Of a DNA stretch of 64,000 nt, positions 1 through 64,000 are shown in pieces; positions within the stretch are counted from its first letter, which is position 1; every line of letters starts with the position of its first letter. The DNA is from a virus (Duplodnaviria > Heunggongvirae > Uroviricota > Caudoviricetes), in IMG/VR virus record IMGVR_UViG_3300030616_000569; one strand, given 5' to 3'. The translations under genes were made by a program, and so were the position numbers. Under the pieces are notes generated by a model that saw nothing but the letters and a program-made list of their open reading frames with translations, ran no database searches and had not been told where the DNA came from.

Positions 1-37
1 TATACAAAGAAAATATCGGTATGATCGTGATAAAGCC

Positions 38-634
38 ATGGAACTTGGTGGAGCATCACTGCTTTCAGATGATGCTAGAACTGAAGAATTCCATATTGAT
101 CCAAGAAGTGGTTATCATGAGTATACGATACCGATAGAAGAATTTAAAGATCTTGTGATGTCTGATAAACTAATTGCTGTTGATATTGGAGGTGAAGCGT
201 CTGATATCCATAAAGTCCCAGGTGTTTTATTCACTGAAGAGGGATATGTGGTAAGGTCTCCATGGCGTAAAAATATGGAGCCAAAAGAAATTATTGAAAA
301 AAATGATCCGTATTATATCGAAGAAAGTAATGTCCACAAAAGAAAGGATATTCCAATTGTAGAGTCAGAATATTATGACAATTATATAAAGAAACCAGAG
401 TATGTTGAACTATCATCAAAACAAAGATTAAAAGGCGACAGTGCAAAAGAAATCGTGAAGAAATTACAAGATAAATATATGAGTGAGTTACTTATATCAA
501 CAGATAGTAAGAGTGAGGCAAACGAAACGATGAACCTCGTCAAAAATAGATATGCTAATAGATTCAGTGATTTTGCTTTGGTTGAAGGTGATGGATTATA
601 TGAAGTGTATGGTATTAAAGGAGATATTAAATGA
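38..634 (+). CDS. hypothetical protein
   Basis: 198-aa ORF in six-frame track; acidic/Lys-rich, no recognisable motif; TGA stop overlaps next start (ATGA). Confidence 0.5.
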   Translation: MELGGASLLSDDARTEEFHIDPRSGYHEYTIPIEEFKDLVMSDKLIAVDIGGEASDIHKVPGVLFTEEGYVVRSPWRKNMEPKEIIEKNDPYYIEESNVHKRKDIPIVESEYYDNYIKKPEYVELSSKQRLKGDSAKEIVKKLQDKYMSELLISTDSKSEANETMNLVKNRYANRFSDFALVEGDGLYEVYGIKGDIK

Positions 635-918
635 ATAAGGGATATATCATTGCGTTAATAATACTGCTCTTAATAGTTATATTCGTATCATTTTCTCATG
701 TGTTTGTTATTGTTGATCCCAAATATGATACTGACAATGACAACTCAATAGATATTCAAGATGTGTTTGATACGTATAATCGTATTGGTTCAACAGATCC
801 GATTTACGATGTTGATGACTCTGGAATGGTAACTATCCAAGATGTCTTTGATGTCTATTCAAATATAGGTAATGATCCAGATAATCGTGACATAATAATG
901 GATTGGTTAACAGATTAG
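631..918 (+). CDS. small membrane-anchored dockerin-like protein
   Basis: N-terminal hydrophobic helix (IIALIILLLIVIFV) followed by duplicated Ca-binding F-hand segments DTDNDNSIDIQDVFDTYNRIG and DVDDSGMVTIQDVFDVYSNIG (acidic residues at loop positions 1,3,5,9,12, Gly at 6 in second copy) = type-I dockerin pattern. Confidence 0.55.
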   Translation: MNKGYIIALIILLLIVIFVSFSHVFVIVDPKYDTDNDNSIDIQDVFDTYNRIGSTDPIYDVDDSGMVTIQDVFDVYSNIGNDPDNRDIIMDWLTD

Positions 919-922
919 TAGG

Positions 923-1729
923 TTGATAAAGATGAAAAGAAGTAATAAGATTATTGTAGTGCTTGGTGTTATTGCATTAGTATGCATTGTTTTTTATTGT
1001 TTAACTCAAGTTGAAGAGGTTCCGAATGAACCTATTTGTGGTGATGGAATATGCGACCAAGATTATGAAAATGAATCTAATTGTCCAGATGATTGTGGTT
1101 GTAACAACAATGGCATCTGTGAACCTGATCGTGGCGAAACTGTCGATAATTGTCCTGATTGTGAACCTGATCCAGTGATATGTAATGACAACGAAATATG
1201 TGAACCAGAATTAGGTGAAACAGAAGACAACTGTGGCGACTGTGGTTGCGATGATGACGATGAATGTGAGCCATTGCGTGGTGAAACTAGATTCAATTGT
1301 GAAGATTGTGTTGATAGACCACCTGAAGAAGAAGGTGTTGGTTTTAGATTACCATCACTTGATAAGAAGATTGGTGAAACATTTTGGATCAGTGTGTATG
1401 TAGATCCAGGTGCAGATAATATTGCCACATTTATCCTCGATATGTCATATGATTCTTCTATATTATCATATAAGAAACATGTCGGTGTTAATGACTGGGA
1501 AGATTGGTTCTTTGTTGGTGATACATCTACACTCGGAAAAATACTATTCTGTCAATCAATGGATATAGATGGACAATCACAAAAAGATGTAATATTGCGG
1601 ATTCAATTTATGGCGATAGCAGAGGGCGATGCGCAATTGTCATTCGATTCTGTAGAATTTGAGGATCTAGATTCTGATCCAGTTGATCTTAATGTAAATA
1701 ATGGAACAATTACTATATATGGAATATAG
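923..1729 (+). CDS. surface protein: N-terminal TM, 4 Cys-rich repeats (ICEPxxGETxDNCxDC) and C-terminal cohesin-like beta-sandwich domain
   Basis: Repeats ICGDGICD..NCPDDCG / ICEPDRGETVDNCPDCE / ICEPELGETEDNCGDCG / ECEPLRGETRFNCEDCV; C-terminal ~140 aa (FWISVYVDPGADNIATFILDMSYD...NNGTITIYGI) resembles cohesin modules; adjacent to dockerin gene. Confidence 0.45.
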   Translation: MIKMKRSNKIIVVLGVIALVCIVFYCLTQVEEVPNEPICGDGICDQDYENESNCPDDCGCNNNGICEPDRGETVDNCPDCEPDPVICNDNEICEPELGETEDNCGDCGCDDDDECEPLRGETRFNCEDCVDRPPEEEGVGFRLPSLDKKIGETFWISVYVDPGADNIATFILDMSYDSSILSYKKHVGVNDWEDWFFVGDTSTLGKILFCQSMDIDGQSQKDVILRIQFMAIAEGDAQLSFDSVEFEDLDSDPVDLNVNNGTITIYGI

Positions 1730-1737
1730 GTGAAAAC

Positions 1738-2142
1738 ATGACAAAAAATAACATAAATAGAAAATCAGGCTGGTATAATGAACCAAAACGACATTCTCTT
1801 GCTAGACGTGGTATAAAAACAACAAATAATAAAACTGATATAAAAAAACCTGATTGGGTAGAAGCATATAAAGTAGAATCCCAAGAACCTTACAAGACAT
1901 GGGTGAATGATAAATATGGAGACCTTAGTGTAAGTATCGATTCCAGAGAGCATTTAGAATATGTCGGTGTTTTACCTGAGTTAATGAATTACGATGATTG
2001 GGAATGGTTAGTTTGTTTGGAAAACCAAAGGACTGGTAATACACAATTCTATAAGGCACAAAATGAAAATGATGCTGTTTTAGTCGCAAAAGAATTAATG
2101 GACGATGATATTGCATTGGAACAATTTAGTAGAGGATTTTGA
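1738..2142 (+). CDS. member 1 of N-terminal GW(Y/H)NExxRHSLAxRGI motif family
   Basis: N-term MTKNNINRKSGWYNEPKRHSLARRGIKT; GGTGA SD-like upstream; C-terminus unrelated to paralogs. Confidence 0.7.
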   Translation: MTKNNINRKSGWYNEPKRHSLARRGIKTTNNKTDIKKPDWVEAYKVESQEPYKTWVNDKYGDLSVSIDSREHLEYVGVLPELMNYDDWEWLVCLENQRTGNTQFYKAQNENDAVLVAKELMDDDIALEQFSRGF

Positions 2143-2483
2143 TAAACATGACAAAAAAGTCTGTAAACAATAAAGGCTGGTACAACGAGTCAAAACGACA
2201 CTCATTGGCTTCAAGAGGTATTGAAACAAAGCCATTCAAAACAGAGATAAAATATCCTGATAAATTTGAAGATGTTCCTAGTGTAGAAAGTCTGTCTAAG
2301 ATTAATCGTTCTATTCATGGTGATTTAGTATCAGTGACAACATCTGGTAGATATATATGGAGAAATAGTGATGGTCTCTACAGTATTACTGAAGAAAGAG
2401 ATGGACATGTTTTAATGAAAAATATTTACCCAATCGACATAGTTGAGTTATATGAAGCTTACGAAAATGCTGAATGGAAATAA
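2139..2483 (+). CDS. member 2 of conserved-N-terminal-motif family
   Basis: N-term ..NNKGWYNESKRHSLASRGIET; ATGA overlap with upstream gene. Confidence 0.7.
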   Translation: MINMTKKSVNNKGWYNESKRHSLASRGIETKPFKTEIKYPDKFEDVPSVESLSKINRSIHGDLVSVTTSGRYIWRNSDGLYSITEERDGHVLMKNIYPIDIVELYEAYENAEWK

Positions 2484-2505
2484 TAAAATTACTTAGGGTA
2501 CTAAT

Positions 2506-3012
2506 ATGTCTAAAGGTTGGAGAAATGATTCTCATCGTCATTCTTTGGCTTCAAGAGGAATCCAAAGCACACTAAATGTAGAAACACCAATTTCAATACC
2601 ATCATATTTATGTGAATATAAACCAATCGAGAAAGGTGAGATTGAGCCACTTATTTATCCAGTAATTAAAATCCTTGAAGAGAAAGGATATGAAACAAGA
2701 TACTCATGTCAAGGTCACTCACCAGGTGAATATGGTAGTCAAAACAGAAAATCATATGGTTATGAAGATTGTTATATAACCTTTAGAACTGAACCAGAAC
2801 TTGTTGATTTGTTCGAGAGTTGTGGTTTCGAGATTGAAGAGATCGGTAGACCTCGATTCTCTGAATATACTGCTGATAATTACTCTAATGCAAGGATACA
2901 CCCATCAAAGTATCATTATCCAAAGAGATATATTGATCGTGTAGAATTGTGGGGACATGTCTATGATTTAGCAAGGAAATTACCTGATAGTGATTATAGT
3001 GATAATATATGA
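2506..3012 (+). CDS. member 3 of conserved-N-terminal-motif family
   Basis: N-term MSKGWRNDSHRHSLASRGIQST; Cys/His-rich C-terminal domain. Confidence 0.7.
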   Translation: MSKGWRNDSHRHSLASRGIQSTLNVETPISIPSYLCEYKPIEKGEIEPLIYPVIKILEEKGYETRYSCQGHSPGEYGSQNRKSYGYEDCYITFRTEPELVDLFESCGFEIEEIGRPRFSEYTADNYSNARIHPSKYHYPKRYIDRVELWGHVYDLARKLPDSDYSDNI

Positions 3013-4583
3013 AATATAAAGCATTGATAATTGTGATCATAGTTATAATAAGTTCAATATTCTTATATTCTAATATAGATAACTCTAAATATCAATATCT
3101 TACTTATGAAATGTATCTCCAAGGTGCTGGATCTGTTCCTATCTATGGAAACACAAACACAACAGATATACCACCACCTGGTCTTTACGATAATATTGTG
3201 GATATTGATGATATGGGATCTGTATCAGCTGATTATTTATTAGATGTTCCACCAATACTTTGGAATGACGGTTGTGCACCAACAGCAGTTGGAATGGTTA
3301 TGTATTACTATCATGATGTTTATGACTTAAACACAGTGAAAAATACTGTTGATGACACAGTATCTAGTGTTGAACATTATAATGACTATTCTATACCAAT
3401 AGATGAGCCTGGTGATTTAGAACCAGATAACTCATGGTATTATTCAGATGCACATCCTAATAATTGTATTGCTGATTTTTCTCACACTTCTAGATATATA
3501 GATTCAATGTCATATGGTGAAACAACAATCGAAATGACATTAAGTGGTTTGAATGACTATCTTGTATCTATGGGTTATGATTATGTTACATATGTTAGTT
3601 TTTCATATGAAACAAGTGACAATGATTACATTGTGCAACAACTGATGCATGGTAGACCAGTGCTTCTATACGTTGATGTTGTTGGTAACGATGGTCTCGT
3701 TGATCATGCAATAACGTGTTGTGGTTATGGTTATAATTTTTTCGGTGATCTCTATTTTAAGATATATGACACATGGAGTGAAACACCAGTGAATATATTT
3801 CCAGATGAAATCGGTGATGTAGATAAATGGGGAATCTATAGTGTGATGGTCCCAAATTTCGGTGATATAACAGATTCTGACGGTGATGGTTGGGCTGATG
3901 GTATAGATAACTGTCCTCACACTGCTAATCCATCACAAATTGACTCTGATGGAGATGGAATAGGTAATCTTTGTGATGATATAGATGATACTGACTCAGA
4001 TTCAGATGGTGTTCGTGATGATATAGATAATTGCCCAAACACATATAATCCTGATCAGTATGATATAGATAATGATGGTATCGGTGATTCTTGTGATACA
4101 TGTACAGATTGGGACAATGATGGCTATTGTGATGATACTGATTGTGATGATTATGATAATAAAGTGTTTCCAGGTGCATATGAGATATGTGACGGGAAGG
4201 ACAATGATTGTGATGGATTCATAGATGAGGGATGTGACTCAACAAAAGACACAGACTCAGATGGAGTATTAGATATCAATGACAACTGTCCATATGTTCC
4301 TAATCCAGATCAGTCGGATATTGATGGTGACGGAATAGGTGACAAATGTGATGTTGATGATGGTGATACACCACCTGATGGTCAAATCTATTGCTACAAA
4401 TGTAGTGGTGATGTAAGAATACGAATGTTGCATACTGGTGACAAATGTCCAGATGACTGGGTGGAATATCCATTGACTTGTGGTGACACATATCCGGATA
4501 CTCCAGATACTCCTGGATTTACTATGATTGGATTATTTGTATCTATAATATTGATTGGTATTTTGTTAAGGAGAAGAAGATAA
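3009..4583 (+). CDS. secreted papain/C39-like cysteine peptidase with thrombospondin type-3 (Ca-binding) repeats and PGF-CTERM archaeosortase sorting signal
   Basis: N-terminal signal anchor; putative catalytic Cys in WNDGCAPTAVGMVMYYY and His in LVDHAITCCGYGY; repeats DSDGDGWADGIDNCPHTANPSQIDSDGDGIGNLCDD and DxDNDCDG metal-binding motifs; C-terminus ...DTPGFTMIGLFVSIILIGILLRRRR = PGF + TM + basic tail. Confidence 0.65.
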   Translation: MKYKALIIVIIVIISSIFLYSNIDNSKYQYLTYEMYLQGAGSVPIYGNTNTTDIPPPGLYDNIVDIDDMGSVSADYLLDVPPILWNDGCAPTAVGMVMYYYHDVYDLNTVKNTVDDTVSSVEHYNDYSIPIDEPGDLEPDNSWYYSDAHPNNCIADFSHTSRYIDSMSYGETTIEMTLSGLNDYLVSMGYDYVTYVSFSYETSDNDYIVQQLMHGRPVLLYVDVVGNDGLVDHAITCCGYGYNFFGDLYFKIYDTWSETPVNIFPDEIGDVDKWGIYSVMVPNFGDITDSDGDGWADGIDNCPHTANPSQIDSDGDGIGNLCDDIDDTDSDSDGVRDDIDNCPNTYNPDQYDIDNDGIGDSCDTCTDWDNDGYCDDTDCDDYDNKVFPGAYEICDGKDNDCDGFIDEGCDSTKDTDSDGVLDINDNCPYVPNPDQSDIDGDGIGDKCDVDDGDTPPDGQIYCYKCSGDVRIRMLHTGDKCPDDWVEYPLTCGDTYPDTPDTPGFTMIGLFVSIILIGILLRRRR

Positions 4584-4648
4584 TATGTCACATAGTGATC
4601 TAATAGATATTAGTGATGGTGTATTCAATTTAATGATGAGGATATTAT

Positions 4649-5260
4649 ATGGTAAAAATGACAAATAACAACCGTGGTTGGTACAATGAGTCAAAAAGAC
4701 ATTCTCTCGCTAGACGTGGTATAAAAACAGATTCTAAATTAAGGACTCATTATAGAACAATTGATTTTAATGACGATGGGAGTCCATACGAAAGTAATGA
4801 TTATGATAGCTTTTTTAAATATATCGAAACTAAGAGGATTCAGACACCTGATAGGATGTACCATATGACAAGCAAAGAGAACCTCAAAAAGATATTAGAG
4901 AATGGATTCATTATGCAAGAAATAGATTCAGATGATAATTTTATTGGACGCCCAAATGGTACTTATTTTGCTGGTACAATGACTGGTGCAGTATCAGCAA
5001 CAGCGCATAGGGAACCTGACTCTGTGATGTTAGAAGTTGATACTAGAGATATTGAAATGAAGATGGATCCTATGTATTTCTATTTTTTTGATGGTTGTGG
5101 TAATATATATTCAAAAGAAGAAATTGATGTTAGAATAAAGGAAATACTTGATAGTCCTAATGCTATGTGGACTTACACAAGAGAACCAATAAATAAGGAC
5201 AGGATCATTAAAATATATACGTGGGATGAACTACCAAGACATGTTCAAACAGTTGGTTAA
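4649..5260 (+). CDS. member 4 of conserved-N-terminal-motif family
   Basis: N-term MVKMTNNNRGWYNESKRHSLARRGIKT; 203 aa. Confidence 0.7.
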   Translation: MVKMTNNNRGWYNESKRHSLARRGIKTDSKLRTHYRTIDFNDDGSPYESNDYDSFFKYIETKRIQTPDRMYHMTSKENLKKILENGFIMQEIDSDDNFIGRPNGTYFAGTMTGAVSATAHREPDSVMLEVDTRDIEMKMDPMYFYFFDGCGNIYSKEEIDVRIKEILDSPNAMWTYTREPINKDRIIKIYTWDELPRHVQTVG

Positions 5261-5261
5261 T

Positions 5262-5861
5262 ATGTCTAAAGGTTGGCACCGTGAGCCCTATCGTCATTCC
5301 TTAGCTTCTAAGGGAATCCAAACAAATAAAAATGTAATTACCCCTATCCATAAATTGAATCAGCCAATAGCATCAAGATTTGATGATATTACTGATAATC
5401 CATATATTGATGGGTGGATTCTTAGTGATGGTAGAAAATATGATACTGGACCACATCATATGTCAGTTTCTTCTGCTCTTCCAAAGTCGCAAGAACTTCA
5501 ACAAATGATTGATGATCCATCTATCCCAAATGATGAGTTAAATGAGATTTGGGAAGTTGAATGGGAGCAAATATCAGGTTGGCAACATAATTCTGGTTCT
5601 ATAGTATATGAATTTGAAAATATTGGTTACAAGAACATTCCTGAATACAAAATGAGAATTATAACTGGCGAGAAGCGACCAACGAATGAACAAATTGCAT
5701 TAATAGCATCTTATATACGTGAAGCACAACCATCATATATTCATATCATTCGAGCAGATAAAGGTATGTTCAATGGTGAACCAGAAATGTACACAGGTGA
5801 ATATGAAAAAACCAACCCAAAACCAATTGATTTACAAATAGCAATAAGTAAGTTATGGTAA
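5262..5861 (+). CDS. member 5 of conserved-N-terminal-motif family
   Basis: Track ORF starts 5226 but motif-aligned start MSKGWHREPYRHSLASKGIQT at 5262 lies directly after upstream stop (5258-5260). Confidence 0.65.
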   Translation: MSKGWHREPYRHSLASKGIQTNKNVITPIHKLNQPIASRFDDITDNPYIDGWILSDGRKYDTGPHHMSVSSALPKSQELQQMIDDPSIPNDELNEIWEVEWEQISGWQHNSGSIVYEFENIGYKNIPEYKMRIITGEKRPTNEQIALIASYIREAQPSYIHIIRADKGMFNGEPEMYTGEYEKTNPKPIDLQIAISKLW

Positions 5862-5966
5862 AATATAAAAGAAGGTAGTAAAATGATAGGAACAATATTA
5901 TCAATGAAATATGTAGGAAAAGAAGGGTGGGCAAGATCAATATAATTTTATTAAGGAGAAAGAATT

Positions 5967-6464
5967 ATGTCTAATGGTTGGCACAGAGAATCCAAACGTC
6001 ATAGTTTAGCACGGAAGGGTGTTAAGACTGCAAAAAAGAATGATATTGATCCTAGAATACCGAAGACACCATTAACAAGATATGATATTGAAGATTCTGT
6101 TGAATATGTGAGATCTAATAGAGATGGCAGAATGCCACTTTGGTCGCAACTGATGGCAATATTTTCTGATGATCAAAACCAATTTGAAGTTATTATCAAT
6201 GATTATGGGTGGGAATTATATTCTGATGATGAATTGTTTGGATTTTCATCTAGAAAAAATCCACATAAGACAATTACAATTTCAAACGATAATTCAGTAA
6301 CAATCTTTGACCATGATTTTTTTGGAAAGGATGCAAGGATTGAAGATGCAAAAAATTTTTATCAGATACACAAATTTGATACAGTCATTGAAGCGAATGC
6401 ATTTGCATTCCAACAATTAGCATCTGATATAAAAGAGAAGGATAAATTAAATTATAGGAGATAA
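5967..6464 (+). CDS. member 6 of conserved-N-terminal-motif family
   Basis: N-term MSNGWHRESKRHSLARKGVKT; AGGAG SD upstream. Confidence 0.7.
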   Translation: MSNGWHRESKRHSLARKGVKTAKKNDIDPRIPKTPLTRYDIEDSVEYVRSNRDGRMPLWSQLMAIFSDDQNQFEVIINDYGWELYSDDELFGFSSRKNPHKTITISNDNSVTIFDHDFFGKDARIEDAKNFYQIHKFDTVIEANAFAFQQLASDIKEKDKLNYRR

Positions 6465-6469
6465 ATGTC

Positions 6470-6910
6470 ATGAAAAACAACCGTGGTTGGCACAATGAGT
6501 CAAAACGTCATGCTCTGGCAAGAAAGGGGATTTCAACGAAATCTTCATCTAACACACCAATAAGGACACCTTCGCAAGCACCTTCATATACAGTAGAGTA
6601 TCGGTATCCTATGTATGTCAAATTGGAATTTGATAATTTTCCCGAAAAGAGTTTCATGAAATTGAGAAAATGCATAAATTCATCGGTCGGTGAAGAATAT
6701 ATAACATTTACTGATAGGTGTAGCTTGTATTCAATAGAAAAGCAAATGAATGATTACATTATTATTAGAAGAAATTGCAATAGGATGAATAATATAGTGT
6801 TCATAGATCTGGATTATGAAATCATAGATAGTGCTGATACGTTACAAATGGCACAAATTAAATTGCGTGAACAGACACAACTAGAAATAAATGGAGTGCA
6901 ACATGACTAA
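6470..6910 (+). CDS. member 7 of conserved-N-terminal-motif family
   Basis: N-term MKNNRGWHNESKRHALARKGIST; AGGAG SD upstream. Confidence 0.7.
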   Translation: MKNNRGWHNESKRHALARKGISTKSSSNTPIRTPSQAPSYTVEYRYPMYVKLEFDNFPEKSFMKLRKCINSSVGEEYITFTDRCSLYSIEKQMNDYIIIRRNCNRMNNIVFIDLDYEIIDSADTLQMAQIKLREQTQLEINGVQHD

Positions 6911-7172
6911 AGGATGGAAAGGCGACTCATATAGGCATTCTTTGTCTTCAAGGGGTATACCAAATGCTAGACAAGAGGTCAAGACATATCAAGCGAGATT
7001 TAATCCAGAAGTGCATAACTTAAATCCTCCAGTGACAGAGTGTCCAACATGTGGATCGAAATTTACAAAACGTGGTTTTTCAGATGAGTGTCCACAGTGT
7101 GAATATATAGACGATCAGTTATTTGGTGAAGATCTTCCAAGGAGAAAGCAGGAGAAATTAGAGGTGATTTAA
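6891..7172 (+). CDS. member 8 of conserved-N-terminal-motif family with C-terminal Zn-ribbon
   Basis: ..MTKGWKGDSYRHSLSSRGIPN (probable start at M 6903); CPTCGSKF...CPQCEY zinc ribbon. Confidence 0.6.
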   Translation: MECNMTKGWKGDSYRHSLSSRGIPNARQEVKTYQARFNPEVHNLNPPVTECPTCGSKFTKRGFSDECPQCEYIDDQLFGEDLPRRKQEKLEVI

Positions 7173-7438
7173 TGGGCGGAATACGTGGACTATATATAGG
7201 TAGACCAGCATTAGCTGGCGGAATAACATTCTCGTTATTTCTATTCAGAGCAGTTTATACATATAACAAACATCCAGTTATAGAATTCTTCAATGATCCT
7301 ATCGTTGTGTTTCTGTGTTTTCTAGTAGCTGGTGTTGTCATGACATATCCATACATGAAAGGTTGGAAAGCGATCGTTATAACACCATTGATGGTTGCAC
7401 TGATGCTTTTCTTCGTATATACATACTATATTTTATAA
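7172..7438 (+). CDS. small polytopic membrane protein
   Basis: 88 aa, three hydrophobic helices; ATGA-type overlap with upstream gene. Confidence 0.5.
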   Translation: MGGIRGLYIGRPALAGGITFSLFLFRAVYTYNKHPVIEFFNDPIVVFLCFLVAGVVMTYPYMKGWKAIVITPLMVALMLFFVYTYYIL

Positions 7439-7446
7439 TACAAATG

Positions 7447-7454
7447 TTTAAATA
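7447..7454 (+). promoter_or_regulatory. archaeal TATA-box-like element TTTAAATA upstream of giant-protein gene
   Basis: TTTAAATA about 17-24 nt upstream of 7471 start; the same TTTAAATACTAA motif recurs at 33231 and 34481. Confidence 0.3.
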
Positions 7455-7470
7455 ATGAATAATCGATATT

Positions 7471-10400
7471 GTGATCAATATGAAATATATAATATATATT
7501 TGTATTTTTTTTCTTGCAGCATTCTTTATGATTAGTTCAGATATGATATCAGCGTCTATACCAGATTCACACGATGAAAATACATTATCAATGAATACAT
7601 TTTATAATTCTTTTGAAGAACATGATCAGTTTGTAGATACATCGCCATGTGGTGTAACAGATTCATACCACATGTCATCTTTCTATGATAATTATCTATT
7701 TACAATTGATACAAATTGTGTGTCAAATTATCTTCGTGCATTCCGTATAAACAACGGTGATATGACTCCACTATATGCAAAAGGAACTAGATATGTTGAA
7801 CTCGGATCAAAGATATTAGGTATGAATGCATCACTGTTTTTTGTGTATCAATACCAATGGAATGTAACACAAAATCAACATAGAATCATAGTTATGAAAT
7901 ACAATACGGTGAATTCTTCTTTTTATACATTGGATTCTGTAGATGTTGATTATGAAGTTGATTATATCAGTCTTGGAAAGCATCCAGCACTCGGTTGGTA
8001 TTTTTATCCATTTCTTGATAATGATAGTGGTGGTTATGATAGTGCTTTCTATGTATACAATGGTGTAGATATTTACAAATATCCTGTTGCACAGCAACAT
8101 TACAATACAGAAATAAAAGCAGCCTCTAACTACACGATACCAAATGGTGATGATAGATCAACTCCAATTTTTGTCACTGATTACTCTATTTATAGTCTAG
8201 CATCACTGGGACTAACTTATCAATCTGGTCAACTTGTGCATGGTGGTGTTGGTGCTCATGATATCGAGTGTGTAGATTACCATGTCATTGTTGCAAATGG
8301 TCATTATGTAGAAACATATTATATATATGAAGGAGGAATACCATTTAATTATACAACTTGTGATCTAGGATCTGATGTGAGATCTATAGCATTTCAAAAT
8401 AGCACTGTTGTTGCTTGCACAAGATATGATGGTATTTATGCATTTGATTTGAACAACACTGGTGAGTTGAATGAGATTGCGCATCTCACATATGACGACA
8501 TTGGTGGTGTGCAATTGTTGTCAAATGCAATATACAAATATGATTATGTTATAACAGGATGTCTTAATTTAGCAGCTGGAACAAGTACATCTATATTTTC
8601 GTTTGAGCAATTTGACTCAGATAGAATTGTGACAAAGTCATATGAGAATATAACAACTGAATATTATTCTGTCGTGAACAAGACTTCTCCAATACTGGAG
8701 GTCCCAATGACTTATAATGTATCTGGTATAAATGAAGTTAGAGATCATACAACTGGTGAAACACTTTCAAAATCAAAAAAACTATCTGATGTTGTGAATG
8801 GGACATATTTCTATGATGTTGCATCTAACACTGTTTTTATAGGTACTGAATCAAAAACAATCGGTGATTATACATTTTATTCAGTAAATGCATCAAGAAA
8901 TTATGATCTTGATATTAATTTTCCTCTATACCTAGAAGTTGGTGACTATTATCAAGCAAGTGGATATATAACTGATCCATATGATACATTGATGTCTAAT
9001 TTTGAATATAGGGTGAACATCACTTGTGATGATGAAATTGTCATTGGACCAACATACTATAACTGTTCTGATGGTCTTATAAACATTCTCTTTTCTACCA
9101 ATATATTACCAGCAGATGAGTATATTGTTGCTATAGACTATAGAGATATGTCAAGTGGTGTGACATATACAGATGGTCATACATTTTGGTTATCAACAGA
9201 TCCAGATCCTGGTGTTTATGTTACAAGTAATGTTCATTTTAATTTTTATGATTCTAATAAAGGAACTGGTTTAGAATCAAATTTGTTCAAGATATACACA
9301 TCAACAAATTATAGTAATTTTACTGGTGGTCGTGTTTATCGTGACAACATTAAGTCACAGACGTGGAGCTTGATAAATTACAAAGTGTTAGATTATTTTG
9401 ACAATCAAATATATCCACCAATAAATGAAGGTACTTATACAACTGTTGTTGTTACATCAGTTGATTATTTTATTGATATTCCAATAAACTGGAATACTTA
9501 CTCAATAAAAAATATGAATCATTCAATCATTCGTTTTAATCTGACTAATGGGTCAAGAACAAATTCTGTATATCTTTATCCATATGAACCATATTACATG
9601 TATCTATTAAATGCTACATACACTCTTAACATAACATATTACACTGATGACAAAACAGTGGTTGGATATCTGCAAGAGAATATAACAATAGATGATGATG
9701 ATTTCTATTTTGTTCCTGGATATGATCTTAGGGATGTTATAGAAGATATCAAAAAACTAGAGAATAGGTCGACAATTGTCTTCTCATTTTTTAACACAAA
9801 TGCTGGATTGGGTCTTGATCGTGAAACAATGAAAGTATATGTTAATGGATCTAGATTGATAGGTGATAAATATTACACATACAACGAAAGTGATCTTATC
9901 AATGTTACAGTGCGTGATTACTATAACAACACATTATTCATTCGTAATTATTATATAAATTCAACAGTTGTTTATATAGATGTTGGGCTGACATTCCACT
10001 CTTATGTGTTTGGTAATCTTGACGAAAAATGGTATATGTTATCATTCAAGAAGGATGGTGCAACATATTGGTGGGAACGTCCAATTGTGACAAACAGCAA
10101 TTGTGAATTTTTGTTACCAACTGGCACATATCGCCTTCGTATTTATGACAAGCATTATACAGAGATTTATAACGCATCTGAAGCTATATCGCAGTCAAAA
10201 GGTTATATTATATATGGCGAGAACTTATCGCTTGTAATTGCTGGTTTATCGACTGTAAACGGACATATTTTGACACTCTTAGAGGATTTTGAGCCAGATA
10301 TTGTACAAGTTGGTTGTAATCTTCCAAAGGTATATTCGATATTCGATATTCTAGGATGTTCAAATACACAGAATATCACTGAAATCTGTCCTGCACAAGT

Positions 10401-11517
10401 TCTTATGGCAACCACATATAGTAAATACTGGTCAAATGATACAATCAAATCATTCATTCCTAGAAATAATTCAGAGAATGGAACAATCTATACTCTTGAT
10501 GATATCTTGATATTTGAAGGACCTGATTGTGATTGGGTTAACATCACTTATACCAATAACGGAACTAAAATTCAAAATACATCATATACTCCAAATCAAT
10601 ATGATCTCGGAAAAACACAACATAATGTAACTGTTACTGTAAATGCTTCTCACAATATAACAATAACAAGAAAGACAAGATACCAACAAGTGCAGGACTT
10701 CTATTGGACAAAATATCTTGATGAGAATAAATATCAAGCAACCGTAGAATTTAATAATCCTTTGAATGACACAGTTTGGGATTGTTATTATATTATTATG
10801 TTTGCAGATGATGACACACCTGATTATAGTACTGTTGTCGTGCATGATCAAACAAATGATGTTGATCTTGATGAAGGTGAACATTATGATTGCACAGCTG
10901 ATGGTATACATTTGATGAACGACTATATTGCTGCAAGTGGATCAAGATCCTATAAGTGTACATATTATTCACAAACTGAAAATATACAGTCATCTGATGC
11001 GATAACGAAGGTGTCTATCCCTGATAGAATGACTGTTTATGATAATCAGAATTATTACTATATGGATGCACAGTGGACTAACGATAGATCTGATCCATTT
11101 ATTGGTCAAATACATATAAAGTTCGATTTTGAGGTTACTCCTGGAATGATTTCACCTTCCACAATCGATATTTGGGATGAGATAAATAACAGATATTTAG
11201 ATGATGACGAGTTCACATACACAGGTACAAGTATTATAATCAGCCAAGAATCAGTTGGCACAGTACAATCAGGATCAACAAGGATATATAAGATATATTA
11301 CTTAAATGTAGAGACAATAAATAGTGTAGCTGATGATTTCTTTGAATCTGAATTTGCTGGTCCAATTCTTTGGATTCATGTTATTGATATTGTTATCGGT
11401 GCAATAGCAATTATGTCAGTGTATGGAAGTAAAAGAGAAAACTTCAAAGACAAGTTGTGGATATTCTGGTTGTGTTTAATTGCATTATTCTTCATAAATA
11501 TGAGGTATTACTTATAA
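7471..11517 (+). CDS. giant secreted cell-surface protein (1348 aa), N-x-S/T sequon-rich, C-terminal TM anchors
   Basis: N-terminal signal peptide (IIYICIFFLAAFFMISS), dozens of NxS/T sequons (NVT, NST, NIT...), two C-terminal hydrophobic helices; no catalytic motif. Confidence 0.7.
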   Translation: MINMKYIIYICIFFLAAFFMISSDMISASIPDSHDENTLSMNTFYNSFEEHDQFVDTSPCGVTDSYHMSSFYDNYLFTIDTNCVSNYLRAFRINNGDMTPLYAKGTRYVELGSKILGMNASLFFVYQYQWNVTQNQHRIIVMKYNTVNSSFYTLDSVDVDYEVDYISLGKHPALGWYFYPFLDNDSGGYDSAFYVYNGVDIYKYPVAQQHYNTEIKAASNYTIPNGDDRSTPIFVTDYSIYSLASLGLTYQSGQLVHGGVGAHDIECVDYHVIVANGHYVETYYIYEGGIPFNYTTCDLGSDVRSIAFQNSTVVACTRYDGIYAFDLNNTGELNEIAHLTYDDIGGVQLLSNAIYKYDYVITGCLNLAAGTSTSIFSFEQFDSDRIVTKSYENITTEYYSVVNKTSPILEVPMTYNVSGINEVRDHTTGETLSKSKKLSDVVNGTYFYDVASNTVFIGTESKTIGDYTFYSVNASRNYDLDINFPLYLEVGDYYQASGYITDPYDTLMSNFEYRVNITCDDEIVIGPTYYNCSDGLINILFSTNILPADEYIVAIDYRDMSSGVTYTDGHTFWLSTDPDPGVYVTSNVHFNFYDSNKGTGLESNLFKIYTSTNYSNFTGGRVYRDNIKSQTWSLINYKVLDYFDNQIYPPINEGTYTTVVVTSVDYFIDIPINWNTYSIKNMNHSIIRFNLTNGSRTNSVYLYPYEPYYMYLLNATYTLNITYYTDDKTVVGYLQENITIDDDDFYFVPGYDLRDVIEDIKKLENRSTIVFSFFNTNAGLGLDRETMKVYVNGSRLIGDKYYTYNESDLINVTVRDYYNNTLFIRNYYINSTVVYIDVGLTFHSYVFGNLDEKWYMLSFKKDGATYWWERPIVTNSNCEFLLPTGTYRLRIYDKHYTEIYNASEAISQSKGYIIYGENLSLVIAGLSTVNGHILTLLEDFEPDIVQVGCNLPKVYSIFDILGCSNTQNITEICPAQVLMATTYSKYWSNDTIKSFIPRNNSENGTIYTLDDILIFEGPDCDWVNITYTNNGTKIQNTSYTPNQYDLGKTQHNVTVTVNASHNITITRKTRYQQVQDFYWTKYLDENKYQATVEFNNPLNDTVWDCYYIIMFADDDTPDYSTVVVHDQTNDVDLDEGEHYDCTADGIHLMNDYIAASGSRSYKCTYYSQTENIQSSDAITKVSIPDRMTVYDNQNYYYMDAQWTNDRSDPFIGQIHIKFDFEVTPGMISPSTIDIWDEINNRYLDDDEFTYTGTSIIISQESVGTVQSGSTRIYKIYYLNVETINSVADDFFESEFAGPILWIHVIDIVIGAIAIMSVYGSKRENFKDKLWIFWLCLIALFFINMRYYL

Positions 11518-11533
11518 TATTGGAGTTGATATA

Positions 11534-12130
11534 ATGAAAAGAAATATTCAAAGCCCAAGGAAAAGCAATTCATCCTGGAAGATTAAGGGAAGTGCAATGA
11601 TTACAACAATTGTATGTTGTTTTGTTGTTTCTATGGTGTATGTTTCAATTACTCATGTTGGTATGGATCCAAGAGATTGGAGAGCATTAGGTGCTGATGC
11701 TTCTCCTGGATATGGTAATTGTGGTATCCTCAATATATTTATCTATCCACATTCTGCTGATCCAGCAACCACATATGCTAGCAACTGCTCAGAAGGAACA
11801 GCATACGCTTATGGAAACTCTCTAAACTCATCTTTGACAGGTAATGTTCCATTTCACACTTCATTTGATATAGTGTTGAAATACAGATTTAATGCATCAG
11901 TAGCTTATTGTGAAACGAATACAACGTGGATGATGAGCTGGGTCAATTATACAATAAGATCCCCAAATCTTGCGATCAACGCTAATACTACAATGCAAGA
12001 AGTCCAAGTAACCGCAAATAGCACATATATGGAAGTACAATTCTATATTAATAATGCTGGTAATGGATACAAGATAACACATGGTCAGCAAGTGAATGTG
12101 ACACACAATACACCATATGCATTCTGGTAA
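11534..12130 (+). CDS. membrane-anchored secreted protein, sequon-rich
   Basis: 198 aa; TM helix ITTIVCCFVVSMVYVSI; multiple NxS/T. Confidence 0.55.
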   Translation: MKRNIQSPRKSNSSWKIKGSAMITTIVCCFVVSMVYVSITHVGMDPRDWRALGADASPGYGNCGILNIFIYPHSADPATTYASNCSEGTAYAYGNSLNSSLTGNVPFHTSFDIVLKYRFNASVAYCETNTTWMMSWVNYTIRSPNLAINANTTMQEVQVTANSTYMEVQFYINNAGNGYKITHGQQVNVTHNTPYAFW

Positions 12131-12135
12131 TCTTA

Positions 12136-15100
12136 ATGACAAAAAAGAGATTTGGTGACTACACTTCTTTTTTTCTTACTCTTTTAGTGTGTAGTACACT
12201 TGGCACAAATCTTGTCATTCCTGTAGTACAAAGAAAAAACGATTTTATTGCTTCAGCTGAGATTGACCCATGGATTATTGATGGTGATACTGTTTATATT
12301 GATGATACAAATGTTTATGCTTCAGCAACACCACACACATTAAATGGCGACGATGAAGTCGTATTTGAATTCATGTCGAAGACATATTCGGGTGATATAG
12401 ATATAGCATGGGGATTTGATACAACCGTCATGAAACCAACTGGGATATCACTTTGGCAGAATTATGTACATAATGTGTCTTATTTATCAAAAGAACAAAA
12501 ATGGGGATGTACGACACTTTATAATGTAACTGCTATAAATCCACTTGATATCAGTGATTATGATTTGTATGATGTTTTTCTAGGTAATGAAAATAACACA
12601 TTTCTTTATGAAGTGACACATAACTGTGATGATTCAGGTGATGTAAAACAGATATACGCATTCAGTGATAGATCACCAAGTGGTCCATATACACCAGGTG
12701 TTAATTACACTATATGTGGCTACTATACGACAACAGTGATACGATCATGTGATGAAACATATTTCGATTGGAAAGATTGGGATATTGATTATACACATGT
12801 TGATTGGGAACACGAAGGAATGACAGATTGGTATGTTATCTCTGATATTCCAGTTGTTTCTGGTATCACTTATAATTGTAGTATCAATATGACTATCCTA
12901 GATTATAACAATGGGACAATTGATGGAAAATATTGGTTTGCATTTAAACCATCTTCTGAGACTTTATCAGAAGCATATTCAAATGGACATCTCTATGCAC
13001 TTGATCCTTGGTATGATGCTGGTTGGAGTCATAGAATTAACATTTCTCTTAACAGCAGTCAAGTCGAAAAGACTATGAAGGAATTCCCAGTTCTTATAAA
13101 CATCACTAATTCTAGTCTTTCTTATTTTGCACAAAGTGATGGTGGCGACATTCTCTTCACTGATTCTAGTGGAAGCAAATTATATCATGAAATAGAAGAT
13201 TATGATTCATCAAATGGAGAATTGGTTGCTTGGGTAAATATTGATACACTGACATCTTCTGTTGATACTAACATCAGTATGTATTATGGAAATCCAACAT
13301 GTGGTAATCAGTGGTCGGTTGCAAATACTTGGAACTCTGGATATTATCTAGTCCAGCATCTTCAGGAGACGTCTGGAACGCACTATGACTCAACATCTAA
13401 TGATGCTGATTCAACATCATTATATCTCACTGCACAAGGTAGTGATTATGTTATTGCAAATGGTGGTGATGATTTTGAAAGAACTGATGTGAATTATATA
13501 CTTTTTTCTGATCCTGGTGATTTTAATACATATACAATTGAGCTTCTTATTAAACCAGAATCATTGAATAATTATGAGACAATACTTGGTAAATATCAGA
13601 AATTTCATTTAGATACACAAGCAGATGCAAGATTAGCATTTTCAGTAGAGGGTACAGGGGGTGCTACTTTGACAAATGCATTGACTGCTGGATCATGGCA
13701 TTATTGTTCTGCATCTGTTGATGGTGCTACCTGTAGATTGAAATGTAATGATGATTATCTACCAAATAGTTGTACAGGAAATCTTGATATTGATTTTGCC
13801 ATTGGATTTAGATCTGGATATTGGCGTGTTGATGCTTATGATGGTCTTGTTGATGAAGTTCGTATCTCAGATGTTTGCAGAAATACAAGTTGGATAAACA
13901 CAACATATAACTCAATAATGAATGCAACAGATGGTGGGTTTTTCCTTCTTGATGCACAAGAGGAATTAGACGCAGATAAACCACAAATTTCTTATGTGTT
14001 TCCAACACCACAAAACCTGAATTTTTCAAATGTTTGGGATTATGTGAATATAAACACTTCTATAACAGATACAACCAACACATCTTCTTTTATTGATTTT
14101 AATACTTCATTGCTTGGGTACTGGAATTTTGAGTATACGAACTCTACACATGTGTTTGACAACTCTACTCATGATCATCACGCAAGATTTAAGGGTGGTA
14201 TAGATGAAACTGATATATCAGCTGGTATCCGTGGTGATTGTATGGATTTTGATGGCACAAGCGAGTGGTTACGAGCACCAAATGATATAGCAAAAAATAT
14301 GACAGAGTCATTCACATGGTCTGTTTGGATCAAAACAGCAACAACGTCTCAAGATACAATAATTGGCGTAAATCCAGCGAATGGTGCAAATAGATATATG
14401 TTATTTGTCACAGCAACAGGTGTTTTATCACTTTACTCTGGAGATGCTCACCATTATACAACGGTAACTGTCAATGATGATATTTGGCATCATATTGTTG
14501 TTACAAGAGATCATGAGACTGGTTATAACAGATTTTATATTGATAGTGTCCGTGATGATACTGGTAACTACACAACAACATCACACATTGAATCTACTGA
14601 TAATGTTAGTATTGGCCAAGAATTCGACGGTGCTGCTGCATCTGATTTTTTCGATGGATTAATAGATGAAGTTGCAATGTTTAACAGGACATTGTCATAT
14701 GATGAGATAAAATCATTATATAATAGTAGTGATTATTCTCTATCAAATAATTTCACTTCTCTAAATGAAGGAACACATACATATCAGACATATTCAATTG
14801 ACAGATCTGGTAATTTTAATATAACATTACTTCGTGAGTTTTATATAGATCTTTTTTATCCACACATATCATTTAATGAGCCTCGTGATGAAAAATATAT
14901 TTTTAAAGATAAAGATTATGCTCTTATTGATGTTGATGTGACTGATACACATAATACATCTACTTTTTTTGATTGGTGTAATTCTCTTACAGGATATTAT
15001 TCTTTTGATAATCACAATGCACATTATGTTAATGATAACTCTTCTTATGACAGAAATGCATCATTTATAAATGGTAATCTTCAAGATGGTAATTTTACTA

Positions 15101-18100
15101 TTGCAAAATATGGTGAAGGACTTCAATTTGATGGTGTAGATGATACATTAAACATATCAACAAGACAGGTAATCTCATCTGAGGGCACAGTAGAATTTTG
15201 GGTAAAATTTGATGATGTGACGAAAGATCAGATGGTTCTCATTGGTGGTGCACGTGGTGCACAAGCAAAAGGTACATATGACTGTGGGTTTATTAGATTA
15301 AAAGGATCTGATAGTAAGTTATATGCTGGATTTTATTCATCAGGTGATTTCGATAACACATCATCTGACAGTGCACTTGTTGCTGATACATGGTATCACA
15401 TATCGCTCATTTGGTCAGATAGGACAAGATTGAGGATTGATACAGTTCTTCAATCAGCCAATGATGTATTCACAAATGTATTTACTTATTGGATAGATGA
15501 TTTTGTGATAGGTAGAACAATGGCAGGTGCTGTTAATGATATGTATTTCGATGGCAAACTCGATGAGCTTCGATTTTATAACAGATCATTATCACGTGAC
15601 GAGTTAAATGCTTCCTATAATGAAGCACTATATCCATTTGTTGAAAACTACACTGGATTATCCGAAGACACATACTCAATGCGTATCTTTTCTATAGATC
15701 AATATAGTAATCTAAATATTACTCCATTAAAAGAGCTTCTATTTGATTGGACATATCCTCACATTTCATTTGTAACACCACCGACACCGAACAATAACTC
15801 ATATGTCGATGCAAATCGTGATTATATTAATGTGACAACTTCTATAAGTGATGTGCATGACACATCGTCATTTATTGACTGGAATAACAGTTTGGTTGGG
15901 TATTGGTCTTTTGATTTTGTTGAGTCTATAATTGCATATGATAATTCTTCGTATTTGAATAATGGTAGATTAATAACAATGACGACAGATAATATCACAG
16001 TAGGTATAAGAGGAAATTGCAGTGATTATTGTGCTTCGTTAGGTTCTTCGATACGTGTTGTGAATGATGATTCATTGTATTCAACACCAAACAACCAGTG
16101 GACTATTGCAGCGTGGATATATCCAGATGTATTTTCTGGCAATATGGTAATAGCAAGGAAAAAGAGTGATGGTGGAGCATACTTTATCAGACTTACTTCA
16201 GACGGAGAGTTTCAGTCATTACTCCATTTTAACACTGATTCATATACACAAATAAGTGCTGGTGACATCAATTTGTCAGAATGGAATCATGTTGCAATGA
16301 CATATGATGGGTCATATAGAAGACATTATATCAATGGTCAACTTGTGAAGAAGCACACAGATGCAAAAACACTAGAATTTTCTTCAGATGGTGATTTCTA
16401 CATTGGTTGTAATGATGGTGTAAGTGAGTATTTCGATGGAAAAATAGATGAAGTGATGGTATTTAACAGATGTCTTTCATATGGTGAAATCAATTCAACA
16501 TACAATAGTTCTTCATATGCACTCTACCACAATTTTACTTCACTATCAGGAAATCATTATCCATATCGTATTTATTCGATTGATGAAGCAGGACTTCTCA
16601 ATATAACACCAGTAATGAATTCTTATATCAATCGTCTTCCGCAATTCTCTAATGAGTTTCCATTGAATAGCACTTATTATTATGATATGAGACCAACTGT
16701 AAATGTAACAATTGTTGACGCTGATAATCAAACATTGAATGTTACAGTGTTGATCAATGCATCTGGGTCATGGACTAATGTTGACAATATATATGATTAT
16801 AACTATACAGTAAGACAACTTGATGCAGCTTATAGATGGATGTTAGATGGTGATACTGTAGAATGTATTGATTCATTCCCTAAAACAAGTGGTAATAATC
16901 CTGATAATATAACAGGTATTATTCCATGTGGTGTATTTCCACTAGCAAAGACATTTGATGGCACTGAAAAAATTGGTCTTGGGTCAAAAGCAGGTGTGAA
17001 TACTGATACTACATTAAATAGATCTTTCAGTGGTTGGTTTTCAACAAGAGAAATAGATACCAACAGTAATGGACGTATCATATGGGAAGAGGGTGGATCA
17101 TCAAACTCTATTGTCCTCTATGTTCATGAAGAAAGCGGTGAAAATAGACTATACCTTGTCTGTACAGAAGGAACAAGTATAGACTATGTCTATTATCCAA
17201 TCGAAGAAAATAGGACATATCACGTTGCCGCAACAATTTGTCATCCAGATCAAGAAATGAAACTTTACATCAATGGATCTCTAGTTGCATCTGATACAGA
17301 TGGATTCGCTACTGGTGAAATAATGGCTGCACACTCTGATGGGTGTTGTATTGGTGGACCAAATGGAAGTCCAGATGGATGGGATGGTAGTTCTGTTAGC
17401 GGTTATTTTAATGGTGTTATTTCAGACTTTATATATTGGCCAAACACATCTAGTATATTAACAAGTAGCCAAATTAGTGACATCTATATGTCAGGTTCAG
17501 GTAACTACTCATATCTTTATGATAGTGCAGATGAGGCCAACACAAAATATTATTGGAGTGTATATGTTAATGATGGTGTCAACAACATAAGTCAAGTCTA
17601 TCATTTCAACACTGGAAACAGATCATTCAAAAAAACTACATCAAGTGGATACTTTACTTTTGGGAATTTTTCTTCATTCAAAAAGACATCTTCAACTGGA
17701 TATTTTACTTTTGGCAATTTTAGTAACTACAAGAAAACTTCGTCAACTGGCTATTTCACGTTTGGAAACCTTTCATATAATAAAAAAACGTCTAGTACTG
17801 GGTATTTTATATTCGGAAACTTTTCTTACTTCCAACGGACGAGTACGGTCGGTTATTTCACGTTTGGTAATTTTTCGTCTTTTCAGAAAACTACACCAAC
17901 TGGTTATTTCACATTCGCTAATTTCAGTTATTTCAAAAAGACTTCACAATGTGGATATTTTACATTTAATACATCAAATCGTGGTGATGTATCTATTGAT
18001 GTTGATTATGAAGGTATCGTGGCTGTATTAACACCTCATTGGGATTATTCAATAACACAGTATATGTGGAATGTCTCAGAAAATGATGGCATATACAATG

Positions 18101-18501
18101 GAACAACTGGATGGGTTAATAATACACAAATTGATGAGTATAGATATGCATTTGGTGATGCCGATAGTGTCACTATTACATTATATGCAAGAAATGTAAA
18201 TTTCACAAATTCATCAACTGCAATTGTTCAATCATACTTTGATCCTAGTGTTGAATTCGAGGATTACGATATTGAAAAGACAATAGATGAGCATGGTGTT
18301 GGTCCAAAAACAGAAAAGAATCCATGGTTCCCATGGAGTGTTTATTCTATTGAAACAGGATCAATTGTATTTACATTTCTTGCTATCGTATTTTTCATTT
18401 CAGTATATTTGATATTTGTAAGAAATAAAGAAAACAAAAAGATATTCAAATATGGTGATTACATAATAGAATACATAAAAGAGAATAAAAAGAAGAAGTG
18501 A
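12136..18501 (+). CDS. giant surface protein (2121 aa) with repeated LamG/ConA-like lectin modules, N-glycosylation sequons, 7 tandem 20-aa repeats and C-terminal TM anchor
   Basis: Signal peptide; five LamG-type motifs (DGLVDEVRISDVCRNTSWINTTYNS; FDGLIDEVAMFNRTLSYDEI; FDGKLDELRFYNRSLSRDEL; FDGKIDEVMVFNRCLSYGEI; FNGVISDFIYWPNTS); 3 copies of a ~330-aa module (..PHISF..NTSSFIDxN.SL.GYWxF..); tandem xKKTSSTGYFTFGNFSx repeats; C-term TM + KKKK. Confidence 0.75.
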   Translation: MTKKRFGDYTSFFLTLLVCSTLGTNLVIPVVQRKNDFIASAEIDPWIIDGDTVYIDDTNVYASATPHTLNGDDEVVFEFMSKTYSGDIDIAWGFDTTVMKPTGISLWQNYVHNVSYLSKEQKWGCTTLYNVTAINPLDISDYDLYDVFLGNENNTFLYEVTHNCDDSGDVKQIYAFSDRSPSGPYTPGVNYTICGYYTTTVIRSCDETYFDWKDWDIDYTHVDWEHEGMTDWYVISDIPVVSGITYNCSINMTILDYNNGTIDGKYWFAFKPSSETLSEAYSNGHLYALDPWYDAGWSHRINISLNSSQVEKTMKEFPVLINITNSSLSYFAQSDGGDILFTDSSGSKLYHEIEDYDSSNGELVAWVNIDTLTSSVDTNISMYYGNPTCGNQWSVANTWNSGYYLVQHLQETSGTHYDSTSNDADSTSLYLTAQGSDYVIANGGDDFERTDVNYILFSDPGDFNTYTIELLIKPESLNNYETILGKYQKFHLDTQADARLAFSVEGTGGATLTNALTAGSWHYCSASVDGATCRLKCNDDYLPNSCTGNLDIDFAIGFRSGYWRVDAYDGLVDEVRISDVCRNTSWINTTYNSIMNATDGGFFLLDAQEELDADKPQISYVFPTPQNLNFSNVWDYVNINTSITDTTNTSSFIDFNTSLLGYWNFEYTNSTHVFDNSTHDHHARFKGGIDETDISAGIRGDCMDFDGTSEWLRAPNDIAKNMTESFTWSVWIKTATTSQDTIIGVNPANGANRYMLFVTATGVLSLYSGDAHHYTTVTVNDDIWHHIVVTRDHETGYNRFYIDSVRDDTGNYTTTSHIESTDNVSIGQEFDGAAASDFFDGLIDEVAMFNRTLSYDEIKSLYNSSDYSLSNNFTSLNEGTHTYQTYSIDRSGNFNITLLREFYIDLFYPHISFNEPRDEKYIFKDKDYALIDVDVTDTHNTSTFFDWCNSLTGYYSFDNHNAHYVNDNSSYDRNASFINGNLQDGNFTIAKYGEGLQFDGVDDTLNISTRQVISSEGTVEFWVKFDDVTKDQMVLIGGARGAQAKGTYDCGFIRLKGSDSKLYAGFYSSGDFDNTSSDSALVADTWYHISLIWSDRTRLRIDTVLQSANDVFTNVFTYWIDDFVIGRTMAGAVNDMYFDGKLDELRFYNRSLSRDELNASYNEALYPFVENYTGLSEDTYSMRIFSIDQYSNLNITPLKELLFDWTYPHISFVTPPTPNNNSYVDANRDYINVTTSISDVHDTSSFIDWNNSLVGYWSFDFVESIIAYDNSSYLNNGRLITMTTDNITVGIRGNCSDYCASLGSSIRVVNDDSLYSTPNNQWTIAAWIYPDVFSGNMVIARKKSDGGAYFIRLTSDGEFQSLLHFNTDSYTQISAGDINLSEWNHVAMTYDGSYRRHYINGQLVKKHTDAKTLEFSSDGDFYIGCNDGVSEYFDGKIDEVMVFNRCLSYGEINSTYNSSSYALYHNFTSLSGNHYPYRIYSIDEAGLLNITPVMNSYINRLPQFSNEFPLNSTYYYDMRPTVNVTIVDADNQTLNVTVLINASGSWTNVDNIYDYNYTVRQLDAAYRWMLDGDTVECIDSFPKTSGNNPDNITGIIPCGVFPLAKTFDGTEKIGLGSKAGVNTDTTLNRSFSGWFSTREIDTNSNGRIIWEEGGSSNSIVLYVHEESGENRLYLVCTEGTSIDYVYYPIEENRTYHVAATICHPDQEMKLYINGSLVASDTDGFATGEIMAAHSDGCCIGGPNGSPDGWDGSSVSGYFNGVISDFIYWPNTSSILTSSQISDIYMSGSGNYSYLYDSADEANTKYYWSVYVNDGVNNISQVYHFNTGNRSFKKTTSSGYFTFGNFSSFKKTSSTGYFTFGNFSNYKKTSSTGYFTFGNLSYNKKTSSTGYFIFGNFSYFQRTSTVGYFTFGNFSSFQKTTPTGYFTFANFSYFKKTSQCGYFTFNTSNRGDVSIDVDYEGIVAVLTPHWDYSITQYMWNVSENDGIYNGTTGWVNNTQIDEYRYAFGDADSVTITLYARNVNFTNSSTAIVQSYFDPSVEFEDYDIEKTIDEHGVGPKTEKNPWFPWSVYSIETGSIVFTFLAIVFFISVYLIFVRNKENKKIFKYGDYIIEYIKENKKKK
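17620..18039 (+). repeat. 7 tandem 60-nt (20-aa) repeats FKKTSSTGYFTFGNFS(S/N/Y) inside the 2121-aa gene
   Basis: Protein-level repeats nearly identical while nucleotide copies differ by many synonymous changes (e.g. tcaagtgga / tcaactgga / tcgtcaactggc / agtactggg). Confidence 0.7.
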
Positions 18502-20096
18502 TAATAATGTCAATATATAATATAATGGAAGATAGCCATATCAAAAAAACAATAAGTTTATTTGTCGTGTACTTGATGGTAATTTCAGTAGCAGGTGTCG
18601 TGTTTTATTTTACGTCAGATACTATAGCAAAGGGTGCAACAACAAGTGATTTTGACCATTGGCAAGAGATAACTATATCATCAGCGAAAGTTGGAAAGAC
18701 ACTTCATGATTTTCCAGTTCTCGTGTTCAACAACTCGTGGGTGATTGGGCTTGTTAGCAATGATTTCACATTTTTTCAACCAGATAATTCAACAGAATGT
18801 AATTGGGAATTAGAGAGATATAACACATCAACTGGTCAATTAATTGCTTGGGTAAATATTACAAGTGTCAGTGCTGATACTGATACAGTATTTTATATCT
18901 ATTGGGATGATGATGGAGATGGTGGTGAAAACAACCCAACAAAGACATGGGATAAAAATTATGTAACTGTATTTCACATGGATGGTGAATCAACAACTGA
19001 AGATGATTCTTCTACATATGGAAGAGATGGAACGATAGATGATTCAAACGTAAATCGTTCAAATGGAAAAATTGGATACTCACAGGAAAATCAAAATGAT
19101 AATGGTTATATTGACATATATGATTCATATGGAATATTTGACGGTGCTGCTGATTTTACGATTGAGGCTTGGGTTTTAAACACAAATCTTGGTGAAACTG
19201 ATTGGTTTTTGAAGTTTGGTGGAGAATGTGATATTCATATAAAAGTTGATGGTGACGATAATAACGATGACATTTATCTAAGAAATCTTCAAGGAGCAGC
19301 TTGGGTAAATATTGTCTATGCAACATCTATAACAGCTGATACATGGTATCATACAGCAATTGCATATGATGGTGATACTGGTTATAATCTTTATCTCGAT
19401 GGTGTTGTTGATGCAACAAATGCAGAACATGGTGCAATAGATGGGAATAATGCAAATAATGTTATCATGAATGAAGATTCTGCTTCAAATGGATGGGACG
19501 GTCGTTTTGACGAATTTCGTATATCTGATATACAACGTAATTCTAGTTGGATAAATGCAATATATAATAACACAAATGATCCATCTACATTTTTGTCTTT
19601 TGGTGAAACAAAACGTGATACTTCTCCAAGTGTTACAATGACTGATATGTCTATGACAGTTGAAGGTCAACAGAGCGAAATTGTTTATGCTAACTCATCT
19701 GGTTCTGAATATCAAACTGGTGTTATGGCGATTGGTATATTAGGAACAAACTATCTCGAAAGAATAACAATAAATGTTTCTGATATTGATGATGGAAATA
19801 TAGATGGTGATGACATATATGTACAATTTGATAACGATAACGTAAGCTGGTCTTCTAATTGGCTTCAATGTTCAGATGGTGGTACTTCTATTATAATCAA
19901 TGGCACAGAATGGGACACAAATGCCTATATGAATGGTGCTAATCCATTTACTGCTGATAATGATGGTGATGGATATGATGAGATACAGACGAATGTTAGT
20001 ATCTATATGAAGGTAAAAATGGTCATACCTAGTGGCATAGTAAATACAACATATACGAACAATGCAATGACATGGGATTCAGGAAGATATTCATAG
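18498..20096 (+). CDS. membrane-anchored LamG/ConA-like domain protein
   Basis: N-terminal TM; motif GRFDEFRISDIQRNSSWINAIYNNT paralogous to the LamG motif of the 2121-aa protein; ATGA overlap. Confidence 0.6.
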   Translation: MIIMSIYNIMEDSHIKKTISLFVVYLMVISVAGVVFYFTSDTIAKGATTSDFDHWQEITISSAKVGKTLHDFPVLVFNNSWVIGLVSNDFTFFQPDNSTECNWELERYNTSTGQLIAWVNITSVSADTDTVFYIYWDDDGDGGENNPTKTWDKNYVTVFHMDGESTTEDDSSTYGRDGTIDDSNVNRSNGKIGYSQENQNDNGYIDIYDSYGIFDGAADFTIEAWVLNTNLGETDWFLKFGGECDIHIKVDGDDNNDDIYLRNLQGAAWVNIVYATSITADTWYHTAIAYDGDTGYNLYLDGVVDATNAEHGAIDGNNANNVIMNEDSASNGWDGRFDEFRISDIQRNSSWINAIYNNTNDPSTFLSFGETKRDTSPSVTMTDMSMTVEGQQSEIVYANSSGSEYQTGVMAIGILGTNYLERITINVSDIDDGNIDGDDIYVQFDNDNVSWSSNWLQCSDGGTSIIINGTEWDTNAYMNGANPFTADNDGDGYDEIQTNVSIYMKVKMVIPSGIVNTTYTNNAMTWDSGRYS

Positions 20097-21460
20097 GTGA
20101 TAATGTGAATAGAATCATTAGTATTATTGTGGCCATCTCTATTTTGCTTTCTTTGTTTGGATTTCATTTGATAGAAGAAGCAGAATCACAAGGGGTTTCA
20201 AATATTGTCTGGATATCAGCTGATTGGCATTGTGATATAGAAGATAAAGCAAATGCAAAAGGAATACATTGGCATTGTGATTGGGGTGATTATACAAATG
20301 GTAATACATGGGATGCAGTAAATGATACTAATGATATGAAAGTTGATTATGCTTGGATTGTAGGAGATTGTATTTCGTGGTTTGATGCTGCTGCTGGGTA
20401 TCCTGGTGTTCCAGAAGCTTGGCGTAGATTTGGTATTTATTGGAGTAATCTAACTATAAAATATGCAAAAAACTTTACTATTGGTAATCATGATGGTCGA
20501 TTTTTCGATGAAGATGATACTGACACACCATACGATCTAGGTCTTCCAAGATCACAGGGTACAGGTGGTGAATGGTATAATTTTACTATTGGTAATACTT
20601 CTAGTGGTGGTGTGAAATTCATTTGTATGGCTGATGAGGATACTGCTGATGGAAGTCAATCTGGAAATGGTGTTGTATCACAAGTTCAATATGATTGGGT
20701 AAATAGATCAATATGGGATGCTTATAATAACAGTCTCAATGTTTTCATATTTATGCACCAAAAACACTCTGGATGGTTCTCTGGAAGTGAATCTTCATCT
20801 ATTGTTACAGGAAAACCAATCAATACTATTCTCAATTACTGGAATAATCAACGGAAGCCTGTATCTTTATATTCATGTGGGCATTCACATGATACTGCAT
20901 TGAATAACAATGATTGGATTGAAGTGAATTATGGAACAAATTGTATGCTAGTTGGTAGTCTTGCATTTTATTCCAGTGATGGTGGTGCACACTACCCACA
21001 ATCACGTTATCTTTATTTCACTAATGAATCAACCAGTGTTACAATAAAGACATATAATCATACAGGTAATGTATTCAATGATGCAGTCGAGTACACATTT
21101 GATATGTTGTATCCATGGAATCCAGTATATAGAGCAGTTAATGCAACACCACCAGTTTATATGAATCTCAGTGACTTTTGTGGTTTTTCAAATGGATCAA
21201 ATATCAGTTCTAAATATACATATTGGGGTAATTTCAGTGATCCAGTACATCAGAATATAAATGTCAGTGGAATACATAATAATTCTCTTATACTTGATAT
21301 TGAAAGATACGAAATAGAAATTTCTTCAAACAAAGCATTCAGTGTATTAATAGCAAATGAAGTTATGACATCAAAATGGTTTAATCTTACAACTGATATA
21401 TCAAATCGTGGTAACATGTATGTTAGATATAGAGCATATGTAAAGGTGAGATCTCCTTGA
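20072..21460 (+). CDS. secreted calcineurin-like metallophosphoesterase (purple-acid-phosphatase-like)
   Basis: Signal anchor; motifs ISADWHCD, WIVGDCISW, TIGNHDGRF, FMHQKH, SCGHSHD match DxH..GD..GNH(D/E)..H..GHxH phosphoesterase signature. Confidence 0.6.
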   Translation: MGFRKIFIGDNVNRIISIIVAISILLSLFGFHLIEEAESQGVSNIVWISADWHCDIEDKANAKGIHWHCDWGDYTNGNTWDAVNDTNDMKVDYAWIVGDCISWFDAAAGYPGVPEAWRRFGIYWSNLTIKYAKNFTIGNHDGRFFDEDDTDTPYDLGLPRSQGTGGEWYNFTIGNTSSGGVKFICMADEDTADGSQSGNGVVSQVQYDWVNRSIWDAYNNSLNVFIFMHQKHSGWFSGSESSSIVTGKPINTILNYWNNQRKPVSLYSCGHSHDTALNNNDWIEVNYGTNCMLVGSLAFYSSDGGAHYPQSRYLYFTNESTSVTIKTYNHTGNVFNDAVEYTFDMLYPWNPVYRAVNATPPVYMNLSDFCGFSNGSNISSKYTYWGNFSDPVHQNINVSGIHNNSLILDIERYEIEISSNKAFSVLIANEVMTSKWFNLTTDISNRGNMYVRYRAYVKVRSP

Positions 21461-22170
21461 TTTATCGTTCCTCTAGTATATTTTTATTATTCATATTTAT
21501 TATCATAGCATCTGTCAATGTTTCTGGTGACTCTTATGAAACAACAAATAAGGGAACATGGGGAATAAGTGCTTCTGTCATTTCACCTGATGATTATTAT
21601 GATGTTGACTCAAGAGGAACGTGGGGAATAGAAGCTAATGTGATTGATGCACCACTACCGATAACATATAAAATAGATAGAAGTGGTGTATGGGGTATAT
21701 ATTTAAATGTGTTACCACCTCCATCATATAAAATAGATAGACGTGGGACATGGGGAATTACTGTATATACTGATTATTATGTTTGGTCTAATTATTCCAG
21801 TGTGTTTTGGATAACACACGATCAATCGATATCTTCGAGTGACAAAAAAGAATATCCACAAAATGATCCAGAACCAGTTGATGAAACAATTGATGATGAA
21901 ATATCAGATGTTGATAAAGGTGATAAACAACAAACTGCCATACCACAGCTATATTTTATTATTGGTATATGTTCAACTGTTGTTTTCATTGTTGTTATTA
22001 TGACAGGAAATGTTCCCTCAATTCCTTCAATAAAGGAATCAATTCACATACCAAAAAGACCAGAAGTGCAAAATATTCAAATAAATAGAACAACAAGTAA
22101 TAAGAATAATAAAAGTATAGAGATTGACAATAATGATAAGGATATTACTACTATAAATATTAAAAGGTGA
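21457..22170 (+). CDS. membrane protein with four (R/K)GTWGI repeats
   Basis: NKGTWGISASVI / SRGTWGIEANVI / RSGVWGIYLNVL / RRGTWGITVY at ~20-aa spacing; TM helix; Lys/Asn-rich tail. Confidence 0.5.
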   Translation: MIYRSSSIFLLFIFIIIASVNVSGDSYETTNKGTWGISASVISPDDYYDVDSRGTWGIEANVIDAPLPITYKIDRSGVWGIYLNVLPPPSYKIDRRGTWGITVYTDYYVWSNYSSVFWITHDQSISSSDKKEYPQNDPEPVDETIDDEISDVDKGDKQQTAIPQLYFIIGICSTVVFIVVIMTGNVPSIPSIKESIHIPKRPEVQNIQINRTTSNKNNKSIEIDNNDKDITTINIKR

Positions 22171-24164
22171 TAATAGTGGCTAAAAAGAAAAGAATAAGGA
22201 TTGTTGATACTGATATTGGCGACTCAAAAAAAGAAACACGAATTATAAGAGAAGATGTTGTTAAACATGTTAACAATGTTAAACCAACAGCGACATTCGT
22301 CATAGTAGTTGTTATCATCGTCCTTTTCTCAAACTTTGTATTTATTCCATATTTTATTGAAAATTATGTTGATGTCAGACAAAGTGATGTATTAACACTT
22401 GAGGATTTAGCTGGATATGCAACTCGTGGTGATCTAAATAATGTTACTAAAGTTGTTGCTGTTGCAAATACAAAGAGCTATCATACTGATATGAATTGGT
22501 CTAATATAACACATATGCCATCAGGATTTGCTGACGATTCTGATAATGGTACAGGTGGTAACACATTCGATCAGGATTTGAATACAACTGATACACCACT
22601 GTTTGACTATCTACAACTGACTTCAGGATCTCTCAATCAAGATAATTTGGCAGATAATACAACTGATCAACTTTCTGAAGGATCAACTAACAAATACACT
22701 ATGTGGAATCAATCAACTGCTTCTGACATTTGGTATGATGGGTCTGTCAATATAACAGGTGTTTTAAAGATAGAGAATGAAGATGCAAATCTAACACTTT
22801 ATGCATCTGATGGGTCAAGAAATCCTCATATTAATTTTTGGCGTGGTGATTGGAAATCTGACGCTTATGTTGATTATCAATTAGAGAATGATGGTGGTAA
22901 TTTCTATCTTAGGACACTTTATAATGGTGTTGAGTTGACGCCAATAACAGTTCAGTATAACAGTCATATTGGTCTCAATACAACATCACCAGGGTATGTT
23001 CTTGATGTAGATGGTAAGACAAGATTACAAGATAATGTTTTTGTCAATGGAACACTAAACTTGAATTACATAAAAGCGAGTGATGCAAATGGACTTATGA
23101 TAGGTGATGACAGTTATGATGGTTATTTGTTTTTCGAGAATGGTGGACAGATTGGTATTAATACAGACTCACCAACTATTGACTTGCATATTTATGAAAA
23201 TTCTGGTACAGCTGGATTAAGACTACAAAGTGATAATGGTAATGCATTTGATTATTACAAAGCAGGATATCATGGTAGCCAAGAGTGGCAGGTCGGTGTG
23301 CTCAATGCTTCTAATCACTATCAAATAAACACAAATTCACCATATATACAATGTATTGATATTGACAATGAAACTGGATATGTCGGAATTGGTGATGCAA
23401 CTCCTTCATATGATCTTGATGTAGTCGGTGATATTCGTTGTACTGATGATATGTTTGTTAACGATGATCTCGGTGTCGGTGGATCAATGAGTGTTGCTGG
23501 AGGATCAATTTCTATTTCTGCTGGTGCACCAATGCTGAAATATACTGAAACAGATGACGGAAATTACGCTCGACTTGGTGTAGATTCTGGTTTTCTTTTC
23601 TATGATTATGATGTTGATCAAGATGGTGGTTTTACACCATACTCTCGTCTTATAGTCCTTGATAAAAATACGACTTATTTCAATCAAAATATGAATGATA
23701 TAAATTTTAGAATATACACGAGAAATAACATTGAGGCATTCTATATAGATGGTGGAAATAGTCGTGTTGGTATCGGAACTAATACTCCTCGTGGTCTTCT
23801 TGATATTCAAACCAAAAATTCTGGTGCTGATATTAGTCAATATTTTGGATATCTTGATTATGGATTTTATTGGACATACAATGGTGCTGCTACAGGAAAC
23901 AAAAATGCACTTGAGTTGTGGACTGATGGTGCAGGTGGATTAGATGTACCTGTATTTGAAGTAGAACAAGATGGACAATTGTCTTTTAATCAAAGTGTTG
24001 GTATTGGAACCAACACTCCATCATACGAACTTGATGTCAATGGTGATATCAGGTGCACAGATGACCTCTATGTTGATGACCAGATGTTAATGTCAAATGG
24101 TGGAACAACATGGAAAATATATGTAAATGCATCAGGTATACTAACATGGGAGATGGAAATATGA
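22167..24164 (+). CDS. membrane-anchored fibre-like protein with tail-fibre-type VGIGTxxP repeats
   Basis: GTG start; TM near N-term; repeated IGINTDSPTIDLHI / VGIGDATPSYDLDVVGDIRCTDDMFV / VGIGTNTPRGLLDI / VGIGTNTPSYELDVNGDIRCTDDLYV, a motif typical of phage/virus tail-fibre and receptor-binding proteins. Confidence 0.55.
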   Translation: MIIVAKKKRIRIVDTDIGDSKKETRIIREDVVKHVNNVKPTATFVIVVVIIVLFSNFVFIPYFIENYVDVRQSDVLTLEDLAGYATRGDLNNVTKVVAVANTKSYHTDMNWSNITHMPSGFADDSDNGTGGNTFDQDLNTTDTPLFDYLQLTSGSLNQDNLADNTTDQLSEGSTNKYTMWNQSTASDIWYDGSVNITGVLKIENEDANLTLYASDGSRNPHINFWRGDWKSDAYVDYQLENDGGNFYLRTLYNGVELTPITVQYNSHIGLNTTSPGYVLDVDGKTRLQDNVFVNGTLNLNYIKASDANGLMIGDDSYDGYLFFENGGQIGINTDSPTIDLHIYENSGTAGLRLQSDNGNAFDYYKAGYHGSQEWQVGVLNASNHYQINTNSPYIQCIDIDNETGYVGIGDATPSYDLDVVGDIRCTDDMFVNDDLGVGGSMSVAGGSISISAGAPMLKYTETDDGNYARLGVDSGFLFYDYDVDQDGGFTPYSRLIVLDKNTTYFNQNMNDINFRIYTRNNIEAFYIDGGNSRVGIGTNTPRGLLDIQTKNSGADISQYFGYLDYGFYWTYNGAATGNKNALELWTDGAGGLDVPVFEVEQDGQLSFNQSVGIGTNTPSYELDVNGDIRCTDDLYVDDQMLMSNGGTTWKIYVNASGILTWEMEI

Positions 24165-26353
24165 AAATAAGTTATATCATAATGATATTGTTGTTTGTTC
24201 TTTTGTTACTATTTGTCAATAGTGCAAATGCTGGAACTGTCGAATATAGAGGACAACTTAATACATTTACTGCTATACGTTTTTATGATCATAGTGCTGG
24301 GACATATACAGAGAGAACTGCAAGTGGAACAAGTATTCAGTATTTTGAGACTGATGCTGTTACTGGTGATGCATTGATGTTCCAGTCTAACTCATATAGT
24401 GGAAAATATGGAAACATAACATTTGATGTTTTAACAGCAGTTGTTCCTGATGGTGCATACACATATCAATGGGAATATTGTGTTCGTGGAAGTTCTACTA
24501 CTGATGATGATTGGCTTCCTCTCCATGGTGTTGTTGATGAGACAAATGGATTCCAGAATGTTGGTAAAGGAAATGTAACATTTGAGATTCCAGAGGACTG
24601 GGAGAATTTCATTAATCCTAGCAATGTCTGTACTTGGTACTGTTGGAACATAAAAATAAATATAACATCATCAACTGGTTTTTCTGGTGGTGGTGGTGCA
24701 CAGGACGCAGTTTCAATAAAAAAAGTAGAAGAGGGGTTTTACTGTTCTGGATTTAGCAGTGCTGCACCATGCACAATGAATGATATCTATAACCAAGCTG
24801 TCATTGATGGAGTTGATGGTACTGTTATTACAAGATCTGGTAGTTATTATAACGTCAATTGCACAATACGTACATCATCAACAAGTGGTGATTTTGTGAC
24901 AAAAAATGAGACAATAGAATTCAATAAAGGTTGGGACTCATTCTTTTCTGATAAAGTTCAAATCGGGCAAATATCAACTGGATCAAAATGTATGTATGGT
25001 TCAACTCTTATATATCATATGAATGATTCAAATCTAAATGGATATATCTGTGGAGCAGATTCTGAGATATATGGTGCAAATATAATTCACATTGTTGATC
25101 CTGAAGCAAATTCTTGGAATGGTCATTGGGGTGGTACATTGGGAGACAAAACAGGACAAACGATATATCAGACGTTTATTTCTGATATTCGGCATTGTCA
25201 ATTTTCACTTGATGAAAATGCAATTATTGGTATTGACATTTTCAGTGCACATGTTGAACCACCTGGTGCTATTATTCAAGATGTAACATGTTATGATACA
25301 GCACAATGTTTTAGACCAAAAAACAATAATGATGATGATTTTGTTCACCAGTGTGATATGTCAGGAACGGTATCGAATTGCATTAACCCATGGCAAGTGC
25401 ACAGTGTTGCTCCACACTGGAAAATGGATTTTGTTGATTGTAATTGGGGTACTGTTGCGAAAGCAAATCGTGCATATTGGCAATACTCTTCATCTGTTGC
25501 TTATTATCAACCAAGGTTGTATGAAACATATTCTATGGAGCTTCGTCTAATTGATGAATTAAACAATAATTTATCTGGTGCCACTGTGACATTAGATGAT
25601 AATGATGGCAACCAAATATTTTCATACACTACAAATGAAAATGGTTTTGTAGGTGTAGATAATGGAACAATAACGCAACGGACATCTAGTACAATGATGG
25701 ATAGTTCTAAGTCATGGTCTACAAATCAATGGTGGTTTCATGAAGTTCTAATAACATCTGGTAGTTGCAAAGGTGCAAGAAGAATCATTCATAAAGGAAA
25801 TAATGGAACTGAAATCACGGTTGCACCAAATTGGGCAACTGTTCCACCACTCGGATCCAATTATGTCATTATTCCATATATAAGATGTGCAAATATGACA
25901 CCAAAAACAACCAAATCAACATGCACTTCAAATTATACATATCTTGGTCCATTTACAATGAATATAACAAAAACAAATTATGAGTCGTATACTTCAGTGT
26001 TTGATATGACTGAAGCATACAAAGGCATAATTGTATTAGAGAACAGAACGTGGGATTATGATGTTGATCCAATATGGCAAGTATTGAACACAACTGACAC
26101 AACTGTCTTAAAGCTCAAGGATAGTGGTGACCTTGCTATTGCTGGTGACTTATATGAGAATACAAATAGTCCTCCTCCTGGTGCAACAATAGTGTTCCAA
26201 ATGAATGATCGAATGTGGCTGGAAGACAGTGGTGATTTATATGTGCGTGGTTTTCAGTATGATAAAATGACTTTGATTAATGGCATAGCAACAATTGTTG
26301 GAGTATGTAGTGTTGTGTATTTGCGTTTGAAGAGAAGAAAAGAAGAAGTGTGA
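24161..26353 (+). CDS. secreted surface protein with C-terminal TM anchor + basic tail
   Basis: Track start 24110 overlaps upstream gene; ATG at 24161 gives signal peptide MKISYIIMILLFVLLLLFVNSANA with ATGA overlap; Cys-rich, sequon-rich; C-term IATIVGVCSVVYLRLKRRKEEV. Confidence 0.6.
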   Translation: MKISYIIMILLFVLLLLFVNSANAGTVEYRGQLNTFTAIRFYDHSAGTYTERTASGTSIQYFETDAVTGDALMFQSNSYSGKYGNITFDVLTAVVPDGAYTYQWEYCVRGSSTTDDDWLPLHGVVDETNGFQNVGKGNVTFEIPEDWENFINPSNVCTWYCWNIKINITSSTGFSGGGGAQDAVSIKKVEEGFYCSGFSSAAPCTMNDIYNQAVIDGVDGTVITRSGSYYNVNCTIRTSSTSGDFVTKNETIEFNKGWDSFFSDKVQIGQISTGSKCMYGSTLIYHMNDSNLNGYICGADSEIYGANIIHIVDPEANSWNGHWGGTLGDKTGQTIYQTFISDIRHCQFSLDENAIIGIDIFSAHVEPPGAIIQDVTCYDTAQCFRPKNNNDDDFVHQCDMSGTVSNCINPWQVHSVAPHWKMDFVDCNWGTVAKANRAYWQYSSSVAYYQPRLYETYSMELRLIDELNNNLSGATVTLDDNDGNQIFSYTTNENGFVGVDNGTITQRTSSTMMDSSKSWSTNQWWFHEVLITSGSCKGARRIIHKGNNGTEITVAPNWATVPPLGSNYVIIPYIRCANMTPKTTKSTCTSNYTYLGPFTMNITKTNYESYTSVFDMTEAYKGIIVLENRTWDYDVDPIWQVLNTTDTTVLKLKDSGDLAIAGDLYENTNSPPPGATIVFQMNDRMWLEDSGDLYVRGFQYDKMTLINGIATIVGVCSVVYLRLKRRKEEV

Positions 26354-26354
26354 T

Positions 26355-26903
26355 ATGATGTCATCAAATAGGGATAGGATTCTTGAAAACTTAGAGATGA
26401 CAAAACGTGGTATTCCTCTAAGCAAACGTGTTAAAGATACATATACAAAAGGTCTTCAACTTCAATGGTGCTATCAAAATCATTGGGATGAGATAAAGAA
26501 GATATTCAATGACTATAAGATAGATATGCGACATCAGTCACCGATTATCACGATACAGTCACTTAAAGAAGTAAAACTTGCTAGGGAGTTAACTGAAAAA
26601 TTGAAAGATGATCCAGAGATAAGAAAGTTGGCAATGTCTGTTTCATATCCTTTAAGAAATGTATATCCCTCTCCCAATATTTCAGAGAAAGATCTAATTG
26701 ATGGAACTATTTTTATAGTAATGCTTCGGTTGATACCTTACTATTGCTTAGAATTGGGTAAAAGTGCTTTAGAATCGTTTTTCGAAAATGGTAATAGATC
26801 TAAGTTTCTATCCGATTTATTTAATACCCATGGTACAATCATAGAAACACAAAATAGCTTTGAGTTAGCTGTCAAAAATATGTTGAAAGAAAACTCTAAA
26901 TAA
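26355..26903 (+). CDS. hypothetical cytoplasmic protein
   Basis: 182-aa ORF, no TM, no motif. Confidence 0.5.
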   Translation: MMSSNRDRILENLEMTKRGIPLSKRVKDTYTKGLQLQWCYQNHWDEIKKIFNDYKIDMRHQSPIITIQSLKEVKLARELTEKLKDDPEIRKLAMSVSYPLRNVYPSPNISEKDLIDGTIFIVMLRLIPYYCLELGKSALESFFENGNRSKFLSDLFNTHGTIIETQNSFELAVKNMLKENSK

Positions 26904-27049
26904 GTGTTAGTCAATATACATCAATATTGGATTCTCAAGGTAGCAGGAAGGAATCCACTGATGAGATTATTGAGTGATATACTTATGCAATATTTTTTTG
27001 AATATTATTATATAATGTCTATCTCATCAAAATAACAGAGGAATTTAGA

Positions 27050-28345
27050 ATGATGAAGAAATTAATTTTTTTGGTGTTTTTATTGATGTTAACACCTATG
27101 GTAGCAATGACGACATCTGCAACAACAATAGACATTGATTTTCTGCATGGATCAGCTGATGTTTGTCCAATAAATAATGCAACAATAAGTAACCACACAA
27201 CAACTGGTGATTTTACTGATATCACAGTGAACATATCTCAGGTTTCATATGGTACTCTAGTTGTTGTTTCATCAAATGATATATTACCAATATCATATTC
27301 GTTTGTGAATAACACAAAATACTACAACTATATTTTGACAAATGGAACAACAACTGAACAATTGAATATATCTGTAGATTATAGCTCAATAAAAGTTCCT
27401 CAATCACCAGAGGAGATGATGATAAATAATCTTACTATAGAAATAAAGAATCTCAAAGATGTGATAGATGAATTGAATAATACTATCATAACTCTTGAGC
27501 AAATCACCAATGAAAGTAATCTTACAGTAATATCCTTGAAATCAGAACTTGAAAATAAAACGAGTGATCTTGCTGACCTTCAGTTACAATACAGTGAATT
27601 GATTGTTACACATTCTGTATTAGAAAATGACTATGATATTTTAGATCAAGAGAATGATGTTTTAAAAAGTAATGTTTCTTCACTAGAACAATCAAATAGT
27701 GCATTAGCTGTTTTAGTGAGTTCACAAAGTGATGATATAGATGCACTAAATGATAAGATCGATGATTATAAATCGTTCGAAGATCAAGTTCTTAGTCCAT
27801 TCGTAATGGGATATGATAATGTTGATACTGGTGATGGACACATATTTTTTAATGTACCATCATTTGTTATTGGTGGAGGAATATTTTCTGCACTTGTTGT
27901 TATTATGATGAATTTTAATTCATTCAGTAGTGGAAAGACAATAAGAAGTGTTGGAAAAACAATTCATTTTCCATTTCTATCCAAGGGTGATAAATTAACA
28001 CCACAAGAGTGGGACATGATTGATGATAATGATCCTATGCCAAATGTAGAAAAGGAGTTTTTAGAATATAAGGGTCCAGCAAAGGATAGTGACAAAAACA
28101 TTAGTGATGCTACTGACACTAATAATATTGAAAAAAAGGATAACAATGTGAGTAGTGAAACAAATCATGAAGAGAGTTCAACCGATAAAAATTCTGAAGA
28201 ATCAGACAAAAAGAAATCAGAAATTGCTGATAATACCAAAGTTGTGAAGAAGAAACAGAAATTAAATCCAAGTCAAAAAGAGTATTGGAAAACACCGAAA
28301 GGAATGGCACATAGAAAAAGATTAAGTGAAATGGCAAAGGAATAG
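27050..28345 (+). CDS. secreted coiled-coil protein with TM segment and acidic/Lys-rich C-terminal tail
   Basis: Signal peptide; long heptad-like region (LTIEIKNLKDVIDELNNTIITLEQ...); hydrophobic segment FVIGGGIFSALVVIMM; KEKE-like tail. Confidence 0.55.
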   Translation: MMKKLIFLVFLLMLTPMVAMTTSATTIDIDFLHGSADVCPINNATISNHTTTGDFTDITVNISQVSYGTLVVVSSNDILPISYSFVNNTKYYNYILTNGTTTEQLNISVDYSSIKVPQSPEEMMINNLTIEIKNLKDVIDELNNTIITLEQITNESNLTVISLKSELENKTSDLADLQLQYSELIVTHSVLENDYDILDQENDVLKSNVSSLEQSNSALAVLVSSQSDDIDALNDKIDDYKSFEDQVLSPFVMGYDNVDTGDGHIFFNVPSFVIGGGIFSALVVIMMNFNSFSSGKTIRSVGKTIHFPFLSKGDKLTPQEWDMIDDNDPMPNVEKEFLEYKGPAKDSDKNISDATDTNNIEKKDNNVSSETNHEESSTDKNSEESDKKKSEIADNTKVVKKKQKLNPSQKEYWKTPKGMAHRKRLSEMAKE

Positions 28346-29051
28346 TGATACTGTGGAATTCAAGGTAGCATATTTGTATTACATAATGATTGCTGCTGCT
28401 GTTGGTTTTTTGTTTGTAGATGACAGTGTGATGGAAGTTCCTACAATGGCAACCGCCTGTGCTTTTTTTCTTATGTTGATAATATCAGCAGATCAATCTT
28501 GGAAGGCATTCAGAAGACAAGGTAGAGCAGCAATTATAAAAACACTAAAACCAGATGATGGTGGTCATTCTACAATTCATCCAGATGATATATCGATCGC
28601 TATGTCACCATCTGATGATACGTCTAAACTCCCGAATTTTGCAGTTTTTGCAACTGGTGGTTTTGTTCATGGTGGTGTAGAATGGCAAGGTGATGAAAAT
28701 TATTTTGTATGTCCACCAGAACATATTGAGCAAACTGGTTCAGCGTTGATATGTAGTACAAAATTTAGAAAGGTTGATTTTGATGACTTACAAGATTATA
28801 TCCAAGCTGAGTTATTGAAACTTAAATTCTTTTCTAAGAAGATGGTTTCACTTAAACATAATTTATGGTTTGGAATGACAAGTAAACTTGATGGTACATC
28901 AACAACGAATATGCTTACCGCTGAATCTGGATTTCTTGATCAGACTGCATTCATCAATCAACTTAAGAAATTAATACGTGATAAGAGTGATGCTACGACA
29001 CCAAGTGGAAAATCATCATCACCAATAACATTTAATATTCCGGAGAGATAA
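28326..29051 (+). CDS. membrane protein
   Basis: 241 aa; two N-terminal hydrophobic helices. Confidence 0.45.
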   Translation: MKWQRNSDTVEFKVAYLYYIMIAAAVGFLFVDDSVMEVPTMATACAFFLMLIISADQSWKAFRRQGRAAIIKTLKPDDGGHSTIHPDDISIAMSPSDDTSKLPNFAVFATGGFVHGGVEWQGDENYFVCPPEHIEQTGSALICSTKFRKVDFDDLQDYIQAELLKLKFFSKKMVSLKHNLWFGMTSKLDGTSTTNMLTAESGFLDQTAFINQLKKLIRDKSDATTPSGKSSSPITFNIPER

Positions 29052-29052
29052 T

Positions 29053-29247
29053 ATGGCATTAATATCGAAAGTATCTTATTGTAGATATTGCAGTGCAGAT
29101 GCTCACGATCTTAGAGTGATATATTCAAGCAAGTATACATCAAAATGCGGGTTCTGCGGAAAGATGTTATTTAGGATTCCAGCTGATAATCGCAAACCAT
29201 ATTACTATTTAAAGGAGATGCCAAAATATGAAAGAGGATTTAGGTAA
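29053..29247 (+). CDS. small Zn-ribbon protein
   Basis: CRYCSADAH...CGFCGKM (two CxxC pairs), 64 aa. Confidence 0.45.
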   Translation: MALISKVSYCRYCSADAHDLRVIYSSKYTSKCGFCGKMLFRIPADNRKPYYYLKEMPKYERGFR

Positions 29248-29764
29248 TCCACAAGAAGATATCCAATATATGATTGAGCCTCCTCGTGATCTTCATGAGT
29301 TGTATATGAGGTTGAGGGCACAACTTTCTTCCTCTAAATCATTTCATAGTTATTACATGAAGTTGATATCAATCGTAAAAGTCGGATCAAAACTCCTTCC
29401 AACAACAAAGGATTGCACTAGGATATCGAATGATATAAAAGAGTATCTATCTAGTCCAGAAGCTTATCCTGGAAAAAGACAGATGGAGAGAATAGGTGAT
29501 ATGTATCAGATGGGAAATGATTCTACTGGTCTGATCTGTGTTAATCAACATGATATTGAGATTGGTCTTAATGAAGCATTAGAGCAACAAATGACACATC
29601 TTCTTCCAAAACTAAATAGACTTGACAGTGATACAATGGACGCATTGATTGAGCATGGTATAATTGAAAAGAAAAGACCAATTCTTGAGGATCTTTTGAT
29701 TGATCAAACTATGAATGAATTAAGTTCAATGATACAGGCTAAGGCAAGTGAAAGGAATGAGTGA
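29228..29764 (+). CDS. hypothetical protein
   Basis: 178-aa ORF. Confidence 0.45.
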   Translation: MKEDLGNPQEDIQYMIEPPRDLHELYMRLRAQLSSSKSFHSYYMKLISIVKVGSKLLPTTKDCTRISNDIKEYLSSPEAYPGKRQMERIGDMYQMGNDSTGLICVNQHDIEIGLNEALEQQMTHLLPKLNRLDSDTMDALIEHGIIEKKRPILEDLLIDQTMNELSSMIQAKASERNE

Positions 29765-30161
29765 ATTACTAAAGGAAGAAGCAAAAGTAGGTGCAATGCT
29801 CAGATATATGACTGGTGATGTTGCATTATCTCTCAAACGTGATTTACAGAATTTATATGATAATTCAGATGTTGGGAAAATGTGCGCAAAGTGGCATTGG
29901 CTTTTGGTAAAATACTCTCCAGATCCTGTCATGGTAAGGAAATATATATCTATTATAGAATTTGCATATGAATATGGTATTTCTCTTGAAGACATGAAAT
30001 CATGGAAGAAAACTATGAGAATTGTGTTACCTGAAGAGTTTATGTACAAAATGGCCAAATTCACTCAAGTTCCACAGATTGCTGTTATGGATGACACACA
30101 CGCTGAATCAAGAGAGAATTTTATAAAAGAGTCACGTGACTCATCTGAGGTCGTATGGTAG
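29748..30161 (+). CDS. hypothetical protein
   Basis: 137-aa ORF overlapping neighbours. Confidence 0.45.
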   Translation: MKGMSELLKEEAKVGAMLRYMTGDVALSLKRDLQNLYDNSDVGKMCAKWHWLLVKYSPDPVMVRKYISIIEFAYEYGISLEDMKSWKKTMRIVLPEEFMYKMAKFTQVPQIAVMDDTHAESRENFIKESRDSSEVVW

Positions 30162-31138
30162 AATTTCCAAACTTTGAACGTGAACGTGTAGACAAAAATA
30201 TCCCATTAAAAAAGACACCATTCACTACGAAACTATTTCATGAAGGTTGTATTAGCACATTGTATGGATTGCCAGAAAGTGGAAAAACTAACTTTATGGT
30301 ATTTCTTTCACAGTGTGCAGCAATGAATAAATTTAACATATTCACTGTGATACACTTTTTTGATATGTCACAAGTTGAAGAAGCAATACAAGAAAAATTG
30401 CTTCCACCTGGAATAAAATACATACCTGTTCCAAAAAGAATACACACAGTAAAAAAAGTGAGTGAGCTTATACTAGGTGTTTTGGATGGTACTAACAATG
30501 CTACGATTCTTGATGAAGCTGGTCTATTTGCATCTACACGTGCTCCAATGTCAAAAAAACTGAGATATATATTGAATCTATCGTATATTATACGTCACTT
30601 GAGATCTTCATTTGTTTATGTAACTCAAACTAAAAGATCTATTCCACCAGAGATGCGTGAGTCTCTTGTGACATATGAGATGAACATAAAGAAAACAACT
30701 GAAGAAATTAGGACACTCGTTATAAAGAAGAGAAAGACTTACCATGACATGCACGGAAATGACTATATAGATTTTGTTCCTATAGATACTGTTCATAGAT
30801 TGCCACTGACAGTTCTTCCTTGGGATGGACATTATATTCCTAAATTTGAATTTGATATAGATTTAGATAAGACATGGAATATTCTTGGTGATTACAATTC
30901 TTTAGATGTACGAAAAGTTGGAAGAAAGGTTGTCCAAGAAATGATAGATTCAAGTAAAGAAGAGGATAATACTAAAGAATCAGCAGAAACAAGAAGAATA
31001 CGTGCTAGAAAAAGATTTGAAGAGATGTATGAAGACGAAGAATTTGAAACAAGAAGTGAAGCAGTTACAAAGCTTTCGAAGGAATTTAATAGATCATACC
31101 AATGGGCTTATCAGCTTACAAAGGACATGTTTCTGTGA
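30155..31138 (+). CDS. P-loop NTPase (Walker A/B; RecA/FtsK-HerA-like, candidate packaging or DNA-processing ATPase)
   Basis: Walker A LYGLPESGKTNFMV, Walker B ATILDEAGLF; acidic/basic C-terminal tail. Confidence 0.55.
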   Translation: MVEFPNFERERVDKNIPLKKTPFTTKLFHEGCISTLYGLPESGKTNFMVFLSQCAAMNKFNIFTVIHFFDMSQVEEAIQEKLLPPGIKYIPVPKRIHTVKKVSELILGVLDGTNNATILDEAGLFASTRAPMSKKLRYILNLSYIIRHLRSSFVYVTQTKRSIPPEMRESLVTYEMNIKKTTEEIRTLVIKKRKTYHDMHGNDYIDFVPIDTVHRLPLTVLPWDGHYIPKFEFDIDLDKTWNILGDYNSLDVRKVGRKVVQEMIDSSKEEDNTKESAETRRIRARKRFEEMYEDEEFETRSEAVTKLSKEFNRSYQWAYQLTKDMFL

Positions 31139-31222
31139 TTTATATTTATTTTTTTAAAATGCAATTAGAGGATAGTTGGTTCAAAGGTTTCAAATTTTTG
31201 AAATAATTATAGGAGTAACAGC

Positions 31223-31366
31223 ATGTATATAAAACGATGTGGGACTTGCAGATTTTTTTCCATTCCAATTAAAAATGAGAAGTATGGTTGGTGTCAAATA
31301 CATAAGATTCAACGTTCAAAATTTCAGAAGCATTGTAGTCATTATATTGTGAAGGTGATAAAATAA
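31223..31366 (+). CDS. small Zn-binding protein (not in ORF track, <60 aa)
   Basis: AGGAG SD 8 nt upstream; CGTC...C..HC..H pattern, 47 aa. Confidence 0.3.
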   Translation: MYIKRCGTCRFFSIPIKNEKYGWCQIHKIQRSKFQKHCSHYIVKVIK

Positions 31367-31571
31367 ATAAAGGAAATATACTAATATTCATTGGCGTTAT
31401 ATTGATGCTCATTGCAATATTCATTGGTGTTGATTGGTCATTACCTACTGATTCATTCAGTGGTGACTCATTATATTTCTTCATTAGTATTATTAATATT
31501 ATTATATCAGGTTTTGCAATTTTTCTCGGTGTAGTATCTGGTATATTGATACAAAAAGGTGTGCATGAAAA

Positions 31572-32435
31572 ATGAATGTCATATCATTTATATTCACCAT
31601 CTCATTATTTGTTATATTGTTTATACTTAGAAAACCAATTATTGAAATTTTGAGGAAGAATGATATTGGTCTAGTCATACTAGATCACAAAGAGAAGTTA
31701 GTTATTATCACATGTGTTTCTTTTATATTATTTATATTATCAACCATTGTTGTGTCAATACCAATAGGAACAACTGGTGTTGTTGTCAATGGGTTTGGCA
31801 TTGGATCTACTATTGATCATGGCATACATGTGAAGAATATATTCGACGATGTGGATATTGTCCCTTGGTATAGTCAAACGATAGATATGAACATTCTAGT
31901 AAACTCAAATGATTCCATTCCAGTTAATATACGAGCTAATGTTGTATATAGAATAGAAAGAGGGAATATAGGAGAAACAAGGATAAAATATCCAAATTAC
32001 GAGAATATCATTGAGCAGAGCACAAGGAGTATTTCTAATGCATATGCATCTGAATATGACTCTCTTGAGTTGACTGGTGAAATGAAGATTGATTTTATAA
32101 ATAAGACAAAGAGTGATTTATCGGATCTATTATCTACAATGCATATAAATTTGGAGATATTGAATATAGAATCTATAAGTCTCCCAGATTCATATCAGAA
32201 TGCAATAATATCAGAGAAGTCCGCACAGAAGGAACGTGAGGCAATTGTATCAAAGGCATTGGCTGATGCTGAATCAATTGGTATAATTGACGAAAAATTA
32301 TCGAGTGTTTCTGAGTCATTTCTAAAGTGGTATTACATAAGTGCAATCATAGATGAAGATTCGAATGTTAATTGGATTTTACCATTTGGTAATTTTAATT
32401 TTGATTTAGGTGAAGATGTTAGAATCACGGAATAA
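31572..32435 (+). CDS. SPFH/band-7 (stomatin/prohibitin-like) membrane protein
   Basis: Two N-terminal TM helices; SPFH-like core (VYRIERGNIGETRIKY...ILNIESISLPDSYQNAIISEKSAQKEREAIVSKALADAESIG). Confidence 0.55.
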   Translation: MNVISFIFTISLFVILFILRKPIIEILRKNDIGLVILDHKEKLVIITCVSFILFILSTIVVSIPIGTTGVVVNGFGIGSTIDHGIHVKNIFDDVDIVPWYSQTIDMNILVNSNDSIPVNIRANVVYRIERGNIGETRIKYPNYENIIEQSTRSISNAYASEYDSLELTGEMKIDFINKTKSDLSDLLSTMHINLEILNIESISLPDSYQNAIISEKSAQKEREAIVSKALADAESIGIIDEKLSSVSESFLKWYYISAIIDEDSNVNWILPFGNFNFDLGEDVRITE

Positions 32436-32871
32436 AGATGGATTAGTATTCGGTGTTGTTGATATGACTGTCACACTGTTGGGTGTGATTATTGGGTTAT
32501 CTTTCTCATGTGATTATAATATTATTATAACTGCTGTTATTGTTACTGGTGTTGCTGATTCATTTGCAAATGCATCAGGTATCTTTGCAATTTCTAATGT
32601 AGATGACAAAAAAACAAATTATACATCTTCAATCTATTGTTTTATATCAACATTTCTGACAATGATTATTATATTGTTTCCTTTTTTTATCTATGATGTT
32701 TCACAGGCGATATATATTTCATCATTCATTTCAATAATTCTCCTTGTCATCCTTGGTTATTATGTCATGCCAAAAGATTATAAGTATAATTATTTGGTGC
32801 CTTTGAGATTTGTTGTCATTGCGTTAATAGTTTCTGCAATATCTTATGTGATTGGTTTTGTCTTTTTATAA
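32410..32871 (+). CDS. polytopic membrane protein
   Basis: 153 aa, 4-5 hydrophobic helices. Confidence 0.45.
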   Translation: MKMLESRNKDGLVFGVVDMTVTLLGVIIGLSFSCDYNIIITAVIVTGVADSFANASGIFAISNVDDKKTNYTSSIYCFISTFLTMIIILFPFFIYDVSQAIYISSFISIILLVILGYYVMPKDYKYNYLVPLRFVVIALIVSAISYVIGFVFL

Positions 32872-33003
32872 AAACAAAAAATTTAAGTACCAATATAAGA
32901 TACTTTTATATAAGTACACAAATCCACACAAAATCCATTGAAAATAGGATATGTTAGTATCAGATTCCATTAATTCTTGGTCGTGGCTCTTTGTGTACAT
33001 AAT

Positions 33004-33078
33004 AAAGAGTTGTTTTAGCTTGGTCTATTCTCCTGGACCCATAATCCAGGGACAGAGGTTCAAATCCTCTACTCTTTA
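33004..33078 (+). tRNA. degenerate tRNA-like element / possible tRNA pseudogene or att-site remnant
   Basis: Perfect 7-bp acceptor (AAAGAGT/ACTCTTT), canonical T-arm AGAGG-TTCAAAT-CCTCT, anticodon-like stem CCTGG/CCAGG, but 9-nt loop and extra nt between acceptor and D-stem. Confidence 0.3.
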
Positions 33079-33084
33079 TAAATC

Positions 33085-33216
33085 ATGATGGATTATTGTT
33101 TTAAATGTAATATGTATACAGAGTGTTTTTATATTACATTACCTGATGGTGATTATCCATATTGTAAACATTGTATAGATAGATACTCAAAGAAATGTTT
33201 TGAGTGTTTTCATTAA
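33085..33216 (+). CDS. small Zn-ribbon protein (not in ORF track)
   Basis: MMDYCFKCNMYTECF...CKHC...CFECFH, 43 aa. Confidence 0.3.
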   Translation: MMDYCFKCNMYTECFYITLPDGDYPYCKHCIDRYSKKCFECFH

Positions 33217-33290
33217 TTTTAAACAAAAACTTTAAATACTAACTTTTATATACTAAAGTTTACTTTAATAAAGTAAAGTAGGAATTAACA

Positions 33291-34475
33291 ATGAAAGAAT
33301 TAGGTGAATTTATAGACAAGATAGGAAATGAGTATGAACTTGGTGATCCATGGAAGTTCTCTAAGAAATCTATTGGTGTTATTGTTCCAATTATAACCAA
33401 AAATCAATTACGACGTGATTATATAACATATCCAGAAGTGAAAGATGATGTTAATGTTATCGATTCTGGAAGTATTGATAAATTGAAGATAGATGGTATA
33501 GACAAAAGTGTGTTTATAAAAGGTGGTACAATTTTTTCAGGTGTTGGTACACAGAGTAGAAGTATTGAACACTCGATTGTTTTAGATCCAAACTCTAAAA
33601 TTGATATAGATGTAAAATGTGTTCATGCTTCACATGGAATTCATCATGGATCAAGATTTGAATATAAAGGTGTTTCACCAAGAGTTGTTAGGTCAGCACT
33701 CAGTAACCCTAACTCTTATGGGAAACAGTCTAGTGTATGGAATAGTGTGAGTTCATATAATCTGTGTTCTAGAAATATGACTGGTCATGTTGGTAATAGA
33801 GTAGAAAGTGAAATAAGAAATGATGATCTTGTTGGTGTTCGTAATGCATCAAAGAGATTGGGATCAAAAATTGAAGATATATTAAATGAGGTTCCTGTAT
33901 TTGAGAATCAAATTGGTGCAATTATAATAGGATCAAATGGAATTGAAGGAATCGAAATGTTTGATCATCAGGATTCATGGAAGGCACAATATAAAGATGT
34001 GATTGAGTCCTATGATGATGTTTTCAATGATGAACAAAGTCTCTTTTCGATTGATGAGACAAAGATAAATGATTTTATTATTGGGTTTATTAATAAGATA
34101 AAGAAATCAGATTCTACAAATGTTGGAAATAATTGTTTTGTGATCAAATTCAAAGGGTATATTGGTGAGTATGTTATTCACAATAACCGTATAATTCATC
34201 TGTTTGTTATGAAGTATGATGAACCAACAAAAAATGATCAACAGTCTCTTCAATATCAATCATTTGGTCATCGTCCATCTGGACTCGATCATATTGTTGG
34301 ATCACTTAACAATGGTCCAAAAACATGGAGTGAATTATTTGAGTCGTCTAAAGTTAGCACATCTACACTTTCTTCTCGGTTGAAAGAACTTGAGAAAAAT
34401 GGTTTTGTAAAAAGAACACTAAGAAAAAATGGGTCAAAAACAAAGAATGTTTATAAATTGAATGATATAAAATAG
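33291..34475 (+). CDS. protein with C-terminal winged-helix HTH (putative transcription regulator)
   Basis: C-terminal GPKTWSELFESSKVSTSTLSSRLKELEKNGFVKR typical wHTH; N-terminal 300 aa unknown. Confidence 0.5.
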   Translation: MKELGEFIDKIGNEYELGDPWKFSKKSIGVIVPIITKNQLRRDYITYPEVKDDVNVIDSGSIDKLKIDGIDKSVFIKGGTIFSGVGTQSRSIEHSIVLDPNSKIDIDVKCVHASHGIHHGSRFEYKGVSPRVVRSALSNPNSYGKQSSVWNSVSSYNLCSRNMTGHVGNRVESEIRNDDLVGVRNASKRLGSKIEDILNEVPVFENQIGAIIIGSNGIEGIEMFDHQDSWKAQYKDVIESYDDVFNDEQSLFSIDETKINDFIIGFINKIKKSDSTNVGNNCFVIKFKGYIGEYVIHNNRIIHLFVMKYDEPTKNDQQSLQYQSFGHRPSGLDHIVGSLNNGPKTWSELFESSKVSTSTLSSRLKELEKNGFVKRTLRKNGSKTKNVYKLNDIK

Positions 34476-34644
34476 TAAAATTTAAATACTAATATGACAT
34501 ACTATATACGATGTTATATGGGCGGACTTTGTTCGCCTCCATTGCATCCCCTAATGTGATTACTATGACACTATCGTGTTTATCAAGTTTGCTCAGTTCC
34601 TGAGCATGCATTTGCCTTTAGTGTCACCTCTTTTTTGTCTTATT

Positions 34645-34779
34645 ACCGATGTGCCTGAGTGGATTATGGACCAGACTTAAATTTTTTGACTATTATCGAT
34701 TTAAGGGTTAAACTCAAAATCCATTGATGAGATATCTGGGTGGGCAGCCACAACGTCGGTTCGAATCCGACCATCGGTA
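34645..34779 (+). tRNA. tRNA-Leu(TAA) with 52-nt archaeal-type intron (34682-34733) at 37/38
   Basis: Acceptor ACCGATG/CATCGGT; anticodon stem CCAGA/TCTGG with loop CT-TAA-A|intron|A; 15-nt extra arm; T-arm GTCGG-TTCGAAT-CCGAC; no encoded CCA. Confidence 0.6.
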
Positions 34780-34782
34780 TTT

Positions 34783-34867
34783 GCCAGTGTAGTCAAGTGG
34801 ACGATGACGGTATGTTTAGAACTTACTTTCCGAAGGGAACGCACAGGTTCGAATCCTGTCGCTGGCA
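34783..34867 (+). tRNA. tRNA-Leu(TAG)
   Basis: Acceptor GCCAGTG/CGCTGGC, D-stem GTCA/TGAC, loop TT-TAG-AA, long extra arm, T-arm ACAGG-TTCGAAT-CCTGT. Confidence 0.7.
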
Positions 34868-34871
34868 CTAT

Positions 34872-34956
34872 GTCCATATGTCGGAGTGGTTTAACGAACT
34901 TGGTTGCTAACCAAGTTGATGGAGACATCACTCAGGTTCGAATCCTGATATGGACG
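34872..34956 (+). tRNA. tRNA-Ser(GCT)
   Basis: Acceptor GTCCATA/TATGGAC, anticodon stem CTTGG/CCAAG loop TT-GCT-AA, 16-nt extra arm, T-arm TCAGG-TTCGAAT-CCTGA. Confidence 0.75.
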
Positions 34957-34962
34957 TCATTT

Positions 34963-35046
34963 GCTGGTGTGCCAGAATGGGATTGGCACGGTCTTGAAAA
35001 CCGTTGGCTCTGTTAAGAGATGCAGGTTCGAATCCTGTCATCAGCG
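34963..35046 (+). tRNA. tRNA-Ser(TGA)
   Basis: Acceptor GCTGGTG/CATCAGC, D-stem CCAG/TTGG, anticodon stem ACGGT/ACCGT loop CT-TGA-AA, 17-nt extra arm; followed by T6 tract. Confidence 0.75.
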
Positions 35047-35270
35047 TACAGAACGTGTTTTTTCTATCTTTAAAAACCATAAAGTTTTTATACCCTTAAC
35101 ATATATTATATTTAGATGACTATGTATAATAAACGTAATCAATGGCATTGTGCACCATATCCAACCTTTATAGGTGTGGATAGAGCCACAATTGTCGAGT
35201 GATTATGATGGTCGTCTCTTGTTTTTGTGATTGTCTATCTCCTTCAATGGGAGACGATGCATTGTTTGTT

Positions 35271-35343
35271 TGCTCTCATAGTGTAGCCAGGAATCATCTC
35301 TGACTGTCTATCAGTGGACTGGGGTTCAAATCCCCATGAGAGC
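35271..35343 (+). tRNA. tRNA-Asp(GTC)
   Basis: Acceptor GCTCTCA/TGAGAGC, anticodon loop CT-GTC-TA, T-arm TGGGG-TTCAAAT-CCCCA. Confidence 0.65.
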
Positions 35344-35348
35344 GTAAG

Positions 35349-35702
35349 GTGAAAGAGCCTATGAAAAAATATGTAAAAAATATAATTGATCTAAAAGAAC
35401 AGAAAACGATAACGTATAGTTTGGAAAATAAAAAAGAAGAATACAAGTTGATCATAACATTTGACCATAAACCAAATATTGTCGGTCCAAGAAGTGAATA
35501 CAATGGTCTTCCAATATGGATTGGTAAAACAATCGCAACTGCTAAATTCGATGGTAAAACAATTAAAAAAGAAGCATTCTGTTGGTTAAATGAACCATTC
35601 CAATATGAGCAAGCAAGAGTTGTTTGTGCAGGAAGAATCCTCAAAGCTGCAAAACTTCCAACAGCACTATCTGAACAAGTGAAGGACAAACCCCTTCACT
35701 GA
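35349..35702 (+). CDS. hypothetical protein
   Basis: 117-aa ORF right after tRNA-Asp (ATG at 35361 also possible); antisense ORF 35294..35689 considered a shadow. Confidence 0.4.
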   Translation: MKEPMKKYVKNIIDLKEQKTITYSLENKKEEYKLIITFDHKPNIVGPRSEYNGLPIWIGKTIATAKFDGKTIKKEAFCWLNEPFQYEQARVVCAGRILKAAKLPTALSEQVKDKPLH

Positions 35703-35706
35703 TTCT

Positions 35707-35837
35707 GTTCCTGTGGTCTAGTGGCCAATGATTTCTGGCTTTCACAAAGAGAGTGGGGTAGCGTGCACACAATCAGAAAGCTATACCCTGCTTTGAAGTT
35801 ACCAGGAGATCGGTGGGTTCGAATCCCCCCAGGAACA
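35707..35837 (+). tRNA. tRNA-Glu(TTC) with 56-nt intron (35745-35800) at 37/38
   Basis: Acceptor GTTCCTG/CAGGAAC; anticodon stem TCTGG/CCAGG; loop CT-TTC-A|intron|A; intron end GAAG pairs loop TTTC (BHB-like); T-arm GTGGG-TTCGAAT-CCCCC. Confidence 0.65.
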
Positions 35838-35847
35838 CTATGTAACT

Positions 35848-36063
35848 ATGTCAAGAACGTATAGATTAAAAAAATATGAAAACGGAAAGCCGATATACAC
35901 AAGACATGAGAATAAGTATCCACCATATAGATGGTATAGACATGAATTCTCAGAAGTTCGAAGAAGTATTTACCGATCATATAGAATGAAACAAAAACAG
36001 TATTTCAAGAGATTCGGTGAATATTTACCATTCAATCCAACAAATGGTTGGGAGACATGGTAG
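35848..36063 (+). CDS. small basic Tyr/Arg-rich protein
   Basis: 71-aa ORF ending at the G-1 of tRNA-His. Confidence 0.4.
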   Translation: MSRTYRLKKYENGKPIYTRHENKYPPYRWYRHEFSEVRRSIYRSYRMKQKQYFKRFGEYLPFNPTNGWETW

Positions 36064-36132
36064 AGGTGGTGTAATTGGCAAGCATTGCAGACTGTGACTT
36101 TGTAGGAGTGGTTTCGAGTACCGCCCTCTACC
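36059..36132 (+). tRNA. tRNA-His(GTG) with encoded G-1:C73
   Basis: G-1 + acceptor GTAGAGG/CCTCTAC + discriminator C; anticodon loop CT-GTG-AC; T-arm GTGGT-TTCGAGT-ACCGC. Confidence 0.7.
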
Positions 36133-36136
36133 CTTT

Positions 36137-36209
36137 GTGTCAGTAGAACAATTGGGAGTTCGCCATCCTGAAGAGGTGGATATTGTCGGTTCAAGTCCGA
36201 TCTGACACA
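36137..36209 (+). tRNA. tRNA-Phe(GAA)
   Basis: Acceptor GTGTCAG/CTGACAC, D-stem GAAC/GTTC, anticodon stem CCATC/GGTGG loop CT-GAA-GA, T-arm GTCGG-TTCAAGT-CCGAT. Confidence 0.75.
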
Positions 36210-36211
36210 CT

Positions 36212-36715
36212 ATGAAAGTAACGTTACATGTGCCTAGAAAGGAGAGTAAATATATGCTAATATCATTCATAGAGCGTGAATTAACACAAGCTCGTAATAT
36301 TAGGTCAAAAGAAACGAGAGAGTCTACATTGTCCGCATTAGAGATGATAAAAAAGAATCTTATTCAACATGGTAGTGGCAAAGCATACAACTGTGATGGC
36401 GAATCAATAAATGTGTATGATTATGAAGGAAACACAAAGACATATTACTGTGGAAATAAGTATATAAGTCACAATATACCAGAGAAATATAGATGACTGC
36501 TCGTTTGTTTTGATGCAAATGATTTGTATGTCGGTGAATCAAACATGAAGATAGTGAGATTAATACTCCATAAAGAAAGTCACGTTCCAAGAAAACATGG
36601 AAAAGGTGGCCAATCACAAAGAAGATTTGAGCGTGGTAGATTAGAATCACTAAAACATTGGTTTAAAACAGTAGCAGAAATAACATACGAGACACATAAT
36701 GACAAACTGATATGA
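36212..36715 (+). CDS. miniature aRF1/eRF1-like release factor (N-domain + GGQ motif), interrupted by one in-frame TGA at 36494-36496 (pseudogene or programmed readthrough)
   Basis: Part 1 (36212-36493): ARNIRSKETRESTLSALEMI and YYCGNKY align to eRF1 TASNIKSRVNRLSVLGAI and YLCDNKF. Part 2 (36497-36715, same frame): VPRKHGKGGQSQRRFERGRLESLKHWFKTVAE aligns to [32 protein letters not shown]. Alignment is continuous across the TGA; C-terminal domain absent (~167 aa vs ~410). Confidence 0.6.
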
Positions 36716-36842
36716 CTAGGGTGTAACTCTATTTACAAATCTCAGATCATGAAGTATATGAGTAATGAACTCAGAATAACGTGGAAACAATCTGTTTCCA
36801 TTGATGATAATTGCCTTTGGCAACTTGCTGGAATATCTAGAA

Positions 36843-36916
36843 GCACAGATAGCACAATCTGGTAGTGCATCACGTTTACACCGTGACGGTTGTCGGTTCG
36901 AATCCGTCTCTGTGCA
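36843..36916 (+). tRNA. tRNA-Val(TAC)
   Basis: Acceptor GCACAGA/TCTGTGC, D-stem GCAC/GTGC, anticodon stem TCACG/CGTGA loop TT-TAC-AC, T-arm with TTCGAAT. Confidence 0.75.
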
Positions 36917-36919
36917 TTT

Positions 36920-36991
36920 GCCGTTGTGACGGAGTGGTAACGTCTCTGGCTGCAAACCAGATGTTCGCCTGTTCAATTCAGGTCGACGGCT
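36920..36991 (+). tRNA. tRNA-Cys(GCA)
   Basis: Acceptor GCCGTTG/CGACGGC, anticodon stem TCTGG/CCAGA loop CT-GCA-AA, T-arm GCCTG-TTCAATT-CAGGT. Confidence 0.7.
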
Positions 36992-36993
36992 CT

Positions 36994-37104
36994 ATGAAAT
37001 GTCTAAAATGTAATAACACATGGAAAAGGACAAAAGTTAGTGAGTATATATCATTCGCTTCAAAGTGTCCAAAATGTGGATCAAGATCATTGCTAAGGTA
37101 TTAA
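36994..37104 (+). CDS. small Zn-ribbon protein
   Basis: MKCLKCNNTW...CPKCGS (CxxC..CxxC), 36 aa, starts 3 nt after tRNA-Cys; upstream part of track ORF 36865..37104 overlaps tRNAs and is rejected. Confidence 0.35.
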   Translation: MKCLKCNNTWKRTKVSEYISFASKCPKCGSRSLLRY

Positions 37105-37105
37105 T

Positions 37106-37180
37106 GGATCTTTAGCTCAGTCAGGTCAGAGTTGCAGACTCTTAATCTGTTAGTCACGGGTTCGAATCCCGTAAGATCCT
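37106..37180 (+). tRNA. tRNA-Lys(CTT)
   Basis: Acceptor GGATCTT/AAGATCC, D-stem GCTC/GAGT, anticodon loop CT-CTT-AA, T-arm ACGGG-TTCGAAT-CCCGT. Confidence 0.75.
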
Positions 37181-37187
37181 CTTATAT

Positions 37188-37261
37188 GAATCTGTAGCTC
37201 AGCTAGGTAGAGTACTCGGCTTTTAACCGAGTGTGCAGGGGTTCGATTCCCCTCAGATTCG
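37188..37261 (+). tRNA. tRNA-Lys(TTT)
   Basis: Acceptor GAATCTG/CAGATTC, anticodon stem CTCGG/CCGAG loop CT-TTT-AA, T-arm AGGGG-TTCGATT-CCCCT. Confidence 0.75.
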
Positions 37262-37267
37262 TTTAGT

Positions 37268-37343
37268 GGTGCTGTAGCTGAGTCTGGTCTAAAGCAGACG
37301 GCTGTTAACCGTCCGACCATCGGTTCGAATCCGATCGGCACCG
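37268..37343 (+). tRNA. tRNA-Asn(GTT)
   Basis: Acceptor GGTGCTG/CGGCACC, anticodon stem GACGG/CCGTC loop CT-GTT-AA, T-arm ATCGG-TTCGAAT-CCGAT. Confidence 0.75.
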
Positions 37344-37344
37344 T

Positions 37345-37572
37345 ATGAGTCAAATACCAGAAAATGTAAAAGAAGAGTCTATCAGAATTAAAAAAGATCT
37401 TTCAATGATAGAAAAAGGGTTTCGAAGATGCCCAGAATGTAATAAATGGGTGAAGATGAAACATCATCACAATGTGAATGGTATCATTATGAATCCATTC
37501 AAAGATAATGGTATTCGCAATGTTGTTGATTATGAATGTGAATGTGGACACAAATGGACAAATAGATACTAA
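37345..37572 (+). CDS. small Zn-ribbon protein
   Basis: CPECNKW...CECGHKW, 75 aa, between tRNA-Asn and tRNA-Ala. Confidence 0.45.
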   Translation: MSQIPENVKEESIRIKKDLSMIEKGFRRCPECNKWVKMKHHHNVNGIIMNPFKDNGIRNVVDYECECGHKWTNRY

Positions 37573-37574
37573 AT

Positions 37575-37648
37575 GTGCCTGTAAGTCAGCCTGGAAGACT
37601 ACCTCATTTGCAATGAGAAAGCCATGGGTTCAAATCCCATCAGGTACA
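37575..37648 (+). tRNA. tRNA-Ala(TGC) with G3:U70
   Basis: Acceptor GTGCCTG/CAGGTAC gives G3:U70 identity pair; D-stem AGTC/GACT; anticodon loop TT-TGC-AA; T-arm ATGGG-TTCAAAT-CCCAT. Confidence 0.75.
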
Positions 37649-37764
37649 CTATGACGAAAATATATGATAAAGAATTAAAGAAGTTCAGATCTTTGCGAGA
37701 AGGTGAAGATCCATCTATTACATGGGCAGAAGCAATGTCTCGTGGTGGAAGAAAGTATTAAATT

Positions 37765-37890
37765 GGGACTTTGACCAAGAGGTAAGGTGCTCGGCTCATA
37801 TCTGTGTGTCTGAGATTAATCCGTGTGTGGTTACTTAATTTACACAGTGAGAAACCGAGTTATGCACAGGTTCGATCCCTGTAAGTCCCA
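37765..37890 (+). tRNA. tRNA-Met(CAT), elongator type (G1:C72), with 53-nt intron (37801-37853) at 37/38
   Basis: Acceptor GGGACTT/AAGTCCC; anticodon stem CTCGG/CCGAG; loop CT-CAT-A|intron|A; T-arm ACAGG-TTCGATC-CCTGT. Confidence 0.65.
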
Positions 37891-38080
37891 CTATGGAGAA
37901 TATAGTACATGTTCAGTGGATTGGTTCAGTTGATGGATTAACCAATGAAGAAATAAAAAAGAATGCAATAAAGAAGATTCTAGATGAAGGATATTGGGAA
38001 ATAAATGATGAAAGTGTATGATATATATGTGATCAAATGATAATGTCAATACTAATATTAAATGATAAATACAGAAAATT

Positions 38081-38155
38081 GGTTGTGTAACACAGTCTGG
38101 TTAGTGTGCATGTCTGATAAGCATGTGGTCGTTGGTTCGAATCCAGCCACAACCA
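38081..38155 (+). tRNA. tRNA-Ile(GAT)
   Basis: Acceptor GGTTGTG/CACAACC, D-stem ACAC/GTGT, anticodon stem CATGT/GCATG loop CT-GAT-AA, T-arm GTTGG-TTCGAAT-CCAGC. Confidence 0.75.
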
Positions 38156-38157
38156 CT

Positions 38158-38319
38158 ATGAAAACAACATATAACATTGATGGAACTATTACGATCGATA
38201 TGTATAGAGACTTCAAGAAATTCCTCTGGAAATCTCGTTTCATGATGTGGCGACTTTCAATAGATAGAGATTTCACCATTAAAGAGAAGATAAAAATATT
38301 TATTACAGGAAGGATATAA
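38158..38319 (+). CDS. small hypothetical protein
   Basis: 53-aa ORF beginning right after tRNA-Ile (track ORF 38062..38319 trimmed to first ATG outside the tRNA). Confidence 0.3.
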   Translation: MKTTYNIDGTITIDMYRDFKKFLWKSRFMMWRLSIDRDFTIKEKIKIFITGRI

Positions 38320-38475
38320 ATGGTAACTGAAAATATTAGAGATATGAGTAATTGGGAATATGCATGGCGACATAACAAGCCTCAGTATAAGTGTGTCACA
38401 TGTGGTCATATTCAAGATCATGATGGTGGTCCAACTGGGAGATGTGACAATTGTCACAGAGAGTGGAAGAAATGA
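38320..38475 (+). CDS. small Zn-ribbon protein (not in ORF track)
   Basis: CVTCGH...CDNCH, 51 aa; its TGA overlaps ATG 38472 of next gene. Confidence 0.3.
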   Translation: MVTENIRDMSNWEYAWRHNKPQYKCVTCGHIQDHDGGPTGRCDNCHREWKK

Positions 38476-38906
38476 GGTTCCCAGAAAAATACATAAAAAA
38501 TGGAAGATTCAAACTTCACAGTGGTGATCTATCTAATATATTCTATGATGTGAATGAGTTACTTACTGATTGGGATCATCTTCATGGTGTTATTACAAGA
38601 TATATAGACAATTTCAGGTGTACCAAAAGGTATTTTGACACCCATGTTGGTATAGCAACAGGTGGTGCGATAATTGCATCATCATTTATTCCATATGCAA
38701 TGATAAAAGATGATGAGTTAAAAGGCAAGTGTGAAGGTCGTTATTGTCTTATAGATGATGTGGTAACAACTGAAACAAGCATCAGGAAAGCAATTGATAT
38801 GATTGGTTATGATCCTGAAGTTATCATTGTTTGTATAGATAGGAGAAAGAAAAAGAAACTTGACATTGTATCAATATATAACATTGAAGAGAATTGGATA
38901 GAATAA
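38472..38906 (+). CDS. type-I phosphoribosyltransferase, orotate-PRTase-like (short)
   Basis: FKLHSGDLSNIFYD resembles OPRTase FTLKSGRKSPYFFD; PRPP-binding loop YCLIDDVVTTETS; track start 38451 (in-frame alternative). Confidence 0.5.
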   Translation: MRFPEKYIKNGRFKLHSGDLSNIFYDVNELLTDWDHLHGVITRYIDNFRCTKRYFDTHVGIATGGAIIASSFIPYAMIKDDELKGKCEGRYCLIDDVVTTETSIRKAIDMIGYDPEVIIVCIDRRKKKKLDIVSIYNIEENWIE

Positions 38907-38909
38907 CAT

Positions 38910-38980
38910 CTCCGCTTGGTGTAATGGCAACATAGGTGGCTGTAGACCATCTGTTATCGGTTCAAGTCCGATAGTGGAGA
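38910..38980 (+). tRNA. tRNA-Tyr(GTA) with C1:G72 (archaeal/eukaryal identity)
   Basis: Acceptor CTCCGCT/AGTGGAG, anticodon stem GGTGG/CCATC loop CT-GTA-GA, T-arm ATCGG-TTCAAGT-CCGAT. Confidence 0.65.
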
Positions 38981-38983
38981 CTT

Positions 38984-39056
38984 GGGTGTATAGCACAACT
39001 GGAAATGCGTCTCCCTTCGAAGGAGTTGATTGAGGGTTCGAGTCCCCCTATACCCG
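38984..39056 (+). tRNA. tRNA-Arg(TCG)
   Basis: Acceptor GGGTGTA/TATACCC, anticodon loop CT-TCG-AA, T-arm GAGGG-TTCGAGT-CCCCC (one mismatch). Confidence 0.65.
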
Positions 39057-39104
39057 CTGAAAAGATGATGGTTATTCGTGATTAATCTTTACAATGGTCT
39101 AACT

Positions 39105-39178
39105 GGGAATATAGTTCAGTTTGGAAGAACAGGAGGCTCCAACCCTTCAGGTCATGCGTTCGAGTCGCATTATTCCCA
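39105..39178 (+). tRNA. tRNA-Trp(CCA), no intron
   Basis: Acceptor GGGAATA/TATTCCC, D-stem GTTC/GAAC, anticodon stem GGAGG/CCTTC loop CT-CCA-AC, T-arm ATGCG-TTCGAGT-CGCAT. Confidence 0.7.
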
Positions 39179-39223
39179 CTAATACTGTAAAAGATACGTT
39201 TATTCCTGATATTAGGACAGATT

Positions 39224-39296
39224 GCCACTGTAGCAAAATTTGGCGTTGCGTCTCCCCTGTAAGGAGATAAAGTGGGTTCGATTCCTGCCAGTGGCT
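39224..39296 (+). tRNA. tRNA-Thr(TGT), unusual C33
   Basis: Acceptor GCCACTG/CAGTGGC, D-stem GCAA/TTGC, anticodon stem TCTCC/GGAGA (perfect) with loop CC-TGT-AA, T-arm with TTCGATT. Confidence 0.55.
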
Positions 39297-39433
39297 TATG
39301 TTATAAGGTGTAGCAACAGGAAGTTGCAGTCTTAAGGAAATGAGTATTGAGAAGACATAGCGGAAAGAAATATTGCGCAAGAAAATTTAATCAACAGAGA
39401 CAAAAGTGGATAAAAATATTCAATAACCGAAAA

Positions 39434-39520
39434 AGTCCCATAGGTTAGTGGTAAACCACCTGACTTTGAAAACAATGTTGAAGACATCAGGTAATATGAG
39501 TTCGATTCTCATTGGGACTG
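39434..39520 (+). tRNA. tRNA-Gln(TTG) with 16-nt intron (39470-39485) at 37/38; A1:U72
   Basis: Acceptor AGTCCCA/TGGGACT; D-stem GGTT/AACC; anticodon stem CCTGA/TCAGG; loop CT-TTG-A|intron|A; T-arm ATGAG-TTCGATT-CTCAT. Confidence 0.65.
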
Positions 39521-39521
39521 T

Positions 39522-40346
39522 ATGATTTACAAATGTAAATATTGCTCAAAGGAACTTGATTCAGTTTCTTCTATTGGTGGACACACGGCAACATGCAAAT
39601 TCAATCCAAATTACGAAAAAAATAAAAAGAACATGTGGAAGATTACAAAAAATGAATATACTATGATCTGTAAAAAGTGTAATACTGAATATACTGTGTT
39701 TGAGACACCAGAAGCAATTTCAAGGGGAAAATACAGAAAGTATTGTTCAAGAAAATGTGCTAATAGTAGAATGTGGAATGATAATGACAAAAAGAAGATT
39801 AGTTTTGGTATGACAGGAAAACATTGGTATTATGTTGAATCACCATGCAAAAATTGTGATATACACTTCATACATAGAAGTGATGATAATAGAATGTATT
39901 GTTCAAGTTTTTGTGCAAGTTCTCACATTGGAAGAAAAATTGGTGGCAGAAGCGAAATTGCATGCAGAAAAATTCGTGAACAGTTTAGAAATGGTAGAAA
40001 AGTAAAGGGTGGTTACACAAAATGGTACAACTACAAAAACATTCGAGTCCAAGGAAACTTAGAACTCCGTATGTGTAAAATCCTTGACAAAATGAAATCA
40101 TTAAACCTCATAAAAGATTGGGAATACACTAATGATAGGTTTCCATATACTGGACTTGATGGAAAACAACACACATACTTAGTTGACTTCAAAGTATGGC
40201 GGAATGATAACACATCATTCTATGTCGAAACAAAAGGATATGAAAGAGAAAATGATAAAATTAAGTGGAAAAGTGTTATTAATACTGGATATTCAATAGA
40301 AATATATAAGAGAAAGGATTTAAAAACAATGGAAAATATATTATGA
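39522..40346 (+). CDS. triple Zn-finger protein with C-terminal PD-(D/E)xK-like nuclease motif
   Basis: Three C-x2-C..(Y/F)CS-x2-C-x3-H units; C-terminal LVDFKVW...FYVETKGYE fits D..(D/E)xK; located inside tRNA array. Confidence 0.45.
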   Translation: MIYKCKYCSKELDSVSSIGGHTATCKFNPNYEKNKKNMWKITKNEYTMICKKCNTEYTVFETPEAISRGKYRKYCSRKCANSRMWNDNDKKKISFGMTGKHWYYVESPCKNCDIHFIHRSDDNRMYCSSFCASSHIGRKIGGRSEIACRKIREQFRNGRKVKGGYTKWYNYKNIRVQGNLELRMCKILDKMKSLNLIKDWEYTNDRFPYTGLDGKQHTYLVDFKVWRNDNTSFYVETKGYERENDKIKWKSVINTGYSIEIYKRKDLKTMENIL

Positions 40347-40972
40347 AAATATGTGCAATGTCCGACTTGCATGGGCATGAAGTTCCTATTCCTAAATGTG
40401 ATGTATTAGCAATAGCTGGAGATATTAGTAAATTTGGAGATGTTGAATGGTTTAACACACAATTTATCTCCTATCTAAACAAATACAAGAATAAATTTGA
40501 TAAATGTATTATGGTGTTCGGTAACCATGATGATAACTTTATGACGCAAAAAGATGAATTAAAAATTCCTGAATACCTCGAAATTCTTTATTCTAAAGGA
40601 TACAACTATAAAGGATATATATTTTGGGGATCACCATTCATTGTTGATTCACCTGAAATTGTTTCATCATTATATTCAGTACAGGAAAAGACTCTAAAGA
40701 AAATATTTCAAGAAATGAATCCAAACACTGATGTACTTATAACACATTCACCACCATATGGTATTGGTGATACATTGAAAGATCAATCTTATCATCTCGG
40801 TAGTGAATCATTGATGGACAAAATCATGGTTGTTCAACCCAAGATACATATCTTTGGACATATTCATACTGGTGAAAAATACACAAAAGGAATGTGGACC
40901 AAATTCTATAATGTTTCTATTCTTGATGATTGGTATAATGTTAGATACAAACCAACAATGATTAATTTATAA
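40343..40972 (+). CDS. calcineurin-like metallophosphoesterase
   Basis: Motifs MSDLHGH, IAGDIS, VFGNHDD, ITHSPP, GHIHTG. Confidence 0.65.
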   Translation: MKICAMSDLHGHEVPIPKCDVLAIAGDISKFGDVEWFNTQFISYLNKYKNKFDKCIMVFGNHDDNFMTQKDELKIPEYLEILYSKGYNYKGYIFWGSPFIVDSPEIVSSLYSVQEKTLKKIFQEMNPNTDVLITHSPPYGIGDTLKDQSYHLGSESLMDKIMVVQPKIHIFGHIHTGEKYTKGMWTKFYNVSILDDWYNVRYKPTMINL

Positions 40973-40973
40973 T

Positions 40974-41048
40974 GAGCTTGTGGTGTAATCTGGTTATCAT
41001 CCTCCGTTTGGAGCGGAGAGATTGCAGGTTCAAATCCTGCCTTGCTCA
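40974..41048 (+). tRNA. tRNA-Pro(TGG), acceptor stem with two U-U mismatches (possibly degenerate)
   Basis: Anticodon stem CTCCG/CGGAG loop TT-TGG-AG; T-arm GCAGG-TTCAAAT-CCTGC; acceptor GAGCTTG vs CTTGCTC pairs 5/7. Confidence 0.45.
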
Positions 41049-41055
41049 CTCATTT

Positions 41056-41126
41056 GCGACGGTTGGTTAATGGCAAACCGTGAGCCTTCCAAGTTCATAC
41101 TGTGGGTTCGATTCCCTCTCGTCGCA
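41056..41126 (+). tRNA. tRNA-Gly(TCC)
   Basis: Acceptor GCGACGG/TCGTCGC, D-stem GGTT/AACC, anticodon stem TGAGC/GTTCA loop CT-TCC-AA, T-arm with TTCGATT. Confidence 0.7.
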
Positions 41127-41132
41127 TCATTT

Positions 41133-41206
41133 GTCCTCGTGGTCTAACTGGATGGGCACCAGACTTCTAATCTGTGAACATAGGGGTTCGAGTCCCCTCG
41201 GGGACA
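41133..41206 (+). tRNA. tRNA-Arg(TCT)
   Basis: Acceptor GTCCTCG/CGGGGAC, anticodon loop CT-TCT-AA, T-arm AGGGG-TTCGAGT-CCCCT. Confidence 0.7.
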
Positions 41207-41207
41207 T

Positions 41208-41471
41208 TTGATTTTAATTCTATTCTTCTATTGCGAAAGACTCATAAACCCCTATACTGATATATATTCAGGTGTATTAATTATGGTATACAAACAAGAC
41301 GGATATACTCTGTATAATATGGATGTAAAATTAAAGAACACAGACAAAGTTCAACCAATATATTTCTTTGCGAAGAAAACACCAAAAAAAGGAACACCAT
41401 GTGATTTACCAGATATATATAAAGTTGGTAAAAATAAGAGAACAGGATTCCTTTATATAAAGAAAAAATAA
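41208..41471 (+). CDS. small hypothetical protein
   Basis: 87-aa ORF (non-ATG start in track; ATG alternatives downstream). Confidence 0.35.
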   Translation: MILILFFYCERLINPYTDIYSGVLIMVYKQDGYTLYNMDVKLKNTDKVQPIYFFAKKTPKKGTPCDLPDIYKVGKNKRTGFLYIKKK

Positions 41472-41480
41472 AATCTATTT

Positions 41481-41505
41481 TCGTGGGTAGTTGGATCTAC
41501 CCACA
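41481..41505. terminator. inverted repeat GTGGGTAG-n6-CTACCCAC after T-tract
   Basis: 8-bp perfect stem downstream of 41471 stop; could be terminator or regulatory hairpin. Confidence 0.25.
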
Positions 41506-42012
41506 TTAATTTCTATTGTGGTGTGTATGGAAAGAAAACTTAAGATTAAAATTGCTATAATTTCTGTAATTGTTATATTGATTATTTCTTATTTTGTATT
41601 CTTATTTTTTCCGCAATATTATCTTTACATCAATGATGATATTGTTGACGATAACACCATTTGTTTCAATGAAACTGAGTTTCAATTGATATATGGAAAT
41701 TCAACCGAATATTATAAGATTGGTGATTTGATAGTTGGTGGATTAATAGATGTTAGTGTTGAAGTTGATACACTACATTTTATTGATCAACAAAATCAAT
41801 TTGTGCCAACTAATGTAACTATATTGTGGTTTGGTGATAATGAACATTTCATTAAACATAGATTCATAGGTGTTAATCCATTGCTAATTTATCAATTCAT
41901 AGGTGCAAAAACAAGGATTGATACAAGTGAGTTTATTTCAGGAGACGGTACAAAATTCTATCAGATAAATTCAATTGAGTTTAAACTTCCACCAAGTATA
42001 TTTTATACGTGA
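41491..42012 (+). CDS. membrane-anchored hypothetical protein
   Basis: 173 aa; N-terminal TM IAIISVIVILIISYFVFLFF. Confidence 0.45.
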   Translation: MDLPTLISIVVCMERKLKIKIAIISVIVILIISYFVFLFFPQYYLYINDDIVDDNTICFNETEFQLIYGNSTEYYKIGDLIVGGLIDVSVEVDTLHFIDQQNQFVPTNVTILWFGDNEHFIKHRFIGVNPLLIYQFIGAKTRIDTSEFISGDGTKFYQINSIEFKLPPSIFYT

Positions 42013-42362
42013 TACACATGAACAAATCTTGTTTTGTTTTTATTATTGGTGTTTGTTTTGCATTAATTATTTCAACTATGGGTTATATTATATATGATCA
42101 ATACAAAACAATAAATGAAGATATTGATTATAATTATTATAACTCTCGATTTCATTATCAAGCATTATCTGATTTTTGGTTGATTCAGTTGTATATGTTT
42201 CCCTTTAATGATAACGATACAGTTAGTATGTATTTTGAAGGTGAGTATGATGAGGTGATATTTATCAGTCATACACAACCAAATCCTGATTATTTACCGA
42301 GGGAAGTGTATAAATATCGTTTTCATTTTGATAGGGAATTGACAATTGAAGAGATTCTTTGA
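42009..42362 (+). CDS. membrane-anchored hypothetical protein
   Basis: 117 aa; ATGA overlap; TM near N-term. Confidence 0.45.
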   Translation: MIHMNKSCFVFIIGVCFALIISTMGYIIYDQYKTINEDIDYNYYNSRFHYQALSDFWLIQLYMFPFNDNDTVSMYFEGEYDEVIFISHTQPNPDYLPREVYKYRFHFDRELTIEEIL

Positions 42363-42411
42363 TAATAGTGACCACTAAAGATATTTATAGTAATATTATA
42401 TACGTTAAATT

Positions 42412-42654
42412 ATGAAAAAATGGCAAGATAAGGTAATGATGATACTCGGATTTGGATTTGGTTTTATGCTGATACCAATGCTTTTAGATTCTTTAAACGG
42501 TAATACTGTAAATATTATAACAGCATGCTTAACGTCTATTGCATTATATATAACAGCATATTGTATGTACACACTTGATTTAAAACTTTCATTCACTTCT
42601 AATATGTTTTCTGCATCAATGTGGGGTATTTTAGCGATACTTTCATTTTTGTGA
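42412..42654 (+). CDS. small membrane protein
   Basis: 80 aa, three hydrophobic segments. Confidence 0.4.
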   Translation: MKKWQDKVMMILGFGFGFMLIPMLLDSLNGNTVNIITACLTSIALYITAYCMYTLDLKLSFTSNMFSASMWGILAILSFL

Positions 42655-42995
42655 CAATAATTATTATAGAAATGTTTTTGATAACATAATTTATATATGA
42701 CATGGAGAAATGAAAAATGAGAAGAAGAATATTGTTTGGAAGAAAAGATGGTAGTAGAATAGGTGAAAAGTCAGGTGGTCGTGGGAGAAATAAGACAGAT
42801 AAATGTCGCCATCCAACTAAAAAATCAAAGTAATTTTGTGTTGTCATGCAAGCAATTAAAGACATGTTGATTAATATTGTCTTATTTGGGATTTGGGGAA
42901 CATTTTGTTTTTTGCTTGGGATGTATTTCGCATTAAATTAAAATCTTCTTTTTTTCAATTTTGAATTTATTTTTATTTTGTTGACTAAATATTTA

Positions 42996-43092
42996 ATAAC
43001 TATATCATATAAATGATATAGTGCTATTATTTCGCACCTTTTGTAAGTGTAATTTCTAAAACCAAAATAACTATATAGTATAAAGTATATAG
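42996..43092. repeat. cluster of short direct/inverted repeats (AATAACTATAT x2; CTATATCAT-ATAA-ATGATATAG palindrome; TATATAG x3) upstream of recombinase gene
   Basis: Read directly in the 440-bp AT-rich intergenic spacer preceding 43100. Confidence 0.4.
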
Positions 43093-43099
43093 CTATTTT

Positions 43100-43654
43100 A
43101 TGTCAAATTTGTATGTAAATGACGTTAGAATTTTTCGTCCGTGGGAAGTCACAAAATTAATTGACAATATTCCAAAAGACGAAAATAGATGCAAATTTGA
43201 AGTTTTATTGTATACAGGCGGTAGATATACAGAAATACAATCATTATATGACAATCCAAAATGGTTCAATGGTGTTTCTATACAGATGCCAAACACAAAA
43301 CATCTTGTAAAAAAGAAACAGAAGACTAGAAATATACGTCTAAACCCAAAGGGACAAAGAGCTGTTAATGAATATTTATATAGATGTGAAACAGGATTAC
43401 CGCATTATACAAATTGGTATAGAGATCTAAAAAGATGGTGTAGATATGCTGAGATCGGTGATGATAATGTCGGAATTACGTCAACAAGAAAGACATGGGT
43501 TTCATGGCTTGTATCAAAATATGATACGAAGACAATATACATATTTACATCGATGGGACATACAATAAATACATCTATAAATCATTATCTAAACCTTGGA
43601 TTCACTGAAGATGATCTTTCTCAAATGGATACATATGTTAGTGGGTGGATATGA
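43100..43654 (+). CDS. short tyrosine-recombinase (integrase)-like protein
   Basis: EVLLYTGGRYTEIQSL (box I Arg) and ..SMGHTINTSINHYLNLG (H-x-x-x-Y region); only 184 aa (catalytic domain only); 3' of tRNA array. Confidence 0.4.
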   Translation: MSNLYVNDVRIFRPWEVTKLIDNIPKDENRCKFEVLLYTGGRYTEIQSLYDNPKWFNGVSIQMPNTKHLVKKKQKTRNIRLNPKGQRAVNEYLYRCETGLPHYTNWYRDLKRWCRYAEIGDDNVGITSTRKTWVSWLVSKYDTKTIYIFTSMGHTINTSINHYLNLGFTEDDLSQMDTYVSGWI

Positions 43655-43709
43655 TGTGTACCATGATAGTATATTACAACACAGGAATTAAATTATTAGA
43701 GGAATCAAA

Positions 43710-44477
43710 GTGAGACATGTAATAATTGGATCTGGGTCTACAGGCCAAGTCACTGGAGAATTTCTTGAGGCACATGGTGAAGATGTTATTTATCATGATA
43801 TAGATTATGATGTTGTTGATAGTCTAAAATCAGTCGGAAAGAAAGCGACTGAGGTACTGCCATCATCATGGGATATTGCATGGGTGTGTGTAAGTCAAGA
43901 TGATCTATCAAAAGCAATTCCTCCAAGACCATCAGATGATTCTACAATTGTAATAAGGAGTAATGTATCACCAGATGTATTCGAAAGACTTGATGTCGGT
44001 TATATACTTCACATGTGTATATATAATATTGAATTCAATATATTAGATAATGTGTTTTATCCACCGAGGATTGTTATAGGTGGTGTTCATGATAGTGTAC
44101 ACAGTGAAAGGTTATTATCATTCATGTCTGATATCATTCCGAATGTACCAATTTTTGTTGTGCCACAGAGGATATCATCTATGATATCAATAATATCTGA
44201 TGCTTGGTTTAGTACTCAAACATCTTTTTGGAATGAGGTTTATCTTATGTTATCATCAGACGAAAAGTACAGACAATGCGTTTCAAGTATTATTACAACT
44301 GATAAAAGAATATCTAAACATGGATCAACAATGATTGGAATGCCATATTTAAAGAAGACCCAATGTGATAATATAGATAGGATCATAGATCTTTGTGGGT
44401 CTCCCAATCTGTTTGAAAGCGTAAAAAATACGAATAACAAAATTATTAGTAAAAAAAGTAATATAAAACAAAAATAA
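43710..44477 (+). CDS. NAD(P)-binding Rossmann-fold protein
   Basis: N-term VIIGSGSTGQVTGEFL (GxGxxG), GTG start. Confidence 0.4.
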   Translation: MRHVIIGSGSTGQVTGEFLEAHGEDVIYHDIDYDVVDSLKSVGKKATEVLPSSWDIAWVCVSQDDLSKAIPPRPSDDSTIVIRSNVSPDVFERLDVGYILHMCIYNIEFNILDNVFYPPRIVIGGVHDSVHSERLLSFMSDIIPNVPIFVVPQRISSMISIISDAWFSTQTSFWNEVYLMLSSDEKYRQCVSSIITTDKRISKHGSTMIGMPYLKKTQCDNIDRIIDLCGSPNLFESVKNTNNKIISKKSNIKQK

Positions 44478-44506
44478 ACGATAAAATAGAAAATTAAAGG
44501 TGTAGT

Positions 44507-45847
44507 ATGAGTGATGTGTATATTGTTCATTGTATAGATACAGAGGGTCCACTTTATGAATCACTAGATGCAACATTTGAAAGGATCAAACATGTATATC
44601 ATTTGGATATTGAACCAAGTGCTGAAAATCTTAAAAAATTACAACTTGGTGAAATGGCTATTCCCGATGACTTGATTGAACCATTACGGATGATGTTGGA
44701 TCCAAATATATTGTCATACAATACAACATGGAAAGATATAGATTATATGCTTGATATTGTACATAATAATACTTTTAGGAATTCATTATTAGATTCAGAT
44801 AATAATGGTTGGAAATACAATTGGTTCTGTTGTGATTTTGTCGGTTATGATTACAACCCAAGAAGAAGAGATATGGGATATCATGCAATATTTGATCATT
44901 ACTCAAAATATATGAAAAATGATTTTATTGGATTCCATTATCATCCAAGACCGTTTAAATCAGAGGCACATATATGTGCTACAAATTGGCTTCACACGGA
45001 TTATCTATTTCAAATATTGTCTAGGCGCATTATAGACAGGAATTGGTTTCCTGCTGTGAATAGACCTGGATTCCAGGTGAATAGACCAGATTCAAATTGG
45101 TTTCTTGAACAGTATATTCCATTTGATTATTCTAACATGTCTTGCAAAATAACAGATCATGATAATAAACAATCTGATTTTTCACATGGGAGATCTGGTG
45201 ATTGGAGAAGGGCACCAATGAGTTGGGTTCCATATCATCCTTCACATGATGATTATCAAATCCCTGGTGATTGTAGACGTTGGATTGCACGTTGCCTTAA
45301 TATTGGTACAAGGTCTTATTTAATAGATCAAAATGAGGTCAATAAGTCATTTGAACTTTCAAGTGATCAACCACAGATATTATCATTCACTAATCATGAT
45401 TTTCGTGACATAAGTATTGATATTGATAATATGAGGAATATGTTATCAGTTGCAAAGGAGAAATATCCAGATGTTAAATTTCATTATTCAGATCCAATAT
45501 CTGCCATACGGAATGCAATGAACATCAAAAAAGAAAATAAATGTGAGTTTGAAACATCTATTGATGGTGATAATCTATATTCTAAATTATCTATAAGTAC
45601 AAAGAATCCAACATTTGGTCCTCAACCATATTTTTGTATAAAGACAAAGTCCAATCAATATTTCCATGATAATCTTGATTTTCAGGTTCCATTTCATGAT
45701 TGGACATATGTGTTTGATATGGAAACATTCAATATAGATTCAATAGATAAGATTGGGATAGCCTCGAATAATAGTTATGGTGTTACATCTGTATGTGTTA
45801 TTGACCCAAATGATGGTAATATAAATAAAACATATTATAATCTTTGA
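44507..45847 (+). CDS. hypothetical protein (446 aa)
   Basis: GGTG SD upstream; no motif recognised. Confidence 0.5.
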   Translation: MSDVYIVHCIDTEGPLYESLDATFERIKHVYHLDIEPSAENLKKLQLGEMAIPDDLIEPLRMMLDPNILSYNTTWKDIDYMLDIVHNNTFRNSLLDSDNNGWKYNWFCCDFVGYDYNPRRRDMGYHAIFDHYSKYMKNDFIGFHYHPRPFKSEAHICATNWLHTDYLFQILSRRIIDRNWFPAVNRPGFQVNRPDSNWFLEQYIPFDYSNMSCKITDHDNKQSDFSHGRSGDWRRAPMSWVPYHPSHDDYQIPGDCRRWIARCLNIGTRSYLIDQNEVNKSFELSSDQPQILSFTNHDFRDISIDIDNMRNMLSVAKEKYPDVKFHYSDPISAIRNAMNIKKENKCEFETSIDGDNLYSKLSISTKNPTFGPQPYFCIKTKSNQYFHDNLDFQVPFHDWTYVFDMETFNIDSIDKIGIASNNSYGVTSVCVIDPNDGNINKTYYNL

Positions 45848-45973
45848 TATTGAATAATTATTATATGGTGTTAATTTGAAAATATTTGTTAAAATCAAAA
45901 AATTTATACACGATCTTTTTACATTCAGTGAAGATGAAGATTATAGTGATGTTGATTTTCTTGAATTTAGTAG

Positions 45974-46267
45974 GTGGAAATAATGAAAAAATATGTTAGG
46001 TATTGTGACACATGTGGCGAAGAAGTTGATCCATATAAAAAAGGTTCGGTGACACTATTTCGTGATATTAGAATAGGTGTAGGAAAACGATATAAAGATG
46101 TACTTACTACTATGAAATATACAATTAGACCAGATGATTTTGATGGATTCAGAAAGGGATATAGTGACAATAATGATCAGGAATTCACCTTTTGTAGTGT
46201 TGAACATTGTATATCATTTCTTATAAATAAACAGATTGAAGTCTTTAAGGAGTTAGGAAAAAAGTGA
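45974..46267 (+). CDS. small Zn-binding protein
   Basis: CDTCGEE...CSVEHC; GGTGG SD. Confidence 0.45.
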   Translation: MEIMKKYVRYCDTCGEEVDPYKKGSVTLFRDIRIGVGKRYKDVLTTMKYTIRPDDFDGFRKGYSDNNDQEFTFCSVEHCISFLINKQIEVFKELGKK

Positions 46268-47208
46268 AGATCTTAATAACTGGTTGCTATAGATCAGGAA
46301 CTGAGTACGTAACACAATTACTGAATAATCATCCAAATCTTGCTGCAAAAATGTATACGACAAATTTTATGCGTTATTACTTTAAAAAATATGATCCGAT
46401 TGCTGAAAATTACTTGAAATTAATAAATAATGCGTATGATACGATAAAAAGTCGTCATAAAATAAAATTTAACTTAAAAAATGTTATAAATAACATTGAT
46501 AAACCATCATATGGTTCTATTTATGATGCAATAATGTCGGATTTGTACATAAATGATGAAGTCAAGCACTGGGGAGAGAAAACACAACTTGTTTGGAGAG
46601 AGATCCCACAATTTCTTAATATGTTCCCAGATGGTAAATGTATAAATATAATACGTGATCCAAGATCGGTTCTAGCATCCTTTAAAAAACACACTTATGC
46701 AAAAAAACCACTTTATCTTGGTGCAATCTTCAATTGTTTTGATTCTATGAAACATTCTGTAACTTATACAAATTATTATCCGAATAAATTTCTGAATGTG
46801 AAATATGAGGATGTCCTTATGAATGAAGAAGATGAACTTAAGAAAATTTTTGACTTTCTTGGTCTTTCTTCTGATCATGATCTAACATCTAGAGTTGGTT
46901 GGGTAGATACATCTGGAAATCCTTGGAAAGATAACACTGAATTTGGCAAGTTCTCGAAAACTAGCTCTGTTAATAGATGGAAAAAGAATCTTCTCACTTG
47001 GGAAGTAGACATGTGTGAGACTATAAATGACAAGTACATGAAGAAGTTCGGATATGAACGTGATATAAAACCAAATATAACCATAACATGGAAATATAAT
47101 AAACATCCAAAGGTAATTGAGTATCTAGATTTGTGGCGTATGAATAAAGGTATCCAGGAGTTTCCGACAGATCCAAATGATCCAAGCAATTGGAGTGAGA
47201 ATCAGTGA
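46264..47208 (+). CDS. sulfotransferase
   Basis: 5'-PSB motif ITGCYRSGTEY and 3'-PB motif IIRDPRSVLASF. Confidence 0.65.
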   Translation: MKILITGCYRSGTEYVTQLLNNHPNLAAKMYTTNFMRYYFKKYDPIAENYLKLINNAYDTIKSRHKIKFNLKNVINNIDKPSYGSIYDAIMSDLYINDEVKHWGEKTQLVWREIPQFLNMFPDGKCINIIRDPRSVLASFKKHTYAKKPLYLGAIFNCFDSMKHSVTYTNYYPNKFLNVKYEDVLMNEEDELKKIFDFLGLSSDHDLTSRVGWVDTSGNPWKDNTEFGKFSKTSSVNRWKKNLLTWEVDMCETINDKYMKKFGYERDIKPNITITWKYNKHPKVIEYLDLWRMNKGIQEFPTDPNDPSNWSENQ

Positions 47209-48128
47209 TACCAGATACTCTTCTTAAAAAATTACGTTGTGTAAATGTAGGAGGTGGACATCTCAAATATGGCCCATCTGTAAATTCACTTCAGTGCGAG
47301 CATTGTGAAACAATATATCCATCAATCAATGGAATACCAATGATTATGTGGAATGACCCTTCGAATGAAAATTGGAATACTTGGAATATTGACGAGACAA
47401 AGATGTCTGCTGATTCATATTACAAAAGATCAAATGGTGACCTTCCAGAAAAGGAGTCTTCAAAAAGTTTTGCTCATTTATTGCATGATTCAAATATATA
47501 CAAAAAGGGTGATTCTCTTCTAGACTATGGATGTGCATCTGGTCACTTTTATCGTAGCTTTCGTGATCATTTAGATAAAAATGTTGTATATACAGGAATT
47601 GACTCAAACATGGAATTTCTTCAATGGGGCAGAAATATATTTGGTATATCTGATAAATGTAATTTTGTTCAGTGTGACTGTAATCATCTTCCATTCCACA
47701 ACAATTCATACGATATCAGTGTTGTTAATTTATTTCATTTTTTCCCAATAATAGAAAGACCACTAAAAGAGGCAATACGTGTAACATCAAAATATCTTGT
47801 ATGGAGAACACCAATTTCTGATATAACAAACTATGTAGTACACCAATATCTAGATAAGTCATACGACAAACTCGGAAACCTTCATTTTGATCGCAAAGAT
47901 ATATCTTATGATATATGCAACATATTCACAAAGAAGTATATAACAGGATTAATCGAAGATTGTGGTGGCACTATTTTGTACACAAAAAGAGATACTGATT
48001 TTAAATCATTTGATAATACAAAAATAAAATCATTTAAGAACATACCTGCAACAAAAGTTGTTAATGGTTATCAAATAAATGATAGACTTGTGTTGGATTG
48101 GACATATTTTGTGATTGATTGTAGGTGA
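47205..48128 (+). CDS. class I SAM-dependent methyltransferase
   Basis: Motif I LLDYGCASGHF; motif post-I/II present. Confidence 0.55.
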   Translation: MIPDTLLKKLRCVNVGGGHLKYGPSVNSLQCEHCETIYPSINGIPMIMWNDPSNENWNTWNIDETKMSADSYYKRSNGDLPEKESSKSFAHLLHDSNIYKKGDSLLDYGCASGHFYRSFRDHLDKNVVYTGIDSNMEFLQWGRNIFGISDKCNFVQCDCNHLPFHNNSYDISVVNLFHFFPIIERPLKEAIRVTSKYLVWRTPISDITNYVVHQYLDKSYDKLGNLHFDRKDISYDICNIFTKKYITGLIEDCGGTILYTKRDTDFKSFDNTKIKSFKNIPATKVVNGYQINDRLVLDWTYFVIDCR

Positions 48129-49212
48129 TATTTTGGAAATAGATCAACAAGCTATTGATGAAGTTCGTGTTATTGGACGTGTTATTTCTGGAAAGACATT
48201 TTCTGGAAAGGAACAAAAACTTGATATTCCAGAGATTTATAGTGTGCAGAATCCATCGATCAAAAAAGCCAAAAAATGTTTGTTAGAATCGATGCAGGAT
48301 CTAGATGATATTGCATTATTATTAAGTGGTGGAAAAGACAGCAGAATGCTTGGTGTATTGCTGAAGGAACTTGGCAAAGATGTTACGTGTTATACATATA
48401 TTGGTAGACATAATAAATATGAAGAGAATGAGTTGAAAGTCTCTAAAATCGTTGCAAAGAAACTTGGATTTCGACATTCTGTGATTGATATTGATTGGGA
48501 ATCGAAAGAAGATAATGGTTTTTATGATCGTAAAATGATACCAGAGATTGTGAAAAAAACAGATGGTTCACCAATATTTCAGACAGTCTTGACAATGTCA
48601 TATGCTCGACCAAAGATACAGGAGAAAATCCTTATAACAGGTGATTTAGTTACTGAATTGTTAGACACAGGTGAATATAGACCTTGGTATCATGGAAAGG
48701 ATATTAAAAGATTTCTGTTCGACTGTGAAAAGTGTATTATTGATACTGTAGATGATCTTGAATCTTATAACAGATTATCTGACATGTATGAGTCGACAGA
48801 TGTTAATAATCTTCTTATTGTCAGAAAGAGTGATAGGATAAATAGAAAATCAGTGTATAAAGATCTCGGATGGAATGTATTTTTCCCTGCCTTGGATGTT
48901 GATGTTCTTAGTAATGTATTTTCACTTCCTTATAAATTTAGAACTGATGGTAATTTGCCAAGAATGATTGTTAAAATGACGAATAAAGAGTTATATAAGA
49001 CAAGGACTACAAGATCGCCATTCTCTCTTAAATATCCATTGTCATTTCATATTGCATATGGAAGAGTATTTAAGACTGGTGTAAATAATACACCAATAAT
49101 TGGATCATTCAATGATGATATTAGAATTATCGAAAACAAACACAAGAGAGAAAGATTGGATAATTTACAATGGTGGAAGTTCGCCAATGGTGTTAAAGAT
49201 GAAAAAAATTAA
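48115..49212 (+). CDS. PP-loop ATP pyrophosphatase (asparagine-synthetase-like synthetase domain, no glutaminase domain)
   Basis: IALLLSGGKDSRMLGVLL (SGGxDS). Confidence 0.55.
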   Translation: MIVGDILEIDQQAIDEVRVIGRVISGKTFSGKEQKLDIPEIYSVQNPSIKKAKKCLLESMQDLDDIALLLSGGKDSRMLGVLLKELGKDVTCYTYIGRHNKYEENELKVSKIVAKKLGFRHSVIDIDWESKEDNGFYDRKMIPEIVKKTDGSPIFQTVLTMSYARPKIQEKILITGDLVTELLDTGEYRPWYHGKDIKRFLFDCEKCIIDTVDDLESYNRLSDMYESTDVNNLLIVRKSDRINRKSVYKDLGWNVFFPALDVDVLSNVFSLPYKFRTDGNLPRMIVKMTNKELYKTRTTRSPFSLKYPLSFHIAYGRVFKTGVNNTPIIGSFNDDIRIIENKHKRERLDNLQWWKFANGVKDEKN

Positions 49213-49918
49213 AAGTATTGCTGGGATCTGCCGCAACAAATGTTTTTATGCTATGCATGATCTTGATGAAAATGATGACGAGATAAGGAAACTTAAAAAT
49301 TCTTATAAAGACAAAAGATGCTTTTTAATAGGATCTGGACCTTCAATTAATAAAACAAACCTTAAACTATTAGATAATGAAATAAAAGTCGGTCTTAACC
49401 TTATATATAAAACTGGGATGAAATTCCAATTATATTTTGTCGTAGGAAATAAAATACCTAAAAATAACACAAATGATCTTTTGGATTTGACTGATGAAAC
49501 ACAGTTATTTCTTGGATGCAGTGCTGGTCGCTGGTGGTTAAAGAACATGGAACATATATTTCCACCATACATACTGAGAGATTATGGTGAATTACATGTT
49601 TGGGATAATTTTCCTCTTGATATCACAAAGGGTGTACGTGGTGGACATACTGTTACTTCAATTGCACTCCAAACGTTGTTATATCTAGGATTCAAAGAAG
49701 TTTATCTATTAGGTCATGATTGTGATTATAGGACAAATGGTTTGTATTTCAATGATAACAGAGATATTGGTTATGACAGAGATTGGGATATCATATTTAA
49801 ATCATATGAAGTGATTCGTAGAATTTATGAAAGACAAGGTGCAAAGATATATAATTCGACAATTGGTGGAAAACTTGAAGTATTTGAGAGAATTGATCTT
49901 AATGAGGTATTTAAATGA
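49199..49918 (+). CDS. DUF115 / MptE-like / Maf-like protein (candidate nonulosonic-acid transferase)
   Basis: CFLIGSGPSINKTNL and VYLLGHDCDY motifs; track ORF starts 49100 inside upstream gene, in-frame ATG at 49199 preferred. Confidence 0.5.
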   Translation: MKKIKSIAGICRNKCFYAMHDLDENDDEIRKLKNSYKDKRCFLIGSGPSINKTNLKLLDNEIKVGLNLIYKTGMKFQLYFVVGNKIPKNNTNDLLDLTDETQLFLGCSAGRWWLKNMEHIFPPYILRDYGELHVWDNFPLDITKGVRGGHTVTSIALQTLLYLGFKEVYLLGHDCDYRTNGLYFNDNRDIGYDRDWDIIFKSYEVIRRIYERQGAKIYNSTIGGKLEVFERIDLNEVFK

Positions 49919-50571
49919 TTGATGGAGACAGAACATTATGTGTAATTCTTGCACGTGGTGGAAGTAAAAGAATACCAAGAAAGAATATCAAAGAAATGTG
50001 TGGAAAACCCCTAATATATTATACAATAAGTGAAGCTTTAAAATCAAATGTCACTTCAGTTGTTGTATCATCAGATGATGATGAAATACTAAAAATTTCA
50101 AAAAGATTTGGTGCTGCTGTAATAAAAAGACCTAAATCATTAAGTAGTGATAAATCACCATCATATCTTGCACTTAGACATGCACTTTTTGAATCTGAAG
50201 CAATAGAGGGTTTTTATTTTGATAGGGTATTGTTGTTGCAACCGACATCTCCATTAAGAACATATGAAATGATCAATGATGCATTGTCTATACCATGTGA
50301 TGCTGTGATGTCAGCAGAAAGAGTATCATTGACTGAATTTAAATTAAATGGTGCTATATTTTTGGTCAGTAGGCAAGTTTTTAAGATGATAAAAGAACCA
50401 GAGCAGTACTTAATTGATGATATTATGAAGTTAAATATATATACCTCATTACTAATTACTAATAATTGTGTAGATATTGATACGATTGATGATTTTACAA
50501 AGGCTGAGGTTATGATGATGACAAGAGATGAAAATGATAAAAATGGAGTAATGCATGATAAAAGTAAATAA
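49915..50571 (+). CDS. acylneuraminate (CMP-nonulosonate) cytidylyltransferase, NeuA-like
   Basis: LCVILARGGSKRIPRKNIKEMCGKPLIYYTI classic CMP-NeuAc synthetase N-terminus. Confidence 0.7.
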   Translation: MIDGDRTLCVILARGGSKRIPRKNIKEMCGKPLIYYTISEALKSNVTSVVVSSDDDEILKISKRFGAAVIKRPKSLSSDKSPSYLALRHALFESEAIEGFYFDRVLLLQPTSPLRTYEMINDALSIPCDAVMSAERVSLTEFKLNGAIFLVSRQVFKMIKEPEQYLIDDIMKLNIYTSLLITNNCVDIDTIDDFTKAEVMMMTRDENDKNGVMHDKSK

Positions 50572-50758
50572 ACTCAATAAATCACTATTTTTTGTTTTCT
50601 TAACATCATCTGTTGTAACACTAATATTTGGTGTATTATGTTCAATGGTTCCTGAGTGGTATATAGCTCCATCAATATATGCTGCAATATTTGCTACATC
50701 GTTTTTCACATCATATTTTGTTTGGTTAACATATTTTTGCGGTCGTGATAAAAAATGA
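50555..50758 (+). CDS. small membrane protein
   Basis: 67 aa, two TM. Confidence 0.35.
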   Translation: MIKVNKLNKSLFFVFLTSSVVTLIFGVLCSMVPEWYIAPSIYAAIFATSFFTSYFVWLTYFCGRDKK

Positions 50759-51021
50759 TATTAAATAACACAACAAAGGTATTTTTAGTAATATGGTTGT
50801 TGATTGGAGTAGTTGTCTTTGCAAACATAGTTACATATGATAAACATAAAGTGATAACAAGTGATCTGACTGATGAAAGTCTAAGATATTGGGAATTTGA
50901 GTATGTCTCTGGAATAAAACATCCTGATTTTCCATTTTTGGTCCTGGTTTATTTTGTGTCGATGATAATGATATGTATATTACTACAAGGTGAACCAAAT
51001 GATAAAAGGAAGGAATCATGA
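50755..51021 (+). CDS. small membrane protein
   Basis: 88 aa, two TM; ATGA overlap. Confidence 0.35.
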   Translation: MILNNTTKVFLVIWLLIGVVVFANIVTYDKHKVITSDLTDESLRYWEFEYVSGIKHPDFPFLVLVYFVSMIMICILLQGEPNDKRKES

Positions 51022-51803
51022 AGATATTTGTAGCTTCTTTCAATAGGGCATCAAATGGTGCGATAAGTAAGTTAGTACGTGTGATGTCAGAGGAAAAAAT
51101 ATATACAAAGACACCTATTTCTGCTGATTACATAATGATTGTTGGTGATAGAGTTGAATCTTTTGATTTTGCACTAAATTGTTTTAGATCCAATATTCCA
51201 ATTATACATCTTTGGGCTGGTGAAAAGAGTAGTTGGGCGACACACGACGATGTGTATCGTCATGCTATAACAATGATGAGTACGATGCAACTCTGTACGA
51301 ATGATGATGCACAAAAAACTGTAAGAGATCTTTTAAAATCTGTTGGAAAAAAGTCAAATGCACATATTGTTGGTAATTTGATGTTTGACAATCTTGAAAT
51401 TGATGAGTCAATTGTCCCTAATTATCCATATGATGTTGTTTTGTACAACCCAAAGACAGTTGGAACTGAAAAGGATGTTCTTGATGATATAATGGATATT
51501 CGTATAATATTAAAAGACCACTATTTCTGGATTGAACCAAATGGAGATAAATATAGTGAATTATTATCTGATTTTATAACAGATAAGACTTTTCCAAGAC
51601 CACAATTTCTTGGTCTACTGAAACATTGTGATAGATTTATCACAAATTCATCCTGCCAATATTATGAGGCACCATTTGTTATGAAGGATGGTGACATTAT
51701 ACAGATAGGTGATCGTAATAAGACACGTTCTTCTTCTAAATCTAACATGAAGATACCTGATGCAACTGACAACATTATCAAGTTATTGAGGTCATTAAAA
51801 TGA
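51018..51803 (+). CDS. short UDP-GlcNAc 2-epimerase (hydrolysing, NeuC-like)
   Basis: ADYIMIVGDRVESFDFALNCFRSNIPIIHLWAGEKSS aligns with epimerase PDxVLVxGDRxE..A.AAxxxxIPVxHxxGGE core; only 261 aa. Confidence 0.5.
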   Translation: MKIFVASFNRASNGAISKLVRVMSEEKIYTKTPISADYIMIVGDRVESFDFALNCFRSNIPIIHLWAGEKSSWATHDDVYRHAITMMSTMQLCTNDDAQKTVRDLLKSVGKKSNAHIVGNLMFDNLEIDESIVPNYPYDVVLYNPKTVGTEKDVLDDIMDIRIILKDHYFWIEPNGDKYSELLSDFITDKTFPRPQFLGLLKHCDRFITNSSCQYYEAPFVMKDGDIIQIGDRNKTRSSSKSNMKIPDATDNIIKLLRSLK

Positions 51804-52000
51804 ATGAGGAATCTATTGACTTTATAACTAATATCTTTATTGGTGCATTATTTTTTGGTTCAATCGATCAAATTTTTAAATTTTTTGGATTCAATTGGGG
51901 TGATTATATATTTGCCACAGTTATTGTTGTATTCTCAATATTTATGATTTATAGATTTATACATACATTTGGATTATTTAGGAGACAAAGTAATGAGTAG
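51800..52000 (+). CDS. small membrane protein
   Basis: 66 aa, 2 TM. Confidence 0.3.
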   Translation: MNEESIDFITNIFIGALFFGSIDQIFKFFGFNWGDYIFATVIVVFSIFMIYRFIHTFGLFRRQSNE

Positions 52001-52439
52001 ATTTAAGAATTGGAAAGCACCTAGATTTGATGCTATGGGTAATGCTTATCCTAGTAGTGATACAACGATGATTGGTATACTTAATTCGTATGGCTGGAGA
52101 TGTCAACATTATGGGAATCTAAAACTAGGAATAGGTGTTGATATTGGTTGCTTTTCTTACCTAAATGCAAAATATGGAATAAAACTAGGTGACAATGTTC
52201 AGGTTGGATCACATTGTTCTTTATACACAGAGTCTACGATAGATGGTAACATTGGTGAAATAGACATTGGAGAAAATTCATGTATTGGAACTCACTCAAC
52301 CATTATGCCAAATGTAAAAATAGGAAAAAATTCAATTATTGCAGCACATTCATTTGTGAAAAGCGGATCAGTGATACCATCATTTGAGCTTTGGTTAGGT
52401 ATTCCAGCAAAAAAACAAAAGAGGATCAACCATGGTTAA
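51969..52439 (+). CDS. left-handed beta-helix (hexapeptide-repeat) acetyltransferase
   Basis: Repeats IGVDIGCFSY..IKLGDNVQVGSHCSLY..IGENSCIGTHSTIMPNVKIGKNSIIAAHSFV. Confidence 0.6.
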   Translation: MDYLGDKVMSRFKNWKAPRFDAMGNAYPSSDTTMIGILNSYGWRCQHYGNLKLGIGVDIGCFSYLNAKYGIKLGDNVQVGSHCSLYTESTIDGNIGEIDIGENSCIGTHSTIMPNVKIGKNSIIAAHSFVKSGSVIPSFELWLGIPAKKQKRINHG

Positions 52440-52620
52440 ACTCTATGAGTCGTTTTATGAAATAGTTGGTAATAAAAAATCTTATTTTAGATGTGGAACA
52501 ATTGAAGGCGCAAGATCAAAAAAAGAAAAAATAGATAAAAGGATTATACATAGATTGTTAAATCTAAAGACAAAGATAATCTATGTTGATAAAGTCTTAG
52601 AGTGGCTTGATGTCGAATGA
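52432..52620 (+). CDS. small hypothetical protein
   Basis: 62-aa ORF. Confidence 0.3.
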   Translation: MVKLYESFYEIVGNKKSYFRCGTIEGARSKKEKIDKRIIHRLLNLKTKIIYVDKVLEWLDVE

Positions 52621-52669
52621 TATTGATAAGAAGATATATTATGGATAGTGAAGATAAAGAGGAATTTAA

Positions 52670-53770
52670 GTGAAATATTGTAAAAAATGCGTCATGAATG
52701 ACAAAAGACCAGGAATAAAATTTAATGATGAGGGAATATGTTATCCTTGTCTAAATGCAGAGAAGACGAAAACTACTGATTGGGACAAACGTGATGTTGA
52801 GTTAAAACGTCTTGCAAAAAGATATCATAGAGGTGATAATTACTATGATTGTATCATTCCAGCATCAGGTGGAAAGGATAGTTATTTTCAGACGTTTGTA
52901 ATGAAAGAATATCTTGGTATGAATCCACTAATTGTTTGTGTCAAAGATCCATTTTCACATACACAAACTGGTGAGGAAAATCTCTATAACATGTGTGATT
53001 CATTTGATGTTGATTTGATAACATACACATTGAGTCCAGATACGACAAGAAAGATGGTTAGACTTGCATTTGAAAATTTTGGTTCGCCAAATTGGCCAAT
53101 AGATCTTGCTATCTATTCTGTACCTCTAAAAATGGCACTGCAATTAGGGATTGAACTCGTTGTCTATGGTGAAGATATATCTTATACATATGGTGGACCA
53201 GATGCAGTTGAAACATACTCTGCAAAAAATCAGATAAAAAATAATGTTGTTCAACCAATAGATTGGAAATGGTGGTATTCTAATGGTATCAATAAGAAAG
53301 ATGTTGAATTCATCAAGTATCCATCTGGTAAATTGATCGATGAGCTTGAACCCATTTATCTAAGTTACTTTTTTGATTGGAATGGAAAGACAAATGCTGA
53401 GTTTGCAAAAAATTATGGATTTAAGACATTGGATCATGAATGGATAAGAAATGGGTTTATTGAGCAATATGATCAGATAGATTCTGTTGGATATCTTCTA
53501 CATCCTTGGTTGAAATATCCTAAATTTGGACATGCTCGTGCAACTGATGTTGCTTGTAATTGGATTCGTAATGGTGATATAAAAAGGGAAGAAGGAATAA
53601 AACTTGTGAATGAAAACGATCATAAACTTGACGAACTTATTGTTGAAGATTTCTTGAATTTCACAGGATATTCATATAATGAATTTTATGAAATTCTGAA
53701 TAAGTTATACAATCGTGATTTATTTGAGTTTAAGAAAAATGTGTGGACTAAAAAATTTAATTTAAAGTGA
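52670..53770 (+). CDS. N-acetyl-sugar amidotransferase (PP-loop, WbuX/PseA-type)
   Basis: N-terminal Zn-ribbon CKKCVMNDKRP...GICYPC plus PP-loop IIPASGGKDS. Confidence 0.6.
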   Translation: MKYCKKCVMNDKRPGIKFNDEGICYPCLNAEKTKTTDWDKRDVELKRLAKRYHRGDNYYDCIIPASGGKDSYFQTFVMKEYLGMNPLIVCVKDPFSHTQTGEENLYNMCDSFDVDLITYTLSPDTTRKMVRLAFENFGSPNWPIDLAIYSVPLKMALQLGIELVVYGEDISYTYGGPDAVETYSAKNQIKNNVVQPIDWKWWYSNGINKKDVEFIKYPSGKLIDELEPIYLSYFFDWNGKTNAEFAKNYGFKTLDHEWIRNGFIEQYDQIDSVGYLLHPWLKYPKFGHARATDVACNWIRNGDIKREEGIKLVNENDHKLDELIVEDFLNFTGYSYNEFYEILNKLYNRDLFEFKKNVWTKKFNLK

Positions 53771-53774
53771 TAAT

Positions 53775-53969
53775 ATGAATTATTGGCAATCGATATTTCT
53801 TTGTGCATTTATATTTATATGTACAATGAATATTATAAATGTTATTCGTGAACATGATTTTCTATTTATCTGTGGAATGATTGGCATGCCGATTGTTGGA
53901 TTCATGTTTGCTTTATTTTCTGATGACTTACCATTTTATAAAAAAGTCAGGTGGTTGATAATAAAATGA
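53775..53969 (+). CDS. small membrane protein
   Basis: 64 aa. Confidence 0.3.
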   Translation: MNYWQSIFLCAFIFICTMNIINVIREHDFLFICGMIGMPIVGFMFALFSDDLPFYKKVRWLIIK

Positions 53970-54643
53970 CGTTTATAATAGCTGAAGCTGGTATAAATCA
54001 CAATGGTGATTTAAAACTAGCAAAGGATCTTGTTGATTCTGCTGTTTCTTCAGGTGCTAATGCCGTGAAGTTCCAGACGTTCTGGAATATAGGAAGACTA
54101 GAAAAATATGAATTTTCATTTCGTGATTGGATTTCACTAATCAATTATTGTGAACATAGACACATATATTTTATGTCAACACCACATTGTTTTCAAGCAA
54201 TAGATTTTCTTGATGAATATGTTAGTATTCATAAGATAGCAAGTCCATATATCAGTGATCCACTATTTGTCAAATTAGTTGCAAGTAAAAATAAGCCAAT
54301 GTTGATTAGTACAGGCAATATAAAGAACTATAATAAAATGGCATCAAATAAATCAATTAGAGAATGTATTGGATATATCGGTGATGACAGGATTAAACAT
54401 GTTGTTTTACTTCACTGTGTATCTGAGTATCCATGTGAAGATGGTCATTATGAGAGAATTGATCAAATAAAAAGGTTGACTGGTATTGCAGTAGGTTTAT
54501 CAGATCACACTAAAAATATTGAGTTACCGAAGGGACTTCCAGTCTATGAAAAACATATAATGTTAGAGGATATAGATTGTGTTGATAAATGTGTGTCTTT
54601 GACACCTAATGAATTTAAGGAGATGGTAAAATGGTTAAGGTAA
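53951..54643 (+). CDS. nonulosonic (sialic/pseudaminic/legionaminic) acid synthase, NeuB-like TIM-barrel domain without SAF domain
   Basis: MTFIIAEAGINHNGDLKLAKDLVDSAVSSGANAVKFQTF is the NeuB/PseI N-terminal signature; only 230 aa. Confidence 0.65.
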   Translation: MVDNKMTFIIAEAGINHNGDLKLAKDLVDSAVSSGANAVKFQTFWNIGRLEKYEFSFRDWISLINYCEHRHIYFMSTPHCFQAIDFLDEYVSIHKIASPYISDPLFVKLVASKNKPMLISTGNIKNYNKMASNKSIRECIGYIGDDRIKHVVLLHCVSEYPCEDGHYERIDQIKRLTGIAVGLSDHTKNIELPKGLPVYEKHIMLEDIDCVDKCVSLTPNEFKEMVKWLR

Positions 54644-55266
54644 ATGATTCACAAGTAGTTGATATATTTGAAAAAGAAGTAGCTAAATATGCAGGTGCAA
54701 AATACGGTATTGCAGTTTCGAGCAATACAAACGGTATCTTTTTGTGTCTTGAGTATTTGATTTATTTAGGTGAATTGAAGGCTGGAATGGCTGCTGATAC
54801 AATAGAAATTCCTGAACGAACATATATGAGTGTTCCAATGAGTATTTTGAATGCGATGGTTAAATTAAGGTTTCGAGATGAGAAATGGTCTGGTGTATAT
54901 AACTTATCACCAACACGAATTTGGGATTCAGCTGTTCGTTTCACAAAGGATATGTATATTGAGGATTCTCTTTATGTTGTATCATTTCAATACAAAAAAG
55001 GTATTCCTATAGGTCGTGGTGGAATGATTTTGACTGATAATAAAGAAGATTATGAGACACTCAAGAAGATGCGTTTCAATGGTAGAACAGATGGTATATC
55101 ACAAGCTGAAGATGTTTATACAATCCAGGGATGGAATATGTATATGACTCCTGAGCAAGCAGCACGTGGACTCACACTTATGACATTGCTCCCTGAAAAG
55201 AATAAAGATGTTGCTGGATATCAGGATTATCCTGATCTTAGTAGGCAGATGATATTTAATGTCTAA
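54631..55266 (+). CDS. truncated DegT/DnrJ/EryC1-like (sugar aminotransferase fold) protein
   Basis: N-term KEVAKYAGAKYGIAVSSNTNGIFLCLEY and VVSFQYKKGIPIGRGGMILTDNKEDYETLKKMRFNG match DegT blocks; ~211 aa vs ~370, middle region missing. Confidence 0.45.
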   Translation: MVKVNDSQVVDIFEKEVAKYAGAKYGIAVSSNTNGIFLCLEYLIYLGELKAGMAADTIEIPERTYMSVPMSILNAMVKLRFRDEKWSGVYNLSPTRIWDSAVRFTKDMYIEDSLYVVSFQYKKGIPIGRGGMILTDNKEDYETLKKMRFNGRTDGISQAEDVYTIQGWNMYMTPEQAARGLTLMTLLPEKNKDVAGYQDYPDLSRQMIFNV

Positions 55267-56581
55267 TTTATCAGATATGTTTGTAGGAGAGGATTGCACA
55301 ATTGGAGATGCAATTAAGATCATAGATAAAACAGAAAAGAAGACTGTATTTGTTGTCCGTGATTACAATAAACTTGTTGGTGTTGTGAATGATGGAGATG
55401 TCCGTCGATCTTTACTTCAAGGTAATGATCTTTCTAGTCCTGTAACAAGCATTATGAATGATAATCCAATCACTGATGTTAACACTGCAAAAGATAGACT
55501 AAAACTTGTTGATGTGTCTTATATATTGGTTCCAATTGTCGATGGTAATAATCGTATTATTGATTGTACTGTTGTAACTGACAGTGATGAAGTGTCAATA
55601 AACGAAAAGGATATGAAGAGACATCGTCGTGTTCTTGTTATAGGTGGTGCAGGTTATTTAGGGTCTGTTTTGTGTGAAAAGTTGTTGCATAACGGTTATA
55701 ATGTCCGTGTTCTTGATGTATTGTTATATGGTGATGATGGAATCAAACATCTTTACAAAGATCCTTCATTTGAATTTATTAAAGGTGATGCTCGTGATTT
55801 ACAAACACTTGTAAAATGTGTACATGATGTTGATGCAGTAATCCATCTTGCAGCAATAGTCGGAGATCCTGCGAGTTCGATTTCTCCTGAAGATACGATA
55901 CAAACAAATTATTTTGCTAGTAAAATGATAGCAGAGGTCTGTAAATATAGTCAAATAAACAGATTTATTTTCGCGTCAACTTGTAGTGTGTATGGTGCAA
56001 ACAAGCCTGGAAAAACACTTGTTGAATCTTCAATGTTAAATCCTGTATCACTTTATGCAAAAATGAAATTGAAATCAGAAGGTGCTATACTTGATATGAC
56101 AGATGATAGATTCAAACCAACTGTTTTTAGGATGGCAACACTTCATGGTGTTTCACCACGAATGAGGTTTGACCTTGTTGTGAATTTGTTTGCTATCACT
56201 GCAATATATAAGAAAATGATCACTGTGAATGGTGGTGAACAATACCGTTCTTTCTGTCATGTTGATGATGCTGCTCAAGCATATATAAATTGTCTTGAAA
56301 AACCAATAGACAAAACTGATACAATATTCAATATTGTAAGTGAAAACCTTAGTATAGGTGAGTTAGGCAACAAAATAAAGAGTGTATTCAAGTGCAAAAT
56401 TAAAATAAACCCTGTTGAAGATATTCGTGATTACAAAGTTTCTAGCATATGGGCAAATTCTACCCTTGAATTATCATACGGAAAGACTATTGATGATACA
56501 TTACAGGAAATAAAAGAAATGAGTGAATTATACAAGGATTATACTAATCCAATCTATAGTAATGTGGAATGGTTGTCTTAA
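55259..56581 (+). CDS. CBS-pair + NAD-dependent sugar epimerase/dehydratase (extended SDR)
   Basis: Two CBS-like segments N-terminal; VLVIGGAGYLGS Rossmann; catalytic SLYAKMKLK (YxxxK). Confidence 0.65.
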   Translation: MSNLSDMFVGEDCTIGDAIKIIDKTEKKTVFVVRDYNKLVGVVNDGDVRRSLLQGNDLSSPVTSIMNDNPITDVNTAKDRLKLVDVSYILVPIVDGNNRIIDCTVVTDSDEVSINEKDMKRHRRVLVIGGAGYLGSVLCEKLLHNGYNVRVLDVLLYGDDGIKHLYKDPSFEFIKGDARDLQTLVKCVHDVDAVIHLAAIVGDPASSISPEDTIQTNYFASKMIAEVCKYSQINRFIFASTCSVYGANKPGKTLVESSMLNPVSLYAKMKLKSEGAILDMTDDRFKPTVFRMATLHGVSPRMRFDLVVNLFAITAIYKKMITVNGGEQYRSFCHVDDAAQAYINCLEKPIDKTDTIFNIVSENLSIGELGNKIKSVFKCKIKINPVEDIRDYKVSSIWANSTLELSYGKTIDDTLQEIKEMSELYKDYTNPIYSNVEWLS

Positions 56582-57538
56582 ATGTCATATTGGTTTGTAG
56601 ATGGTGGTGGAAATTGGAGGAAATTACTTCCACTACTTGGTAAAGATGATGTTATTATAGGTAGTAATGATAATATAAACAATTTCTTTGATGAGTTCTC
56701 TGATGCTTCAGTTATCAGACTTGAAACACCAACATCATTGTATGGTGGATCTGTTGTAAAAAACATTATTAATGCAAAACGTGAATATAAAAAATACTTT
56801 AAGGATATAGAGAATGAGAAGATATGTCTATTTGGTGGTTTAAAGACCATAACATTTTTTTCATACATGAAGAAATTGTCTAAATCAAATATGATATTTT
56901 TTGTTGTACCAGATAGACCAGACTTTAGTTTTTTCAGACAAACTGATTCTTGGTTCCTGAAATCAATACCAATGAAATTGATTGGATACTCATTGGGAAT
57001 AGATATTGGAATAACGAAATTATTGGATAAACCAATGTGGTATCTAAAAGAAAAGACAATACCAAAATATGGATTGATGAAATATAGTGATAAAGAACCA
57101 GTTGTTGAAATGCCTGATAAATATAAGAAATTACTTTCAGGTAAAGATACACTTTTGTTATTGAATGATCTTGGTACTTTGGTCCACAGTCCACATATTG
57201 TTTCTAAAATGATCTCTGAAAGTGTTGATTTTGATAAGACAATAGTAAAAAATCATACACGTGATCCAGAGATATTTGGTAAATTGAATGAATTTGACAG
57301 ATTTCCTTCATTTGTCCCAGCAGAGATTTTAATTAATAACCACGAATGGAAGTATATTATATCTGTTTATATATCAAAATCAATGATGACTGATATAGAT
57401 ACAAAGAAACTGTCATTATATAAAATATTTGATTGGAAGATACCAGTCTCTGTGCAATGGATTGGAAAATGTGATGAATATAATGTGAAACTTCCAAAAA
57501 ATATAGAAGAATTAGAGGTGATGTTACATGAAGAATAG
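56582..57538 (+). CDS. hypothetical protein (318 aa) in glycan island
   Basis: No motif recognised. Confidence 0.45.
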   Translation: MSYWFVDGGGNWRKLLPLLGKDDVIIGSNDNINNFFDEFSDASVIRLETPTSLYGGSVVKNIINAKREYKKYFKDIENEKICLFGGLKTITFFSYMKKLSKSNMIFFVVPDRPDFSFFRQTDSWFLKSIPMKLIGYSLGIDIGITKLLDKPMWYLKEKTIPKYGLMKYSDKEPVVEMPDKYKKLLSGKDTLLLLNDLGTLVHSPHIVSKMISESVDFDKTIVKNHTRDPEIFGKLNEFDRFPSFVPAEILINNHEWKYIISVYISKSMMTDIDTKKLSLYKIFDWKIPVSVQWIGKCDEYNVKLPKNIEELEVMLHEE

Positions 57539-58007
57539 ATATGAGAGATATAGAGATGATATATATGGTGCTGGAAAACAAATTGTATTGAAGGATGTTA
57601 CAATCTCACCTTCTAATAGTTTTCTAGGGAAATTTCGTGATAAAGCAACATTCTATAAAGCAGCTTGGCAATCTGCTACTGGTTGGATATCGTTCCCTAA
57701 GGAATTTGTATATTGGACGAGTTTGACTCCATTGAGTATTGCCTCAGTTAATGAATTTCTTAAAATTATTCATTTTCCATTTTATATACCTTTAAGTTGG
57801 GGTTCTGTTATAGCTATTGGTTTAATTATATCAGTCATGGCATTAGGTATATGGTCTTGGACAAAAATGGGTTTAACAAAAAGAGGATCCGAAATAAATG
57901 CACTACAGAATAGCTCTCAATATCTTTTATACTCGCAACATATTGATATAGTTGAACAGAATGATAAAATTATACATATTTTAGAAGATATCCGTGATAA
58001 ACTATGA
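57528..58007 (+). CDS. membrane protein
   Basis: 159 aa with TM (IPLSWGSVIAIGLIISVMALGIW). Confidence 0.4.
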   Translation: MKNRYERYRDDIYGAGKQIVLKDVTISPSNSFLGKFRDKATFYKAAWQSATGWISFPKEFVYWTSLTPLSIASVNEFLKIIHFPFYIPLSWGSVIAIGLIISVMALGIWSWTKMGLTKRGSEINALQNSSQYLLYSQHIDIVEQNDKIIHILEDIRDKL

Positions 58008-59770
58008 AAATACTTGATTGTACTATACGAGATGGTGGGTATACAAACCATTGGGGTTTTACAGAAAAAGATGTCATCCGTGTATATGAGTCGATATCAT
58101 CTGCTGGAATTGAGTATTTTGAGGTTGGGTTCATTGGACCAAAGAAGGAAAAAGGAAAGTGGCAACATCTCTCGAAACATGAGATTATAAAGGTGTTCGG
58201 TGAAACATCTGGATCTGATATCGGTGTTATGATAAATTACAAAACAAAAACTACAGAGATACCAGACGGTGTTAAAATGGTTCGTGTTGCTACACATAAA
58301 GACACTGCCATTGATGCTATATTATTTTCAGAGGGTATAAAAGAATCTGGATATGTGACAAGTCTACAGTTAATGGGATATTCGACAATGTCTGATAAAG
58401 AAGTGAATTCTATTTGTAAGCAATTGAATAGAACTTCAATAGATTATGTATATGTTGCTGATAGCTATGGGTCAATATATCCACATGATATGAAAGATAT
58501 ATTGGATCCACTTCTATCTATAAAAAATATAAAGGTTGGATTTCATCCACACAATTCATTACAGCTTGCATTTGCCAACTCCCTAAAAGCAATAGAAATG
58601 GGTGTAGACATAATTGATGCTTCTTTAATGGGTATTGGTAGGGGTTCTGGTAATTTACCTCTAGAGCTTATTGCAGCTTACTTTAGAAGCAAATATAACG
58701 TAATACCGTTATTAAATTGTATAGATGATGTAATAGCGAAATATAGATACACGAATTATTGGGGATATGATCCTAGATATATGCTGTCTGGGGTGCTAAA
58801 TATTCACCCATATTATGCGAAACAAAATAGATCACTTGAAAGGGTTTGGAGATTAATAAATGAAAAAGATAGAAATTCTATTGGCTTTTCACAAGATGTA
58901 TTAGATGATTTATTGGACAAGGAATCAGATATGAGTAAAAACAAAATTGGTAAAGATGGTCTTCTTAAGACACCATTATCAAATGAATTTAGGAATGTAT
59001 TATCTAATAAATTCAACTATGGTCGTCACACAAAAAAGGCAATTAGAACACTTTCGAATATTGAGAGATTTAAAACATATTACAAGTATGACAAATACAC
59101 AGAAAAATTAGATGAGTTAGATAATAAACACAGTGGTGAAAGAGCATTTCTTATTGGAAATGGTCCATCATTGGTCGACACAAATCTAGGTCTATTGAAA
59201 AATGAGATTACATTTTGTGCAAATACGTTTTTCAACGCAATGAAAAATACTGTTATGAAACCAACATATTATGTTGTCAGTGATCCATGTGTTTTAGAAA
59301 GTTATCATAATGAAATATTAAGTTTGGATACCACAGTGATTCTAAACAATGGTGCTGCACACTTACAAATGAACAGATGTTATCCATCAAATGCAAAAGA
59401 TATTCATATGACAAAAAAACTTGGATTAAGTTATTTCAAGAATGATTTTTCCAAAGATGCTAGACATGGGATATACTCAACAAAGTCTGTTTTGTATGTG
59501 ATGTTACAATACGCATATTTTATGGGTTTTAAAGAGGTATATCTTGTTGGTTGTGATTTTTCATTTTCTGGTGAAAGATTTGATAAAAGTGAAACAACAA
59601 GAAAAGAAGGAGATGCTATGGCAAATCCTGATTTTTATAAGATTATTATGGAAGGACTTGAATTTGCAAAGTATAATTATGAATGTGATGGAAGGAAAAT
59701 AATAAATTCAACAATAGGTGGAAATTTGACTATGTTTGATCGAAAAGAACTTGAGGAAGTGATAAATTGA
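58004..59770 (+). CDS. fusion: DRE-TIM metallolyase (HMGL-like aldolase) domain + DUF115/Maf-like domain
   Basis: N-term MKILDCTIRDGGYTNHW (LRDG motif); C-terminal AFLIGNGPSLVDTNLGLL ... VYLVGCDFSF like second DUF115 gene at 49199. Confidence 0.55.
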   Translation: MKILDCTIRDGGYTNHWGFTEKDVIRVYESISSAGIEYFEVGFIGPKKEKGKWQHLSKHEIIKVFGETSGSDIGVMINYKTKTTEIPDGVKMVRVATHKDTAIDAILFSEGIKESGYVTSLQLMGYSTMSDKEVNSICKQLNRTSIDYVYVADSYGSIYPHDMKDILDPLLSIKNIKVGFHPHNSLQLAFANSLKAIEMGVDIIDASLMGIGRGSGNLPLELIAAYFRSKYNVIPLLNCIDDVIAKYRYTNYWGYDPRYMLSGVLNIHPYYAKQNRSLERVWRLINEKDRNSIGFSQDVLDDLLDKESDMSKNKIGKDGLLKTPLSNEFRNVLSNKFNYGRHTKKAIRTLSNIERFKTYYKYDKYTEKLDELDNKHSGERAFLIGNGPSLVDTNLGLLKNEITFCANTFFNAMKNTVMKPTYYVVSDPCVLESYHNEILSLDTTVILNNGAAHLQMNRCYPSNAKDIHMTKKLGLSYFKNDFSKDARHGIYSTKSVLYVMLQYAYFMGFKEVYLVGCDFSFSGERFDKSETTRKEGDAMANPDFYKIIMEGLEFAKYNYECDGRKIINSTIGGNLTMFDRKELEEVIN

Positions 59771-60510
59771 ATATAATTGGTGTTATTCCTTCAAGATATG
59801 ATTCCACAAGATTTCCTGGAAAACCACTCAAAAAGATAAATGGCAAAGAGATGATTGATATTGTTTATGAAAACTCTATGAGATCAAACAAATTAAACAA
59901 TGTCATTGTTGCAGCAAAAGACAAAGTGATATATGATCATTGCAAAAAGAGGGATATTAATGTTTTTTTGACTTCTGGAAAGGACAGATGTGGAACAGAT
60001 GCAGTATATGAAGTATCAAGAAAGCACGATGCAGATTTTTATGTAAATATACAAGGTGATGAGCCTATGTTAAAACCAAAGACTATTGGTGATTTTGTAA
60101 CTTCATTAGTATCTGAACACAAAATATATCATTTGATTGATACATTTAATTCTATGACAATATGTTCAAAGGATGATTTGAGTAATAAAAATGTTCCAAA
60201 GGTTGTAGTAAACAAACATAATTTTTGTATTTTCATGTCTAGGTTTGCAATACCATACAAAAAATCTTCATATTCTCCAATTCGGTATAAAGAGATTGGC
60301 TTGCATGCATATTCTGAATCATCACTTGAGAGATTTAAGAGACATGAAAAAAGATATATTGAAAAAGCAGAATCAATTGAATTTTTAAGGTATATTGAGT
60401 ATGATGAAATTGTTAAAATGATTTATCTTGATATAGATTATATAACACATGCTGTTGATGTACCAAGTGATATTGAATTAGTAGAGAAGTTGATTGGTAG
60501 CCAGGTGTAA
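59767..60510 (+). CDS. 3-deoxy-manno-octulosonate cytidylyltransferase-like (KdsB family)
   Basis: IIGVIPSRYDSTRFPGKPLKKINGKEMI and NIQGDEPML match KdsB. Confidence 0.65.
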   Translation: MNIIGVIPSRYDSTRFPGKPLKKINGKEMIDIVYENSMRSNKLNNVIVAAKDKVIYDHCKKRDINVFLTSGKDRCGTDAVYEVSRKHDADFYVNIQGDEPMLKPKTIGDFVTSLVSEHKIYHLIDTFNSMTICSKDDLSNKNVPKVVVNKHNFCIFMSRFAIPYKKSSYSPIRYKEIGLHAYSESSLERFKRHEKRYIEKAESIEFLRYIEYDEIVKMIYLDIDYITHAVDVPSDIELVEKLIGSQV

Positions 60511-60512
60511 TT

Positions 60513-61088
60513 ATGTCTTACGAAAGTAATATATATTCTGGTATCATATTTGATGTTGATGGTGTTATAATAGATTCTGTTAAAATAAAGACTGATGCAA
60601 TGAGACGTCTATTTCGTAATAATGAATCCAGTATTGATATGGATCTTGGTGGAAAATCAAGAAGTGAAAAAATATCCTATTTTTATAAGAAATTCAATAA
60701 TAAAGAAATATCTAAAGAGAAATTGGAGTGGATGGTAGGGAAATACTCTCTATATGTATATGATAAGATTATTAATGCAAATATATCACAGGATATTCTT
60801 TCTTTACTGGATAATGATAGTTATAATTTCTATGTAGTATCTGGAACACCTGATTCTGAATTAAAAACAATATTAAGTGATATTGGAATTATAGATAAAT
60901 TTAAGCATGTGTATGGATCAGATAATAAAGAGAAATACGAGATTTTATCTGATATTAAGGCACGTGAATCACGTGTGATATACATTGGTGATACAGAAAA
61001 GGATCGTTATGAGTCAAGAAAAGCAAATGTTGATTTTTTGAAATATAAATTTGGAGATGATGTGTTATGCAACATGTTTTGCCATTAG
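60513..61088 (+). CDS. HAD-superfamily hydrolase (KdsC-like sugar phosphatase candidate)
   Basis: Motif I IFDVDGVIIDS; motif III/IV region IYIGDTEKD. Confidence 0.55.
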   Translation: MSYESNIYSGIIFDVDGVIIDSVKIKTDAMRRLFRNNESSIDMDLGGKSRSEKISYFYKKFNNKEISKEKLEWMVGKYSLYVYDKIINANISQDILSLLDNDSYNFYVVSGTPDSELKTILSDIGIIDKFKHVYGSDNKEKYEILSDIKARESRVIYIGDTEKDRYESRKANVDFLKYKFGDDVLCNMFCH

Positions 61089-61849
61089 ATCGTGATTGGG
61101 AGATTTTGTTATTTATGGATGCTTGCCGTTATGATTATTTTGAGAAATGTAATACATTCGATGGGAATCTTGAACCATATGATATCGGGTGCAACGGAAC
61201 ACTAAAATATTTTGATTTTTTGTTCAGAGATCAAGATTGTAGTGATGTGATCTTCATAAACCATTTATTTTGGTTTCATAAATGGTATGACAAAAGTAAA
61301 TTCTTTAAGGTTCACGATGCTTGTAATACACATTGGAATCAGGATTTTGGCACTGTGTTACCAGAAGATATGTCAAAATTGGCACTTGAATATGCCTTGA
61401 AATACCCAAATAAAAGAGTTATTGCACATTATGCACAACCACATATCCCTTATCTTGATAGGCCAAAGAATCTTGTGAAGAAAAAGACTGAGCAACAATG
61501 TGTCTATTCTACACCAATGAAGGGATCTATTGCAAAACTCTTAAATAAGTGTAAGAACATATTCCCTGCTATGCCTTTTTGGATGATAGAGCGGATTTTC
61601 GGTGGAAATGCAGGTGTCGGTGAGATATATTTCAGTGAAGGGTTTGCAGGTTTAAAAAAATCATATGAGTATAACATAAGACGTGTTTTAAAAAGTATTG
61701 AGGAAATTATTGATAAAACGGATAGATTAACAGTTATTACATCAGATCATGGCAAACTGATCGGTGAGTATTTCATGTTTAGTCATGGATGGTGGAAACC
61801 AAAAGCTGTTACTACTGTTCCATGGTTTGAAGTTAAGAGAGGTGAATAA
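61067..61849 (+). CDS. alkaline-phosphatase-superfamily-like (metalloenzyme) protein, low confidence
   Basis: MDACRYDYF and ITSDHGKL motifs. Confidence 0.35.
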   Translation: MQHVLPLDRDWEILLFMDACRYDYFEKCNTFDGNLEPYDIGCNGTLKYFDFLFRDQDCSDVIFINHLFWFHKWYDKSKFFKVHDACNTHWNQDFGTVLPEDMSKLALEYALKYPNKRVIAHYAQPHIPYLDRPKNLVKKKTEQQCVYSTPMKGSIAKLLNKCKNIFPAMPFWMIERIFGGNAGVGEIYFSEGFAGLKKSYEYNIRRVLKSIEEIIDKTDRLTVITSDHGKLIGEYFMFSHGWWKPKAVTTVPWFEVKRGE

Positions 61850-62580
61850 TGAAAAGTAAAGAACATTTTGATAAAGTCGCAGATCAATGGAATAATAAAG
61901 TATGGGCAAAAGACAAGCAATTTGCATCAGACATCGTTCAATTTGCTGATCTTATGGGGTATGAATCTTCACTTTATGTTGGTATTGGTACAGGTGAAAT
62001 TGCAAAAAGATTTAATTGTGGAAGCATGATTGGGATTGACATATCACGCAAAATGTTAGAACAGAATAAAGTTATGAGTAAGGATAGACTTATTATTGGT
62101 AGTGCATTGGAAATTCCATTTTTAGATAATACATTTGATTTTGTTTTTGCACGTAATCTTCTGAAACATGTTGAAGATCCGAATGTAGTTCTTGGTGAAA
62201 TGAAAAGGGTTACAAATTCTGGTGGATATGTCATGACAGTTGAGTCTTGTGTATCAAAAATTTCTGATAAGAAATATCCTAATTTCTGTGTTAGGACGAT
62301 GGAACCAGATCACAATTCATTTAAAACACACTCTGAAATTATTAATATGTATGTTAACAACAATTTTTTTGCTATTGATGATTTATTATATACCCAAAAT
62401 GCAAAGTGGTTGAAGAAGTGGATTGAATCATCCAAAGCAACTAAATCAGTTTCTGATGACATACTAAATGTTTATAGAAATGCATCAAAATCATTTCTGA
62501 AGAGACAAAATGTAGTATTTACAGATGATGATGATATTAAAAGTGATATATTATGGTCTTTTATTAGGGCAAAAAAATGA
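61849..62580 (+). CDS. class I SAM-dependent methyltransferase
   Basis: VGIGTGEIAKRF motif I; DFVFARNLLKHV. Confidence 0.55.
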   Translation: MKSKEHFDKVADQWNNKVWAKDKQFASDIVQFADLMGYESSLYVGIGTGEIAKRFNCGSMIGIDISRKMLEQNKVMSKDRLIIGSALEIPFLDNTFDFVFARNLLKHVEDPNVVLGEMKRVTNSGGYVMTVESCVSKISDKKYPNFCVRTMEPDHNSFKTHSEIINMYVNNNFFAIDDLLYTQNAKWLKKWIESSKATKSVSDDILNVYRNASKSFLKRQNVVFTDDDDIKSDILWSFIRAKK

Positions 62581-62879
62581 TACAATGGTTAATAGAACAG
62601 ATAGAATATTTCGTAGACCAATTCTGGAGAGCACCAGGTCATGGAAGTGGCGATGGTGGAATACCTTTTACTTTGGAGTACATAATAAGGTGCGAATCAA
62701 CCCACTTCCTATTCTCTTTGTTTATGGGATGGCTGGTGTTCTCATTGATCTTGACCATCTTGTCATCCAACAGATTCAAAGGGTACGACCATTTCATGTT
62801 GAATATCTCATTGCTATGGGGATTATTTGCTTCTGTTACAACACATATGCTTATAGATGCGTACACAAGAATAGCTTAA
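62577..62879 (+). CDS. small membrane protein
   Basis: ATGA overlap; TM FLFSLFMGWLVFSLILTIL; alternative overlapping frame 62525..62905 not preferred. Confidence 0.3.
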   Translation: MIQWLIEQIEYFVDQFWRAPGHGSGDGGIPFTLEYIIRCESTHFLFSLFMGWLVFSLILTILSSNRFKGYDHFMLNISLLWGLFASVTTHMLIDAYTRIA

Positions 62880-62882
62880 ATA

Positions 62883-63086
62883 TTGGTGAACAAAATGAAA
62901 AGTAAAAATACATTAGGTGATAAACTTATCATGGGTGCGATATCACTATTAGTTTCTACAATTATTATTGCAGTCAATATACTATTTTTGATTTATATAT
63001 TGAAACCAGAAGATTTACTAATGTCATTTATGATGATGATGATACTAGCAATCTTTTTCCACTGTGTTTATAATACATTCAAATAG
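62883..63086 (+). CDS. small membrane protein
   Basis: 67 aa, 2 TM. Confidence 0.35.
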   Translation: MVNKMKSKNTLGDKLIMGAISLLVSTIIIAVNILFLIYILKPEDLLMSFMMMMILAIFFHCVYNTFK

Positions 63087-63095
63087 ATAAAAAAG

Positions 63096-63836
63096 GTGAA
63101 AAATATGAATATTGTTGTAATTGGAAACGGAATGATCGGATCAAATATTGCAAAACAAATGCGTGAAAGAAATATTGATGACATCTACACTGTTGATATA
63201 GATCCAAAAACAAAACCAGATTATACGAATATGTTGGATTTTTATAATGACAAAGGTGTCGCTGATGTTTACATTATTGCTGTATGGACACAGGATCAGG
63301 TCTTAAAGATTACTGGTTCGATTGTGTATAGAAATCATCCATTGATATCACTTGAGACGGCATGTGATATAGGTACATATCATGAAATGAAAAAGATTGT
63401 TAAGAATAATGCAGATCTTGTTGTTTTTCATGAGAGGTTTGTTGATCGTGATCCTAGTCATAATATCTTTAATCAACCACGTGTTATGGGTGGTGATTAT
63501 ATCTCTGGTCGTAGATTCTATTTGAGATATATGTTATGGGAAAATATAATTGTTACAAATGATCCTGAACTTGCTGAGATATGTAAAGTTGCTGAGAATG
63601 CATATAGATATGTTGAAATTGCTACTGCACAGGAGTTGAAGATGATGGTTGATGAAAGATTTGATGAGTTAAGACGTCTCATGAACACCAAATGGAATAT
63701 CAACATGCTTGAGGCACGTGATGGTATAGGTGGACATTGTTTAGGTAAAGATATTAATATTATAAATAAAAGGTGGAATAAGAATGACATATTCAAAGCA
63801 GCAGAAAAATCAAACAAAAAATATGTATCACATTAA
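63096..63836 (+). CDS. compact UDP-sugar 6-dehydrogenase-like protein
   Basis: N-term NIVVIGNGMIGSNIA Rossmann and catalytic-Cys motif GIGGHCLGKD (cf. GGSCFPKD); only 246 aa. Confidence 0.45.
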   Translation: MKNMNIVVIGNGMIGSNIAKQMRERNIDDIYTVDIDPKTKPDYTNMLDFYNDKGVADVYIIAVWTQDQVLKITGSIVYRNHPLISLETACDIGTYHEMKKIVKNNADLVVFHERFVDRDPSHNIFNQPRVMGGDYISGRRFYLRYMLWENIIVTNDPELAEICKVAENAYRYVEIATAQELKMMVDERFDELRRLMNTKWNINMLEARDGIGGHCLGKDINIINKRWNKNDIFKAAEKSNKKYVSH

Positions 63837-64000
63837 TATATTGCCTTTTAGTCTACATAAGGGACTAGGCAAACATGCAAGGTTTGATGATAATGGTGTG
63901 CTACAAAGCAGAATACCATATAACAACTTTTTTTCTTACCATGCGACTGCAATATCCTCATTTGCTATTACAACAGATGACACGAATAAAATGTATGATC

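What the first reader, a model, noticed from the sequence alone, without database searches (positions are those of the whole stretch)
43710..63836. Large nonulosonic/ulosonic-acid glycan island with miniaturised enzymes, a DRE-TIM-Maf fusion, sulfotransferase and methyltransferases
The island contains NeuC-like (261 aa), NeuB-like without SAF domain (230 aa), NeuA-like, KdsB-like and KdsC-like HAD genes. It also has two PP-loop amidotransferases (one WbuX/PseA-type with Zn-ribbon), an LbH acetyltransferase, a CBS-SDR dehydratase, a DegT-like protein missing its central part, a 246-aa UDP-sugar-dehydrogenase-like protein, two DUF115/Maf-like domains, a sulfotransferase and two SAM methyltransferases. 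This implies synthesis and transfer of an acetamidino/sulfated/methylated Pse/Leg-type sugar plus a Kdo-like sugar. The target is probably the sequon-rich giant surface proteins upstream. Systematic shortening of many enzymes is unusual and typical of viral or reduced genomes.
Basis: partly seen in the sequence, partly recalled or inferred. Interest (0 to 1): 0.6.

Follow-up and report, generated by a model that had tools for sequence, protein, structure and literature searches.

The report
Virus-borne legionaminic-type sugar island, compact enzymes
A large virus-like element, probably of an archaeon, carries an intact 22-kb gene island for acidic nine-carbon "sialic-acid-like" sugars, built partly from conserved cut-down enzymes and including an uncharacterised aldolase-transferase fusion that may mark a new route to such sugars.

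Summary
It continues 1.9 kb beyond the window with a C5-epimerase and a GT1.

The short enzymes are not pseudogenes. Each has same-length collinear orthologues at 38-75% identity in related 60-200 kb contigs. The 211-aa DegT belongs to a family of more than 3,300 proteins, found in at least 479 IMG/VR viral contigs. It folds confidently (pLDDT 94) as a minimal sugar aminotransferase with its Lys and Asp invariant.

The gene set fits a legionaminic-acid pathway rather than a pseudaminic one: SDR, DegT, LbH, NeuC/LegG-like, NeuB and a CMP-synthetase, plus a WbuX amidotransferase. No PseG or PseH is present.

The aldolase-DUF115 fusion is not unique; it has at least 470 homologues, none found characterised. 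Three different pairwise fusions link aldolase, cytidylyltransferase, HAD and transferase. This suggests a pyruvate-aldolase route to a second CMP-ulosonic acid, not canonical Kdo.

The context looks like an archaeal virus: intron-bearing tRNAs, sequon-rich secreted giant proteins, and a syntenic relative with DNA-hypermodification genes. No capsid or terminase gene was found. The glycosylation target is untested.

The parts
43100..43654 (+). Short tyrosine-recombinase/integrase-like gene (184 aa), immediately upstream of the island. It marks the boundary between the tRNA array and the island.
   Evidence: Pfam Phage_integrase E 5e-4; PHROG integrase phrog_1 E 5e-9.
43710..44477 (+). Very divergent UDP-sugar-dehydrogenase-like protein (255 aa): Rossmann N-terminus plus central helical domain, no C-terminal UDP-binding domain. 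The catalytic Cys is not alignable by eye.
   Evidence: UDPG_MGDP_dh_N E 9e-5; TIGR03026 42.6 bits, far below cut-off. PDB 3vtf E 0.003. No orthologue in the related loci.
44507..45847 (+). Conserved protein of unknown function (446 aa).
   Evidence: No Pfam, NCBIfam or PDB match. 59% identical orthologue at the same position in L101.
45974..46267 (+). Small Cys-rich ORF (97 aa), function unknown.
   Evidence: No family match. Its end overlaps the next gene's start by 4 bases.
46264..47208 (+). Sulfotransferase (314 aa).
   Evidence: Sulfotransfer_3 79.7 bits (cut-off 27), Sulfotransfer_1 40.7 bits. 55% orthologue in L101.
47205..48128 (+). Class I SAM methyltransferase (307 aa) with an N-terminal Cys-rich extension.
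   Evidence: Methyltransf_25/11/31 above cut-off. 46% orthologue in L101.
48115..49212 (+). PP-loop ATPase (365 aa) of the Asn-synthase/QueC type; candidate second amidotransferase or adenylating enzyme.
   Evidence: QueC 23.9 bits and Asn_synthase 22.9 bits, both just above cut-off. 50% orthologue in L101.
49187..49918 (+). Stand-alone DUF115/MptE-like (Maf-type, sialyltransferase-like) domain protein (243 aa), directly upstream of the first CMP-synthetase gene.
   Evidence: MptE-like 43.1 bits (cut-off 34.6). 35-44% identical to the C-terminal halves of the fusions and to L101. phrog_4603 'alpha-2,3-sialyltransferase' E 4e-5.
49915..50571 (+). CMP-nonulosonate synthetase-like cytidylyltransferase (218 aa); LegF/PseF/NeuA role.
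   Evidence: CTP_transf_3 79.6 bits. PseF model 111.6 bits, below cut-off 205.7. 50% orthologue in L002.
51018..51803 (+). Compact hydrolysing NDP-sugar 2-epimerase (NeuC/LegG-like, 261 aa). It lacks about 60 N-terminal-domain residues.
   Evidence: Epimerase_2 81.7 bits, matching profile positions 66-315 of 347. Best PDB match is LegG 5xvs, with the GDRxE, HLxxGE and RHAIT motifs kept. Orthologues of 259-269 aa at 47-59% in L002, L015, L019, L101 and L102.
51993..52439 (+). Left-handed beta-helix N-acetyltransferase (148 aa; PglD/LegH/NeuD-type C-terminal domain only).
   Evidence: Hexapep 42.8 bits; NeuD/PglB/VioB subfamily 47 bits. Fused to the NeuC-like protein in L002.
52670..53770 (+). 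N-acetyl-sugar amidotransferase of the WbuX family (366 aa); makes acetamidino groups.
   Evidence: TIGR03573 WbuX 333.3 bits (cut-off 203.2), full-length match. 47-61% orthologues in L002, L004, L019 and L101.
53951..54643 (+). Compact NeuB-type nonulosonate synthase (225-230 aa): TIM barrel only, no SAF/antifreeze-like domain.
   Evidence: NeuB 132.4 bits. NeuB_NnaB 169.8 and PseI 139 bits, both below cut-off. The AEAGxNHxG, KFQ, KIAS, HCxSxYP, SDH and EKH motifs align to 1vli/6ncs. No SAF fragment elsewhere in the window. Orthologues of 220-246 aa. The nearest cluster representatives are 203-254 aa.
54631..55266 (+). Minimal DegT-type PLP sugar aminotransferase (211 aa; LegC role).
   Evidence: DegT_DnrJ_EryC1 56.4 bits. 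3,343 homologues; the top 120 are 145-243 aa, nearly all 195-243. K123 and D99 are invariant in 33 sequences. AF2 pLDDT 93.8; Foldseek top hits are sugar aminotransferases, TM-score 0.62-0.72 normalised to the query.
55259..56581 (+). CBS-pair + extended SDR (440 aa); candidate NDP-GlcNAc 4,6-dehydratase (LegB/PglF role). It directly follows the mini-DegT, as in nearly all related loci.
   Evidence: Epimerase 142 bits, CBS 28.8 bits. LegB model 91.7, GalE 111.6, PseB 49.7 bits, all below cut-off. 53-57% orthologues.
56582..57538 (+). Conserved 318-aa protein with no sequence family; predicted GT-B-like fold; candidate third glycosyltransferase.
57528..58007 (+). Small membrane protein (159 aa), conserved partner of the module.
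   Evidence: 39-45% orthologues in L002 and L101. No family match.
58004..59770 (+). Fusion of a DRE-TIM (HMGL-like) class II aldolase domain (residues 1-~270) to a DUF115/Cst-II-like transferase domain (residues ~360-588).
   Evidence: HMGL-like 88.9 bits, MptE-like 59.4 bits. Nearest named models are 4-hydroxy-2-oxovalerate aldolases. PDB 3dxi E 2e-38, and Cst-II E 1e-4 for residues 380-527. R9, D10, H181 and H183 invariant in 24 family members. At least 470 homologues.
59767..60510 (+). KdsB-like CMP-ulosonate synthetase (247 aa).
   Evidence: CTP_transf_3 123 bits. KdsB subfamily PRK05450.1-5 209.6 bits (cut-off 193). Equivalog TIGR00466 117.8 bits, below its cut-off of 155.2.
60513..61088 (+). 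HAD-IA phosphatase/mutase-like protein (191 aa).
   Evidence: HAD_2 58.9 bits. Best named models are beta-phosphoglucomutase-type, not KdsC. Fused to the KdsB-like protein in L004.
61067..61849 (+). Compact alkaline-phosphatase-superfamily protein (260 aa), the most conserved member of the second module.
   Evidence: Weak Sulfatase hit E 0.003. SDHG region aligns to sulfatases. 59% (L004) and 49% (L002) orthologues.
61849..62580 (+). Class I SAM methyltransferase (243 aa).
   Evidence: Methyltransf_11 69.9 bits.
62577..62879 (+). Small membrane protein (100 aa). It overlaps an alternative 126-aa ORF (62525-62905) in another frame.
   Evidence: 67% identical orthologue in L002, against 52% for the other frame.
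63096..63836 (+). UDP-sugar(ManNAc-type)-dehydrogenase-like protein (243-246 aa) with NAD and central domains and the catalytic-Cys motif GGHCLGKD, but no C-terminal UDP-binding domain.
   Evidence: UDPG_MGDP_dh central domain 46.1 bits. TIGR03026 77 bits, below cut-off. Aligns to Cap5O 3ojl, including the Cys motif. A 290-aa N+central-only UGDH also occurs in L102.
63784..64000 (+). Start of a glucuronyl C5-epimerase-like gene (298 aa; runs to 64680, beyond the window), followed by a GT1 glycosyltransferase (64662-65720). This is the true 3' end of the island.
   Evidence: Parent-contig gene calls with C5-epim_C and Glycos_transf_1. Orthologues in L002 and L101.

Best explanation
The region is an intact, operon-like glycan-biosynthesis island of about 22 kb. 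It sits on a large (at least 98 kb) virus-like mobile element whose host is most likely an archaeon.

**Module 1: a legionaminic-acid-type nonulosonic acid (inferred from gene content).**
1. The CBS-SDR removes water from NDP-GlcNAc at C4/C6 (LegB role).
2. The 211-aa mini-DegT aminates C4 (LegC role).
3. The LbH protein N-acetylates the amine (LegH role).
4. The 261-aa NeuC-like enzyme removes the nucleotide and epimerises C2 (LegG role).
5. The SAF-less NeuB condenses the product with PEP (LegI role).
6. The 218-aa cytidylyltransferase makes the CMP-sugar (LegF role).
7. The WbuX amidotransferase, possibly with a methyltransferase, converts an N-acetyl group into an (N-methyl)acetamidino group.
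8. The adjacent stand-alone DUF115 protein transfers the sugar.

**Module 2: a second CMP-activated 3-deoxy-2-ulosonic acid by a non-canonical route (inferred).**
1. The DRE-TIM aldolase domain joins pyruvate to an aldose, possibly phosphorylated.
2. The HAD and/or the alkaline-phosphatase-like protein removes or moves a phosphate.
3. The KdsB-like enzyme makes the CMP-ulosonate.
4. The Cst-II/Maf-like domain fused to the aldolase, and possibly the GT-B-like 318-aa protein, transfers it.

**Tailoring and glycan context (inferred).** The sulfotransferase, methyltransferases, UGDH-like proteins, C5-epimerase and GT1 point to a sulfated, uronic-acid-containing glycan.

**Shown versus inferred.** Shown: domain identities, intactness and conservation of the compact enzymes, conservation of catalytic residues, gene order, and the gene fusions. 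Inferred: substrates, the order of steps, the identity of the sugars, and the acceptor. The acceptor could be the element's own sequon-rich secreted proteins and/or the host surface.
For: **Domain assignments:**

**The compact enzymes are intact and conserved**
- Same-length collinear orthologues at 38-75% identity in L002, L015, L019/L020, L101 and L102.
- No stray fragments of the missing NeuB SAF domain or NeuC N-terminal region anywhere in the window.
- The mini-DegT family has 3,343 members with K123 and D99 invariant. AF2 gives pLDDT 93.8, and the Foldseek top hits are PseC, PglE, ArnB and perosamine synthase.
- NeuC-like and NeuB catalytic motifs are retained.

**Leg-type rather than Pse-type**
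- The best PDB hit of the epimerase is LegG.
- The LegB and LegC models outscore PseB and PseC, and NeuB_NnaB outscores PseI.
- An LbH acetyltransferase is present instead of a GNAT, and there is no GT28-like PseG.
- WbuX scores above its curated cut-off.

**Module 2**
- The aldolase domain is nearest to 4-hydroxy-2-oxovalerate aldolases and to 3dxi, and its R, D and HxH residues are invariant.
- The C-terminal domain hits the Cst-II sialyltransferase and phrog_4603.
- Three independent fusions link the parts: aldolase+DUF115 (here), aldolase+CTP_transf_3 (P0005/P0009) and CTP_transf_3+HAD (L004).
- In bacterial loci the fusion always sits next to a CTP_transf_3 gene.
- Maf enzymes can transfer Kdo and Neu5Ac (abstracts of bioRxiv 10.1101/2020.06.03.131540 and PMC11339370, as listed; papers not read).

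**Context**
- About 24 tRNAs, two of them with 54-nt introns at position 37/38.
- All genes lie on one strand.
- Sequon enrichment z 6.3 and 8.4 in secreted giant proteins.
- The syntenic relative L101 carries a 5-hmdU DNA kinase and a TET-associated glycosyltransferase.
- A known archaeal N-glycan combines sulfated GlcA with a terminal Leg derivative (PMC6137143).
Against: - Almost all pathway enzymes score far below NCBIfam equivalog cut-offs, so step assignments rest on superfamily membership plus gene content.
- The SAF domain of NeuB, the C-terminal domain of DegT and the UDP-binding domain of UGDH normally help bind substrate. Activity of the cut-down forms has not been demonstrated.
- In the syntenic relative L101 the mini-DegT is reduced to a 32-residue remnant, so the pathway is not always complete.
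- No capsid, portal or terminase gene was found in the roughly 76 kb of the contig that could be read. The relative L020 is not in IMG/VR.
- NCBIfam did not report a PGF-CTERM match.
- No aldose substrate for the aldolase can be named, and no characterised member of the fusion family was found in the literature.
- No oligosaccharyltransferase or flippase is present in the island.
Confidence: 0.6

Rival explanations
1. The short ORFs are remnants of frameshifted or truncated full-length genes: a decaying, non-functional cluster.
For: Several proteins are 30-45% shorter than family models. In the relative L101 the DegT gene really has decayed to a 32-residue remnant.
Against: - Same-length orthologues at 38-75% identity occur in at least five independent contigs.
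- The mini-DegT family has 3,343 members with an invariant catalytic Lys and Asp.
- The compact fold is predicted with high confidence.
- tblastn with full-length NeuB+SAF and Epimerase_2 queries matches only the annotated short genes, with no missing segments in other frames. The UGDH and full-length DegT queries gave no hit at all and are uninformative.
- Genes abut or overlap by a few bases, leaving no room for lost parts.
Confidence: 0.03
2. The contig is a piece of a cellular chromosome or plasmid of a small-genome archaeon (for example a DPANN lineage), and the island is an ordinary surface-glycan locus, not a viral one.
For: - No capsid, portal or terminase gene was found in the readable ~76 kb.
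- The element encodes secreted, membrane-anchored, sequon-rich proteins and a protein with a PGF-CTERM-like tail, which are typical cell-surface proteins.
- Fusion homologues occur in Pacearchaeota and Euryarchaeota MAGs.
- L002 lies in a binned MAG.
- L020 is not in IMG/VR.
Against: - No housekeeping genes appear in the ~76 kb read.
- Every gene is on one strand, and about 24 tRNAs sit in an 8-kb array.
- Most ORFs are orphans.
- There are tail-fibre-like PHROG and tblastn hits.
- The syntenic L101 carries a 5-hmdU DNA kinase, a TET-associated GT and a ThyA-like gene, which is a virus-type DNA hypermodification set.
- L015 has an intein-bearing RFC-like gene and a PDDEXK nuclease next to its island.
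Confidence: 0.2
3. There is no legionaminic acid. The SDR, DegT and LbH trio makes a free-standing diacetamido-trideoxyhexose (bacillosamine-type) sugar. NeuC, NeuB and the cytidylyltransferase separately make a sialic-acid/Neu5Ac-like sugar from UDP-GlcNAc.
For: - The mini-DegT + LbH + SDR trio occurs without any NeuB in Flavobacterium phage immuto.
- Most IMG/VR contigs with a mini-DegT have no NeuB nearby: 72 of 80.
- The NeuB_NnaB and NeuC_NnaA models are the top NCBIfam hits.
- L101 keeps NeuB, NeuC and the CMP-synthetase while having lost DegT.
Against: - The six genes are contiguous and co-conserved in five related contigs.
- The epimerase's best structural relative is LegG, which acts on diNAcBac.
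- WbuX-type amidotransferases act on N-acetyl groups of diamino sugars (plus family knowledge).
- The two schemes share every intermediate up to NDP-diNAcBac, so they do not exclude each other.
Confidence: 0.2
4. Module 2 simply activates host-made Kdo or another NulO, with the KdsB-like enzyme and the HAD acting as KdsB and KdsC. The DRE-TIM domain is a non-catalytic or unrelated (for example regulatory or lyase) appendage of the transferase.
For: - The KdsB-like protein passes a KdsB subfamily cut-off.
- Maf enzymes accept CMP-Kdo (abstract of bioRxiv 10.1101/2020.06.03.131540, listed).
- Synthase and transferase are non-consecutive steps, which makes their fusion odd.
Against: - DRE-TIM catalytic and metal residues are invariant across 24 diverse family members.
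- The aldolase domain is also found fused directly to a cytidylyltransferase.
- No KdsA or KdsD is present, and the HAD is not KdsC-type.
- Kdo is not a typical archaeal sugar (general knowledge).
- Pyruvate aldolases make exactly the 3-deoxy-2-ulosonic acids that CTP_transf_3 enzymes activate (family knowledge).
Confidence: 0.2
5. The island's product is aimed at the host cell surface (S-layer, pili, archaella) to block superinfection or mask receptors. This would resemble phage-encoded O-antigen conversion, rather than decoration of the element's own giant proteins.
For: - Phage-borne surface-glycan modification is well known (general knowledge).
- The island is separated from the giant-protein genes by about 17 kb and a tRNA array.
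- Related islands vary greatly in tailoring genes, as expected under arms-race selection.
Against: - The element's own secreted proteins are about twofold enriched in N-glycosylation sequons, whereas its cytoplasmic enzymes are not.
- In Halorubrum the same Leg-capped glycan decorates both the host S-layer and the viral spike (PMC6137143), so both targets may be used at once.
Confidence: 0.35

Closest known systems
Legionaminic acid pathway LegB/C/H/G/I/F (Campylobacter jejuni, Legionella, Acinetobacter; archaeal version in Halorubrum sp. PV6, PMC6137143)
   Same: The same six enzyme superfamilies are clustered: SDR dehydratase, DegT aminotransferase, LbH acetyltransferase, NeuC-type hydrolysing 2-epimerase, NeuB-type synthase and a CMP-synthetase. 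A WbuX-type amidotransferase and a methyltransferase accompany them, as in the C. jejuni ptmG/ptmH acetamidino branch (the latter from memory). The Halorubrum glycan also combines sulfated glucuronic acid with terminal Leg.
   Different: - The enzymes are highly divergent; all score below equivalog cut-offs.
- Four of the six are cut down: no SAF domain, no DegT small domain, a truncated NeuC N-domain, an LbH domain alone.
- The SDR carries a CBS pair.
- The cluster sits on a virus-like element, whereas HRPV-1 encodes none of these genes.
Maf (motility-associated factor, DUF115) flagellin nonulosonic-acid transferases and Cst-II (GT42) sialyltransferase
   Same: Both DUF115 domains pass the Pfam MptE-like threshold. 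The fused one hits Cst-II directly by sequence (E 1e-4). A GxGPSL-type motif is conserved. Each lies next to a CMP-synthetase gene.
   Different: - They are only about 230 residues (the catalytic core), against roughly 600 for Maf (from memory).
- No flagellin is present.
- One is fused to a DRE-TIM aldolase.
- The acceptor is unknown.
Kdo pathway KdsD/KdsA/KdsC/KdsB, including the virus-encoded versions predicted in CroV and Fadolivirus (PMC9614988)
   Same: A virus-borne glycan cluster with a KdsB-like cytidylyltransferase, a phosphatase, a UDP-sugar-dehydrogenase-like gene, GTs and sugar methyltransferases.
   Different: - There is no KdsA (DAHP-synthase-type) or KdsD gene.
- The HAD is not of the KdsC subfamily.
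- A DRE-TIM pyruvate aldolase occupies the synthase position.
- The host is prokaryotic (Shine-Dalgarno-like motifs and operon structure).
4-hydroxy-2-oxovalerate aldolases DmpG/BphI and the structural-genomics 'putative aldolase' 3DXI (DRE-TIM metallolyases)
   Same: These are the best sequence matches of the N-domain. The R-D-G and H-x-H metal/catalytic motifs are conserved.
   Different: - There is no partner acetaldehyde dehydrogenase.
- The setting is glycan clusters, not aromatic catabolism.
- It is fused to a glycosyltransferase-like domain.
- The His three residues after the metal-binding Asp of DmpG, as I recall that motif, is not conserved here (from memory, by eye).
Phage-encoded short DegT-like 'WecE' proteins (Flavobacterium phage immuto gp98, Synechococcus phage S-SCSM2R, huge phages LR756511/LR756502)
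   Same: The same roughly 205-215-aa mini aminotransferase family at 35-41% identity, next to an LbH acetyltransferase and an SDR.
   Different: Those phages lack the NeuC, NeuB and CMP-synthetase genes and the second module. Their annotations treat the protein as an ordinary WecE-type transaminase without noting the truncation.

Membership tests
Legionaminic acid biosynthesis cluster (LegB, C, H, G, I, F) | All six enzyme types are present and clustered. | tested here: met
   SDR 55259-56581, DegT 54631-55266, LbH 51993-52439, NeuC-like 51018-51803, NeuB 53951-54643 and CTP_transf_3 49915-50571. The same set is co-conserved in L002, L015, L019 and L102.
Legionaminic acid biosynthesis cluster (LegB, C, H, G, I, F) | Each protein reaches the curated equivalog score of its Leg/Neu model. 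| tested here: not met
   LegB 91.7 bits against 475. LegC family 35.2 against 420. NeuC_NnaA 106 against 236. NeuB_NnaB 170 against 400. PseF 112 against 206.
Legionaminic acid biosynthesis cluster (LegB, C, H, G, I, F) | The product is a 5,7-diamino-3,5,7,9-tetradeoxy-D-glycero-D-galacto-nonulosonate. | not testable with these tools
   Needs enzymology plus MS/NMR.
Pseudaminic acid pathway (PseB, C, H, G, I, F) | PseG (GT28-like UDP-sugar hydrolase) and PseH (GNAT acetyltransferase) are present. | tested here: not met
   No GNAT or Glyco_tran_28 domain appears in any island ORF of 85 aa or more. A NeuC-type epimerase and an LbH acetyltransferase are present instead.
NeuB-type nonulosonate synthases | A TIM-barrel domain carrying the conserved metal and PEP-binding motifs. 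| tested here: met
   Pfam NeuB 132 bits. The motifs align to 1vli, 6ncs and 1xuu.
NeuB-type nonulosonate synthases | A C-terminal SAF/antifreeze-like domain that completes the neighbouring subunit's active site. | tested here: not met
   The protein ends at profile position 229 of 241 of the barrel. There is no SAF hit, and no SAF fragment elsewhere in the window. The nearest relatives are also 203-254 aa.
DegT/DnrJ/EryC1 sugar aminotransferases | A PLP-binding Lys and the pyridine-N-binding Asp within the large-domain fold. | tested here: met
   K123 and D99 are invariant in 33 homologues. The AF2 model superposes on PseC, PglE, ArnB and perosamine synthase.
DegT/DnrJ/EryC1 sugar aminotransferases | The two-domain fold-type-I architecture of about 360-400 aa with a C-terminal small domain. 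| tested here: not met
   The protein is 211 aa. TM-score normalised to the target is only 0.36-0.42. The C-terminal domain and an internal ~45-residue segment are absent.
WbuX N-acetyl sugar amidotransferase (TIGR03573) | A full-length match above the curated cut-off. | tested here: met
   333.3 bits against 203.2; residues 1-343 match profile positions 1-343 of 344.
Kdo biosynthesis (KdsD, KdsA, KdsC, KdsB) | A KdsB cytidylyltransferase. | tested here: inconclusive
   It passes subfamily PRK05450.1-5 (209.6 against 193) but not equivalog TIGR00466 (117.8 against 155.2) or PRK13368 (216 against 255).
Kdo biosynthesis (KdsD, KdsA, KdsC, KdsB) | A KdsA (DAHP_synth_1) synthase, a KdsD isomerase and a KdsC-type HAD-IIIA phosphatase. 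| tested here: not met
   No such domains occur in the island. The HAD matches HAD-IA/beta-PGM models.
Maf / DUF115 (Pfam MptE-like) CMP-ulosonate transferases | A DUF115 domain above the Pfam gathering score. | tested here: met
   43.1 and 59.4 bits against 34.6. Cst-II hit E 1e-4. phrog_4603 sialyltransferase.
Maf / DUF115 (Pfam MptE-like) CMP-ulosonate transferases | Transfers a nonulosonic acid to Ser/Thr of flagellin. | not testable with these tools
   No flagellin or archaellin gene was seen in the window. The acceptor is unknown.
DRE-TIM metallolyases (HMGL-like) | A TIM barrel with the R-D-(G) motif in strand 1 and the H-x-H metal ligands. | tested here: met
   HMGL-like 88.9 bits against 29. 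R9, D10, H181 and H183 are invariant in 24 homologues.
UDP-glucose/GDP-mannose dehydrogenase family | Three domains (NAD-binding, central, UDP-binding) with a catalytic Cys. | tested here: not met
   The 63096-63836 product has the Cys motif GGHCLGKD but no C-terminal domain. The 43710-44477 product is still more divergent and has no alignable Cys.
Tailed viruses (Caudoviricetes) or any recognised virus group | Major capsid protein, portal and terminase genes. | tested here: inconclusive
   None was detected by Pfam, PHROG or tblastn in window 1-43 kb or in the 10 kb upstream. About 22 kb of the contig could not be read. There are only tail-fibre-like hits and the DNA-hypermodification genes in the relative L101.
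Archaeal PGF-CTERM / archaeosortase A substrates | A C-terminal PGF motif, a hydrophobic helix and a basic tail, recognised by the curated model. | tested here: inconclusive
   The 3009-4583 product ends ...PDTPGFTMIGLFVSIILIGILLRRRR. NCBIfam reported no PGF-CTERM match at E<=0.1.

The most novel reading that the evidence does not exclude
The aldolase-DUF115 fusion and its constant partners define an undescribed route to CMP-activated ulosonic acids. The partners are a KdsB-like cytidylyltransferase, a HAD and an alkaline-phosphatase-like protein. In this route a class II (DRE-TIM, pyruvate-dependent) aldolase replaces the PEP-dependent KdsA/NeuB-type synthases used in every known pathway, and it is physically fused to the transferase. 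The route would be widespread, with at least 470 homologues in bacterial and archaeal MAGs. Here it is carried, together with a complete minimal-enzyme legionaminic-acid pathway, by an archaeal virus that builds its own sialic-acid-like glycan. The 211-aa aminotransferase, 225-aa NeuB and 261-aa NeuC would then be close to the smallest functional versions of these folds.
Probability: 0.3. Interest if true: 0.8.

Novelty: new variant of a known kind. Interest (0 to 1): 0.6.

Why it matters
1. **Virus-encoded nonulosonic acid synthesis.** Such pathways are essentially undescribed. A comprehensive 2022 review of giant-virus glycans does not mention nonulosonic or sialic acids at all. The one archaeal virus known to carry legionaminic acid borrows it from its host. 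A virus that brings the whole pathway would show that viruses can control their own, or their host's, sialic-acid-like surface code.
2. **Minimal enzyme scaffolds.** The conserved cut-down enzymes are natural minimal versions of an aminotransferase, a NeuB-type synthase and a hydrolysing epimerase. That is useful for understanding which parts of these folds are dispensable, and for chemoenzymatic synthesis of legionaminic-acid derivatives.
3. **A large uncharacterised enzyme family.** The aldolase-transferase fusion family may represent a new way to make ulosonic acids. The three fusions found here give a directly testable pathway hypothesis.

Tried and rejected
- **Known phages.** Megablast of the island against INPHARED phages found no match.
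- **Relatives of the fusion.** None in IMG/VR. The genome-contig scan with P0004 found only distant bacterial aldolase domains and did not reveal which organism GCA_029935835.1 is.
- **Borg-like element.** Rejected: there are essentially no tandem repeats.
- **Frameshifted pseudogenes.** Rejected.
- **Virus hallmark genes.** Pfam, PHROG and tblastn on upstream ORFs found no capsid, portal or terminase.
- **PGF-CTERM.** Not detected by NCBIfam.
- **IMG/VR membership of relative L020.** No exact-match hit.
- **Proteins left unassigned.** PDB sequence searches for the 446-aa and 260-aa proteins, and for the stand-alone DUF115, gave nothing usable.
- **Literature.** Searches for a characterised aldolase-DUF115 protein, or for virus-encoded Leg/Pse pathways, found none.
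- **dN/dS.** Not attempted, because at 40-60% protein identity synonymous sites are saturated.
- **The two UGDH-like proteins.** They are not recognisable paralogues of each other.

Full report
**1. What is in the sequence**

Window 43710-63836 is a dense array of about 25 ORFs. All lie on the + strand, and most abut or overlap by a few bases. Many are preceded by GGAGG/GGTGA-like motifs. G+C is 30-34%, like the rest of the window.

The window is part of a 98,148-bp metagenome contig, ENA ERZ27252234 k141_2182633. There the array continues with a C5-epimerase-like gene (window 63784-64680) and a GT1 gene (64662-65720) before the contig ends.

Only two proteins pass curated family cut-offs: WbuX (333 bits against 203) and one KdsB subfamily model (209.6 against 193). 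The rest are clear superfamily members but far below equivalog scores, so this is a very divergent lineage.

**2. Are the short enzymes broken?** No.

- **Related contigs carry the same small versions.**

| Locus | Source | Contig size |
|---|---|---|
| L002 | NCBI GCA_029935835.1 | 45.6 kb |
| L015 | ENA | 200 kb |
| L019/L020 | ENA / JGI | 59 / 82 kb |
| L101 | ENA | 80.6 kb |
| L102 | JGI | 104.8 kb |

  In these loci NeuB is 220-246 aa, the NeuC-like protein 259-269 aa, DegT 206-211 aa and LbH 121-133 aa. Identity to the window proteins is 37-75%.
- **No lost pieces elsewhere.** tblastn with full-length NeuB+SAF and Epimerase_2 queries matches only the annotated short genes. The UGDH and full-length DegT queries gave no match at all and are uninformative.
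- **The 211-aa DegT-like protein belongs to a very large family.**
  - It has 3,343 homologues; almost all of the best 120 are 195-243 aa.
  - At least 479 IMG/VR viral contigs encode a relative.
  - Cultured phages carry it too: Flavobacterium phage immuto, Synechococcus phage S-SCSM2R and two huge phages.
  - It also occurs on a bacterial chromosome.
  - In a 33-sequence alignment the Schiff-base Lys (K123) and the PLP-binding Asp (D99) are invariant.
  - AlphaFold2 gives pLDDT 93.8 and pTM 0.91. Foldseek places the model on the large domain of PseC, PglE, ArnB and perosamine synthase.
  - It lacks the C-terminal small domain, about 45 internal residues and the N-terminal ~25 residues.
- **NeuB.** It keeps all barrel motifs and lacks only the SAF domain. 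Its closest cluster representatives are also 203-254 aa.
- **NeuC-like protein.** It keeps the GDRxE, HLxxGE and RHAIT motifs and has lost about 60 residues of the N-domain.
- **UGDH-like protein at 63096-63836.** It keeps the GGHCLGKD Cys motif and lacks the UDP-binding domain. L102 has a similar 290-aa form.
- **Normal-sized proteins.** WbuX, KdsB-like, SDR, HAD and the sulfotransferase have normal lengths, so the shortening affects five or six enzymes, not all.

**3. Which sugars?**

*Module 1.* This is the gene set of a legionaminic-acid pathway:
- an SDR dehydratase candidate;
- a DegT;
- an LbH N-acetyltransferase;
- a NeuC-type hydrolysing epimerase, whose best solved relative is LegG;
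- a NeuB;
- a CMP-synthetase.

The Pse-specific PseG and PseH types are absent. The LegB and LegC models outscore PseB and PseC. The WbuX amidotransferase and a methyltransferase suggest an acetamidino, possibly N-methylated, derivative. This parallels the C. jejuni ptmG/ptmH branch, which I cite from memory. The stand-alone DUF115 gene sits directly upstream of this module's cytidylyltransferase.

*Module 2.* The order is: a 318-aa protein, a small membrane protein, the aldolase-DUF115 fusion, the KdsB-like gene, the HAD, a 260-aa alkaline-phosphatase-like gene and a methyltransferase. The same cassette is conserved in L002 and L004.

- The fusion is not unique. At least 470 proteins of about 560-590 aa share its aldolase domain, and those checked carry a C-terminal DUF115 domain or, in some, a cytidylyltransferase domain. 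They occur in MAGs of many bacterial and archaeal phyla and are named only 'aldolase catalytic domain-containing protein'.
- In two bacterial contexts examined, the fusion lies next to a CTP_transf_3 gene within NulO/polysaccharide clusters.
- The N-domain is closest to 4-hydroxy-2-oxovalerate aldolases and to the structural-genomics aldolase 3DXI. R9, D10, H181 and H183 are invariant in 24 members.
- The C-domain hits the Cst-II sialyltransferase by sequence and a PHROG sialyltransferase family.
- Three different fusions tie the components together: aldolase+DUF115 (here), aldolase+cytidylyltransferase (P0005/P0009) and cytidylyltransferase+HAD (L004).
- CTP_transf_3 enzymes activate 3-deoxy-2-ulosonic acids, and pyruvate aldolases make exactly that class of compound.

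The most economical reading is therefore a pyruvate-aldolase route to a second CMP-ulosonic acid. It is not a Kdo pathway in the known sense: KdsA, KdsD and a KdsC-type HAD are all absent.

*Tailoring.* The sulfotransferase, the UGDH-like proteins, the C5-epimerase and the GT1 recall the sulfated-uronic-acid, Leg-capped N-glycan of Halorubrum sp. PV6 and its virus HRPV-1.

**4. What carries the island?**

- All ORFs in the 64 kb are on one strand.
- An 8-kb array holds about 24 tRNAs. Two have 54-nt introns at the canonical 37/38 position, which is an archaeal or eukaryal trait.
- The giant upstream proteins are about twofold enriched in N-X-S/T sequons (z 6.3 and 8.4), whereas the island enzymes are not. 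Hydrophobic N- and C-termini read by eye suggest that the 1348-aa protein is secreted and membrane-anchored.
- One secreted protein ends in a PGF-CTERM-like tail, but NCBIfam did not report a match.
- Most other ORFs are orphans.
- No capsid, portal or terminase gene was found in the roughly 76 kb that could be read. Only tail-fibre-like similarities turned up.
- The syntenic relative L101 carries three relevant genes just downstream of its island: a 5-hmdU DNA kinase (E 2.5e-48), a TET-associated glycosyltransferase and a ThyA-like gene. This is a virus-type DNA hypermodification set.
- L015 has an intein-containing RFC-like gene, a PDDEXK nuclease and the same ARPP-1 gene as the window.

I therefore regard an archaeal virus as the most likely carrier (about 0.65). 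A plasmid-like element or a small-genome archaeal chromosome is the main alternative.

**5. Comparison with what is known, and novelty**

- NulO clusters, Maf/DUF115 transferases and WbuX are well known in cells.
- Virus-borne Kdo genes have been predicted in CroV and Fadolivirus, but the 2022 giant-virus glycan review contains no mention of nonulosonic or sialic acids.
- HRPV-1 carries Leg made by its host.
- My literature searches found no described virus-encoded Leg pathway and no characterised aldolase-DUF115 protein.
- Among 80 IMG/VR contigs with a mini-DegT, only 8 have a NeuB nearby and none has the fusion. Islands like this one appear confined to a small clade of related large contigs.

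I rate it a new variant of a known kind. The part that could be categorically new is module 2.

**6. Caveats**

- All functional steps are inferred.
- The cut-down enzymes lack substrate-binding parts of their canonical relatives.
- L101 has lost the mini-DegT; only a 32-residue remnant remains.
- The acceptor and the linkage type (N- or O-linked) are unknown.
- The viral nature is not proven.

Noticed in passing
window 33003-41207: An array of about 24 tRNA genes, all on the + strand. Rfam finds three that ARAGORN missed (34645-34779, 37765-37890, 39434-39520). Two of these carry 54-nt introns at the canonical 37/38 position, which is an archaeal/eukaryal trait.
   Followed up: partly
window 1738-7172 (and 10 kb upstream in L009): At least eight paralogous small proteins share an N-terminal motif GW(Y/H)xExKRHSLAxRGI(K/Q)T followed by unrelated C-terminal parts. 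Ten copies occur in L009, and none in the other loci fetched by then (L001-L020). No family match was found.
   Followed up: partly
window 3009-4583: A secreted 524-aa protein with a peptidase C10/C39-like domain and thrombospondin-type-3/MopE repeats. Its C-terminus (...PDTPGFTMIGLFVSIILIGILLRRRR) looks like an archaeal PGF-CTERM sorting signal, but NCBIfam gave no PGF-CTERM hit.
   Followed up: partly
window 7471-11517 and 12136-18501: Giant proteins of 1348 and 2121 aa. The larger one has five Laminin_G_3 repeats. N-X-S/T sequons are about twofold enriched: 42 against 17.8 expected, and 76 against 33.1. The 1348-aa protein has hydrophobic N- and C-termini by eye.
   Followed up: yes
window 43100-43654: A short (184 aa) tyrosine-recombinase-like ORF lies exactly between the tRNA array and the glycan island. 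It may be a relic of cassette acquisition.
   Followed up: no
window 62525-62905 / 62577-62879: Two overlapping ORFs in different frames both have 'orthologues' in L002 (52% and 67% identity). The 100-aa frame is probably the real gene.
   Followed up: partly
L101 8524-8676 and 14895-20951: In this syntenic relative the mini-DegT gene is reduced to a 32-residue remnant. The island is followed by a PDDEXK nuclease, a TET-associated glycosyltransferase, a 5-hmdU DNA kinase and a ThyA-like gene (thymidine hypermodification).
   Followed up: partly
L002 2366-3682; L004 8941-10200; proteins P0005/P0009: Alternative gene fusions occur within the same pathway set: NeuC-like+LbH (438 aa), KdsB-like+HAD (419 aa), and DRE-TIM aldolase+cytidylyltransferase (567-568 aa).
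   Followed up: yes
window 33291-34475 and L015 18609-19504: An ARPP-1 domain protein fused to an archaeal-type winged-helix domain (weak Lrs14/MsvR/TrmB hits). An ARPP-1 gene also lies near the island in the 200-kb relative, which in addition has an RFC-like ATPase interrupted by an intein.
   Followed up: no
L015 7822-8265; L004 2127-2876: Formyltransferase genes (a 147-aa mini version in L015) sit inside the related Leg-type clusters. [quoted passage not shown] The window itself has no formyltransferase.
   Followed up: no
whole window: GC skew is positive in every 2-kb bin and cumulative skew rises monotonically, in step with the single coding strand. No replication origin or terminus signal lies within the 64 kb.
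   Followed up: no
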